Assembly (NCBI RefSeq): GCF_001194135.2
Contig: NC_069008.1
Location: 11,750,141 to 11,814,140, forward strand
Direction of reading: 5' to 3'
Origin: Octopus bimaculoides
Taxonomy: Eukaryota
Length of the DNA stretch: 64,000 bases
The notes under the pieces are model-generated. The model did not search any database, was not told the origin of the DNA, and worked only from the letters and a program-made list of their open reading frames with translations. The position numbers and the translations under genes were made by a program. Positions 1 through 64,000 of this stretch are shown in pieces; the first letter of the stretch is position 1, and each line of letters opens with the position of its first letter.

Positions 1-82
1 GTACAGCAACACTTTAATACTGTGTTACATTATACAGGGTTGGCCAAAAGTCACTCATCAAAACATTTGACTCTTTATATTA

Positions 83-84
<2 letters not shown>

Positions 85-132
<48 letters not shown>
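85..132. repeat. (TTA)n microsatellite
   Basis: Direct reading of the perfect TTA run. Confidence 0.95.
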
Positions 133-133
<1 letters not shown>

Positions 134-350
134 GGCAGTGAGCTGGCGGAATCGTTAGCACACTGGACAAAATACTTAGCAGTATTTCACCCATCGCTAT
201 GTTCTGAGTTCAAATTCTGCCAAGGTCAACTTTGCCTTTCATCCTTTCGGGGTCAATAAATTAAGTGCCAGTTAAATACTAGGGTTGATCTAATCAACTG
301 GCTCCCTCCCCACAAATTTCAGGCCTTGAGCCTATAATAGAAAGGATTAT
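133..350 (+). mobile_element. tRNA-derived SINE, family A (tail type 1)
   Basis: Head ggcagtgagctggcggaatcgttagc and B-box-like gagttcaaattc; same head/body recurs at 885-1116, 18175-20058 and 27885-28082. Tail aaatttcaggccttgagcctataatagaaagg. Confidence 0.85.
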
Positions 351-539
351 TATTATTAAGCAGTGCACTGAACAGAATGCTGCCACTCCAGTCATTAACT
401 ATGATTAGTCAACTTGATTAATTATACACATGACTAAGCGATGTCCTACTCCAATTATTTTACACATCTCAGCAGTAGTTCCTTCTGGGGTAGGGTTCCT
501 AACTTTCATTTCTTAATTGCTTTGGCTATTAAACTGCAG

Positions 540-1290
540 TCAACTAGGAAAGCTATTGGATCCATGTTGAGAAGATTCACTTTCTCTTGAGCATTCTCCA
601 CACTTAAGCTTTTCATAGTAACATTTCCATGCCTCTTTCTTTCCAGAATTACTCAGTGCAAGTCCACTATCACCCACAACCTCCTGATCCTATGATAGAC
701 AGATCCAGAGCTACTTGCTGCTCTGATCCTCATGCTGCAGAACATTGGAATACTTCTTACTGTTTGCTTCTCTTTTTGCTATGTAAACCTGTTGCCAAGT
801 TTTTCCTCTGGTTATCTGTTACAAGTCATTGCTGCCTCCATTTTTCTTGCCTTTCCAAGGCTGTCATTTTGCTTTTATGGTTCTTATTTCGTTACTGCCC
901 ACAAGGGGCTACACACAGAGGGAACAGACAAGGACAAACAAATGGATTAAGTCAATTATATCGATCCCCAGTGCGTAACTGGTACTTATTTAATCGCCCC
1001 CGAAAGGATGAAAGGCAAAGTCGACCTCAGCGGAATTTGAACTCAGAACGTAGCGGCAGACGAAATACCGCTAAGCATTTCGCCCGGCGTGCTAACGATT
1101 CTGTCAGCTCGCCCCCTTTGCTTTTATGGTTCTATCTACCTTACTGTTCCACAACATGTCACTTTAGTCTGGTTGGAGATTGGTACCAGCAACAAATTTC
1201 ATTCATTACCTTCAGTAGGTTGTCCCAAAACAACTTCCATTTCTCTATGTTATAAGTCTATCTCCATCATCATTTTCAATTAGGAAGAAC
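540..1290 (-). mobile_element. Degenerate RTE-clade LINE fragment (endonuclease-RT linker)
   Basis: Minus-strand remnants such as KYSNVLQHEDQ and KEAWKCYYEKL parallel the RTE text at 61240-61420 (FANVLCCEDQ...AAKRDA); interrupted by a SINE. Confidence 0.55.
885..1116 (-). mobile_element. tRNA-derived SINE, family A (tail type 2), with 17-bp TSD
   Basis: tttgcttttatggttct is duplicated at 868-884 and 1117-1133. Head/body match family A; the tail reads ttgtttgtccttgtctgttccctctgtgtgtagccccttgtgggcagtaacgaaata. Confidence 0.9.
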
Positions 1291-2239
1291 TTTTAAATTC
1301 ACAAATATTTATCTTATTTTCTGGTGAGAATGTGGTCAATTTGGCTTGTGTGCCCACCAGATTGATAGATAACACTGTATAACATGATTTTTGTCCTTTT
1401 GTAGCAATTGTTATTTCCTATTTGCTTAGCCCTATAAAGTATGAAAAAATGGTTAATATTTCCTTCAAACTTTGCTTTTGTTATATTTATTCAAACCCCC
1501 AAAGAATCCCTCTCAACACATGGCTACAATGCTCCCTCACTACTCCTGCTGATGATCAGAGACGGACATACTGTCAGCCACTAAAGAACATGCTCAAGTG
1601 GTTAAGGTCAAGCAACTGACAAGCATATCTGTCACATTAAGCAGAATATTTGCTATAGCAATTTTCTGCTTCAGCAACTCAGTGCTGAATCTGTATGAAA
1701 TGTAATAAAAAATAAGTCAGTTTCAAAATATTGATGTCCAGGTTACAAAAGCCAAGTTTGAAAGGAATAGTAGTCATTTCCTTTGATGTCTAGATAGAAG
1801 CAAGATCGTAATTGTACATGTAATACGTTATGTTACATATAATTCAAATACACGAATAAGCATTTAAATTTTGATAGGGCAGCTGATTTTTCAAAACTCT
1901 AAGTAACAGTTCTGTGACACTTTTGCAGCTTCGATAAAAAGTATATCACTCTACCTTTAATATTCGAGTACTTTTTTTCCATCTTGTTTTACACGTGTGT
2001 GTGTGTGAGTGTAGATACATATATCAAACAGCCTTATTATTTCACTACTAATTCTTAACTTTATGTTCTACTATTCACCGAAATCGCTTGTGATAGAAGT
2101 TGATGAACGAAAAAATAGTCTGACTTATTTCGGATAATGACTTCCTATTCCAAGTTGCGTCGGGACACTGATGAAGAACATGAGGGATTCACGTTCCGGC
2201 CATCGAACTCTTGCTTCGACTGCCCAAAATTCTATCCCT

Positions 2240-2290
2240 TTCAGCGCGTCGCTTCCGTCCCTGCTACATGACGTCACTTCCTCTTTCCAT
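2240..2290. promoter_or_regulatory. CpG-enriched promoter-like patch with CRE/ETS composite
   Basis: TGACGTCA (2269-2276) overlaps CACTTCC, and gcttccgt lies just upstream. No gene could be assigned. Confidence 0.35.
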
Positions 2291-3984
2291 TTCAACCCCC
2301 CTCAATATCAAAGTACCAATGTCAGATGTCTTTTTAATTGTTGCTCTGGCGACATTCTGTATTGGTTACATCATGTTATATTTGATATCAAGAGATCCTA
2401 CCTTGTAACACAATTTGTAGTTAACCACGTCGCGAAATACAGTGTTACAGACGACAATCAATTAAAAAGAAAAGGGATGTCGTAAGAGTTGTTGTTCTTG
2501 ATTTTATAAATACGCATGCGTATTGTTGTTTTTTGGATTATTTTTAATTTCGACTAGAGGAGGTAGTGGTGGAGGGCATATTGATCTTTTACTTCAGTGA
2601 CCAATCTGGGGTACAGCCTTGATAAAAAAAAAAGTCTCTACAAAGAATCGACCCCTGTACCTCTCAAATTGCAGCTGAGTGCTCTGAACCATTAATCTAA
2701 GAGACCCTTGATTTCTTGTTATTTTCTCTTTATTTATGTTCAACCATTATATTGCAACACCATTTCGTCGTATAGCATCGTCTTTGGGTGAAAAAGTAAA
2801 CGGCATAGTTGCTGTTGTTATTGTTGAAGTTGATAAAGTTTGAAACACATTTTTTTTCAAGAAATTTTTCTTCAACTTTCGCCTAATTGTAATTGAGGGT
2901 GCTAATAAAATATCTGGACAATTTTTGCTGTTTAGCTGTCAAAATTCTTTTCTTTGTTCGATTCCAAATCAATTTTTTCCCACACTAATGTCTTATTTGA
3001 TAATTTTCAATTTTCTCCAAAACTGTCTAAATCGGGGCAAAATGAGTAATGACCGATTCCAATGATTTCTTCTCTTTAATTCCTTGATGTGTAAATGTAT
3101 TGGGAAGAGATCCTCTCCAGCAGATCATGAAGAAGATATGGAGACTATTTTATGAAGAGCTTTTAAACTTAGTCGAGCTTATGGCTTCATATAGTTTCAT
3201 ACCATGTGCCATTTTCCATGACCCTCCTTCATTTCAACTAAATATTTAAAATTTTTGTTGCATTTCTGATCTCTAAGAATGGATATTGATGTGTATAGAT
3301 CTTCTTTCAAATTTAATTCTGGAGAATTGAAGAAAGAATTTAACCATACTTTCTCTTACTCATTCTGTCCGCCTAGATTTGTCTTTTGTATGCTGAAAGA
3401 GAACGGTGATAATTTTCTGAAATAGTGTTCTGAACATGTTATTGTGATTTTAACGCATTTATTTCCTTCTTGACAATACCTGGCCATGTATATCATGACC
3501 TCTGTACCTTGAAGACATGCCTTCGCTCTCTTCCTTACTCTACCATCCCATCTATGCTCTGCCCCCTGTTCCTTTTGAGTATACCTTGGCACATCACCAC
3601 CATCTCTCTCCTACTCTCTCTTGCTATCTCCCACTCTCTCTCTTTTCTTTGCTCTTCCCTCTGATTGGATAGCCATGTATCTCCTCTACAACAGTACACC
3701 TGATTCTGCCCTCATTCTTGATCACCCTTGCTCTCTCCCTTTCTCTTGCTCTTCCCTCTGGCTAGGTAACCAAGTATCCCCTTTACATCAACACACCTGT
3801 TTCTGTCCTTTCTTGTTACTTCTTTCTCCCTCTGGCCAGGTAACCATGTTCCTCCTCTATAGCAAGACACCTGTTTCTGCCTATCTGTCACCTTGTCACA
3901 CCCTAACCTTTCATCAACTGACACAAGATCACCTCCTCCAATGCCCTCTCCCCTCTCAAAGATTACTTGTCCTGCAAGTTACTT

Positions 3985-4283
3985 GGTGACCCTGCCAGTG
4001 CTAGTGTCATAAAAAAACATCGTGTCCACACTGTAAAGTGGTTGGCATTTGGAAGGACATCTAGGTGTAAAAACCATGCCAAAACTGACCTTGCTTGTGT
4101 TGGTGCCATATAAAAAGCATTCAGTCCACTATGTGGGGTAGCTGGTGTTAGGGACGGCATCCAACCACAAAATTATGCCAAAACAAACACAGTAATCTGG
4201 TGTAGTCTTTCATCTGGCCAGCTGCTGTCAAACCATTCAACCCATGCCAGCATGGAAAGCAGACATTAAACAATGATGATGAA
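3985..4283 (+). mobile_element. RTE-LINE 3' tail repeat ending in (GAT)n
   Basis: Motif gtggttggcatt..gaagg.catc...aacccatgccagcatggaaagcagacattaaa-(gat)n recurs many times in the window; it is attached to RTE coding ends at 11065 and 30905-31530. Confidence 0.8.
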
Positions 4284-5022
4284 GATCGTGTAAATAATAT
4301 TTTTTACTTAGTCAAAAATGCAGAATATATTACTCGTTCTGTGCTTTCCTATTGTAGACAACCGGTTTTTAATATTAACTGAAAGATTGGTAAATAAACT
4401 ATTACACTTTGAGACAGGTGTAATAATTGATCAGGAGACTTTCAGAATGTCTATCACTACCTCATAGAGAAGGAATTGAGTGAGTGTTTCTTTCTGTCAA
4501 AGAATTTTTTACCCAAACGTCTAATCCTATACATTTTTGACCTCCAATTCCTTTAGAAATTGAAAAAAAAAATGGTTGTTGATAATAGAAAAGTACCAAC
4601 ATTTCTGTAGGTATTCAGTAATGGAAGTTGGCTTGCTTACACAAGAAGTCTCACTATTTAAAACTAGTAATGCATCAGGCAGGTTGTTATTGCAGCATTC
4701 CTTTAAGCCAATACAAACAAATTACATCCTATCTGGACTCAGAACAATGCTATCACCATAGTATAAGAGGCTCATAACATTCATGTCTCCCTTTGACAAC
4801 TGAACATCTGATGCCAAGTTTCTCTCTAGATGAGAGCTTTCTGCACTTGACTATCAGAATTTGAAAAAAACAAAACAACTTTCAATGATTATCACAAGAG
4901 CCCTTTTGGTTGAATAGGTTTAGGTTTTCAAAAGGCAAATGCTCTAATACTTCTTATCACCCTCATCATTAGAAAAGCAGTAAATCAGTCATCAGTCCAT
5001 TAAAACAAACTGTTTCTGTCAG

Positions 5023-5415
5023 ATGCAGGTGTGGCTATGTTATAAGAAGCTTGCTTCCCATCAACATGGTTCTAGGTTCGGTCTCACTGCATGGCACCTT
5101 GAGCAAGTGTCTTCTACTATAGTCCTGGGTTGACCAAAGTCCTGTGAGTGGATTTAGTATATGGAAAGTGAAAGAAGCCCGTCGTATGTGTGTGTGTGTG
5201 TGTGTCCTCCTGTTTATTTGTTCCCACCACCACCACTTGACAACCAGTGTTGATGTGTTTGCATCCCCCGTTACGTAGCGCTTTGGCAAAAGATATTTGA
5301 GAGAACAAGTACCAGACTTAAAAAAAGTACTGGAGTTAATTCATTCAACTAAAAATTTTTCAAGGAAATGCTCCAGCATGGCCACAGTCTAATAACTGAA
5401 ACAAATAAAAGATAA
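5023..5415 (+). mobile_element. tRNA-derived SINE, family B (internal TG microsatellite)
   Basis: tRNA-like head, ccttgagcaagtgtcttctactatag core, (TG)n, tail gctccagcatggcc.cagtc..atgactgaaacaa. Other copies at about 17030, 26190, 30415, 37645, 43340, 52727, 60280 and 62030. Confidence 0.85.
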
Positions 5416-6004
5416 ACGAGGTTATTGTCCATAACTGCATGACATTAAAAAAACAAACATTCTTTCAACAATACATACTGAAGTGACATTCATGCTCTAC
5501 TACACTGGTGTTTAAATATAATTGTGTGTGCTAAAAGCAGTTAGTTATTATCCATGAAGGTAAGTATAGCTGTAACAAGGAATTTTAAGATGTCATTTAA
5601 GAATAACTTCATACAAATATTTTACCAGTTACAGTTGATACCAGAGGAATGAACAGTAATAATTTAGATTGACTTCACAAAGCTAGTAAACTCTGTAGTT
5701 ACACTGCATGAATATGTGGAGGTGCTTGTCTCCCCCTTGTAAACATAAGGACACAGGAAATGTGTCAAGGCCGATAGGAAGCGGTGCAGCTTCCTAGGTC
5801 TAACCAACAGTAGTATTATTCCCTTCAGAGGACTGTCACATTAAGTTGAAAGCATACAACTACTTCAACTCCCACTTAGATGCTGTAGATTCAGAGTATA
5901 TAGGGATTTACAGAAAACTATCTAAATAACTTTCAATATTCACAATACAAATTTGGCAGCTTTTTCAACCCAGTGAATGACAGGTGTTTCTGCTAGTGTG
6001 TATA

Positions 6005-6060
<56 letters not shown>

Positions 6061-6309
6061 CCAACAAACTCACAAATTACATACATGGAAATGATGTCAA
6101 TGACCAGGCTGACGCTCCTGCTTTTCTTATTGGTAAAGTTCTTTCGAGCTACAATCAATTTGTAACATACATCTATCTCTCTATCTGTCTGTCTTTCTAC
6201 ATACACACACACACACACATATAGTTTTAGCTTTAAGATACATCATCTGTGATGTTTCTGAGGTCTCAAAGTCTTTCAGGTTCTTTGGCATTAGACCCCA
6301 TAGCCCAGT

Positions 6310-7960
6310 TGACCCACTCAGGGTTGATCAAGTCCTAGTTTGCATCCCAACAGCAGCAAATCACTGGTCTGCTTTATTTCTCTAAAGCCACTCAGTGGTC
6401 TGGTCGTCTCGGTAGCTTCAGTGATGGAATTTATGATCCTCCTTTCTGCAGTATCAGTAACTCCAAACCCAGTCAGAACTTTACAAAATGAATGCCCCAC
6501 AAATCCTTCACAGCCCACTTGTATTGCCTCATAGGGTACAAAAAAAAAAGGGTAAAGATCCCCTTTGATCATGAATGACCATGAGATTGCAACTAGAAAA
6601 TTCCCCTCTGAGGCATAAGTCTGGGCAAGGTCGTTTGTGAACGAGTAGCAGTCACCCATGCATACCACTCTCCCCTTTCTACTCCACTGGTGTTACCCAA
6701 AGGGAAGGCAAAAGCTGATACAGCTTGGCACCAGTGATGTTGCAACTCATTTCTACAGCTGAGTGAACTGGAGCGACATGAAATAATGTATCTTGCTCAA
6801 AGACACAACACACAGGAATCCAACTCATTACCTCATGATTGTAAGCCCAATGCTCTAAATACTGAGCCATGCAGTTTCACAATGTTAGGCATGTTGCCTC
6901 ACAACACACCTGCCAACCCTGATTTCTGCACTGCTCTATTTGGCAAGCATCCTCCAACGTGCTTCCTCCATATGGCCCTCCCAGGGTACATTCAATTATG
7001 ATCACTTGTTTGGTGGAATTTGAGACCACTATGTCTCGATAGTGTTGTTGGTACAATGTGATCTGGGAACTTCAGCCATTCCATGAGATCCACTCTGAGC
7101 TGCTAGTCTGGAGCTTTGGAAAGTAGTTTTCTGAGAAAAATGATGGCCTATTTTCTGGAGTAGTTCCTGATGGACTGAATTGTTGTCAATATCATCTCTG
7201 CAACTGTCCCAATTACGTGACCATGCCTCCAGCAGTAGTGGCCATTGGCTAAGGCTCCAGGGTAGCTGCTGAGGAGATATTGAATGGATAAACTTGGTGA
7301 AGTGTCATAGGTTACCTTGATTAGAATCTGATACACTGGATGTCAGTCCACAAGAGTTTGACCAGGTAATGTTCCACTGCTGTGCCTCAGCCCACTTTGT
7401 CCAGGCTTCTTGTTGACTGAGTTCTACCACTCTGCTAGCCCTTGCTTCTACTACGCCTCTGAGGATTTCTTGTTGGAGGAGATGTTGTTGCCCTTTTCCT
7501 TTGGTCCTTCTGATCTGATGGGTTGGGAAGTAACCCAAGTCTGAACACCCTGACACCACAGCCCCAACCAGAGCCCTCTGCCACCTGCAACTCTCCAGCA
7601 CCACTCTACTACTTTCTTCCTATGTGGACCACAATGCTATCTGCAGCCACTTTTGTGTCATAGGAATCTCTATATTTCATGACCTGTCTTGTTCTTGGCA
7701 CTGTGAACTCCTCTGAAGGGCTGCTGAATGGGAGTTGTAAACTGTTGGTTGACCACCTCCTCAAAACACTGCTAACCTTCCTTTCCAAGATTTCCTACCA
7801 ACATTATAACGACAGGGGCCACAAAACTGTGGGCAGGATGGCATGCTAGTACTTCGGGGAATGAAAGGTTGTTGATATCACCTCTGTAACTGCTCTGAGC
7901 ACTTGGTCATTCCTCCAGCAGTAGTGACCATCAGCTATCAGGGGCAGCTAAAAAATGGAT
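6310..7960 (-). mobile_element. RLE-type non-LTR retrotransposon (HERO/NeSL-like), C-terminal half, degenerate
   Basis: Remnants read RALVGAVVSGCSDLGYFP...QQEAWTKW, YLLSSYPGALANGHYCWRHGHV, DIVVSNSTKQVIIIE..PWEGHMEEA (restriction-like endonuclease motif) and EAIQVGCEGFVGHSFCKVL; split by a SINE at 6553-6882. Confidence 0.75.
6553..6882 (-). mobile_element. tRNA-derived SINE, family C
   Basis: Head gcatggctcagtatttagagc, core ctccagttcactcagctgtagaaatgag, T-rich tail; siblings at 23305-23570, 35405-35700 and 39585-39785. Confidence 0.8.
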
Positions 7961-8324
7961 AGGACAGTTAATGACTTGTAAGAACACAGTATTTCGTTAT
8001 GCAATAATAATATACTATAAAGTATATTAAATATTTTTTATAAGTCAATACCATGCTTTGCTTTGTTAGCAGTGTGTTTTACATCATTTGTTAAGGTCAT
8101 CTCTACAGATATTCTATAGAAATTATAGCCAGCACTGGACAGCAAAAGTCAGTGCTGACTATAATTTCTAATTAATTGGCCCAAGTGATACAAGCTGAAA
8201 AAACTTTGAGACCAATCTATCAGCCCAATGAAACAAATGTTTTGAATACAATTCTATATTTAAGAGATGAGGAATTATGTACATTATTTACATTTGACGG
8301 ATATTTGTCCTCATCTTGTTTGTT

Positions 8325-8372
8325 GTTAACACAATGTTTCGGCTGATATACCCTCCAGCCTTCATCAGATGC
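8325..8372 (-). ncRNA. Inverted second copy of the hammerhead motif
   Basis: Reverse complement reads CUGAUGA-A-GGCUG(gagggtatat)CAGCC-GAAA-CAUU-GUGUU; retains 3' stem I but has G>A in stem III. Confidence 0.6.
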
Positions 8373-8538
8373 CCACGGGCATATGGTGTAGTGGTTAAGA
8401 GCGCTGGGTACTAACCCCAAGATTCCGAGTTTGATTCCAGGTAGTGACCTGAATAATAATAATAATAATAATAACAACAACAACAACTACATCAAAAAAT
8501 GCCTTAGGAATGAGAACTCAAGTTCGAAATTTCCCCAA

Positions 8539-8580
8539 GACACCTGATGAAGGCTGGAGGATATATCAGCCGAAACGTTG
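8539..8580 (+). ncRNA. Minimal type I hammerhead ribozyme motif (3' stem I deleted in this copy)
   Basis: GACAC-CUGAUGA-A-GGCUG(10-nt loop)CAGCC-GAAA-CGUU-G. Confidence 0.65.
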
Positions 8581-8829
8581 GAGGACAAATATCCATCAAT
8601 TGTAAATAATGTAAATGTTTTGAAGTGTAATAGCCAATCAGAGATTGTCTGCCAGTAGATATAATATAAAACTATAATATATATATAATTTTACATATTA
8701 ATAAAGTAGTTTTAGGCACTTTATCCTTTGTTTTCTACATGAACCCATCAATTTCAATCTCAATAGAAAAATATTTTGGTCTTTTTGGTTACGCATGCCA
8801 AAACACTGTGTCTCAAAAGGGTTAACAAG

Positions 8830-9445
8830 GGATAGGACAATGTTTCATTCCTGCCTCATGTGTGACAGCTTGTTGCACTTGACAAAGTGTCATAGACAGC
8901 CTGGATCAGAAATCTGATACACTAAATGTCATCCCCCACCCCTTCTCTGATCCAACCAGGTAATGTCCTGCTGTTGTACATTATCCCAGCTCCCTGTTGG
9001 CCGAGTCCCACCATCCTGCTAATCCTTGCTCCTTCAATGCATGTGTGAACTTCTTGGAATAGATATTGTCATTCTTTTCCCCTCAATGCTCCCAACCTAG
9101 CAAGTTGTGAAGTAGCCTGAGTCTGAGCACCCTGTCAACAATTGACAAGTCCCTTGACCCCTTGGCAGCACCCATCTTCCTACCTGTGCAAACTTTGAGT
9201 TCCTGTTATTTTTGTTGTTCTTAACATTATGAATTCATCTGAGAGGCTACTGAATGACGGTCATAAAGTTTTGATTGACCTGTATGGAGTGACGCTGCTT
9301 AGGCTCCTTAGGAAGCCAAGCTAGCTCCTCAAAAAAACTGCTAATCTTCCTCTTTAGGGCTCCCACAGTGGACATGTTGACATCATGTGACAGGGACCAC
9401 AAAATCCTGGGCATGGTAGTACATTTCGGCTTTAAAACAACCATG
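8830..9445 (-). mobile_element. Second HERO/NeSL-like RLE LINE fragment
   Basis: MPRILWSLSHDVNMSTVGALKRKISSFF, RMVGLGQQGA and RFLIQAVYDTL remnants on the minus strand. Confidence 0.65.
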
Positions 9446-9546
9446 CGACCAAGATTTGTATGTATGCATATATAAATGTATATATACAGCTATATATACA
9501 TACATACATATATTTATATATATAACATAGGTGTGTATGTATACAT

Positions 9547-10831
9547 ATATTTATGCATACATAAATAATGCAGTTTTTTTATGCTTCTTTTATTTTTCAA
9601 AATTAAGATAAACAAAGTTCTTTTTTAATCTAAAATATACTTTCCTTCATTTTCTACAATGCTCTTCCATCTATCTGGTAGACTTGCAAGGCCTCTCTTC
9701 CAAAATTCACCTGTCTGTGATGAAAAATACTCCTCCAGTACTAATCTGACCTCCACAGAATTCTTATTTTTTCTGTCCAACTGATTTTGAAGACTGCGGA
9801 ATAAATTATAATCAGATGGAGCAATGTCCAGCGAATATGGTGGGTGGGGCATCCTTTCCCATTCAAACTGCTCCAGGCTTTGGAATGTCATCCTTGCTGT
9901 ATGTGGCTGAGCATTATTCTGATGGAAGAATACCTTTTGTCTTGAAACCAAAGATGGTCATTTTTCTTCTGGTGCTGACTTAAACTGCTCAAGCCGCTTG
10001 CAGTAGATCTCCTTTGTTATCGTTTTGTTTGGGTTTAAAGGTTCAAAGTGTACTAAACCATATCCCACCAAACAGATAACAAAACCTTACGTGGGTGAAG
10101 ACCTTCTTTAGCCTGGGGTGCCAGTGTTTCTCTTTTCCCTACCCACTGTCTTTGGCACTTGACATTTTTATAGAGAACCCATTTCTCCTCACCAGTTACT
10201 ACTCGGTCCCCAAAACATTCATTCAGTGAGGCATGACAGCAGAGTAGAGCACACATTCAATTTCTGCATGCGATTAGACACAGGAAACTTGTGAGGAACC
10301 CACTGACCCAATTTGCTGACTTTTCCAATGGTACACAGGTGTCAATGAATGGTTGAATGACCAAATCCAAGCTTCTCTGCTAGGTCCTCAACAGTTACAA
10401 TGGGATGTTGTTCCACCAGGGTTTGCAGGACGTCCTCACCAAGCTCTACAGATCTTCCACAATCAGGCTCGTTTTCTAGGCTGTAGTTTCCGGCTCAGAA
10501 TTTCTGGAAACACCATTGACACTGGTTTATGCTTATTGTCCAATCTCCATATACTGCATTAACATTCTTCACACTTTCCATTGCTTTGGTGCCTTCATTG
10601 AACTCATAAGATAAAACATGCCAAATATGCTCCTTCATCACTTCCATTATAGCTTTGAAAAAATAACTTACAATCGAACTGCACTCTTCAAAACTTGCAC
10701 TAAGAATAAAAACAAGGTAAAATTATTACCTGCTTTTATAGTAAGTTGATGCAGGTAGTTTATCCTGTCCCTCTCCAAGTTTTAATTCATGCGATTGAAA
10801 AAAACTGCATTATTTATGAGATGACCCAATA
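9547..10831 (-). mobile_element. Near full-length mariner (Tc1/mariner) transposon, transposase pseudogene about 9625-10647
   Basis: N-terminal EHIWHVLSYEFNEG..VYGD, VVTGEEKWVLY, LHPRKVLLSVWWD, HQNNAQPH, HPPYSLDIAPSDY. TIR core cataaataatgcagttttttt at 9560-9580 is inverted at 10798-10818; about 1.28 kb, in TA-rich flanks. Confidence 0.9.
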
Positions 10832-10949
10832 TATATATATATATATATAAAATCTTTTAAAATGCTGCAGCTTCAAAACTGCTGTCATGCTGGAGCACCA
10901 CCACTGACTGTGCTACACCATTATTTGAAACCTCCTCTGATATGTGGCA

Positions 10950-11065
10950 TTTGGTGAATGAGGACGTTTCATGCTGGTGCCCTCATTTGTGTTTCCTGCT
11001 GGGAGGTAAGCTCATCTGGAACCCTTGGCAGGAAGAGATCCAGTTTTGTTTTAAATGCTTTGCTG
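10950..11065 (-). mobile_element. CR1/L2-like LINE 3' coding end
   Basis: SKAFKTKLDLFLPRVPDE...QMRAPA resembles the FK.KLD.FL..VPD terminal motif of such LINEs. Confidence 0.45.
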
Positions 11066-11594
11066 GACGTGCAATGTCGGTGTGTATGTACAACAGAAGG
11101 TGAGCATCTTGAGAGAAAAGTTAGACATAAGAGATATAGGTGTAGTGTACAAGAGAGATGATTGTGCTGGTATGGCCATGTGATGTGTATGGATGAAAAC
11201 AGCTGAGTGCTGATCTCTAACTGTGGAGGGAACCTGCGGAAGAGATAGACCCAGGAAGACATGGGACAAGGTGGTGAAGCATGATCTTTGAATGTTGGGC
11301 CTCACAGAGGCTATGACAAGTGACCGACAGCTTTAGCAATATGCCATGCTTGAGTAGAAGACCCATCGAGCCAAGTGAAATTGTAGTCATGGCAGATACT
11401 GGTGTCACACAAATTGCATATAAAAGCAACCATTACACTCACAGAGTGGCTGGCATTAGGAGAGGTATCCAGCTGTAGAAACCATGCCAAATCAGATTGG
11501 AGTCTGGTGCAGCCCCTTGGCTTACCAGCCCTGGTCAAACCGTCCAACCCATGCCAGCATGGACAACAGATATTAAATGATGATGACGATGATG
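11065..11594 (+). mobile_element. RTE-LINE 3' end (coding remnant + tail)
   Basis: LCWYGHVMCMDE..VEGTCGRDRPRKTWDKVVKHDL followed by the common (GAT)n tail. Confidence 0.85.
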
Positions 11595-12299
11595 AATCAG
11601 TAATGGTGCCAAGATACTTGAATTTAACAGCAACAACTAAGGAACCACTTTCCAAGAATGGATTTCATCAGAAACCAAAAAATGCTGAAAATGTCAAAAC
11701 ATTCACCGAAATATTGAAGTTTGATTCAACAGTGCAACCTGACCAGTCATTAAAACCAAGTTATTAAAATATTCTAACTCACGTGTATCAAGATGTTAGA
11801 GCAACTATCTTTAGGTTTGTGTAAGATGTGCAAAGAGGCAATTTTATTAAATAAATATATTATTAAAATTGTATTTCCAGTGGTGAATCAATTTTGAACA
11901 AAATATTCAACTGTCTCAAAAATGTTATCCAACAAATATAATTATAAGTCAAAATTTAGAAAATTTTTTAGATGATTTTCATTTACATATAAATGTGAAT
12001 ATTTTGTTACAAATTTCAATAAAATTTTACATAATTTTTTTCTTTTAGTCGATATTACAAATCAGTATGTAGAAATTAGTTTTTTTTTTTTTTTTATTGA
12101 ATACTTTTTAAACAACTTAGTAAGTCAAATACTCAACATTATCCAAGCATCACACCACTAAGCTGTCTCTGCCCTAGAACAGATTGTCTTGACCACCTGT
12201 AAACATGCAAATTACAATCAATGCTGCAATATCAATATAAAAATGAAGTTGATCAGATTCTTTTGCATAACAATAATAAAAAAGTATCACTTTTAAATG

Positions 12300-12430
12300 T
12301 CTAAGGCCTCAACAAAATCACAATATTTAGATCCTGGATAGACTTGCTTCTGTTTAAGATGATGGATTTTGAATGAGAATAGTTTTTCACAGATTCCACA
12401 TCTGCAAGGTAATGCCTCATCAGAAATATT
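12300..12430 (-). pseudogene. Degenerate C2H2 finger remnant downstream of ZNF-A
   Basis: PCRCGICEKLFSFKIHHLKQKQVYPG resembles one decayed finger. Confidence 0.4.
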
Positions 12431-12854
12431 GAGATGACATTTACATGAGGGATTATAATTAATATATGGGCAGAAGAGTTTAAAATATGGACAGTTCAAA
12501 TTTCTTGCTTAAATCCCAGCAATGGACCACCCTTAGGTACATCATCATGCCATTAAATGTGTTTAGGGGGAAGAAGAATATTGAAAAGCATCAATGCATG
12601 TCAGAGTGACAAAGAAACAAGGAGGGTATCTGGTGGTCGCGGGATGTGTTAAAAATGACAGTTTAAATTGTCCTTAAATCACATACAAATATTTTAATTT
12701 TTTTACATAATCATATGGATTACTGTGTGTAGGACACAAATTCGAAAAACTTTTCTGAAAATTCCAAGAAACATATAAGTAATGATGGATTATATGGAGT
12801 GCTCAAACCAGAATTCCGCCTCTATGCTTTCTCAGATATTTCTCAACAAAACAG

Positions 12855-13886
12855 CTATTTTGCAAAATGTGTTTTTTTATGCTTTGCTAAATCACTGTTA
12901 GAAGCAAAACATTTCCAACATGCTTCACAGTTATAAGGTTTCTCTCCAGTGTGTATTCTATGATGCTTTGTTAAGTCACTGCTAGAGGCAAAAGATTTTT
13001 CACATATTTCGCAACAATACGGTTTCTCTCCGGTGTGTCTGCGTATGTGAACTACAAGATGAGAATTATCAGAGAATGATCTCCCACAAATTTTACAGTG
13101 ATATGGTTTCTCTCCAGTATGTGTTCTTTTGTGTCTTGTCAACTGAGTATTACTGACGAAAGATTTTCCGCATATTTCACAATGATATGGTTTTTCTCCA
13201 GTGTGATTACGTATGTGGACTTCAAGGCAAAAATTATCAGAGAAATTCTTCCCACATATTTCACAGTGAGAGCGTTTTTCTCCAGTATGTACTTTTTTGT
13301 GTATTGATAACCGACTGTTTGATACAAAATATTTTCCGCAGACTTCACAATGGTAGGGCTTTTCTCCAGTGTGGATTCTTTTATGAACGACAAGACTAGA
13401 ATCGTGACTAAAATTTTCCCCACATATTTCGCAGTGGAAGGGTTTCTCTCCAGTATGTATCCTTTGATGTATTGCTAAATAACTGTTCTTGAGAAAATAT
13501 TTCCCACATATTTCACAACTATACGGTTTCTCGCCGGTGTGACAACGTATATGAACTACAAGGTTAGAATTATTAGAGAATGATTTCCCGCACATTTCAC
13601 AGTAGTAAGGTTTTTCTCCAGTGTGAACTCTTTTGTGTTTTATTAAATTACTGTTTGAAACAAAAGACTTCCCACATATTTCACAGAGATAAAGTCTTTC
13701 CTTGTTGTGTATTTCTTTATGTGAAAAGACTTCCTGTTCGGAAGAGAACGCCTCCTTATAAATATCATTGTGATATTCAGGAAAAACTTTCTGTTCAGGT
13801 TCCTCGTCTCCGTCTGTCTGTATTACTGTATCTATATTGTTAAAAATAATTGAGTTAGAAGTGTCCAAATAATTAATGTTCTCCAT
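12855..13886 (-). CDS. C2H2 zinc-finger protein A (343 aa; 10 fingers + 1 degenerate N-terminal finger)
   Basis: Intact ORF with CxxC-x12-HxxxH repeats and TGEKPY linkers; N-terminus MENINYLDTS is paralogous to ZNF-B. Confidence 0.92.
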   Translation of the reverse strand: MENINYLDTSNSIIFNNIDTVIQTDGDEEPEQKVFPEYHNDIYKEAFSSEQEVFSHKEIHNKERLYLCEICGKSFVSNSNLIKHKRVHTGEKPYYCEMCGKSFSNNSNLVVHIRCHTGEKPYSCEICGKYFLKNSYLAIHQRIHTGEKPFHCEICGENFSHDSSLVVHKRIHTGEKPYHCEVCGKYFVSNSRLSIHKKVHTGEKRSHCEICGKNFSDNFCLEVHIRNHTGEKPYHCEICGKSFVSNTQLTRHKRTHTGEKPYHCKICGRSFSDNSHLVVHIRRHTGEKPYCCEICEKSFASSSDLTKHHRIHTGEKPYNCEACWKCFASNSDLAKHKKTHFAK

Positions 13887-14030
13887 ATCAATTCCTGAGG
13901 AATTCTTAAAAGCTCAGAAATGTCTGTATGTATATAATCTATTATTGCTCAATTTCTTGTCTCAGATATCACGGGGATTTATGTACATGTGTGGAGAGAC
14001 TAATGCAGTGTAGATAGGTTTTCTACTTAC

Positions 14031-14362
14031 CAGTAGAATGTTAGAAATGTAAATTGAAGATAGTTCAGGAAAACTGTTCGCCGATTTGTTGATGAATAAA
14101 ACTGATTTCCTCTGTCCCATAAAATTAGGAAATAACCAATTAACGTTGTAACCCAGTTTGTGATGAAAAGAAACAACCACGATGATGATGGAACACCGAT
14201 TCCGAAACACTAAGTCTCCCTACATAATACACGAACATGAACGTTCACATTAATATCAGATAATTATTACACTTCAAACAATTAAATCAGCTGAACTAAT
14301 TACTGACATACTATATAGGCGGTGTCATTGACAATTTTTCCGCCGTCTGAATGACACCGGTG
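14031..14362 (-). promoter_or_regulatory. Putative promoter/non-coding first exon of ZNF-A
   Basis: Homologous (inverted) to 20088-20380 upstream of ZNF-B. Donor CTG|GTAAGT at 14030; possible acceptor AG at 13925-13924; 10-bp inverted repeat cggtgtcatt/aatgacaccg. Confidence 0.5.
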
Positions 14363-14667
14363 ATACATGTTGACAGTCCCTAACATAATATGATACACTC
14401 CTAAACGGTAATTTTCGTATGCAAGAGGTTTCGTTTCAAATGACTACATCAATAAAGATACTTAGAATTTAACGTCTCCATCGAAAAACTGAAGATGCAA
14501 CTATAATTGATAAGCCAAGAGACTGCTTAAGTGTATTCGCAAGAAAATAGAAATATTGGCTAGTTTGTATTGCACTTTCTCATGTTTGTAAATTTCTTAA
14601 GTTTACTATCTTTCCATCCCTTACACTACAAACGAAATATAATGCTTTTATCCTCAATAAACACTTT

Positions 14668-14700
<33 letters not shown>

Positions 14701-15145
14701 NNNNNNNNNNAGAGTGAAAAAACTACAGAAGGCTTGTGTTACTTGGTTAAAGTATATATTTAAATTATGTCAGAAAAATATTAGAAAAATGTTAGAAAAA
14801 TGTTATGAAATCTTTTTGGTATATATATATAAGTTAGTAATAATTTAATTCAATGGACCGTGAATATGTCGTACTAAAGAAATACAAAAAGACAGATATT
14901 TGTGAATATTATAGACTCTGTGGTTAAAAGAAAAAATTTTAAAACTTTATTCAAATAAGTAGTTAAAAATATTTTTTATGGTAACGTTTTTTTTTTTTTT
15001 TCTTCCACTATAACATGGTTGATCTATAAAGAACTGTTACTACATTTTAACCTCAGGAAAACGTCTTTTCCTGCTGGTTAACGACACACAACCTATGTCC
15101 GATATAGCGTAAGGGAGTGAATTATTCCCCGCCAGCTTGGCAAGA

Positions 15146-15190
15146 CCTGTAGAATATGGTTTCTGGGTCTTTACTCTTCGTCAGTACTGG
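15146..15190 (-). ncRNA. Degenerate hammerhead motif (A/A-flanked stem II variant)
   Basis: CCAGUA-CUGACGA-A-GAGU(aaag)ACCC-A-GAAA-C(caua)U-UC-UACAGG; one mismatch in each stem. Confidence 0.4.
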
Positions 15191-17029
15191 ATGGATAAAC
15201 AAGTAATTGAATCTGGTTGAACTATATATATAATAATAATAATAAATGACAACAAAAGAATGAGACCTCAATATTAAGTAAATAGAGGAATTTATATGTA
15301 TATATAGTTTAGGACAATCTTAGCTCCAGTATTCGAAACTCCGAGTCCTATTATGACAACTTACTGATTGTCCTAAGCTATATATATACATATATAATCA
15401 TAGCTGTGCTTGTGCCTTTTAAAATAAAACACAGTCAATGACATTGACTTCGTTGTGCTCTTAGACCAGCAAGTCAGAAGAAACTTGCACCTAAACACTG
15501 CATTGTGCTGATACTGCTGACTTTCTTCCAGCATATCGATCTAATTGTGTAACTCAGTTAATATTGCTGACTGTGTTTTAGTTAAAGCTATGGTTTTAAA
15601 TATGTCTAGAGTTTCCTCTCATTGGTATTTCCCATTGTTAATGACTAAAGAGCTAGAAACACTTTGTCTGGGAATATGACAGTGGCGCAACACCTAGCAG
15701 ATATGATGTTTTTACACCTTTTCACATAAGAGAAAAATTTTTTTTCTCCACAGTAACTACAGTGAATTTGCCTTTAGAGATTAAAATACAAACATATTTT
15801 ACCTAACCTAAGTTCACTTATGCCTATTCATTACTTAGCACTGACACTGCTGAATGTGTGTGTGTGTGTCTGCATGTGTGTATGTGTGTGTTTGTCCCAC
15901 TGTTACTTGACAACCAGAGTTGGTGTGTTTACATTCTCATGACTGAGCAGTTCAGCAATAAAGACTGATAGAGCAAGTACCAGGCTAAAATAGAAAATAA
16001 GTACTGGAGTTGATTCTTCGAGGTGGTGCTCCAGCTTGGCCACAGTCTAATGACTGAAACAAGTAAAAGATAAAAGGTAGATCCATGAAAAGCCATGATT
16101 TGGGATGTCCCCCACTCACTACCCTCATGACCACAAGCATCATTGTAATTTACACATGTGCACACATACACACATTTTTTGTTTTAATAAGACACAAACT
16201 GAAATGTGTTTTTATTCAAACTTTTTCTATTTCACACAAACAAAAAAAAATGAATGAATCTAGAAACTATAGTAGAACCATATTTATGAATGTTTTTGGT
16301 GGATGGTGGTGAATATTTTCCAAATCTAATTTAAAAATAACTTTCATCATAGGAATTTCTATATCTAAATTGTTCTTCAATTGTTTAGATAAAGAAGTGA
16401 ATATTGTTTTCAAAATCCACTTTCCCTGCCAATGAAGTAAAGGTTATCACATTCAAGTACTGCATACAAATGACAAAATAAGCTGTGGATGTCACTATGA
16501 AATTGAAATTTTCTCGAATTGGTGTCAAAGCATGATTAAAATACATACTTGGCTCAGTACATAAAATGAAATGGTTCCACAACAACAAGAATGCTTATGA
16601 ATTCAAAACCATCATGGTTTTTGAAAGCTTTAAAACATTTTATTGCAAAAATTCAGTTGCAGTGATTTTAAGCAAGAGTGTCATTTTGGGGTCTGTTTGT
16701 CCGGAAAAAGAAAAAGAAAAAGCATCATATGTAGATGTCTAAAAGTGAAGAATCCTTCAACAACCACAATATTGTCGAGTGGAAGCAAGATTATTTCATT
16801 TGTAAGAAATGAAATTACCCATAATATTTAGCTGATATAATTATAAACAAGGCCCCAACATGAACGCTGTTTAATAACTGAAACAGATAAAAACAAAGAG
16901 TTAACTGGAACAGTGCCCTCCAACAGTTTTCTCTTACAGTTTGTTATATTTGCTTGTGAGGAAACTGGTGTGATGTGCCCTTCTGCTTATACACACATAT
17001 ATATGCATGTGTGTGTGTATATATATATT

Positions 17030-17245
17030 ATTCTTTTACTTGTTTCAGTCATCTGATTGTGGCCATGCTGGTGCAATGCCTTTTGTCGAACAAATCGACC
17101 CCAGAACTTATTCTTTTGTAAGCCTAGTACTTATTCTCTCAATTTCTTTTACTGAACCGCTAAGTTATGGAGACATAAACACACCAACACCGGTTGTCAA
17201 GTAATGGTGGGGGGACAAACAGATACACATACATAAACACACACA
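17030..17245 (-). mobile_element. SINE family B, 3' part
   Basis: cttgtttcagtcat..gtggccatgctgg; matches family B. Confidence 0.8.
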
Positions 17246-17247
17246 CA

Positions 17248-17635
17248 TGTCATCATCATCATCATCGTTTAACGTCCGCTTTCCATGCTAGCATGGGTTG
17301 GACGGTTTGACTGAGGACTAGCGAACCAGATGGCTGCACCAGGCTCCAATCTGATCTGGCAGAGTTTCTACAGCTGGATGCCCTTCCTAATGCCAACCAC
17401 TCTGAGAGTGTAGTGAGTGCTTTTACGTGCCACCGGCACAAGGGCCAGTCTGGCGGTACTGGCAATAGCTACACTCAAATGGTGTTTTTACATGCCACCT
17501 GCACAGGAGTCAGTCCAGCAGCACTCGCAACAACCTCGCTCGAATGTTTTGTTCACAGGCCACTGGCACAAGTGCCAGGAAGGCGACACTGGTAACAATC
17601 ACACTCAAACGGTGCTTTTTATGTGCTACTGACAG
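17248..17635 (-). mobile_element. RTE-LINE 3' tail
   Basis: (CAT)n followed by the reverse complement of the common tail. Confidence 0.8.
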
Positions 17636-18226
17636 CAAAAATTTAGATTCAGATGAGTAAGGTACTTAAGTTGCACTGGAATTTAGTACAGTATTATCCA
17701 TACAGTTTCAAAATAAGGTGATAAAAATCAAAATAAGCAACAGCATATCCAGAGGTAATGCAGTACAATCATTTCAAGTGACTCCATTTAACTGAACAAT
17801 GTAATCATTACATCAATTTAAATGCAGAGCAATCCTCAGTTGCATAAATACATAGAATTAAATTAAATTAAAACAGATTGACACATTAGTATAATTTTAC
17901 CTAAAACCTCCAAGAAGGTAAGGAGATAGACAACGAACATGCTGTCTTCACTTCCACTTAGGAGCTACTAAGGTATCAGGAAGGAAGACTTGTTAAAGAT
18001 GTAGCTTGTCACTGTTTTTGGGGGTCAGTTTTAATTTATAGTCTTGTTTATCAAATCTTTGTATATCAAAAATCTAAGGCCAAGGAACAAGGAGCAGTGT
18101 CTGTTCGACGGGCTGGGTCGAAGCAAACTGGTTTAATAGATTGTGTTTCTGAACGCATCAAATTATATTAGGAAGGCGGCGAGCTGGCAGGAACATTAAC
18201 ACACCGGTCAAACTGCTTAGTGGTAT

Positions 18227-19899
18227 AACGGCTCTGTGAAGTCATTGCGTGAGTCTATGTTGAACTGTTTATTGAATTGTTGCCATTCTTGATTGAATTG
18301 TTGTTGATTCGTTAATTGTTTTGTTTCCCATTGTGGGAAAATGGAGAAGCCGGAGGCAGACCCAAGTTATGTGGCTGCAACGGGCAAAGGAGTAGATACG
18401 CGAGAGTTGGAGGTTCGCAAGATAAAGTGGAGCCTAGAAAGATGAAGGAGAGTGAGAAATTAATCACAAAGGAAGGAAACACTTTGAAGCTAACACCGCC
18501 TGAAGAGCTATCGGCCAACGTGACAAAAAGAACGGTTATATTTAAAACCATGAGAAAGATAGAAATTGCACCAATAGATGCCATAGAGGAACGTGTTAAG
18601 AATATAAAAAGATTCACAACATACATTACGAGAGGGAGAAGATACGCCACTGTGGAGGTGCGCTTCTCAATGGAGGAGGAAGCAATAAAGCACTCCACAG
18701 AGGCAATAAGGACAGACAAATGGGTGCTGTTGCCTTCGTACTGCGGCAAACATGTGGCCAAGGTGCAAGTGGGTAAGGTACCACCCGAATTGAAAGAAGA
18801 ATGGCTGATGACAGCCATAACGTATAATATGAAAGACGGGAAAATTCTGAAGGCTACAAGGACCCAGAAGGTAGATTACTGGGGATATAGTATCGAATTA
18901 ATGATTCAGGCAACAACGGAGGACTTGAATAGTGTGGTGGAGGAAATTGTGCTCCCAGAAGATGTGAAACTGAGAGTTACTGTGGAGGGGAGGCCGCCAG
19001 TGTGTTTCACATGTGGAGAAAGGGGCCACATGAAGGCATGGTGCACCCAAAGAAAGCAACAAACAGAACAGGTGGAGAGACAGGAGAGGGTGGACCAGGT
19101 AGTACAGGGCAAGGCAACAGAAAAAGAAACAGAGAAGGGAATCACCATGGTTAAAAGGAAAGGAGGGAGGAGCTGAGGAATGAGTTCTCCGCCAGAGAAG
19201 CAGAAAAAGAAGAGGGACGAGGTGAGAAAGGGAGCTGTGAAGGAGGGCAGTAGGAAGGAAAAAGAATGTAAAAAGAAAGTGGAGTTACCAGTGGAGAAAG
19301 TGTCGGAAACCCAACTGTATGAAGGTGAGATGAAGAGACTATTTATGGAGGAAGAAAAGAGAGAACTAAAAGTCCAAGAGAAAGGAAAGAAGATACGAGG
19401 AGGAGAAGGAGTATGGTATTATGTAATGTACCCAGAAAATGTGGAAACAGAGAAAATAATCAAGTTACATTCAATAGTAAGGGTAAAGGTGCCTTCATAC
19501 ATCTACGCGGAGGATATGAAGGCAATATTGATTGAAGAGGAAAACTATAGAAAATTGAAAGAGATGTGTGGAGATAACATTGACCCGCCAGGAGTGAAGG
19601 TGGAATTTAAAGAGTTGCCACCAGTGGTGGAGTTAAGAGATATCGAACCACTAATGAACTAAAGACAAAAAAGGTATGAAATTAAAGGGGGAAAAAAAAA
19701 GAACAATTGTAAATAGTACATATAACGGTTCAAATGGTACTGCATGGGAGTGGGGCCCATGCGTCCATTTTTATTTTTTCATTTTTATATAACTTTCATT
19801 TCATTTACATTCGTTTTATGTTTTTTGTCCCCACTGTGGTCTTGTCTGTCCTTGTGGTGTCCCCGTCTGTGTTTGGGGCTTTATGCCTAATAAAGAAAT
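18227..19899 (+). mobile_element. ORF1-only (half-LINE / HAL1-like) non-autonomous retroposon
   Basis: Flanked by tggtat/cggtat (18221-18226, 19900-19905); contains a gag-like ORF with a CCHC knuckle, no ORF2, and a T-rich 3'UTR ending taataaagaaat. Confidence 0.75.
18341..19662 (+). pseudogene. L1/Tx1-type ORF1 (gag-like, zinc knuckle CFTCGERGHMKAWC); one inferred frameshift and one in-frame TGA
   Basis: ATG at 18341 gives MEKPEADPSYVAATG (stop 18445) and shifts into the 286-aa frame; ORFs 18316-19176 and 19180-19662 are in frame, separated by TGA-GGA. Lys/Glu-rich middle. Confidence 0.75.
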
Positions 19900-20087
19900 C
19901 GGTATTTCGTCTGTTGCTACGTACAGAGTTCAAATTCCACTGAGGTCGACTTTAATCCTTTCAAAGGTCGATAAATTAAGTACCAGTAAAACACTGAGGT
20001 CGATCTAATCGACTAGTCCCCCAAATTTCAAGGCCTCGTGCCTTCAGTAGAATGGATTAAATTATATTAGGAACTTTTAGTTCTTCA

Positions 20088-20380
20088 CACCGGAGTCATT
20101 CAAGCGCGGGAAAATACCAGCAACACCGTTTATTTAGTATGTGAACAATTAGTTCGGTCAATTTAATTGTGTTATGTGTAGTAATTACTCCCACGTTATG
20201 TTTGTAGATAGGATAGGGTGATCTACATATTTCAGGGTCGATGTTCCATCCCCTTTCATGACTGAATATTTCGTTTCATCACAAACCATATCGTTTATTG
20301 CTTGTTCCCTAAAATGGGTTTTAATCATTAACAAATGAGAGGACAACTTTCTTAACACTGTTTTATTTCCCAGCTGACCG
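20088..20380 (+). promoter_or_regulatory. Putative promoter/first exon of ZNF-B
   Basis: caccggagtcattca... aligns with the reverse complement of 14050-14362; E2F-type gcgggaaa at 20106-20113. Confidence 0.5.
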
Positions 20381-20614
20381 TCAAATCAAAAAAAAAAAAA
20401 AAAAGAATATGTTTATATTTGGATTTACCATAACAACATATTGTGTACTTTTCTACTATCCATGGTAAACAACTCTGATTTATCAATTCTTCTTCCCGAC
20501 TCAGCAATCACACCATCAAATAAGCGGCTACGTCTAAACATATTCATATTTCTTTCCCTGAGATCTATTTTACGTCGTCTTAGCGTAGAAATTATAAAGT
20601 GTTTTCGTCTGTAA

Positions 20615-20934
20615 CAGAAGTTCTCTACCATTTCTTTTATCTATGGACCACTTTGATTACTATTTTATTCTGGTAGACCCCCCATAATCATTTAATGTTT
20701 AAAAACTAGTTTTATAGAAACTTCTTTAGAAATTATTTTGTTTTACATACATTAACTTGTGTGCGTTGAACTATGTAAAATGTTAAAGAAAAAAAAAACC
20801 TAGCTGTTTCTTACAATACATCTAAAGCAAAATTTTTTCAGTGGCCTTTAAAATACTGAGGTGGACCCCAATTTAATATTCTATTACGGAGAGCCCTAAA
20901 AAATCTTATATAGACCCCCGGTTGATAATCACTG
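20615..20934. mobile_element. hAT-like MITE (CAGTGGTTCTC-type ends, degenerate)
   Basis: Ends cagaagttctctacc / ggttgataatcactg; the interior matches a second copy at 36160-36480. Confidence 0.6.
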
Positions 20935-21078
20935 TGTCTGTGATAAGTAAACTATATCTTCATTGCATAATTTCTGCACATGTAGCAGATTCCCATGATG
21001 TCCAAGTCAAGAAAACTAACCACAAGAGAATATTCTTAGACATTTCTCAGATTTTGATTAAGTACCTGAAGATTGGAT

Positions 21079-22653
21079 ATGGAAGACGTTAATCACTTGG
21101 ACACTTCTGTTTTTAACCCTTTAGATTCAGTAACATGGACATACAATGATATGAAACCGTTATGTAGTGAAACGTTTATTCAACAACGATCGTTGGAAAG
21201 AAACATTCCTGACTACCGCTGTGATATTTGTTGGAAAAGCTTCTCTTCAGGAGATGAAGTTTTGACACATCAAGAAATACACAATAGGGAAAAATTCTAT
21301 CACTGTAAAGTATGTGGAAAATGTTTTGTTTCCGATGGCGATTTGACAAAACATACAAGAAGACATACCGGAGAAAAACCCTATCACTGTGAGTTATGTG
21401 AGAAAACATTCTTTGAGAATTCTAGTCTCGTACGTCACCGAAGAATACACACGGGAGAAAAACTGTTTCACTGTGAAACGTGTGGGAAATTTTTTGTCTG
21501 TAACAGTAATTTGACCGCACACAAAAGAACCCACACTGGAGAGAAACCCTACCATTGTGAAATATGTGGAAAATCTTTCCTTGAGAATTCCGGTCTCCTA
21601 CGTCACCGAAGAATACACACTGGAGAAAAACTATTTCACTGTGAAGTCTGTGGGAAACCTTTTGTCTCTAACAGTAATTTAACAACACATAAAAGAACAC
21701 ATACTGGAGAAAAACCTTATGGGTGTGGAATTTGTGAGAAATCTTTCTCTGATAAATCTACTCTTGTAGTTCACCAACGAATACACTCTGGAGAAAAACT
21801 ATTTCACTGTGAAGTTTGTGGCAAATCTTTTGCCACTAACAGTAATTTTATAGCACATAAAAGAATACATACAGGAGAAAGACCATATGAATGTACAATA
21901 TGTGATAAATCCTTCTCTGATAATTCTAGTTTCATACATCACCGAAGAATCCACACTGGAGAGAAACCATATAATTGCGATATATGTGGGAAATCCTTTT
22001 CTGATAATTCTAATCTTGTAGTTCATCGAAGAATACATACTGGAGAAAAACGATTTCATTGTGGTCTGTGTGGGAAGTCTTTTGTCACTAATTGTGATTT
22101 AAACAAACATAAAAGAATCCACACTGGAGAAAAGCCTTTTCATTGTGACATATGTGGTAAATCATTCTCTGATAATTCTAGTCTCTCAGTTCACCGAAGA
22201 ACGCATACTGGAGAAAAACGATTCCATTGTGAAATATGTAGCAAATCGTTTATCACTAATGGTCACTTAAAGTCGCACAAAAGAATCCACACTGGAGAGA
22301 AACCTTTTCACTGTGACATCTGCGGGAAATCATTTCGTCAGAACTCTTACCTCATAGTACACCAAAGAATACATACAGGAGAAAAACCATTCCACTGTGA
22401 AATATGTGGTAAATCTTTTGTGTCTAACAGTGATTTAACAAAACATATAAGAATCCACACTGGAGAGAAACCGTATCATTGTGAAACATGTGGAAAATCT
22501 TTTGTGTCGAACAGTGATTTAAGATCACATAAAAGGACACACACCGGAGAGAAACCTTATCACTGTGAAATGTGTGGAAAATCATTCTCTGATAAATCTA
22601 CACTTGTAGTTCACCAAAGAATCCACACTGAAAATAAAACCCTACCATTATGA
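21079..22653 (+). CDS. C2H2 zinc-finger protein B (524 aa from ATG; 17 fingers)
   Basis: Intact ORF; first ATG at 21079 (the track start 21073 is TTG); N-terminus [10 protein letters not shown]. Confidence 0.93.
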
Positions 22654-22688
22654 AATAATATGGGATATCATTTGTCTATAAAAGTAGC

Positions 22689-23220
22689 TTAACCCTAGAG
22701 CATTCACATTATTCTGTCAAAAGTGTGTATTGTATTGGCACACTGTCAGTTACAACGACAAGGGTTCCAGTTGATCTGATTAATGGAACAGCCTGCTCAT
22801 GAAATTAACATGCAAGTGGCTGAGCGCTCCACAGACACACACATCCTTAACATAGTTCTCAGGAAGATTCGGCATGATACAGAATGTGACATGGTTGACC
22901 CTTTGAGATACAAGTACAATTCATTTTTGCTATCTGAGTGGACTGGAGCAATAGGGATTAAAGCATCTTGCTCAAGGACACAATGCACCACCAATAATCG
23001 AACTCACGACCGTACGGTCATCAGCCAAATGCCCATAATCACTAAGCCACGTGCCTTCACTATAATATTTATTTATCCACATTGTTTTCAATTAATCATA
23101 CATTATCTTGTAGTTTTGAGATTTTGATGAGGTAACTAAAAATTTTAGAATGATATTGTAGGGTTGGTGTGAGAGGCCACATCTGGCCAGTTTGAATATA
23201 AAACAGATAGAATATTTGGG
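22689..23220. mobile_element. piggyBac-type MITE remnant (TTAA-CCC start) with nested SINE fragments
   Basis: ttaaccctagagcattc... matches MITEs at 28085-28305 and 56676-56890; SINE-D-like piece at 22735-22905. Confidence 0.55.
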
Positions 23221-23589
23221 ACACAGACAAATATACAAAGGAGAGAAATCTTTTAACTGAAACATAAAACCTTCTCTTATAAATCTAAACTTATGTAAAA
23301 AAAAAAAAAATAAAGACCCCTTTGGTCACTATTGACTGTGGGATTGCACCTAGAAAGTTTCCCTCTGAGGCACAAGTCCAGGCAAGGTTTATGGAAGACC
23401 AGCAGTTGCCCATGCATACCAGCCTTTCCTCTCCGTATTACAAATTTTGTTCAAGAGAAAGGCAAACTCTGATACAGCTTGACACAGGTGACATCACAAC
23501 TCATTTCTACAGCTGAGTGAACTGGAGTAACATGAAATAAAGTGTTCTGCTAAAGAACACAACACACAATTGTAATCTACTGACTGGAG

Positions 23590-23690
23590 GGGGACATACC
23601 ACTGTGAAACATGTGGGATATCATTCTCTGAGCTCTGATCTTGTAATCCAGAAATACATCCTAGTGAAAGACCTGTTATTTGTCTTTCAA
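23590..23690 (+). pseudogene. Decayed finger remnant downstream of ZNF-B
   Basis: taccactgtgaaacatgtgggatatcattctct reads YHCETCGISFS, then degenerates. Confidence 0.5.
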
Positions 23691-23913
23691 GTTCATTACA
23701 AAGACAAGATCTCATTGATTATGATTAGAAAAATGCAAAAATAAAAGGCTGTAGAAAATATGTGAAATTTGTGGAAAATTATTCTTTTATGTGTCATGTT
23801 ATATATAAGTGAATACATGCAGACGAAAATACTGAGGTGATAAATTGAAAACTTAACTAGAAGTAGATAGATGAGCAAGTTTTAAGACTCAACACACTCA
23901 ATGGAGAATGTTT

Positions 23914-24115
23914 AATGAGGGAATGCTGAAAAGTTCCTGGCTGTGAGTAAAAGAAAATACCAGAGGATCAGTTAATTTTATTCAACATATTCCTCTCTCA
24001 GATTCACACACTTATTGCAGTGGGCCTCTAGTTTCTCTAAACCCTGTAAAATAACTTGGAAGGTTAGGCTTTCATGATATCCTTAAAGACAGGAACTTTT
24101 CAGGACACCCTCATA
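23914..24115. mobile_element. Mariner-type MITE, copy 1 (about 200 bp)
   Basis: TIRs atgagggaatgctgaaaagttcctg / caggaacttttcaggacaccctcata. Confidence 0.75.
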
Positions 24116-24517
24116 TAAATATATATCGTCATCACCATCATCGTTTAATGGCTATCTTCCACGCATGCATGGGTAGAATGATTGACAGGAGCTGGCCAGG
24201 TAGAAGAACTACCCTAGGCTACTGCATCTGTTTTGGCAGGGATTTTACAGCTGGATTCCCTTCCTAACACCAACCACTCCACAGAGTGAACTCAATGCTT
24301 TTTACATGGCACTTGCACAGGCGAGGTTAGTTTTGGCATGACTTTTACAGCTGGATGCCCTTCCAAATGCCAACCACGTTACAATGTGGACTGGATGCTT
24401 TTAACATGACACCGTCACTGGCAGGGTAACCAAGTAACTCACAAGATAAGGAATTATGAGGGGCAGGGCATTTGAGGTGGGACAAAGAAACAGAAGCAGG
24501 TGTCTTGCCACCACATA

Positions 24518-24719
24518 TATGAGGGGTGCTGGAAAGTTCCTGGCCTTAGGTTTAAAAAAAATGCAGGAGGATCAATTGATTATGATTCTATCCAACATAT
24601 GCCCTTCTCGGATTCACACACTGCAGCAGCCCATCAGTTTTTCTAAGCCCTGTAAAAGAACTCCAACCAGGCCATTCACAATACCCTTAAAGCCAGGAAC
24701 TTTTCAGCATTCCCTCATA
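24518..24719. mobile_element. Mariner-type MITE, copy 2
   Basis: TA-flanked TIRs tatgaggggtgctggaaagttcctggc / gccaggaacttttcagcattccctcata; interior homologous to copy 1. Confidence 0.75.
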
Positions 24720-24723
24720 TTAC

Positions 24724-25314
24724 ATTACAATATTGGGATCTTTTTTAAAACGGGGGCCACATTTTTCATTAACGAAACACTTTGAAACTTGGAACACTGG
24801 TAGAATGTGTCATATAAAACATCTTTTTCTCTTAGTCTTCTTAAAAAAAAAAGAAATCCCTAAGTTATTCCATGTTAAAGTTGTTGTATTTCTGTAATTT
24901 CAACCAATCACTGACGTCCATTCAGCCGATATACATTAAGTGCCGACTACATAAACAAACGATTCTGAAACAATTAACCCTAACCCTAACCCTAAGGTTA
25001 GGGTTAGGGTTAAAGCAAATTTAAAATGAAAAAAGCAAATAAAACGAAGGTATGGAGATTAAATACGCTTTACATCGCTTAATCAGCAAAGGAGTAAATG
25101 TAAACAACTGAATACTTGTCAGTGATTGGTTGAAATTATCGAAATAAGACAATTTTTTACATGAAATAAATTCGAATACAAAAATATTTTTCTGTTCTAT
25201 AACACAAAATAGATAAGTATACAAAGTTTGAAAGTCTTTTGGTACCAAAAACACTACGTAAAACATTAATGAAAAATGTGGCCCCCGTTTTAAAAAAGAT
25301 CCCAATATTGTAAT
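24724..25314. mobile_element. Foldback MITE with 49-bp perfect TIRs and a central telomeric-repeat palindrome
   Basis: TIR 24724-24772 = rc 25266-25314; inner IR 24896-24915 = rc 25118-25137; ttaaccctaaccctaacc-ctaa-ggttagggttagggttaa at 24974-25013. Confidence 0.85.
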
Positions 25315-27479
25315 TAATGTATAAACGTACTCAGTCATCATCTGCAGTCTGTATCTGTCTCATGGTCTGTGTAATCAAAGATAGTTTTATGGTGTGTCAC
25401 TTGGATGGCATTGGTGAACTACAATACTGAATTAGAACAAATGCCTGAAGTTTTAACTATTGTGAACTTATTTCATTATTGTAAAGATGACAGGTTACTT
25501 GGAATTGAACTAAGGAACATAAATAGAACATCTCTCATCATTTAATAGCTGTTTTCCATGCTGGCATCAATTAGCTTGGCAGGAACTAGCAAGGCCAGGG
25601 ACAACACCAGGTTCCATAGTCTGTTTTGGCATGGCTTTTACTGCTGGATGCCCTTCCTAATGCCAACCACTTTACAGAGTGTACTGGGTGCTTTTTATGT
25701 GGAACCAGCTCCAACACCAATGGCACTTTGGTTTTAGGATATCCTTTACATGGTACTTCGGTTTTAGAATAGAGCATTCTCACTAAAATCAGTGTTTAAA
25801 TTAACAGTACAGAAATAAAGATATTTCTTCTGTATTCTTCAAACTTTGAAGTTTGCCAATATTCTAAAGCACAAGGTTGTAAGACTGATGCACAAAAGGC
25901 CAAATCAAACAGTAAAAATCAAAACTAGAAAGTCTGTCTGCTATAGTGTCAAAATACCAGCAAGATGACCATGTAGTAACAGTGATATAATTGTAGAAAA
26001 CCATCAAACCAATCTCTCTGCAAGCATTCATCCAAGTGGAACCACTTCATTTCTCCTCAGCGGCCAATTATGATTTTTATTGGAATTCATTGCATAATTG
26101 GTATTTTTTATTATCTGCATGAAATTTAAAAGAATAATTACAAAAATTAAAGAGTTTATGTATATTAGATTGTATTATTTTTTATTGTTTACTTGTTTCA
26201 GTTGCTGGGCAATGGCCATGCTGGGGCACCATCTTGAAAGGTTTTGTCAAACAAATTGACACCAGTACTTTTTTTTTTTAGTCTGGTATTATCCTATCAG
26301 TCTCTTTTGCTGAACTACTAAATTACAGGGATGTAAGCCAACACTAGTCTTGTAAGTTAGTAACCCTGCTGGTGCCACATAAAAAGCATCCAGTCCACAC
26401 TGAAGTGGCTGGCATTTAGAAGGGCATCCAGCTGTAAACCCATGCCAAAACTGACCTCGCCTCTGCTGGTGTCATGTAAAAAGCACTCAGTCCACTGTGG
26501 GGTGGTTGGTGTTAGAAGGGCATCCAGCCATAAAAACCATACCAAATCAGACAATAGCCTGGGGGTAGTCTTCTACATGGTCAGCTCCTGTCAAACTCTC
26601 CAACCCATACCAGCATCGAAGGCAGTCATTAAATGATGATGTTGATGGGGAAAATAATGTTGTTTTTTTTTTACTCCCTCTCCCCCATCTTCTCCTCTCT
26701 GGACCGATTTTGGTAGATTTTGGGCGGGATGGGGGCAATATGCACTTAGAAACTATAAGAAAAGCCTTTTCAGTAAAAAAAAAAGTATTTTCAGATGAAA
26801 AGGTGTGTGATTTAAGGGAGATATGTTTTCGTTTCAAGCATATTCCATGAATAAGTTTTTGCTATTGATGAGGAGGAATATTGAAAAACATCAATACTTG
26901 TTAGAGTGACAAAGAAACGAGGAAAGTGGTAATGGGATATGCTAAAAACAACAGCCAAATTTCCCTTTAATCACACACCTTTGCATCCGAAATTTTCTTT
27001 TTTCATCAAAGAGGCTTCTATTATAGCTTTTAAATGCGTAGTGCCCACAAAATCGATCAAAATTGGTCTGGAGATGGGGAGAGATTAATAGAAACCATTT
27101 AAAAAAAGTTGGTCCGGAACATTTCCAAGGGCACCGGGAAAACAAAAAAGAATCTGAATAATCCCCTGTCAAAACGGAGAAATTCCAACTTGTCGGTGCT
27201 ACCCTATCTCCGACGTCCGCTGGCCGGTGTTTCATTTGTTCTTCGAATACATTTATTACCAGATTCTGAACATTCTTCTTAGAACCGTAACATATGCAAA
27301 GGTACCAATTTGTATTATATCTTCCAGCATTGTATTAAATCTATTAGATATAGCGTATATAAAACATTTACTAAATACCACTACATTTAACAGCGTTTTT
27401 TTCATATCATCATATTTTATTTATTTATTATTATTATCATTTGTGGGGAGGGGAATAATTCACATATGTTCCTGAAACA

Positions 27480-27860
27480 GCGTATATGCAAAGAAACTAA
27501 ATACATTTCGCCGTTTGTGTTTCCAAGTTAGTTTTTTAAGTTGCTGGTTGACACAAAGGCTTATGAGATTGTCTCTTGGTATTTGAAAGACATTTGGTTA
27601 ATTCAAGATATTTCCACACCGAACACTGGTATACACACACACACACACACATCTACATAAGGTAAGATATATTATTTAGTAAAAGTTGGTGAACATAAGT
27701 TACTAAAAAATGTTTGTTTATGATGAGATCGATATTAAATCCTGCACTGATTGCGAGAAATTGATAATTAAACAGATCTAATCAATAAGGTAATAAATCA
27801 ACGGCATATTTATTCATCACCATTCTCTTAACTACGATCTATAATTGTAAATCTACACTT
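27480..27860 (+). promoter_or_regulatory. Degenerate copy P1 of the tandem-array promoter/first-intron module (upstream of ZNF-C)
   Basis: Shares atattatttagta.aa.ttggtg...gagatcgatattaa...cactgattg with 40470-40630, 52260-52340 and 63200-63330; donor aag|gtaaga near 27660. Confidence 0.5.
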
Positions 27861-27884
27861 CCTTTCAATGAGTATGTAATCCTG

Positions 27885-28082
27885 TCTACTATAGACATGT
27901 ACAAGGAGAGGGGGCTTGTCGATTATGTCAACTCCAGTGCTTGGCTGGTACTTAGTTAAATCAATCCCGAAATGATGAAAGGCAGAGCCAGCCCCAGCGG
28001 AATTTGAATTGAGAAAGTAAAGTCGGATGAAATGTCGCTATGCATTTTGTCCAGTGAGTTAACGACTCTTCCAGCTCGCCGC
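27885..28082 (-). mobile_element. SINE family A
   Basis: Reverse complement of the family A head/body. Confidence 0.75.
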
Positions 28083-29379
28083 TTTAACCCTTTATTAGCA
28101 TTCAGAGTCTTTTGTCAAATGTTAATGCTTATTTATTCACATTTTTTTTTATCAATCATGCTTTATCTCGTTGCTTCACGATGTTGATATGATTGTTTGT
28201 TTCAAGAATGACATTGTAGCATATGTGTGAGAGGCTGGATCTGGTCAGTTTTAATGTAAAACAGGGATAATATTTTGGCCAGATATGGCCGGTTTAGATG
28301 CTAAAGTGTTCATGAACTTGTAATAGTAGGATGATAAACCCTTTCAAGTGTTCCACCCTGAAAATTTATTGGCGGGGATCTTGAATAGCACGCCCAGGGT
28401 GGCCCTTCAGTTTGTCATCCCCGATCTCCTACAAAGAATACATATTGCCTACAGCAGACCCAAAAATGATTCCGCCTGTGGGGGAACCCCTCCCACTTCT
28501 AGCTATGTTACTGGTAAGTTGTAGCATGCTGGTTAATTCATAGACCATGGAATAAATAATACAGTTAACATAACTTTTATTTACCTTTACAAGAAAAACA
28601 AGTTGTTTGACTCTGATAAATATCTGAATGTGAACATTTGAGAAGAAAGGAAAAATGCTTGCAGAAACATTCAGACTAAGGATTCAGTGCCTTTTGAATC
28701 CTGGATGTAGTCACTTCATGTGTGTGTTTGTATGTATGTGTGTGCACGCATCTGTGCGTGTATGTGTTAAGGTGTCCTGAATACCATTTATTCTAATGGT
28801 CATTTTAATATCTGCGTATGTAATTTTATTTTAGTTATGTTTTCCTTAAATCTTTCTCTGTGTGACTTTTTGAACTAACTATAATACATTCGTGGTGGAC
28901 ATAGGCAAAGTCAAAGAGCTGTGTGGGACAAGGGAAACAGAATTTTGGGTGACGTCTGATCTGTGTTAATTAATTACCAAATAGACTAATAACATTTTAA
29001 TACACATACATGTAGCAATACTAATATCCACCACCATCATCCTTTAACATTTGTTTTTCATGCTGGCATGGATTGGATGGCTTGATAGGAGCTGGTCAGC
29101 TGGAGAGTTTTCCAGGGTCCAATTATCTGTTTTGGCATGGTTTCCTATGGCTGCAGCCCTTCTTAATGCCAGCCACTTTACAGAGCATATTGGGTGCTTT
29201 CTTATGTATGTGCTCCAACATGAAGGCATTTATGTGGCACCAGCACAAGTGCATCTTATGGCACTGGCATGAGTGCATTTTACATGACACTGGCACCTGT
29301 GTGACAAAGACCTCTCAGCTTGGAGAGGGAGTGTGGATATGGCCATAAAGGTCATACTTATAATATGTGTGGATAGCTT

Positions 29380-29610
29380 CGATTTTACTTACCTTGATGT
29401 GTCTTCTCAAGCAGAGCAAATTGCCACAAGTCTGGGTCCTTTGTCATCTCATCAGTGAGGCTCAGCATCGAAAGATCCTTTCTCACCACTTCATCCCATG
29501 GGTCTACCCCTTCCACGGGTTCCTTCCATAAATAGAGATCATCACTTCTCTATGGAGCTGCCCTCATCACATGACCATACCAGCACACAATATTTATTAA
29601 TGAATGACAG
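29380..29610 (-). mobile_element. RTE-LINE coding 3' end remnant
   Basis: Reverse complement reads CWYGHVMR..EGTRGRGRP..WDEVVRKDL. Confidence 0.7.
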
Positions 29611-30020
29611 GAAAACAGGAATCATGTAATTGACTTCATTAGCTTTCAGGTGTTTCTGCTATATGAAGATAAATGTATGTTGGCTTTCGTAGGATTTTCG
29701 AGCGAGATCATTGCCAGTGCCCCTGGACTGGCTCCTGTGCGGGTGGCACATAAAATACACCATTTTGAGCATGGCCGTTGCCAGTACCGCCTGACTGGCC
29801 TTCGTGCGGATGACACATAAAAGCACCCACTACACTCTCGGAGTGGTTAGCGTTAGGAAGGGCATCCAGCTGTAGAAACTCTGCCAAATCAGATTGGAGG
29901 CTGGTGTAGCCATCCGGTTTCACCAGTCCTCAGTCAAATCGTCCAACCCATGCCAGCATGGAATGCGGACGTTAAACAATAATGATGATGATGATATATA
30001 TATGTATATATATATATATA

Positions 30021-30071
<51 letters not shown>

Positions 30072-30220
30072 ATTATTATTATTCCATTTAGGCAGAGTGA
30101 CACTACTAACTGGGTGTTAGAATTCAGTGTGTATATGCTTCAGAATGAAGCCTCTGTCAAGTACAGAGCAGATAAATGGGAAACTAAAATGACAAACAAG
30201 TAAGAAATATGAATTCCATT

Positions 30221-30301
30221 AGCTTATAGCCATTTCTGCTATAAGATGCAATGCTCTCATAGTTGAATGCTTGTACATCACTCTATAGCTTCATCAGAGC
30301 T
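30221..30301 (-). ncRNA. Type I hammerhead ribozyme motif with long stem II (A/A variant)
   Basis: AGCU-CUGAUGA-A-GCUAUA(hairpin insert)UAUAGC-A-GAAA-UGGCUA-U-A-AGCU; stem I 4 bp perfect, stem II base 6 bp perfect, predicted AUA cleavage triplet. Confidence 0.6.
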
Positions 30302-30531
30302 TTGAACTTAAAGTGCAATAATTTCTTATTCCTTTGTCATTCTAATTTCTTATTACTGCTATGTATATGTATACATGCATACATACATACATACATACAT
30401 ATATATATATTTATATTTTATTTCTTTCAGTTATTAGACTGTGGCCATGTTGGAGCATCACACTGGAGAATTTTAGTCAAACAAGTCACCCCCAATACTT
30501 ATTTTTTTTAAAGCCTGGTACTTATTCTGTT

Positions 30532-30794
30532 GTGGAGGCACGTGGCTTAGTGGTTAGGGTCTCAGCATCATGATCGTAAAATTGTGGTTTCGATTCCTGG
30601 ACTGGGCAACGCGTTGTGTTCTTGAGCAAAACACTTCATTTCACATTGCTCCAGTCCACTCAGCTGGCAAAAATGAGTAACGCTGCGATGGACTGGCGTC
30701 CCGTCCAGCTGGGGAACACATACGCCATTGAAACCGGGAAACCAGGCCCATGAGCCTGGCTAGGCTTTAAAAGGGCGCATTTATTTTTTTATTT
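30532..30794 (+). mobile_element. tRNA-derived SINE nested in a family B SINE, 13-bp TSD
   Basis: tacttattctgtt is duplicated at 30519-30531 and 30795-30807; A-box tggcttagtgg, B-box gtttcgattcc. Confidence 0.85.
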
Positions 30795-30904
30795 TACTTA
30801 TTCTGTTAGTCTCTTCTGCCAAGCTAGGAAGTTACAGGAATGTAAATACACCTACACCAGTTATCAAGCAGATACACACACACATATATATACCATTATT
30901 GTCA

Positions 30905-31530
30905 TCATCATCATTTAATGTCCATGCTGGCACAGGTTGTATGGTCTGACCAGAGCTGGCAAGATGGGGAACTGCACCAGTTTCCAATCGGATTTCACAT
31001 GGTTTCTACGACTGGAAGCCCTTCTATGACTGGATGCTCTTCTATGGTTGGATGCCCTTTGGCTGGATCCCCTTTACAGAGTGTGCCGGGTGATTTTACA
31101 TGGTGCCACACAGGTGCTTTTATGTGACACTGTGATAAGTGCTTTTTACATGACTCTGGCACAGAACTCTTGCAGGTCAGTCCTCACCACAAGGGAGACA
31201 GGGGCACAGGTCACAACACTTCTGTGTGAAGTATGGGGTTTCTTGAGTACATCTAGGTGCCAGGCATCTTGGTCCTTTGTTGTCTTGTCTGAAAGGTTCA
31301 GCAACCTGAGGTCGTTCTTCAGTACTTCGTCCCATGTCTTCCACTTCTACTTTGAAAGATCAGCACTTCTTTAAGGAGCTGTCAGCATCCATCTGCATCA
31401 CATGACCACACCAGTGCAGTCTTCTCTCTTGCACACAGCAACTAATTCCTCTTATACCTAATTTCTCTCTCGAAGCACTAGCTCCCTGTCAAACACGTAC
31501 ACTTACATTACACATCCAGCAGAGCATGCT
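30905..31530 (-). mobile_element. RTE-LINE 3' end
   Basis: Reverse complement contains LHWCGHVMQMDA and KTWDEVLKNDL, then the tail. Confidence 0.75.
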
Positions 31531-31646
31531 AGCCTCATTCTTCTTTAACTTTTGCATCTCCTCTGCATTTAGGGCTCACATATATATGCACTTATATATA
31601 TCATCATCATCATCATCATCGTTATCATCATTTAATGATGATGGTG

Positions 31647-31678
<32 letters not shown>

Positions 31679-31825
31679 GTATGTACACACACACATACAT
31701 TAGATAAGTTCAATTATTCCAATACAGCATTTACATCTATAATAAAATGTAAAAATTTCAACTGTTGTATCTTTACATTGTAAATATCCTCCACATCTTA
31801 CAATTCATGTTTCTCCCTTATTTTC

Positions 31826-32170
31826 AGAATATCAGAAACAGCAGAGAGTTGTTTACATCATATTCATCAACAATATTTATTATATTTGCAAGACTAAAGT
31901 ATAATGCTACACAGAATCAATACAATCCTGTTTAAATAAATCTATGGTAGAATACCATTGATAACTATTTAATAAATACCATAGATAAATATTTTTTTAG
32001 AACTAAGATAAATATTGTTTGTCTTCTTCACTACTTGAAATGTTTACACATTGATCTTGCTTACTAATTTCTAATTTGAATTTTGCATTGTATAAGACGA
32101 TTTCACATATGTTTGAAAGCTTGTAGTATCTTCAGATTGTAGTATCATCAATATTTATCTTCTTTCTAAG
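31826..32170 (+). pseudogene. Orphan copy of the ZNF terminal-exon 5'UTR (acceptor present, finger ORF absent)
   Basis: ttttcAG|aatatcagaaac.. is homologous to 33064, 41421 and 55292; no fingers follow. Confidence 0.6.
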
Positions 32171-32184
32171 GTTAAATGGACTGC

Positions 32185-32530
32185 TCTAAAGCAGGACTTC
32201 ACTGAAGAAGGTTATGCTTTCAAGTTGGTGGGATGTGAATGGTGTTGTTTTTAACAAATTTTTCCCCATTGGCAGTACCATCAGTTTGGATGTGTACTGT
32301 GATTAGCCTGACAAATTAAACACAGCAGTTCACCAGAATCATCCAGCACTTGCTAACCGTTTGGTATTGTCTTTCATCATGACAATACTAGACTACACAT
32401 TTCTTTGCAGAAGTTACTGGGGTTTGGCTGGGACATTTTGCTGCAACCCCCCACCACCACCACCACCACCACATTCGCCCAACCTTGCACCTTCAGATTT
32501 CCACCTGTTTCAGTCTCTTCAAACATCATT
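32185..32530 (+). mobile_element. Mariner transposase fragment
   Basis: KVMLSSWWDVNGVV..., GIVFHHDNTRLH, HSPNLAPSDFHLFQSL. Confidence 0.85.
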
Positions 32531-32690
32531 GAAATTATTGGTCCATCATTACAGTATTTACTTTGTGATGCTATACACACACCTTTTCAAAATAGAAAAA
32601 AGAAATACTTTGGTTAAGTTTAATTATTGTACTAAAGTGTTTACATCTAAAATTTTAATAAAAAATGTAAGATTTTGACTGGTGTATCTC

Positions 32691-33063
32691 NNNNNNNNNN
32701 NNNNNNNNNNNNNNNNNNNNNNNNNNNNNNNNNNNNNNNNNNNNNNNNNNNNNNNNNNNNNNNNNNNNNNNNNNNNNNNNNNNNNNNNNNNNNNNNNNNN
32801 NNNNNNNNNNNNNNNNNNNNNNNNNNNNNNNNNNNNNNNNNNNNNNNNNNNNNNNNNNNNNNNNNNNNNNNNNNNNNNNNNNNNNNNNNNNNNNNNNNNN
32901 NNNNNNNNNNNNNNNNNNNNNNNNNNNNNNNNNNNNNNNNNNNNNNNNNNNNNNNNNNNNNNNNNNNNNNNNNNNNNNNNNNNNNNNNNNNNNNNNNNNN
33001 NNNNNNNNNNNNNNNNNNNNNNNNNNNNNNNNNNNNNNNNNNNNNNNNNNNNNNNNNNNNNNN
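32691..33063. other. Assembly gap (other gaps: 14701-14710, 35707-35747, 37970-37979, 58699-59165, 61777-61786, 62830-62923)
   Basis: Runs of N. Confidence 1.
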
Positions 33064-33435
33064 AGAATATCAGAAACAACAAAGAATTATTTATATCAAT
33101 ATACATCATCAATAGATGTCTTCTTTTCAAGTCTAAATGGAAATTTTACACAGAACAGATACAATACTGTTTATATAAAGCTAAGATGGACTACAGATAA
33201 ATATTTCTCTGGAACTGTTGTCATACCAACTCTTGTTTACTTCACTGCTTTGATTGTTTGCCCACTGATCTTGCATTACACTTTCACTTTTCCACTGTGT
33301 AAGATGATTTTACATAGTTCTTAAACTTGGAAGAATTTTCAAAGAAATTTACAGCATTCTCAGATCACACTTGATGAAAATATAGTAGTAATATTTATTA
33401 GGAATAAAGTATATTGTGGTAAGAAAAGGAAAATT

Positions 33436-34791
33436 ATGGAAAAGGAATTAAGTGAGAACATGGCTAAATGTGAGACACAGACCAAAAGGATTGATTTTCC
33501 TGATGGTGAAAAGAATGAGAAAGGGAAAACCTCATACAATTGTGATATCTGTGGCACATCATTCTCTCGAAATAGCAGCTTAGCCAATCATAAATGTATT
33601 CATACAGGAGAGAAACCATATCAGTGTGATATCTGTGATAAATCATTCTCTCTGAAAGGTAACCTAATAACTCATCAACGTATCCATACAGGAGAGAGGC
33701 CATATCACTGTGATGTCTGTGGCAAATCATTCTCTCAAAGTGTTCACTTAACAAAACACATACGCATTCACACAGGGGAAAAGCCGTATTTCTGTGACGT
33801 CTGTGGTAAATCATTCTCCGAGAATGGTACCTTAACTAGACATAAACGTATTCATACAGTAAAGAAACCATATCAATGTGATATCTGCAAGAAATCATTC
33901 TCTGATGGAATCCGTTTCACTAAACACAAGCGCATTCATACAGGAGAGAAACAATATCACTGTGATATCTGTGGTAAATCATTCTCTCGTAGATATACTC
34001 TAATGAGCCATAATCATATTCATACAGGAGAGAAACCATATCACTGTGACATCTGTGGTAAATCTTTTTCCCTTGGACGTGTTTTAACTACTCACAAGCG
34101 CATTCATACAGGAGAGAAGCCATATCGTTGTGATATCTGTGATAAATCATTCTCTGAAGCTGGTCACTTAACAAGACACAAACGCATTCATACAGGACTG
34201 AAGCTATATCACTGTGATACCTGTGATAAATCGTTCTCCCAAAAAGATAACTTAATTACTCACCAACGTATTCATACAGGAGAGAAACCATATCACTGTG
34301 ATATCTGTGGTAATTCATTCTCGCATAGATATTCCCTAACTATTCACAAACATCTTCATACAGGAGAGAAACCATATCATTGTGATGTCTGTGGTAATTC
34401 GTTTTCTTATGGGCATACTTTAGCTACTCACAAACACATCCACACTGGAGAGAAACCATATCACTGTGGTGTCTGTGGTAAATCATTCTCGGAAAGTAGT
34501 TACTTAACTAAACACAAGCGCATTCATACAGGAGAGAAACGATATCACTGTGACGTCTGTGGTAAATCCTTCTCTCAAAAACATAACTTAGTCACTCACA
34601 AACGAATTCATACTGGAGAAAAACCATATCACTGTGAAATCTGTGGTAAATCCTTTTCTGGACGCGTTTACTTAACTAAACATAAGCGCACACATACAGG
34701 AAGGAAACCTTATCACTGTGATGTCTGTGGTGAATCATTTTCTCAAAAACGTCAATTGAGTGAACATGCTTCTACTCATACAGAACAGTAA
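33436..34791 (+). CDS. C2H2 zinc-finger protein C (451 aa; 15 fingers)
   Basis: Intact ORF; N-terminus [14 protein letters not shown] is paralogous to D and F; AATAAA at 34890-34895. Confidence 0.93.
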
Positions 34792-36159
34792 CTTTATTGA
34801 AATATAGAGACATAGTATGTACAGTGTAACAAGCACTGCATGTATAACTCTACTTTTTCTTGATCTTATTATGACCCTACATTTTGCTGAATAAATTGTT
34901 TCTGTTTTATTGTTCATCGGTGTAATCAATAGTTTTATCACCAATGGATAATGTCTCATTGGAATAGTCTAGAAACTTTATGAATACCCATTACAAGTAC
35001 CCTACATAATATTTGTATCTTTTATGCTCTCAAATATGCTAACTTCTTTCTTAGTGTTTTGAATATATTTAAACAGGAAAATTCTCAACTAAAAAGAATA
35101 TGAAGGAAGGATTTAATTAAAAAGAATTGATGATGGTGCAACATTAAAATTACTGGTGATGTACCATGAAAAAAAGCACTGGTGTTGGGAGTCATGTAAA
35201 AAGCACCCAGTACATTCTGAAAAGTAGTTGGTGTTATGAAGGGCATCCAACTGTAGAAACCAAGCTAAAACAGACTGTGGAACCTGGTGACTTGACAGGT
35301 GCCTTGCCAGCTCCTGTCAAGCTGTCCACCCCTGCCAGCATGGAAAATGGACACGCAACAATGATGATGATCAATATTGATACATTGGAGTAGACACACG
35401 ACTTCATCAGTCATGAATGACCATGGGTGCACCTAAGAGGTTCCCCTCCAGGGTACAAGTCTGGGCGGAAAGTCCCCTCACCGGCAAACACACAACCTAG
35501 GGTTGTTTTTATGGAACACTCGCAGTTGCCCATGCATACCAGCCTCCCCTCTCCACGCCACCAATGTTATCCAAGGGAAAGGCAAAGGAGCCAATACAGC
35601 TTCACACCAGTGACGTCACAGCTCATTTCTACAGCTGAGTGAACTGGAGCAATGTGAAATCAAGTGTCTTGCTCAAGAACACAACATGCTGCCCAGTCCG
35701 GGATTCNNNNNNNNNNNNNNNNNNNNNNNNNNNNNNNNNNNNNNNNNAAATATGTACTTTGTAGGTTTGCCTTTCCTTTCCTTTTTTCTTTTTTTTTGGG
35801 GGGGGAGGGTTCATTCATTAATTGTTTAATCATATTCTTCTCATTGTTCTTATTAGTAAATATAGTAACTTTATGAATATTGATATTTTCAAATATGCAT
35901 CAACTTGTAGTAATATGCCAATAAAAAAGAAAGAAAAATTAATTTGATGAACAAAAATTAAATGCTGCATGTTGCTGCACTGTTTTTATTGCAGTTGTCA
36001 GAATTTATTTTGTGGGGGAAAAAAATCTTATGTAATAATAAATGGTATTCACAGAAGAAAGAAGATACAGAGTGCAGCAAAAAAAAATTCCTCCCCCATG
36101 AGCTATATAAAGATATTTTTACCACTGACTAATTTCACTAGTGGTATGAAATGGTATAA

Positions 36160-36480
36160 AACATGGTTCTCACAAATTTTTTGCCTATGAACCCCTTTGA
36201 TTACTTTTATATTCTGGTGGACCCAGATAGCCATTCGATGTTTAAAAACTGGTTTAATAGATGCTTTTCAACATTCCTATGTTGTTTTACAGACATTAAC
36301 TTGTGTGGGTTGAACTGTGTTAAACATTAGAGAAAGAAACCTTGCTGTTTCTTGCAACAAATACATCTAAAGCAGAATTGTTTCATGGCCCCTTAATGAA
36401 CTCCTCTGGATCGCCAACTTACTATTTTACTTGTGTAGACCTCCCCAAAAGTCTTACATAAACCCTAGTCGAGAACCATT
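36160..36480. mobile_element. hAT-like MITE
   Basis: Ends catggttctc / gagaaccattg; interior homologous to 20615-20934. Confidence 0.6.
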
Positions 36481-36973
36481 GTTAAATATACCAAAAACCT
36501 CTCATGTTTTATATGGCTGTTGATGTGGTGCTAGTGATGTTAGGTAGATGCATTAGCATATCTAGCAGGGGGTGGGGTCCACCCTGGGTGGCCCATTTGA
36601 GTCTGCTCTAGGCAATATGTGTTTTTTGTGGGGTCCGGAGGCAGCAAATGGAAGGGCCACCCCAGGTGGCACACACTCTGGCTACACTAGTGGGGAGATA
36701 GTAACAATGTCTTCATGTATCTAATGTTGGAGAGGTCTTTTTGCTACATGTATGGTAGTGTGTGATAACAAACTCCTTATATCATAGTTTATATAACCAC
36801 AACCACAACTATACATTGGTGAGGTAATTTACCACTATCTTATTTTTTTACTAGCTTAAAAGCTGCACTTTGCATAGACTTTCAAGCTAGCTCCTGTGAA
36901 GAGCAAATTGGTCTTGCAGCCCCTAAAGGGAGCAATAATAATAAAGCATTTATTGGTACCCTACCAATGTAGT

Positions 36974-37346
36974 TGTTGTTGGCACTCTGTCAAGGGTTCC
37001 AGTTAATACAATCAACGGAACAGCCTGCTCATGAAATTAACGTGCAAGTGGCTGAGCACTCCACAGACACGTGTACCCTTAACGTAGTTCTCGGGGGATA
37101 TTCAGCGTGACACAGTGTGACAAGGCTGACCCTTTGAATTACAGGCACAACAGAAACAGGAAGAAAGAGTGAGAGAAAATTGTGGTGGAAGAGTACAACA
37201 GGGTTCGCCACCATCCCCTGCCAGAGCCTTGTGGAGCTTTAGGTGTTTTCGCTCAATAAACACTCACAACGCCCAGTCTAGGAATCGAAACCCCAATCCT
37301 ATGACCGCGAGTCCGCTGCCCTAACCACTGGGTCATTGCGCCTCCA
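36974..37346 (-). mobile_element. tRNA-derived SINE family D, 13-bp TSD
   Basis: ctaccaatgtagt at 36961-36973 and 37347-37359; (CAA) tail; siblings at 44779, 45403 and 58465. Confidence 0.9.
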
Positions 37347-38600
37347 CTACCAATGTAGTATTACTTTAAATTCAGTTTAAATGAAAATTTGGGGAGTTCT
37401 TTTAAAATTTGACTTTTCAACTGTTAGCATGTAACAAGTTCTCATCCAGACCTGATCCCAATGCTGGATGTTCAAGAACCAAATGAAAGGTAGGTTTTCA
37501 ACCCCGAGATTCCAAAAAGGTATAATATGTCTATGTAGAGCAAATGTAGACTGAGATACAGGGGTCCTGGACAGATGGACAGACAGAATTTCACGTTTAT
37601 TATAGATAAGAGCATTCTTTCAGAATACAGGATATTCATATATTTGTTTCAGTCATTTGACTGTGGCCATGCTGGAGCACTGCTTTGAAGGGTTTTAGTT
37701 GATCACATATACACCAGAACTTTTCAAGCCTAGTACTTATTCTATCACTCCATTTTGCTGAACTGCTATCTTACAGGGATGTAAACACCAACACCTGTTG
37801 TTGTTAAGCAGTGATGGGGGGATAAATACAGACACACACAGATATATATATACATACATATATACACACACACATATATGTATATATCAAATGACTAATA
37901 ACATGATGGATAATTGTCAGCTCATTACAGCTGTTTCTTATGTAACTTTTAATAGAAGAATGAGAACATNNNNNNNNNNTTTTATATATATATTTTTTTA
38001 CTTGTATATATAAATACAACGGGCTTCTTCCTGTTTGCGTCTACCAAATCCACTCCTTGGGAAGATGTCTTCTGCTACTACCCTAGGTTGACCAATGCCT
38101 TGCTGGTTGGATTCAGTTGATGGAAACTAAAAGAAAGCCTGCGTGTGTACCAAGATGTGGATTGACCCTCACATTTCAGCACTGAAATGAGAGAGTCAGT
38201 CCTATTCCATATCTTTGTATTTTCTCTCCAAACCAAATTTTAAATTTTTGATTCAACTGAAGGTGTCGAAGTGATCACAGAGCAACGTGAAATAAAGTGC
38301 TTTGTTCAAGAAGACAATGCACTACCTGGTCTAAGAATTGAAACCTCAATCTGGCGATTGTGAGTGCAACTCCCTATCATCATCATCATCATCATCATCG
38401 TTTAACGTCTGCTTTCCATGCTAGCATGGGTTGGACGATTTGACTGAGGACTGGTGCAGCCGGATGGCTACACCAGGCTCCAATCTAATTTGGCAGAGTT
38501 TCTACAGCTGGATGCCCTTCCTAACGCCAACCACTCAGAGAGTGTAGTGGGTGCTTTTACGTGTCACCCGCACGAAAGTGTGTGTATGTGTGTGTGCCTG

Positions 38601-38638
<38 letters not shown>

Positions 38639-38643
<5 letters not shown>

Positions 38644-38730
38644 TCAAAAGACATACTAAGTATGTCTACCTGCTTGAAATAACAGTCAAAACCAAGCAGG
38701 TAGACATACTTGGTATGTCCTTTGTTTAAT
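38639..38730. repeat. 92-bp hairpin with self-palindromic arms
   Basis: Arms of about 38 bp (38639-38676 / 38693-38730, 3 mismatches) and a 16-nt loop. Confidence 0.8.
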
Positions 38731-40331
38731 TGTAACCCCTTGGCTATTTAATGCTATTTTTGGCCTTCTATCGCCTATGTCATTGATTCTGTTATTATCA
38801 TTCTTAAAATAGTTACATTGGATAATAACAGAATTATTGACAGACACCTTCGCAAATTAATATACATATATATATGATGGGCTCCCCTGTCGAAGGCAAC
38901 GGACAAGCGTTCAGCTTTTGCCATATGACCTGCACAAATAATTTGTTCATGGTGATCAAATGTTCATGCTGCACATTAGATCACTCTCTCCATCAAATCA
39001 ATGTTGTCTGAGCAGGGGTACTGTGTACCACACATCAGATGTCGAAGTGATCACAGAGCAATATGAGATGAAGTGTTTTGCTCAGGAACACAACCAATGA
39101 ACCTCTTGGTCTTGGAATTGAAACCACAATATTGTGATCTTGAGTGCAACATCCTAACCATCACTACCTGTGAGGTTGCCAGATCAGTTACTGAGAAGAT
39201 TTTCTCTACTCTCACAGACGTCCAGCAATATCCCAGTTAACTGTTTTATATTCACTGAGAAGAAATAAGATATCCTATGGTTACCCCAGAAACCAACTCC
39301 ATTGGGAGACCAGCAATTATATCTGGGAAGATTTATGTTCCTTCCATAATCTGATATCCCTGCAATGTATGGATTATTGTAATTATGTGATTGATAGGTA
39401 TATTAAAAATAACAGGGATCATGGGGATATATTCTAAGGCCTATAGCACATGAAAGAAATATGTGGAATAGTTCTAAATATAAACAGACAAGTTACTATC
39501 ATAAACAATAACCACCACTGCCATCACCACCTCAGCCAACACCAGCTACCACTACTAGTATCACTATTACCATCATCACTACCAAAGACTCCCTTCGGTC
39601 ATGAATGACCATGGGATTGCGCCTAGAAAGTTGCCCTCCGAGGTACAAGTCCAAACAAGGTTGTTTATAGAAGACCAGCAGTCGCCCATGCATACCAGTC
39701 CCCACCCCTCTCTGCGTCACCGATGTTATCCCAGTACAGCTTGACACCAGCAATCTCATTTCTACAGCTGAGTGAACTGGGGTGAATATAAGCAAATGGA
39801 ACAGTCCTAAAAAGGAGTGTTTTTTTGTTTTGTTTTTCTTAATTGTAATCTACATCATCAAAACACACCAGAAAATAAAGGCGAGTAAGGTGCGTGAAAA
39901 TATCGCCCTCAACTCACCATTTTTATTTACCCATTAAGTTCCGATATAATCGTCATCTACACCATCTAAGAAGTATTTCTAGAAAATTTTATAGAAAAAA
40001 ATTCCCGATCTTCTGAAAGATATAAAGAAACGAACGTCGAGGTGTGCGAATTATCCGAAGTTCCTCTCTCTCTACTTCCGAAAAATTATTTTCACAACAA
40101 ATTCTGATATAACCATAATTTACATGATCTTAAAGCAATTTATTTTTCACAAAGATATGTGGAAACAAAGTAGATCGCAATTCTCTAGTTATCCATGGCA
40201 CATTGTACAAGCTTGTCCAACTTTTAGCAACTCACATTTAATCCTTTTGTTTATTAAAGGAACAGTACACTATATGTGTGTGTTTATATATGTTTATACA
40301 TGTGAAATATCTCTTTCCTACTTTCTGTTTC

Positions 40332-40990
40332 AGTGTGAAGCTTTGTGGTTTTCTTAGTTAGAGAGGGGAAGTGACACAATACATTTTACTTCCGTTTTCG
40401 TAGTTGCTTTACTGTTTTGTACAGGTAGAGATATTTCCTTATAAACACTGTTTTTTTTTTAGCAATAAAAGTGAAGATATTATTTAGTAAAATTAAGGTG
40501 AATATCGGTAAGTAAAAACCTTTTGATGTTACTGCTCAGAAATCGCTATTTATTCTATTTTTCAACACTGATTGTCTGAAATAATGATTATTCACATCTA
40601 ATCAAGATTAAGACAAATCAACATATTTATTATTCTAGATAGTTTTTTTTAATTATCCTCCTGAAATTGTATATAAAATATCTGATGTAAAGCTACACTT
40701 TATCTGAAAATTTATTAAATATTACTTCTGTATTTGGTTATTAATTAATACAGACCAAGTGTCACGCAAAACATCACATAAAAGTCATCTGATATTCTGA
40801 TGCCCAATACGAGTGAATTATAGTTAATTCACTTATAGTTAATACATTATAGTTAATACAAAAGTCACATATAAACTTATATTTACGAAAAAAAATTAAC
40901 AAAATAAAACTACGTATTAAAAATATTATGATCGGTTGAATAAGCTTGTAATCCTGTAGAATAGAGTCGGAAATTATCTAGCAAGACAAA
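40332..40990 (+). promoter_or_regulatory. Promoter/first-exon module P2 (upstream of ZNF-D)
   Basis: ctttgtggtttt...aagtgacacaatacattttacttccgtttt is conserved at 51707 and 62972; the downstream intron block is conserved at 52260-52720. Confidence 0.6.
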
Positions 40991-41826
40991 TCCCGTAATT
41001 TCTCTATACTTCTATGTTTTAAACATTTGCGTAACAAAATAATTTTTTATGTTTTTTTTCTTTTCACCATTCAGAGTTTTTCATTTTCTATAACTTTCCT
41101 TCAGCGTTTTTTCGAAATACTTTTTCTTGTAGACATTGGATAATTACGATTATAAAAAATAAAGTTTTCATTAATTTAACTGTTTGGAGTTGATGAAAAC
41201 CGAATCGACAACTTTTATTAGTGGACAGTAGAATTACTATGGATGTTTTACTAACAGTATCAAAAGGTTCGAATTGACCATCTTTACTAAATCAACATTT
41301 TCATTTTTAACAGCTCTGGATTTTCTAAAATTTTTGTAAAAATGTTGTTCAATTTTGACTGACATGTCTCTGCATTATAAGTATTCTTTATATCTTACAT
41401 TCTTGTTTCTCTATTATTTCAGAATATCAGAAACAACAAAGAATTATTTATATCAATATACATCATCAATAGATGTCTTCTTTTTAAGTCTAAATGGAAA
41501 TTTTACACAGAACAGATACAATACTGTTTATATAAAGCTAAGATGGACTACAGATAAATATTTCTCTGGAACTGTTGTCATACCAACTCTTGTTTACTTC
41601 ACTGCTTTGATTGTTTGCCCACTGATCTTGCATTACACTTTCACTTTTCCACTGTGTAAGATGATTTTACATAGTTCTTAAACTTGGAAGAATTTTCAAA
41701 GAAGTCTGCAGTATCTTCAGATATCATAATATTTGATGGAAATGTAGGTATAGTAATATTTATTAGGAATAAAATATAAAAACACAAAGAGTAACGGGTG
41801 TACATGATAGAAAGGAAAGAAGAATT

Positions 41827-42909
41827 ATGGAAATTGAGTTTAGTGAGAACATTGTTAAATGTGAAACAGACTCTAAAATCATTGATTTTCCTGATAATAT
41901 AAAGCCACATCACTGTGATTTATGTGGTAAATCATTCACTTGTACATACGCCCTGACTACTCACAAACGCATTCATACAGGGGAGAAACCGTATCACTGT
42001 GATATCTGTGGTAAGTCATTCCGTGAAGCTAGTTCTTTAACTAGACACAAACGCATTCATACAGAAGACAAAGCATATCACTGTAACATTTGTGGTAAAT
42101 CATTCTCTCGTGCAAATTCCTTAGCTACTCACAAACACATTCATATGGAAGAGAAACCATATGATTGTGACATCTGTGGTAAATCATTCTCTCAGAACTG
42201 GAGCCTAACTAAACATAAGTCTATTCATACAGGAGAAAAGCCATATCACTGTGATATTTGTGGTAAATCATTCACCCAAAAATGGAGCCTGGCTACACAT
42301 AAGTCTATACATACAGGAGAAAAACCATATCAATGTGATACCTGTGGTAAATCTTTCTCCCAAAAATGGAGCTTAACTACACACAAGTCTATACATACAG
42401 GAGAAAAACCATATCACTGTGATGTCTGTGGTAAATCTTTCTCCCAAAATGCACACATGACTACTCACAAACTCATTCACTCAGAAGAGAAACCATATCG
42501 TTGTGACATTTGCGATAAATCCTTTTCTCAAAGTATTCATTTAACCAAGCACATACGCATTCATACAGGAGAGAAACCCTATCACTGTGATATCTGTGAC
42601 AAATCATTCTCTGGAAAATGTGACTTAAATAGGCACAAACGCACTCATACAGGAGAGAAACCATATCCTTGTGATATCTGTGGTAAATCATTCTCTCAGA
42701 ATGGTCACCTAATTACTCACCACCGTGTTCATACAGGAGAAAAGCCATATCACTGTGATATCTGTGGTAAATCATTTTCTGATGGGAGTGCTTTCAGTCA
42801 ACACAAGCTCATTCATACAGGAAAGAAACCATACCATTGCCATATCTGTGGTAAATCATATTCACGTGGCTATAGGTTAAGTACTCACAAATGCATTCGT
42901 ACACAATAG
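41827..42909 (+). CDS. C2H2 zinc-finger protein D (360 aa; 11 complete fingers + 1 lacking the last His)
   Basis: Intact ORF; acceptor AG at 41421-41422; AATAAA at 43279-43284. Confidence 0.92.
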
Positions 42910-43170
42910 AAATCATATCACTGTGCTGTCTGTGGTAAATCATTCTCTAGAAAATGTGACTTAACTAGTGACAAATGCACTCATACAGGAAAGAAACTGT
43001 GTCACTGTGATATCTGTGGTAAACTATTCTCTTGAAATTTCCACCTGATTACTCACCAACATATTCATGCAGAGAAAAGCCATATCACTGATATTTTTGG
43101 TAAATTGTTTTCTCAAAAATGTTGACATAAGCAAGCAGATATACATTCATACAGGAGAGAAATCATATCA
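42910..43170 (+). pseudogene. Decayed fingers in the 3'UTR of ZNF-D
   Basis: In frame after TAG: [52 protein letters not shown], then frameshifts. Confidence 0.85.
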
Positions 43171-44040
43171 TCTATTCATACAGAATATGATATAGGGTCA
43201 TAATACATACAGTACAAGTATGGCATGTACAACCCTGTATTTTTTCCTTTTTTTTTTTTTTTGACCCTATAATTTTTCAATAAATTCTTTCCTTTTATTC
43301 ATTGGTATAACCATATTCATGATACTTCATTGGGTATTCTTTTACTTGTTCCAGTCATTTGATTGTGGCCATGCTGGAGCACTGCCTTAAAGGGTTTTAG
43401 TTTAGTCAAAGAAATCCACCCCAGGACTTATTTTTCGTAAGCCTGGTACTTATTCTATCAGGCTTTTTCAGTTTTCGTCTACCAAATCCACTCACAAAGC
43501 TTTGGTTAGCCTCGACTATAGTAAAAGACATTTACCCAAGGTGCCATGCAGTGGAACTGAACCTAGAACCATGTGGTTGGGAAGCAAGCTTCTTACCACA
43601 GCCATGCCTGTGCCTATAGTTTAGAAATTCTTTTTAAATGGCCATTAATATTACCCTATGGAACAAAGAGTCAATATTCATATTGGCATTGATACTTTGG
43701 GAGAGAGGGATTCAACATGTTTTCCTTTTTGCTTTACAACCACCTGGTTTGGGGTTCAGTCCTGCTGCGTGGCACCTTGTGCAAATGTTTTCTATAAGCT
43801 TATAAGTAAAAGGATTATGTCATACATGTTTGTGTGTTTGCACATATGTGTCCCTGTTCTGATATAACTTGAATATTGTAAACAAGTGTCACTGTCATAC
43901 AAGTGATGTCATCCATTTCCAGCTTTTGATGAAAACATGTCTAGCCATGGGGAAATATTATTTTGCTTGGAAGCTATTGAATGTTAGTGATAGTGTTAAC
44001 TCAACTAAAATCATTTAACCCATACAAGCCTGGGTGTTAA

Positions 44041-44263
44041 CCCTTTTGTTACCATACTTCTGTTGAGATGCTCAGCGTTTTCCTTCAATTAATATTAGAT
44101 ATAACAAAGAGTTTAGTAAAATATCTTAATTATCATTCAGCTAGTGTTAGGAACATAAATTGTGACTAAGGTTTGGTGGAAGACTTTAATTCAGAACTTT
44201 TGAAAACAAGACATTTGTACTACAGAGCCAGAGGCGGTTTCAGCCAGGTTGGTATCAAAAGGG
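44041..44263. mobile_element. piggyBac-type MITE
   Basis: TTAA|CCC...GGG|TTAA with TIR cccttttgttacca / tggtatcaaaaggg. Confidence 0.75.
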
Positions 44264-44778
44264 TTAAAGTAATGATGATATCTGTGTGTGTTTCCATTTG
44301 CACTTCACGAAAAATCGTTTGGTCATAAGCAGAGTTGATTTTGTCAGTTTCTTTTTGTAACAAAGCTGCTCAGTTTGTGTCTCTGGAACTTTGGAAATAA
44401 AAGATCCCTTACTTAAAAGAACTGATAATGGGTAACAACAGTAAGGGCATTGTCTGTGAAACATTGCCTCACTAATATGAAGGGAAAATAACTGATAAAT
44501 GTTTTATAAATCCAAGCTAACACCACTCTACAATTATTGTGTGAGAAATAAATACATTATCCACAAAATATAACATTTCATTATAACATAGAAAGGATAT
44601 TCATGTGATATCATATATTTGTTATTTACATACCTGACATAAATTCAGTTCTGTAATTTCTGTTGTAACCTAAGTTATGAATTTACTGTTTTCATTAATT
44701 TATATAATGATTGTACTATAATCCAGGCCTACTTTAATCAACAATACCAATTAATACAAGCTTACACACAGACATGGT

Positions 44779-45156
44779 GGAGGTGCAATGGCCCAGTGGT
44801 TAGGGCAGCAGATTTGCGGTCATAGGATCACGGTTTCGATTCCCAGACCGGGTGTTGTGAGTGTTTATTGAGCAAAAACACTTAAAGCTCCACGTGGCTC
44901 CGGCAGGGGATGGTGGCGAACCCTGCTGTACTCTTTCACCACAACATTATCTCGCTCTTCCTGTTTCTGTTGTGCCTGTAATTCAAAGGGTCAGCCTTGT
45001 CACACTGTGCCATGCTGAATATCCCCGAGAACTACGTTAAAGGTACACGTGTCTGTGGAGTGCTCAGCCACTTGGACGTTAATTTCACGAGCAGGCTGTT
45101 CCGTTGATCGGATCAACTGGAACCCTCGACGTCGTAAGCGACGGAGTGCCAGCAAC
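44779..45156 (+). mobile_element. SINE family D
   Basis: Full-length; A-box tggcccagtgg, B-box gtttcgattcc; imperfect TSD cacacagacatg/cacacagacacg. Confidence 0.88.
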
Positions 45157-45402
45157 ACACAGACACGTGTGCATGCACACAAGTTTGTGTATAAAACAGG
45201 TAATGATTGGCAACAGGAGGAGAACTCAGACTTTAAAAATTCTTTTCCAAAGTCCCCATCCAACCCACATTTACACGAGAAAATCAACATTAAACAAATT
45301 ATTGACTGGCATGTAAAAAGCACTATTCAAGTGTTGGGCCTCACGGAAGCAGTGATGTCAAGCCAAGTGATATCATAGTCATGGCCGATGCCTGTGTCAT
45401 GT

Positions 45403-45754
45403 TTTTGGTGTTGGCACTCCGTCGCTTGATCCGATCAACGGAACAGCCTGCTCGTGAAGTTAACATGCAAGTGGCTGAGCACTCCACAGACACGTGTACC
45501 TTTAACGTAGTTCTCGGGGATATTCAGCGTGACACAGTATGACAAGGCTGACCCTTTAAATTACAGGCACAACAGAAACAGGAAGTAAGAGTGAGAGAAA
45601 GTTGTGGTGGAAGAGTACAGCAGGGTTCGCCACCATCCCCTGCCGGAGCCTTTTGGAGCTTTAGGTGTTTTCGCTCAATAAACACTCACAACGCCCGGTC
45701 GGGAAATTGAAACCGCGTCTCCGCTGCCCTAACCACTGGGCCATTGCGCCTCCA
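45403..45754 (-). mobile_element. SINE family D, 12-bp TSD, inserted in an RTE tail remnant
   Basis: cctgtgtcatgt at 45391-45402 and 45755-45766. Confidence 0.9.
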
Positions 45755-48245
45755 CCTGTGTCATGTAATTGGCCCATTAAAAATACCCTTCAGTTGTTGG
45801 GCAATATGTTGTGCTTATGAAGACCTGCCAAACTAAATGAAATCATAGTCATGGCTAATGCCAGTGCCATTTGACCGGCACATAAAAAGCACCTCTTGAG
45901 TGTTGGGCCTCATGGAGGCAGTGACAGGTGACCAAGACCCTTGGCAGTATACTGTGCTTGTGTAAACCTGTCAAGCCAAGTGAGACTGTAGTTGTGGCCA
46001 ATGCTGGTTCAGGTTAATATCACCCATGCTGGTGGCTCATAGAAAGCACCCACTACACTCTCAGAGTGGTTGGTGTTAGGAAGGGCATCCAGCTATAAAA
46101 ACATTGCCTAATCAGATTGGAACCTGGTGCAGCTCCCCTGGCTTACCAGTTTTCAGCATAGGAAGTAGACATTAAATGATGATGATGATGCACAGGCAGT
46201 GACTGTGTCAGGAAATTTGCTTTCCCACCACATAACTTCAGATTAGGTCCTTATGTTTAGCACCTTGAACAAGTATCCGCTATTACTCCGTGTTGTCCAA
46301 AGCCTCGAGTATATTTGGTAGTCAGAAACTGAAGGCAACTTTGTTGTATAGATCATTGGTATATCTATATTTATGACATTTCACTTTGTGCTTTAGAAAT
46401 ATTTTAATGACTGAAGCCTTTGGCAATATGCCATGCTTGGAAAGAAGGCCCATCAAGCCAAGTGAAACCATAGTTGTGGCAGATACTGGGTCACACAACT
46501 GGCACCCATGCCAGTGGCATGTAAAAACACCCTTTATACTCTCAGAGTGGTTGGGATTAGGAAGGGCATCCAGCCATAGAAACCATGCCAAATCAGACGG
46601 GAGTCTGGTGCAGCCCCTCAGCTTACCAGTCCTGGTCAAACTGTCCAACCCATACCAGCATGGACAACAGACGTTAAATGATGATATCTATGTTTATCTT
46701 CTTGCTTTGACTTCCAGTGATAGTTGTAAGCAAGTGCAGCCATCATACAAGTAGTTATTGACTTCCAACCTTCTGGCGCATATACTACCACTACACACAT
46801 TCCATTTCTACCAAGAACACCATCTCTAAAAATACACACATTTCCCATACGCTTCCAGAAAACTTGTCACTTTGAAACACTTCCAGAGATGGTGCTTTGG
46901 TACCAAGAGACATAACTCTTAACTTAAACCTTGCTCAGTTCATTCCATTGTCTTTTTCACACCAACCACAAATTGGATATATGTTCAGCCCCAACAATAG
47001 AGATCAGTTCTCATATTTCATTCCATAACTGCCATTTCTGAAGAGCTCAGGGTTACATAAATGGACTGCTGCCTAACACCTCTGTTGAACCCCTAGTGCA
47101 AAACTAATCGGTAAGGTTGACTGTAATGGATATATAATATTGTACACTTTGATTAATATACTGAGAGCCATTAGTGAGAGATTATCAATCTGAAAAAATT
47201 TTATAAGCTCTCTGTTTGTACACCAGGCTAACAATATTGTTTAGATTAGCAAAGAACTCTGCCTATTCTTGTGCTATGACCATTCTACATTGTAAATCCA
47301 TGGTTGTGCTCCAGTTACACTAGTTTTTATAGAATGATATGCAAGACTAGGTACAAAATAATGGTCATTACCTATTTTTCTTTATTGTAGTAAATTTGAC
47401 TTAGGGCTGTTTCTAGTAGTCATTATAGGTTCGTCATTGATAGATTTACTCAATCGGTTCATTGATTGGTTGAGAAAAATTGAATGACTCCAACAATTTA
47501 TGTTACTTTTGTCAGAATCATTTCTGGTTATAATCAAGCAGAACCTTGAATGAATGGTATAGGCAAGAAGAGAGGCGATAAGAATCGGTAAGTGAAAGAG
47601 AGATAAAGAGGAAAGAAAGGAATAGGAGAAGGCATTCAATAGAAAAGGAGGCAGAGAATGATTGAAATTCAGAAAAGGATAATCATAAAAACATTAGTGT
47701 TTATAATTAGGTCATCACACAGGAAAATATTTGCATTGTTTTGGGGTCAGATACCAAATATTATATTGAAATTTGATAAAGGTTACTTACACAGTCAACT
47801 TAAATCTTTAGTGTTTGGTTATTTGTATTATCACACATCATAATATAATGTAGTTACTACTGATATTTCATTCATCTTTTTTAATACGATTCCCCCACTA
47901 TGCATGATAGAGTAAATGACATATATCCACAGCAGAGTGAATGTTACTACATGAATAAAGGGATACCACATTCATACTGTATAGTCATCGATTCTACTGC
48001 AAAGATTTTCTCTTCTCTCACAGATATTCCAATTAACTGTCTTATTATCATTGAGAGGAAGTAGGATAGCCTATAGTTGCTGGAAATATTAGCCCCACAT
48101 ACCAACTCTCTTGTAGGACCAGCAATTGGCTCTGGGAAGATTTATGGTCCTTCTATAATCTAACGACTCCCTACAATGTATGGATTGTTGTTATGTGATT
48201 GCTTAGTACACTAGGAATAGCAGGGATCACATGGATTTATTCTAA

Positions 48246-49225
<980 letters not shown>

Positions 49226-49900
49226 CGCTTTGAAGTCTCTCCAGAGTTTTTCTAATCTTTGTTTCTCAAATGCTGGGGCAATTTCCATCTGTTTCGTTAG
49301 ATTCCTTTTCCTCCTCGGGATGTTTTCCATCCCTCGGTAGTGTCTGGGTTTCTGGAGAGATGATTTCCCTTTTGACTGTCTTATTCCATAGGCAGATTGT
49401 ATAAAAGTCTCCAAATGTGGCTAGCATGTTTTCAGAGTGCTCTTCCATATGAGCACATTCAGTTTCTGGACTATCTTCTCGTTCAATGATTCCCATTTTT
49501 CTTTTGCACAGCCTCCTACAGTGTCTTGTCTTTAAGAGCCACTAAAAACTCCTCATCTGAATCAACAGCATGGATGTCTTTGACTCCTGGCATTGGTTTT
49601 CTGATAACTTATGTCCTGGAGTAATGCACTGCTGTTCATTCAACAGAGTCCTTGCACATCCCTATTTCGACCTGTGGATTGTCATGCCATGCACTGAGGA
49701 GAAACTTCTTCCACTGACACACAAGAATTTCACTTGTCCCGTGCTTATAATCTCATATGCATTCCTGGTCATAGTGATTATTTTACCAATGGATTCATTC
49801 TTCTCTCTCCCTTTTGGTGAATTCCAGGAGCATCTTTCATTGCTGGAGCTCATAGCCTTATAATAATAATGGCAAAGCGGGTAGCTAACCCTCAGAGCCT
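49226..49900 (-). mobile_element. HERO/NeSL-like RLE LINE, N-terminal region
   Basis: Degenerate N-terminal finger CVSGRSFSSVHGMTIHRSK*GC, then LATFGDF and NIPRRKRNLTKQMEIAPAFEKQRLEKLWRDFK. Confidence 0.55.
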
Positions 49901-51706
49901 GTGTGTCTAGTCTTTCCTAATGTTATAATGTTACCCAGTCCTTCCTGGATGTCCTCTGGCCTGTTCCTGAAAGTCAATTGTCCAGCCATAAGTCAGTGGT
50001 AAGAAACTCTCAAAAGAGATGACCAAAGAAACCCTAATCAGGCAGATGTTATGGTCCTTAACATCTTACACTCTAAGGGAGTGGTCAGGCTAGATCCAGG
50101 TGATGACCCCTGGGTGCCCTTCTGCTGACACATTTTAACCCCTTGGATATAGAAGACTTGTGCATTTAAACCACCTGGAGATCTCATATAGTTGGAACTC
50201 TTCTCTGTTGATTCAGCTTTCAAACTTCAACTTAAAGAAGAAATAACATTGATTGTCATGGTAGTGGTGAAACGTCAGCACTATCACAATCGTTCAGAGT
50301 TATTTCCTTAGTGTTAAAAACACAAAATGGTGTGGAAGTCGTTTTTGTTCCTCCTAAACAAGATCCAGCTAGAACATTTCTCTACTGTCTCTGATATTGC
50401 CTTTAGAGGTTTTGGTTCTGTTCTTATAATCTAATGCTGAAATTGCATCTCTACAAAACCTTGGAGTTAACTCTTTCACCCAGCAGCAGTGGTGGCTCAT
50501 GAATAAAATTAGTGGAGATGCTGCTTCAGAAACTTTTTAGCCGTTGTTTTAATATTGTGTAAAAGGAAACAAACAGATAAAAAGAAAATTTATACATAAA
50601 CTTGAGTGGTTCACATTCTAGCCACTGCCATGTAGTGTTTAATTTGTTCACTGAACGCTGCTGCGAATTCCCCCATTTTTCAAAGATCCTTCCTATATCA
50701 CAAAATAAGGGGGGAAAATCTGCCCTATTTTTAAAACCTGGCAGCAACATTGTAACTGGAAGCAGGATAATAATCAAATTCTGCACTTTATCACATTCAA
50801 GAATATAAACATATTTTTAAGCACAACACATGCAGAGTCAAAAAGAAACACTACCTTTCACCCGGCACACCTGGGTTGGCACTGCGTGATCCACAATGCT
50901 CTCTCTCCCTAGCGTGTGGCTTCCTATCTCGGACATGTGAGCATGCGCACAACAGCCAAACACCTCATCACTGGAACTGTGAAGCGCATAATTCTATACA
51001 AGGATTTTTGTATCTTTTTCATAAACTAGGGGATAGCTACTGACATTAAGCTTAAGGATTATACAATGTACAAGTATAAAGAAAGAATTAAAGTAAAAGA
51101 CGGACTCATTATATTGAATATTATCGATAATATTAAGTGGAAATAGGAGGTGCTACAGTTCTGCAGTGCCTATACACGAGCTGCACTGCATAGCAGTATA
51201 TGAGCAAAAATTAAACTTCTGAGAAGGCTTTCCCGCTTTCAACCACATGCCTCTTCTATGGGACATTGACTTTCTATATTCTCTCCTACCCTATCGCCAG
51301 TTCAGGCAGTCACAATGTAATTTTATATTCTTGTTATGGGTTTCACACTTCTCCTTACGAAGGACTTTTCTTATACCGCCGCTTCTTCCTCTGTTTTAAT
51401 TCTCTCTAACAAAGTCAAAAAATTTCTTGAGGTCGAACCCATTTTCAAGGTAAATTTTTCAAAGGAATTGTTGATCGCATGCTCGTGCACAAATGAAAAA
51501 AAATGATTAACGAAGCGGAGTTACCATGACAACGAAGTTTTGACTTCTACTGTGAGAACACTGGTTTAAAATACGTAAATTTAAATGCTTCTAATTTCTT
51601 TATTAATGACAACTTTCCAAAATAATGATGATTGGTATTCGTCATTAGCAACAACATCGAAACTAAAATTTCCGAAAAATTTAATACAATTCTTTGTCTT
51701 TTGTTT

Positions 51707-52720
51707 TTTGTGGTTTTATTTGTTAGAGTAAGTCACGCAACATTTTACTTCCGTTTCCGTTAATAGTCTACGCAGGATGTTTGATATGATCGAGTCCTTG
51801 TTTATTATATCAGTAAACATTAAGACATATAACATTATTAGGTAATTTCCAATTTGACGATCGTAAAATTGAATTTGTTTTACTTTCAATTTCATTTCTA
51901 TTAGCATGTCTTCTAGACGCCTTCCTGCTCCTCGTTACAGTGTGAATTTCAACGAAATATTTGCAGATAATCAATAAAAGGCGTACAATTACGACACTAG
52001 TTCGATCTTTCTCAGATTCAGCGACTTGTATTGCTTAATGCCCGTCGTGGATTGTTGACGAATTCTCACATATGCCCAGATCGAACCTCTATTCAAAGTA
52101 AGACAAACATTTTCTTCACTTTTTACTCGCTGATCGTAGAGTGTACCACTTATAATTTTATGAAATCTAACGAAAGAATGCCAATGTTTTATTGAAATAA
52201 ACTTTTTCAATCACTATGATTTTACGAACGTCAAATAAGAAATTACCCATTATCATACTATTTCGTTAAAGTAGGTGAAAACCATTTGATGTTACTGCTC
52301 AGAGGTCGATATTAATTCTGTTGTCCAGCACTGATTGAAATCGGTAATGACAATATATTTATTATCCTAAACATTTCGCTAAATTACCATACCTACACTT
52401 TCTTTTAATGAATTTCTGATAATAGAATGGTAAACATTTCAAGGTGTTTCACCCTCAAAACTTATTGAATGCTATTTATCTATTTTATTATATTAATATA
52501 GACTAAGTGTCACTCCAAATCCCTGTTCTCTCATCACACACGGCTATTTGACATTCTATATGTCCACAACGAGTGAATTATAGTTAGTACAAGAGTTATA
52601 TAAGAATACATTTAAGAAATAACTAAAATAAAACCAAATACACCAATACAATGATCGTTAGAATAAGCTGGCAATCCTGTCGAATTGAGTCAGAAATTAT
52701 CTACCAAAGCTCGTAATTTC
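51707..52720 (+). promoter_or_regulatory. Promoter/first-intron module P3 (upstream of ZNF-F)
   Basis: tttgtggttttatttgttagag.aagtcacgcaacattttacttccgtttccg; the block at 52260-52720 aligns with 40500-40990. Confidence 0.6.
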
Positions 52721-52726
52721 TTTTCA

Positions 52727-53058
52727 TACTCATTTACACGTTTCAGTCATTTGACTGCGGCCTGCGGGAGCACCGCCTTTAGTCGAACAAATCGACCCCA
52801 GGACTTATTCTATCGATCTCTTTTACCGAACTGCTATGATACGGGGACGTAAACACACCGACATCAGTTGTCAAGCGATAGTGGGGGAACAAACACAGAC
52901 ACACACACACATATATATATATGTGTACGAGGGGCTTCTTTCAGTTTCCGTCTACCATATCCACTTAAGGTTTTGGTCGGCCCGAGGTGCCATGTAGTGA
53001 AACTGAACCCGGAACCTTGTGGTTGGTAAGCAAGCTACTTACCACACCGCCACTCCTG
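52727..53058 (-). mobile_element. SINE family B, near full-length
   Basis: Reverse complement of head caggagtggcggtgtggtaagtagcttgc through the tail. Confidence 0.85.
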
Positions 53059-55703
53059 TAAGTTTTAAACATTTGGAATTAGATTATGCTTTACAGAACT
53101 ACTTTTTGAATTTTTTTTATTTGTTTGCTCCCATTCCATCTCTATTCTGTAAGTTTTCATTTTCTATAACTTTTGTTCTTCATAGTTTTTCGAAATTCTT
53201 TTCAGAGGTACATTTCTTTTAATTTTTCATGTTACATTTAGGAAAAATAAATTTTTCACAAATTTAGACATACCTACACAAGTGTGATTGCCCCGCCCCC
53301 AACCTTGTTACATCATAACTGCCAGAAAAATGGATATTTTTCAATGAAATTTTCTTCAAATATACTTCAGATAGTGTAGATAACGGTCATATCAGAATTT
53401 CATGCAAAAAATAAAATTGATGGGCAATTGTGATGTACGCACATCACAATTTTTTTTAGAAACAGAAAGTTTCATTCTGTAGATAGATATATCTGATGTA
53501 TGTCAATATGTATGTGTGCGAGCCTACTATTTTTTAATCTTAGATTCCAATATAACACTAATGTATACCATCTGAAAGTTATTTGTAGAAAATTTTGTTA
53601 ACAAAAACAATATTCATTTTCCTGTTTAGATAAGGCCTAATTTAATTATTTGGAGTCCCGTTTCGATTTTTATTTTTTTGTTAAAAGTGTTGTTAGTGGC
53701 AGAATCCAACATTATATTAAATTAATGGATAACAATTGATATTGATAGTTGACTAGGAACATCAAAACATGTTTAATTAATAGTGTTAACCAAATCTGCA
53801 ATTTACTTTCATCATCATTTAATGTCTGATTTCTGCTATGCTGGCATAGTTTGGACAGGGCTCTAGTCGTCTGTTTTGACATTGTTTCTATGGCTAGATC
53901 CCCTTCTTTATGCCAACCACTTTGGAGAGTGTATTGGGTGCTTCTATGTGGCACCAGCACCCATGAGCCCACAAGATTAGGAACGTTCAGCTGAAGAGGG
54001 AAGCAGGGGACATGCACATATACAAGGACAACCTCGATTTTACTTAGTTTGATGTGTCTTTTCAAGCACAGCAAAGTGTCAGGAGTCTCAATCCTCTGTC
54101 ATCCCCTCTGTCATTGAAGCCTTTCTTTACTAATAGAGGTAGTAGCTCTCATTTAGCAGTTAAACTGGGGTTTTCAAAATAACAGATCCATATTTCAGTT
54201 TGGAAGTATTATGCTATACACAAAAGCTTGAATGTAGTGTTGTTGGTGGTGGTGGTGGTGGATGTAATGATGGTGTTAGTAGGTGTGGTGGTGATGGTAG
54301 TAAATGGCGAAGGTGCGTGCATCGTATTACTATTACTCATTTCCAATGTAGTCATATCTTCACTTTCAGATAACCATTGTATCCTCAAAGAAGTCACATA
54401 ATTATACTATTTACACACTACACTGGGACGGACATGTCCTCTCCTGCTAGATCATCCTATCAGGGTTTTACTCTCATTTGATGCAGCAGCTGCAAGCTGG
54501 GAGAGACCGCATGGCAGGACATGACTGGGGAAGATCTCCAGAGGCTCAACATCACGTTGGAGAATGCAGAGGGGCTGGTATGGAACTGTCAGTGATGGAA
54601 AGCACTAGCGGACCTGGTCAGATTTTTACAGCTGGATGCCCTTCCAAATGTCAACCACTCCAGTGTGGACTGGATGCTTTTAACGTGATATCAGCACTGG
54701 CAGGGTGACCAAGTAACTTGCAAGACAATTTAAGAATATTGTATTTTCTGTGTAAATTATATAAATGTTTGAAAAATTTTTGAGCAGGATTAAAATATTT
54801 AAAGAATTTGGAGAAATATGCTATTCCTGGGAGACCATTACCATGGTGGCAGTGTGGATCCAATTATTCCTTCTAATGAAGTGCTTATATCTAAGCAAAA
54901 TCAGTAACTGTATGACACTATCTTTTCTATATATTGCGACCTGAAATAGACTACTGCCATGTCTGGCAGATGAGTGCCCATCACTGAGGATGGTCCAATA
55001 ATATCAAATTCACTTGGTCTGGTGGGCTTGGAGTTAGGATGTTAGTGAGTTCTCTCCCTGCTTGCAATATATATCAAGTACGAGGTGCACTGAATAACCA
55101 GCTGGAGGAGGAGTCCTGGGGTTAAAATAACAGTATCATCTGTTCTTAAAGAACACCTGTGCTTAAGTGACAATAAACATTGTTTATATCTGTTACTTTT
55201 TCCTAAATAAAAATGTAGTAAAATTTCCACTCTTGTATCTGTACATTGTAAGTATTCTCAGGATCTTATATTTTTGTTTCTTTTATATTTCAGAATACCA
55301 GAAACAGCAAAGAATTATTCACAGTGAATACAGCATCTATATTTATCATATTTTCAAGACTAAACAAAAATATTACACAGAGCAGATTTATTTCCATTTA
55401 TATAAATGAAAGGTGAACTACAGATGAATATTTTATATAGAACTGTTATTAATAGCTGCATTTGAGTTTTTCTCTGCTTTGAATGTTTATGCATTGATTT
55501 TTACCATCTAATTCCACTTTTCCATTGTATAAAACATATACAAGATCATTTCAGTTAGTAAACTTGGAAGAACTTTCAAAGGGGTTTGCAGCTTCTCCAG
55601 ATATCGACAAATATAACACTTGGTGGAAATATAGTAGTAGTAGTATTTGCTAAGAATAAAGCAAGACAAATCAAGCGTATATGGGGATAATAAAAGAAAA
55701 ATT

Positions 55704-56630
55704 ATGGAAGTTGAGTTATGCGAGAAGAAAGTTAAATGTGTGACAAACTCTAAAATCATTGATGTTGTTGATGATCTAAAGCCATATCACTGTGGTATCT
55801 GTGGTAAATCATGTTCTGATGAAGGTTGTTTCATTAAACACAAGCGTATTCATACAAGAGAAAGACCATATCAGTGTAATATATGTGGTGAATCATTTTC
55901 AAATAGACTTCATTTAACTCCTCACCAATATATTCATACGGGAGAGAAACCATATCACTGTAATATCTGTGGTATGTCATTCTCTCGAAATGGTAACTTA
56001 ACAACTCACAAACGCTTTCATACAGTAGCAAAACCATATCAGTGTGATATCTGTGGTAGATCGTTCACTCAGGCACAATCTGTAACTGCTCACAAACGCA
56101 TTCATACAGGAGAGAAGCCATATCACTGTGATATCTGTAGAAAGCCATTCTCTCAAAGTAGTACCTTAAGTCAGCACAAACGTATTCATACAGGAGAAAA
56201 GCCATATTGCTGTGATATCTGTGGTAAGTCATTCTCTCAAAATTGTGATTTAATTAGACACAAACGTACTCATACTGGAGAAAAGCCATTTCATTGTGAT
56301 ATCTGTGGTATGTCATTTTCTGATGGTAGCCATTTAAGTAAACACAAGAAAATCCATACAGGCGAAAAACCATACCAATGTACCATCTGTGGTAAATCAT
56401 TCTCTCGTGTAGATGCTCTAACAATTCACAAACGGGTTCATACAGGGGAGAACCCTTATCCTTGTGATGTTTGTAGTAAGTCTTTCTCTAACCGCAGTAA
56501 CTTAAATAAACATGTGTACATTCATATTGGAGAGAAGACATATCTCTGTGATCACTGTGGGGAGTCATTCTCTCAAAGTTGTGATTTAAGGAGGCACAAA
56601 TGTGCCCATACAGGAGACACCCATATGTAA
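55704..56630 (+). CDS. C2H2 zinc-finger protein F (308 aa from ATG; 10 fingers)
   Basis: ATG at 55704 ([20 protein letters not shown]) is homologous to the starts of C and D; acceptor AG at 55292-55293. Confidence 0.92.
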
Positions 56631-56675
56631 ATCATTCTACAAAAGGTGACTTAATTACTCACCAACAGTAATTAA

Positions 56676-56890
56676 CCCTTTAGCATTCAGATTTCTTTGT
56701 CAAGTGCATTGCTTATTTATTCACATTGTTTTAAAGTAATCGTGCATTATTTTGTTGCTTCAACATTTCAATGGTGTGTTTGCATGTTTTTAGAATGACA
56801 TTGTAGGGTAGGTGTGAGAGGTTGGGTCAATTTTAACATAAAACAGGCAGATTATTTGGCCTGGACATAACTGGATTAAATACTAAAGGG
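56676..56890. mobile_element. piggyBac-type MITE
   Basis: TTAA at 56672-75 and 56891-94; TIR ccctttag / ctaaaggg. Confidence 0.8.
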
Positions 56891-56894
56891 TTAA

Positions 56895-57420
56895 GTCATC
56901 TTTTACAGATATCAACAAATATCACACTTGATGGAAATATAGTTCTAGAAATATTTGCTAACAATACGATAAAACCAAATCCTCTGTATATGGTGGAAAT
57001 AAAAGAAAAATTATGGAAATTGAGAAGAAGATAAATGTGAAACAAACTCTAAAATCATTGATTTTATTGATGATTTTTAAAGCCATATCATTGTGATATG
57101 TGTGGTAAATTACTCTCTTAGAATGGGTCATGTAGTTATCTACAAATGCATTCGTGCAGGGGAGGATCATAGCAGTGCAACATCTGTAGTAAATCATTCT
57201 CTCATGGATATGCTTTAACATATCACAAACACATTCATACAAGAGAGAAACTGTATTACTGTCACATTCTCTGAAAAAAGTCCCTTAACTGATTGTATTG
57301 TTATTCATCCAGATCAGTTACTATATCAAAATATAGAGGGCATAGTACATACGGTGCAACAAGCACTGTATGTATAATCCTGTTTCATTTATTTTTTTTT
57401 TACCCCATAATGTTCTTATA
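56895..57420 (+). pseudogene. Partial tandem duplicate F' (5'UTR end, start region, 2-3 decayed fingers, 3'UTR)
   Basis: agatatcaacaaatatcacactt..aaaattatggaaattgag..ctctaaaatcattgat aligns to 55600-55790; frameshifted. Confidence 0.8.
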
Positions 57421-57638
57421 TTTTGTTGAGTAAATTCTTTCCTGATATTTGTTGGTCTAACTAATAACTTTATAAAGGCATGTGGCTTAAGGCTAGAGTA
57501 TTCAGCTCATGAGTTAGATTCCAGGTGGCAAGTTGTGTCCTTGAGCAAGACACTTCATTTCATGTTGCTCCAGTCCACTCAGCCGGCAAAAATGAGTTGT
57601 ACTTGTGTAATGCTGAATCTCCTTGAGAACCACATTAA

Positions 57639-57902
57639 CCCTTTTGAGACATACAGTATTTTTTATGTGTAGCCAAAAACTGAAATTTTTTTCTGTTGAG
57701 ATTGAAATTGATGGGTGTATATAGAAAACAAAGGCTAAAGTGCCTATAACTACTTTATTAATATGTAAAACTATATATATATTATATAGTTTTAGATTAA
57801 ATCTACTGAAGGATGATCTCTAGCTATTACATTTTAAAACCTCAAAGTCCTTTCAGTTTGTATCACCCGTGCCGATCATTTGGCCTGGGTGTCACAAGAG
57901 GG
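57639..57902. mobile_element. piggyBac-type MITE nested in a SINE
   Basis: TTAA TSD at 57635-38 and 57903-06 splits gagaaccacattaa|gggtaagcatg of a SINE. Confidence 0.8.
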
Positions 57903-58129
57903 TTAAGGGTAAGCATGTTTGTGGAGTTCTCAGCCACTTGAATGTTAATTTCACAAGCAGGTTGTTCCATTGATTGGATCAACCAGACACATCATCATCA
58001 TCGTAACCAACAGAATGCCTGCTTACTTAATGATTTTATCATTATTAGTGATCTCTCATTGGGGCAGTGTAGAAATTTTTTAAAACTCCCTTCAAGAGTA
58101 CCTTAAATGCGAAAGAATACAACTGCATT

Positions 58130-58245
58130 CATACATGAGAGAAGCCATGTAACATCCATGGTAAAATGTTCACACATGGATGTGCCTTAACTTGTCACAG
58201 ACACATTCATACAGAAGAGAAACCATATCACTGATATTTTTAGCA
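58130..58245 (+). pseudogene. Decayed finger remnant
   Basis: cacattcatacagaagagaaaccatatcactg ([10 protein letters not shown]). Confidence 0.6.
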
Positions 58246-59494
58246 ACTTTTTGTATCTTGTTTGCAAGATTCTTTATGTGAACTTGTGTGTTGAAGCAAA
58301 TTATGTTGTGTCTGGGGAAAGTCATATTGTCTTAATGCTTTATTATCTAACACACTCACTGGTTCATTTTCCATTCATTATTTATATTTTTTCTTCCAAA
58401 ATTTTCATTGCTTTTGCAACCTTGTCAATGGATGTTGACTCTCTCCAATATAAATAATTGTTGTTGCTGTTGGCACTCCGTCGCTTACGACGACGAGGGT
58501 TCCAGTTGATCCGATCAATGGAACAGCCTGCTCGTGAAATTAATGAGTAAGTGGCTGAGCACTCCATAGACACGTGTACCCTTAACGTAGTTCTTGGGGA
58601 TATTCAGTGTGACAAGGCTGACCCTTTGAATTACAGGCACAACAGAAACAGGAAGTAAGAGTGAGAGAAAGTTGTGGTGAAAGAGTACAGCAGGGTTCNN
58701 NNNNNNNNNNNNNNNNNNNNNNNNNNNNNNNNNNNNNNNNNNNNNNNNNNNNNNNNNNNNNNNNNNNNNNNNNNNNNNNNNNNNNNNNNNNNNNNNNNNN
58801 NNNNNNNNNNNNNNNNNNNNNNNNNNNNNNNNNNNNNNNNNNNNNNNNNNNNNNNNNNNNNNNNNNNNNNNNNNNNNNNNNNNNNNNNNNNNNNNNNNNN
58901 NNNNNNNNNNNNNNNNNNNNNNNNNNNNNNNNNNNNNNNNNNNNNNNNNNNNNNNNNNNNNNNNNNNNNNNNNNNNNNNNNNNNNNNNNNNNNNNNNNNN
59001 NNNNNNNNNNNNNNNNNNNNNNNNNNNNNNNNNNNNNNNNNNNNNNNNNNNNNNNNNNNNNNNNNNNNNNNNNNNNNNNNNNNNNNNNNNNNNNNNNNNN
59101 NNNNNNNNNNNNNNNNNNNNNNNNNNNNNNNNNNNNNNNNNNNNNNNNNNNNNNNNNNNNNNNNNCATGCTCGCATGGGTTGGACGATTTGACTGAGGAC
59201 TGGTGGACCAGGAGGCGACATCAGGCTCCAATCTGATTTGGAGAGTTTCTACAGCTGGATGCCCTTCCTAATGCCAACCACTCTGAGAGTGTAGTGGGTG
59301 CTTTTACGTGCCACTGGCACGAGGGCCAGTCAGGCAGGTACTGGCAACGGCCACGCTCGAAATGGTGTATTTTACGTGCCACCTGCACAGGGCCAGTCCA
59401 GGGGCACTGGCAACGATCTCGCTTGGATGTCTTACTGGCAAAGGCCACGCTCGAAGTGGTGTATTATGTGTCACCTGTACAGGAGCCAGTCCAT

Positions 59495-59660
59495 CGGCAC
59501 TGTAACATTTGTGGTAAAACACTCTCTCATGGATATGCCTTTATCATGTCACAAACACATTCATACAGGAGAGAAACCATATCACTGACATGAGTAGTAA
59601 ATTATTTCCTGGAAAAAGTGCCTTAACTGAACTATATTATGATATAGGGTCGTTATACTG
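59495..59660 (+). pseudogene. Decayed terminal finger followed by the ZNF 3'UTR block (to about 60300)
   Basis: [27 protein letters not shown]; the downstream block 60070-60300 is homologous to the D 3'UTR; AATAAA at 60130. Confidence 0.65.
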
Positions 59661-60984
59661 TACAACATATATGTATGTATGTACTTACATACATTTCTGT
59701 GTATGAGAGAGAGAGAGAGGGAGACAGGGAGAAAGAAAGACTAGACTCGACATACCCTGTTAGGCTGTCTTTTGTTTTACTACTATGTGCAAAATCATCT
59801 TTTAAGATCTGTTATACCCTAAAGTCATTATATATCAAATCTTATTATACATCACAGTCCATTATGTTTCAAATCTTATATATCAATCTCGTTATGTCTT
59901 CAGTCTTACTATATATATATCAAAGACCATTATATATTAAGCCTCATTTTTTATTTGATGTCTGATTAGGTAACAAGGTTGCTTGTATCAAGTTTTATTT
60001 TTCCTGAGTTTTTTTAAGATATAAATTTGACCTGATTTCTAACAGTATTATGTATTGCTGTTGTTGTTGTTGTATGACCCTATATTTTTAAAACTTTTTT
60101 TGACCCTGTCAATTTTCAATATTTTGTTCAATAAATTCTTTCCTTTAATTCATTGGTATTTCTGCATTCCTGATCTTTCATTGGGTAGTCTAGAAATTTT
60201 TTTTAAATGTCCATTAAGTGCACCCTATAGAAGAAAGAATCAATATTTATGTTGATGTTGATACGCTGAGAGGGAGAGATTCAACACCTTTTTCTTTCTG
60301 TTCTTGCTTTACAACCACGTGGTTTGGGGTTCAGCCCTACTGTGTGGCACCATCTGCAAATGTCTTCTATAACCTTGGACAGACTAATGCTTTGTGAGAA
60401 AATTTGATAGCTGGAAACTGTGTGGAAGCCTGTTGTGTGTATATAGATATATGTATGTGTCTTTGTGCTTGTATTTGTCTCCTGCCAGCCCTACCATTTG
60501 CTGATTGGTGTTAGTTTGTTTATGTTTCTCTAACTTTGTGGTTTGGGGATAGGGACCAGTAGAATATGTACCAGACTTAATATGTATATATGTAATTTGG
60601 TTGATTTTCTTTGTAACCTTCACAGCTGTGCCTAAGCACGGCTGCACTGCAGTCACCAAAATGTAAACAATGGCTGTAGTCTAATGACTGTAGAATGGCT
60701 GTAGTCTAATGACTGAATCAAGTAAAAGATATATATATATATATATATATTTTATATAAATAAGGATAAGATCGGTATTTAAAATATTGATCTTATCAAG
60801 TGGTCAGCATGGGAATAAAAACCATCAAAGGTAATAATTATTTAAAATTATAATACAGGGTATCAAGAGATACCACCACGCTGAAAAAATAGCAGTCAAA
60901 TCCTGACTCCAAAACCACAATAAATGTCCGCAAGGCACGATTAGCGAAGACGAAGACCAAATAAACCAGTAAAATAATAAGATA

Positions 60985-61040
60985 ATTTCAAATCCTGGAT
61001 TTCTGGCTTTGCATAAATGCTCTGCCTTCATCAGTGAAAT
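60985..61040 (-). ncRNA. Type I hammerhead ribozyme motif (A/A variant, palindromic stem III)
   Basis: AUUUCA-CUGAUGA-A-GGC(aga GCAU uu AUGC aaa)GCC-A-GAAA-UCC-A-GGA-U-U-UGAAAU; stem I 6 bp perfect; lies in a ~480-bp segment bounded by (TA)n. Confidence 0.68.
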
Positions 61041-61239
61041 ATACTCAAGTACATAAATACAAATACATGTATATAAACAGTATACTTACATATACGGATG
61101 TATACATACATATATATGTACGTATGTACACGACTAGCTTAAATAGCCCGCCTAAACAACTTCTCGTGCGATCCCGGACAGGATATCAGCGCAGTAAATA
61201 CACTGACAAAACTAATTTATATATATATATATATAAATT

Positions 61240-61975
61240 TGCCAATGTTCTGTGTTGTGAAGACCAAAATCTTGAAGTGTTTCGTGTTAAAAGATTGTGT
61301 GTGAGAGAGTATCGTGATGTTGTGGGAGAGAAATGTGTCCGCATGGATGATGGCTCACTTGCATTTAATGAGGCTGCAAAGAGAGATGCCACTATGAAAG
61401 ATTGCTAAATGAAGAAAATGAATGGGAGAAAGAGAGTGTACAGAATGTCAACTCGAAAGAGGGACCAGCTATCCAAATTGACGGTACTTTGTTATCCAAT
61501 GACTGATGTAGCAGCACCATAGTCAACTGTTACAAAGGTAAAGGTGATGCTGTAGATACAAATAATTATAGCGGTATCAAGTTGTTAGATCAGGTAATGA
61601 AAGTCACGGAGAGTGTCATAGCCCAACTAATTAGGGAAAGAGTCAGTTTACATGAGATGCAGTTTGGGTTCATGCCAGGTAAAAGCACCACTGATGCTAT
61701 ATTTCTGGTAAGGCAGCTGCAGGAGAAATACCTAGCCAAGGATAAACCTCTGTACCTGGCTTTCGTTGACATGGAGNNNNNNNNNNACTGATGCTATATT
61801 TCTGGTAAGGCAGCTGCAGGAGAAATACCTAGCCAAGGATAAACCTCTGTACCTGGCTTTCGTTGACATGGAGAAAGCCTTTGACAGGGTCCCTTGATCC
61901 CTTATCTGGTAGTCAATGCGGAAACTAGGGATAGATGAGTGGTTAGTGAGAGCTGTGCGAGCCATGTACAGGGAC
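61240..61975 (+). mobile_element. RTE-clade LINE reverse-transcriptase fragment
   Basis: YSGIKLLDQVMKV...QFGFMPGKSTTDAIFLVRQLQEK..LAFVDMEKAFDRVP..LGIDEWLV..MY. Confidence 0.9.
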
Positions 61976-62514
61976 AATAAATTCGGTGGGGTATTAAACT
62001 GTAGTTATGCCTCTTTCCAATAAAAGTTAACGTGGCTGTGTGGTAAGTAGCTTGCTTACCAACCACATGGTTCCAGGTTCAGTTTATGTCCCCGTAACTT
62101 ACCGGTTCGGCAAAACAGACCGATAGAATAAGTACTAGGCTTACAAAGAATAAGTCCTGAGGTCGATTTGATAGACTAAAGGCGGTGCTCCAGCATGACC
62201 GCAGTCAAATGACTGAAACAAGTAAAGGAGAGTTAACTTCCGTTGCATCTTCAAAGAATTAGCGGGTTAAAGAAGTTAAAGGTGCCCACCTCTGTCTATC
62301 TATCTATCTATCTGTGTATATATATATATATATATTAGAGAGAGAGAAGGTTGTTAAGCCCGGTCAAGGAGACCATTGGTTTGGCACCTCTGACCAGCCA
62401 TAACAATTAATCTTCTATACATATATTACTGCTGTAACGTTTTGAAATGTGCTTTATTTTCAGATATATGGACTTCTTTTACGGATATATATGTGTGTGT
62501 GTAAAAAACATAAA

Positions 62515-62700
62515 GGGATTACCTTAGGTTTCCCGTCCATAAAGGGTTTAGCTTTATGGCGTGACGTCAGATCCCAAAACCTGTTGGCCTCTTAAAAACA
62601 TTAATGATACTCTTAAGAGGCCTTGGGTCAACAGGTTTTGGGATCTGACGATACGCCATAATACTAAACCCTTTATGGACGGGAAACCTAAGGTAATCCC
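62515..62700. mobile_element. 186-bp foldback element (MITE-like), possible 5-bp TSD ataaa
   Basis: Long near-perfect inverted arms starting gggattaccttaggtttcccgtccataaagggtttag; ataaa lies directly on both sides. Confidence 0.75.
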
Positions 62701-62971
62701 ATAAACCGGCCTTCCTCATTTCTAAAATAAATATAAAGAGAGAGATAAAAACAGGCTTGATGCAAACATATTTACATGAAGCACAAAAATGATACAGACT
62801 ACGAAATGAAATATGTAATTTCAAAACACNNNNNNNNNNNNNNNNNNNNNNNNNNNNNNNNNNNNNNNNNNNNNNNNNNNNNNNNNNNNNNNNNNNNNNN
62901 NNNNNNNNNNNNNNNNNNNNNNNAGCGTATATATACACATATAAATTAAGTCCCATCCTCTCTTGTTTTAT

Positions 62972-63360
62972 AGTGTGAGGCTTTGTGGTTTTATTTGTCA
63001 GAGAGCGAAAGTCACATGACATTTTACTTCCGCTTTGTTTACTTCCGTTTTGTTGATTGTTTGAATGAAAGATTTTCCTCGTTTCATTTGCGACCGTCTC
63101 AAAATGCTTTCTGCAATAAATAAATAAATGAGTGGAAATTGAACCGGTGAATGAAAGATATTGACGCTGTAAATATTAGTTTCTGTACCAATAAAAGGTG
63201 AGATATATCGTACATATTATTTAGTACAAGTTGGTAAACATCACTAAGTGAACATTTTTTTAATGCTGTTGATCAGAGATCGGTATTAACTCCATTGTCC
63301 GGCAGTGATTGCGTGGAATTTATAATTATCCAGATCTACTTATTTATTATTCTATACCAG
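62972..63360 (+). promoter_or_regulatory. Promoter/first-exon module P4 (gene predicted beyond the window)
   Basis: agtgtgaggctttgtggtttt..aagtcacatgacattttacttccg, a second acttccg, donor aaaag|gtgaga near 63197, and the conserved intron block. Confidence 0.6.
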
Positions 63361-64000
63361 TGTTTTTAAACCATTTGTTTTTACTTATGGACCTTTTGGA
63401 TTCCTATTTTACTCGGATGGATCCCCTCCCCGTCATATTCGATGTTTACAAAATTCTTTTGTGTTTTTATAATTAAATATTATTAGGAATTGTGTTGAAA
63501 AGTTAAGATATTTAGTATATTGTAGAAGTATAACCATTTGCTCGTAAATTTGGACCACAGAATCTTATACGGACTCCGGTTGAGATTTCTATACAATCAC
63601 CAAAATACTGTCTATGATTGTATAGGAATCTAATATAATAAAGCTGAATCTGTAGAATAGTAAAAAAAAAAAAGGCACTATCATGCTATTAGCTGTCAGA
63701 AGTGAAAGTGCTCACTGCTAGTGACGTATCTGTCTGTCTGCCTGCATGCCTGTTGCTGGCCTGTCGATTCTTTGGCTACTGACAGCTAATACCATGACTG
63801 GCCGGAGCGAGCTGTTGGCTTACTTACTTACTGATATCTATCTACTATCTATCAATCACTCGTCCACCTTATTAGAAAACACAAATTTAATATAAAAACA
63901 TATTTCCTGAAATTGCAAATTATTTAAAATATAAAAATATAATTTTCAACAGAGAGAATTTATCAAAATAGAAAACAAATGAAGTTTGAAGTTTAAAAAT

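Follow-up and report, generated by a model that had tools for sequence, protein, structure and literature searches.

Three type I hammerhead copies whose helix II starts with a putative A•A layer in an Octopus bimaculoides zinc-finger cluster

Three minus-strand motifs, here called M1, M2 and M3, lie in a 64,000-nt stretch of Octopus bimaculoides DNA (the window) that sits within a C2H2 zinc-finger cluster. Each carries a full hammerhead core and an NUH site together with an A on both sides of helix II. A sequence-only reading, whose description of these elements proved right to the base, took the arrangement as the possible mark of a new variant ribozyme class. Are the motifs genuine hammerheads, and if so, do they form a class of their own?

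Anatomy of the three motifs

All three motifs have type I topology, with helix I open and helices II and III closed. The invariant core (C3 U4 G5 A6 N7 G8 A9 / G12 A13 A14 / A15.1-U16.1) is perfect in each, H17 of the NUH site is never G, and helix III takes the form A…U around a 6-7 nt interior. The Watson-Crick 10.1-11.1 pair that should stack on A9•G12 is absent from all three; one A on each side parts the helix II G-C from A9 and G12. The reading that fits the two As best is an A•A mismatch at 10.1/11.1, after which comes the usual G-C. An A and then G…C also amount to the trait of Penelope min-hammerheads, an unpaired base after A9 and then G-C, in every motif. The helices are all different among M1, M2 and M3; what stays constant is the set of 11 core bases, the A•A layer and the next G-C.

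The best-formed copy is M3 (60985..61040, minus strand). Its helix I pairs AUUUCA with UGAAAU (61040-61035 / 60990-60985) over 6 bp, and continues through a 3x3 internal loop into 4 bp. The core CUGAUGA (61028..61034) is followed by the 5' A of the A•A layer at 61027, a helix II of GGC…GCC (61026-61005) in which the A•A layer and 3 bp lead into an internal loop rich in A and, beyond it, a distal hairpin, the 3' A at 61004 and GAAA at 61003-61000. Helix III is AUCCAGGAU (A-UCCAGGA-U, 60992..61000), which is self-complementary at 8/9 positions with a central A, and H17 is U (60991), the predicted cleavage site. Minimum free energy (MFE) prediction shows helices I and II of M3; MFE and co-folding were otherwise non-discriminating.

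M2 (30221..30301, minus strand) differs mainly in the length of helix II. Helix I is AGCU (30301-30298 / 30224-30221), 4 bp followed by an internal loop and then further extension, and the core is again CUGAUGA (30291..30297). Between the 5' A at 30290 and the 3' A at 30237, helix II forms a long 52-nt hairpin closed by GCUAUA/UAUAGC (30289-30238), and GAAA follows at 30236-30233. Helix III, AUGGCUAU (A-UGGCUA-U, 30226..30233), is self-complementary at 8/8 positions, two G.U pairs included; H17 is A (30225), the predicted cleavage site.

M1 (15146..15190, minus strand) is the weakest of the three. Its helix I (CCAGUA at 15190-15185 / UACAGG at 15151-15146) pairs at 5/6 positions. The core, C3-A9, is CUGACGA (15178..15184), and the As at 15177 and 15164 enclose helix II, GAGU-AAAG-ACCC with an A.C mismatch inside (15176-15165), before G12-A15.1, GAAA, at 15163-15160. 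Helix III, A-CCAUAU-U, is non-palindromic, self-pairing at 4/8 positions only, and H17 is C (15152), 3' of which cleavage is predicted from hammerhead numbering. Mismatched in both helix I and helix II, and lacking a palindrome in helix III, M1 is a degraded copy, and it is probably catalytically inactive by now. The palindromic helix III through which retrozyme hammerheads can dimerise is short in M2 and M3 and present in both, but reduced to the 4/8 self-pairing in M1.

Enrichment over chance and over other sequence

AT-rich, hairpin-rich DNA might produce such look-alikes by chance. The pattern CTGAYGAAG-N-CAGAAA matched the window three times, against 0.02 expected from shuffles. A structural descriptor, whose thresholds were relaxed post hoc so as to include M1 and M2, gave 3 matches in the window, while 300 block dinucleotide shuffles averaged 0.007. 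When the core of the descriptor was scrambled instead, 2000 such decoys, run on the real sequence, averaged 0.0075 matches and never gave more than 1. The motifs are therefore commoner within the window than in shuffled sequence (3 vs 0.007 by the descriptor).

A chance origin draws some support from this post hoc adjustment, from a stricter version of the descriptor, which recovered M3 alone and was passed by neither M1 nor M2, and from the Rfam models, which scored none of the three. Across the whole window, no match to Hammerhead_1, _3, _II, HH9 or HH10 reached the gathering score, and none appeared when the limit was relaxed to E<=10; the hammerhead models were equally silent on a 101-nt slice around M3 and on the slice 8260-8640, where the 8368/8544 pair was missed too. 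These models also miss both canonical-core hammerheads of a second octopus locus, described below, and their silence on M1–M3 is therefore uninformative. Against coincidence stand the 3 occurrences where 0.007-0.02 are expected under three different null models, as well as features outside the search that are nevertheless there: the palindromic helix III, the G-C after the mismatch and the extended helix I. We regard chance resemblance as extremely improbable; M1–M3 are real, non-random type I hammerhead copies. A reading of CUGAUGA as part of a C/D-box snoRNA was rejected, the 3' end having no D box.

The second octopus locus, covered over 14 kb, was reached via an octopus protein to which a gag-like open reading frame (ORF) led. 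It contains two perfect-core type I hammerheads with the palindromic helix III sequences AUCAUGAU and ACGUACGU. The hammerhead La, one of this pair, shares the helix I build of M3 (6 bp, 3x3 loop, closing stem), and both have four helix II layers before an interior loop or insert. Since canonical-core copies of the same build occur at this locus, the A•A copies appear to be part of a dense octopus population. Two small samples, totalling about 77 kb of octopus sequence, suggest a density of ~1 hammerhead per 15 kb, which is a very rough estimate, and the A•A form is based on three examples in that sequence. Negative controls of 22 kb from another eukaryote and 52 kb of Aplysia contained nothing comparable.

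Relation to known hammerheads

Among known hammerheads, the nearest counterpart of the octopus motifs is the axolotl HHR_Amex2, CUGAUGA-U-GCC…GGC-U-GAAA, which carries U•U, is present in ~60,000 copies and self-cleaves (Cervera & de la Peña 2020, PMC7229834). It belongs to a ~350-bp non-LTR retrozyme, and its cleavage is weak as a monomer and good as a dimer (PMC7229834). Like M1–M3, HHR_Amex2 is of type I, and its helix II starts from a symmetric non-Watson-Crick layer followed by G-C; like M3, it has four helix II layers in total. Its helix III is an 8-nt palindrome, ACACGUGU, matched by the 8-9 nt palindromes of M2 and M3, and both the axolotl and octopus copies lie in AT-rich units of about 300 bp. 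The two differ in the mismatch itself, U•U against A•A, and in helix II, which has long insertions in octopus. Moreover, the axolotl copies form tandem arrays with proven circRNAs, whereas the octopus copies are solitary and known from sequence alone.

Penelope min-hammerheads conserve both an unpaired base between A9 and 10.1 and the G10.1-C11.1 pair (Cervera & de la Peña 2014, PMC4209133); they show extreme sequence variability within one genome and are mostly solitary copies (PMC4209133). They resemble the octopus motifs in a helix I of 4-6 bp, a long helix II and a palindromic helix III region, which implies dimers. In contrast, they have no extra base 3' of helix II, their helix III is 0-1 bp rather than 8-9 nt, and they reside in pLTRs of RT-EN elements, none of which occurs within the octopus window. 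The other invertebrate comparison, the non-LTR retrozyme hammerheads mussel Mg353 and coral Amil224, is also of type I with a 6-bp helix I (PMC7229834). The helix III palindrome of 8-10 nt (ACGCGCGU in mussel) is as in M2 and M3, and the units of ~200-390 bp are akin to the 236-288 bp in octopus. In Mg353 and Amil224, however, G10.1-C11.1 adjoins the core, helix II is a compact 4 bp and the units are tandem repeats.

The extra A after A9 had been tied to a viroid hammerhead in the sequence-only reading; an extra base there is not confined to one viroid but is also a conserved trait of Penelope min-hammerheads. The CChMVd (+) viroid hammerhead reportedly has an extra A10 (De la Peña & Flores 2001, cited in PMC4209133). 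This A, right after A9, is shared with octopus, but the hammerhead has no matching base before G12, is of type III and comes from a viroid. No published A•A hammerhead was found in the literature searched; the ~150,000 variants that Lünse, Weinberg and Breaker (Lünse et al.) reportedly described in 2017 lay outside that search.

On one view, a hammerhead class of its own, so far undescribed and carried around by several retroelement families without kinship, is defined by the symmetric A/A layout. Two points favour it: the 64 kb of the window contain A/A in three unrelated contexts and no canonical copy, and A•A at the helix II base is unmentioned in the literature searched. Nevertheless, a published and active U•U version has the same symmetric layout, the 5' extra base is standard among Penelope-element hammerheads, and canonical-core copies with an otherwise identical architecture coexist in the genome. 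We consider a distinct class improbable. "New class" is an overstatement; the A•A motifs are a minor new variant of the known hammerhead.

Solitary units and their proposed origin

No flank similarity was detectable among M1, M2 and M3, and the three contexts are therefore unrelated, as had been proposed. One high flank score, between M2 and Lb of the second octopus locus, reflects a common microsatellite. The nearest N lies 436, 2390 and 737 nt from M1, M2 and M3, respectively, and gaps touch no motif. M1 and M2 share a single ungapped contig (14711-32690), while M3 is on another (59166-61776), so that for M3 the common strand rests on scaffolding.

Each motif is accompanied by simple repeats. 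In the RNA sense, an (ATT)n(TA)n microsatellite (15222..15245) is immediately 5' of M1, an (ATAC/TA)n tract (30360..30410) is 5' of M2, and a degenerate TA/TG-rich tract (61046..61129) is 6 nt 5' of M3. On the 3' side, (TA)n(TG)n (29994..30071) follows the ~288-bp M2 unit and (AT)n (60729..60762) the ~283-bp M3 unit. An A15 run on the minus strand (14986..15000), ~150 nt 3' of M1, may be the retroposition tail of the M1 unit. The units between microsatellites measure 236-288 bp at 33-38% GC, which fits published retrozyme monomers (~300 bp, <45% GC). Under a strict definition, microsatellite proximity is suggestive only (P about 0.09, 0.13 and 0.22). Spread by several microsatellite-associated non-autonomous retroelements, as the sequence-only reading proposed, is plausible.

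Metazoan non-LTR retrozymes are AT-rich head-to-tail tandem repeats of ~170-400 bp, and dispersed retrozyme monomers are also described in the literature. Each octopus motif is single-copy: the window contains neither a further copy nor a tandem partner for any of the units, and the 600 nt around the motifs are free of direct repeats and of other hammerheads, so the tandem arrangement of retrozymes is lacking. Nor did the window contain a pLTR-type repeat partner, as a Penelope pLTR location would imply, or, by six-frame motif inspection, a Penelope RT/GIY-YIG reading frame. A tRNA search of the window found none.

With these features together, M1–M3 are likely to be solitary monomers of short AT-rich non-autonomous O. 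bimaculoides retroelements of the retrozyme or Penelope-pLTR kind, carrying type I hammerheads. A role as cis-acting ribozymes controlling adjacent zinc-finger genes has position as its one point in favour, M1 lying 1.26 kb upstream of a same-strand minus ZNF ORF (12855-13886); M2 and M3 are on the other strand than their nearest genes and the motifs resemble the dispersed repeat-borne type, which makes such a role highly implausible. A more serious alternative is that the motifs are hammerhead-derived but catalytically dead relics, with an A•A that came from one founder lineage and was kept by descent, not selection, and therefore defines no functional variant. The three single copies without a dimer partner, the visible degradation of M1, the lowered activity generally expected of a 10.1/11.1 mismatch and the small number of examples (n=3), compatible with common descent, all suit this alternative. 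Yet flanks and all helices differ fully while the 11 core bases, A•A and the next G-C are retained, the helix III palindromes of M2 and M3 are intact, and the equivalent axolotl U•U variant is active at ~60,000 copies. We judge the relic explanation rather unlikely.

In elements of this kind, two motifs would pair via the palindromic helix III, in adjacent repeats of a transcript or in two RNAs, to give a stable 8-9 bp helix III, and the paired cores would each cleave 3' of H17. Dimer cleavage is on record for the hammerheads of mussel and axolotl retrozymes, whose helix III is palindromic (PMC7229834). The cleaved unit-length RNA would have 5'-OH and 2',3'-cyclic phosphate ends and could be ligated into a circle. 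A reverse transcriptase of Penelope or LINE type could then use the circle as template for DNA, inserted preferentially at TA-rich microsatellites; (TA)n is a known target of Penelope elements. The A•A layer of M3 would, with its 3 bp, complete a canonical four-layer helix II, the mismatch presumably stacking on G-C on one side and on the sheared A9•G12 pair on the other. In minimal-hammerhead mutagenesis, a non-Watson-Crick 10.1/11.1 lowers activity. By analogy with axolotl U•U, A•A would make helix II less stable and the monomer less active, while dimer cleavage would survive. Because they are single, the copies in the window are probably dead-end insertions.

A bolder proposal, which we find possible though doubtful, is that A•A hammerheads form an abundant, active, cephalopod-specific subclass missed by Rfam, with cleavage tuned by the purine-purine layer to dimers or a cofactor, and mark unrecognised circRNA-producing octopus retrozyme families. 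If genome-wide and active, A•A beside U•U would be a second natural symmetric non-Watson-Crick solution at a supposedly required G-C, would help to refine hammerhead descriptors and models, and would hint that cephalopods make circular RNAs of the retrozyme type; the understanding of hammerhead catalysis and retrozyme biology would stay as it is. Cephalopod hammerheads would in that case far exceed Rfam-based annotation; the giant squid paper counted 235 hammerheads.

Anatomy and enrichment of the three motifs

Read on the minus strand, the three motifs, M1 (15190-15146), M2 (30301-30221) and M3 (61040-60985), share one order of elements: the helix I 5' strand, CUGAYGA, an A, and a helix II hairpin whose first base is G and whose last base is C, followed by one A and GAAA. 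After GAAA come 6-7 nt, a closing U (the A15.1-U16.1 pair), a non-G H17 and the helix I 3' strand. At all three places the sequence-only reading had described the motifs correctly to the base. M3 is the best-formed copy: its helix I (AUUUCA/UGAAAU, 6 bp) continues through a symmetric 3x3 internal loop into four further pairs, and its helix II consists of an A•A mismatch plus GGC/GCC, then an A-rich internal loop (AGA/AAA) and a distal hairpin. In M2, helix I is 4 bp long (AGCU/AGCU) with a 5-bp extension beyond an internal loop, and helix II is an imperfect hairpin of 52 nt closed by GCUAUA/UAUAGC. M1 is a weaker copy, in which helix I has a single A.A mismatch and helix II a single A.C mismatch. 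Helix III is palindromic in M2 (AUGGCUAU) and M3 (AUCCAGGAU); self-complementarity is barely present in that of M1 (ACCAUAUU).

The nearest unread letters lie 436 nt (M1), 2390 nt (M2) and 737 nt (M3) away, and no gap touches a motif. M1 and M2 are on one ungapped contig and M3 is on a different one, so that the relative strand of M3, and only that, depends on scaffolding. No part of the finding requires continuity across an assembly gap.

The sequence-only pattern CTGAYGAAG-N(6-66)-CAGAAA matches the window exactly three times, at M1, M2 and M3, with ~0.02 matches expected from dinucleotide-preserving shuffles. A structural descriptor demanding the core, the A/A, three of the first four helix II pairs, A15.1-U16.1, H17 and, for helix I, either 4 or more contiguous pairs or 5/6 also gave three matches, where 300 block shuffles averaged 0.007. 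When 2000 decoys with scrambled core letters were run on the real sequence, the mean was 0.0075 and the maximum 1. Across the three different null models, the window has 3 motifs versus 0.007-0.02 expected. The descriptor thresholds were relaxed post hoc to admit M1 and M2, and a stricter version returns M3 alone; even with a generous factor for this choice, chance is untenable. Features outside the search criteria are present as well: M2 and M3 have a palindromic helix III, a G-C pair follows the mismatch, and helix I is extended. Two stretches served as negative controls: 22 kb from an unrelated contig of eukaryotic origin yielded no match, and the bare core pattern matched once in 52 kb of Aplysia, at chance level and without helices.

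Relatives in the literature and in the octopus genome

In the minimal hammerheads of Penelope-like elements, helix I measures 4-5 bp and helix II is long (Cervera and de la Peña 2014, PMC4209133). An unpaired base between A9 and 10.1 is conserved in them, as is the G10.1-C11.1 pair, and their helix III region is palindromic, implying dimers; copies are mostly solitary, with extreme sequence variability within a genome (PMC4209133). The conserved unpaired base makes the octopus 5' A a known hallmark and no peculiarity of a single viroid.

Non-LTR retrozymes are AT-rich units of ~170-400 bp with type I hammerheads, which cleave as dimers and give rise to circular RNAs (Cervera and de la Peña 2020, PMC7229834). 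Of the two families in axolotl, one, HHR_Amex2, numbers ~60,000 copies (PMC7229834), and its cloned sequence is CUGAUGA-U-GCC-CACUA-GGC-U-GAAA-CACGUG-UA (supplement of PMC7229834), with an 8-nt palindrome as helix III. The symmetric layout is that of the octopus motifs, but the mismatch is U•U in axolotl and A•A in octopus. In both M3 and HHR_Amex2, the mismatch and three pairs make up the canonical four-layer helix II, and the two As are therefore better called an A•A mismatch at 10.1/11.1 than insertions on either side of a normal helix. In the literature searched, which excluded the Lünse 2017 variants and the 2014 supplements, an A•A layer in this position is not mentioned. In 2017, Lünse, Weinberg and Breaker reportedly found ~150,000 variants in which helix III is reduced.

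With the descriptor unchanged, 14 kb read from a 21-kb stretch of another O. bimaculoides chromosome (CM046615.1, here L002) contained two hammerheads whose core is perfect and which lack extra bases. Both are minus-strand, canonical-core type I hammerheads with long helix II inserts: La (L002 5554-5483), CUGACGA-GUAG…CUAC-GAAA-UCAUGA-UC, and Lb (L002 8313-8216), CUGAGGA-GUAC…GUAC-GAAA-CGUACG-UA. Their helix III segments, AUCAUGAU and ACGUACGU, are perfect 8-nt palindromes. La is built like M3, with a helix I of 6 bp, a 3x3 internal loop and a closing stem, and with a helix II of four layers followed by a purine-rich internal loop and a distal hairpin. These canonical-core copies indicate that type I hammerheads of the dimer type are dense in the octopus genome, those with A•A forming a subset.

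The Rfam hammerhead models do not score on M1-M3, even with a 101-nt slice, and they also miss La and Lb despite the canonical core. Since canonical-core copies are missed too, this silence reflects an architecture (long helix II, short helix III) that the models leave uncovered, and the absence of an Rfam match is no argument against the motifs being hammerheads. The main practical value of the result is that current models are shown to miss cephalopod hammerheads; a hammerhead descriptor should permit a symmetric mismatch at 10.1/11.1.

Putative carrier units, proposed mechanism and alternatives

Within the window, each motif is single-copy and has no tandem partner, the flanks have no detectable mutual similarity, and there is no Penelope-type reading frame. 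The M2 unit (288 bp, 33% GC) and the M3 unit (283 bp, 34% GC) are bordered 5' (RNA sense) and 3' by TA-rich microsatellites, while the M1 unit (236 bp, 38% GC) extends from (ATT)n(TA)n on its 5' side to an A15 run on its 3' side. This run (14986-15000, minus strand) lies ~150 nt downstream of M1, with no target-site duplication identified, and could be a poly(A) tail, which would make the ~236-bp unit a retroposed one. The three putative units would fit retrozyme-sized monomers, and also the scattered monomer derivatives known from frogs; no sister copies were found. The microsatellite setting also fits the preference of Penelope-type endonucleases for (TA)n. Under a strict microsatellite definition, the closeness of the motifs to microsatellites is only suggestive (P ~0.09 for M1, 0.13 for M2 and 0.22 for M3), and the repeat adjoining M3 is degenerate.

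Of the mechanism we propose, the established part comprises the anatomy of the motifs, their enrichment and their relatives elsewhere in this genome; its further steps are modelled on the cited families. In transcripts holding such a unit the core would fold, and two copies would join via the palindromic helix III to form an 8-9 bp helix. Each core is predicted to cleave 3' of H17 (C 15152, A 30225 and U 60991). The unit-length RNA would then become a circle, which may be reverse-transcribed by the enzyme of an autonomous element and inserted. The A•A layer would be stacked between the G-C pair and the sheared A9•G12 and G8•A13 pairs and, by analogy with U•U, may weaken helix II and lower monomer activity. 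The solitary copies in the window are most likely non-mobile offspring, and M1 is probably inactive.

Chance look-alikes are excluded in practice by the counts. The observation of the sequence-only reading holds, and its interpretation does so in part. A class of its own is improbable in view of the published U•U precedent and the canonical copies that coexist in the genome. With three examples to go by, dead relics carrying the A•A of one founder are a less likely reading. A gene-regulatory role, to which only the position of the motifs points, is very improbable. We conclude that the motifs represent a genuine variant of the hammerhead, one of a kind already known and for which a close analogue has been published.

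Other content of the window

A ~95-bp inverted repeat occupies 8277-8371 (-) and 8541-8616 (+), each arm starting with a hammerhead core, CTGATGA-A-GGCTGGAGGrTATATCAGCC-GAAAC, in which the extra A is on the 5' side only and is followed by a G-C pair. Helix III is cut down to ACGU in the plus copy, and a convincing helix I is absent from both arms. Between the arms, which are oriented 5' to 5', lie a tRNA-like SINE head (8375-8450) and (AAT)n(AAC)n. The right arm continues into a repeat that recurs at 57665-57840. The arrangement resembles the opposite-strand pairs of Penelope-type minimal hammerheads, which are spaced 100-700 bp apart (PMC4209133).

A ~320-bp interspersed repeat (…TGGACGATTTGACTGAGGACTGGTG…CTACAGCTGGATGCCCTTCCTAA…), edged by (ATC)n/(TA)n microsatellites, is found at 17223-17541, 38375-38576 and 59166-59423 (+) and at 29700-30021 (-), with more diverged copies at about 11417, 25604, 46038 and 46522; CTGAGGA is present in this repeat, yet a hammerhead is not. 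Sub-threshold Rfam microRNA matches (mir-297, mir-1277, mir-3149 and mir-466, at 5998-6063, 9452-9561, 30360-30408, 31578-31706, 37823-37887, 38578-38734 and 61046-61129) all fall on TA/TG microsatellites and were rejected as low-complexity artefacts.

One protein of the window has an exact placement in O. bimaculoides GCA_001194135.2, on chromosome record CM046628.1 at about 11.79 Mb. The window as a whole is made up of clustered single-exon C2H2 zinc-finger genes, with an abundance of SINEs, LINE and mariner remnants and microsatellites. The zinc-finger ORFs lie at 12855-13886 (-) and at 21073-22653, 33436-34791, 41827-42909, 48246-48909 and 55647-56630 (+); three have a common N-terminus of the form MExExxExxVKCxTxSKIIDxxD, and such a cluster is typical of the octopus ZNF expansion. 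At 24967-25012, an interstitial telomere-type repeat forms a perfect palindrome, (TAACCC)3 then (GGTTAG)3. Two consecutive ORFs lie at 18316-19662 (+), of which the first carries a CCHC zinc knuckle and is gag-like; of four homologues found, three come from O. bimaculoides. At 61300-61788 (+) there is a fragment of a LINE reverse transcriptase, interrupted by the gap at 61777-61786; remnants of mariner-type transposases lie at 9628-9957 (-) and 32307-32675 (+), and one of LINE 3' coding sequence at about 31250-31330 (-).
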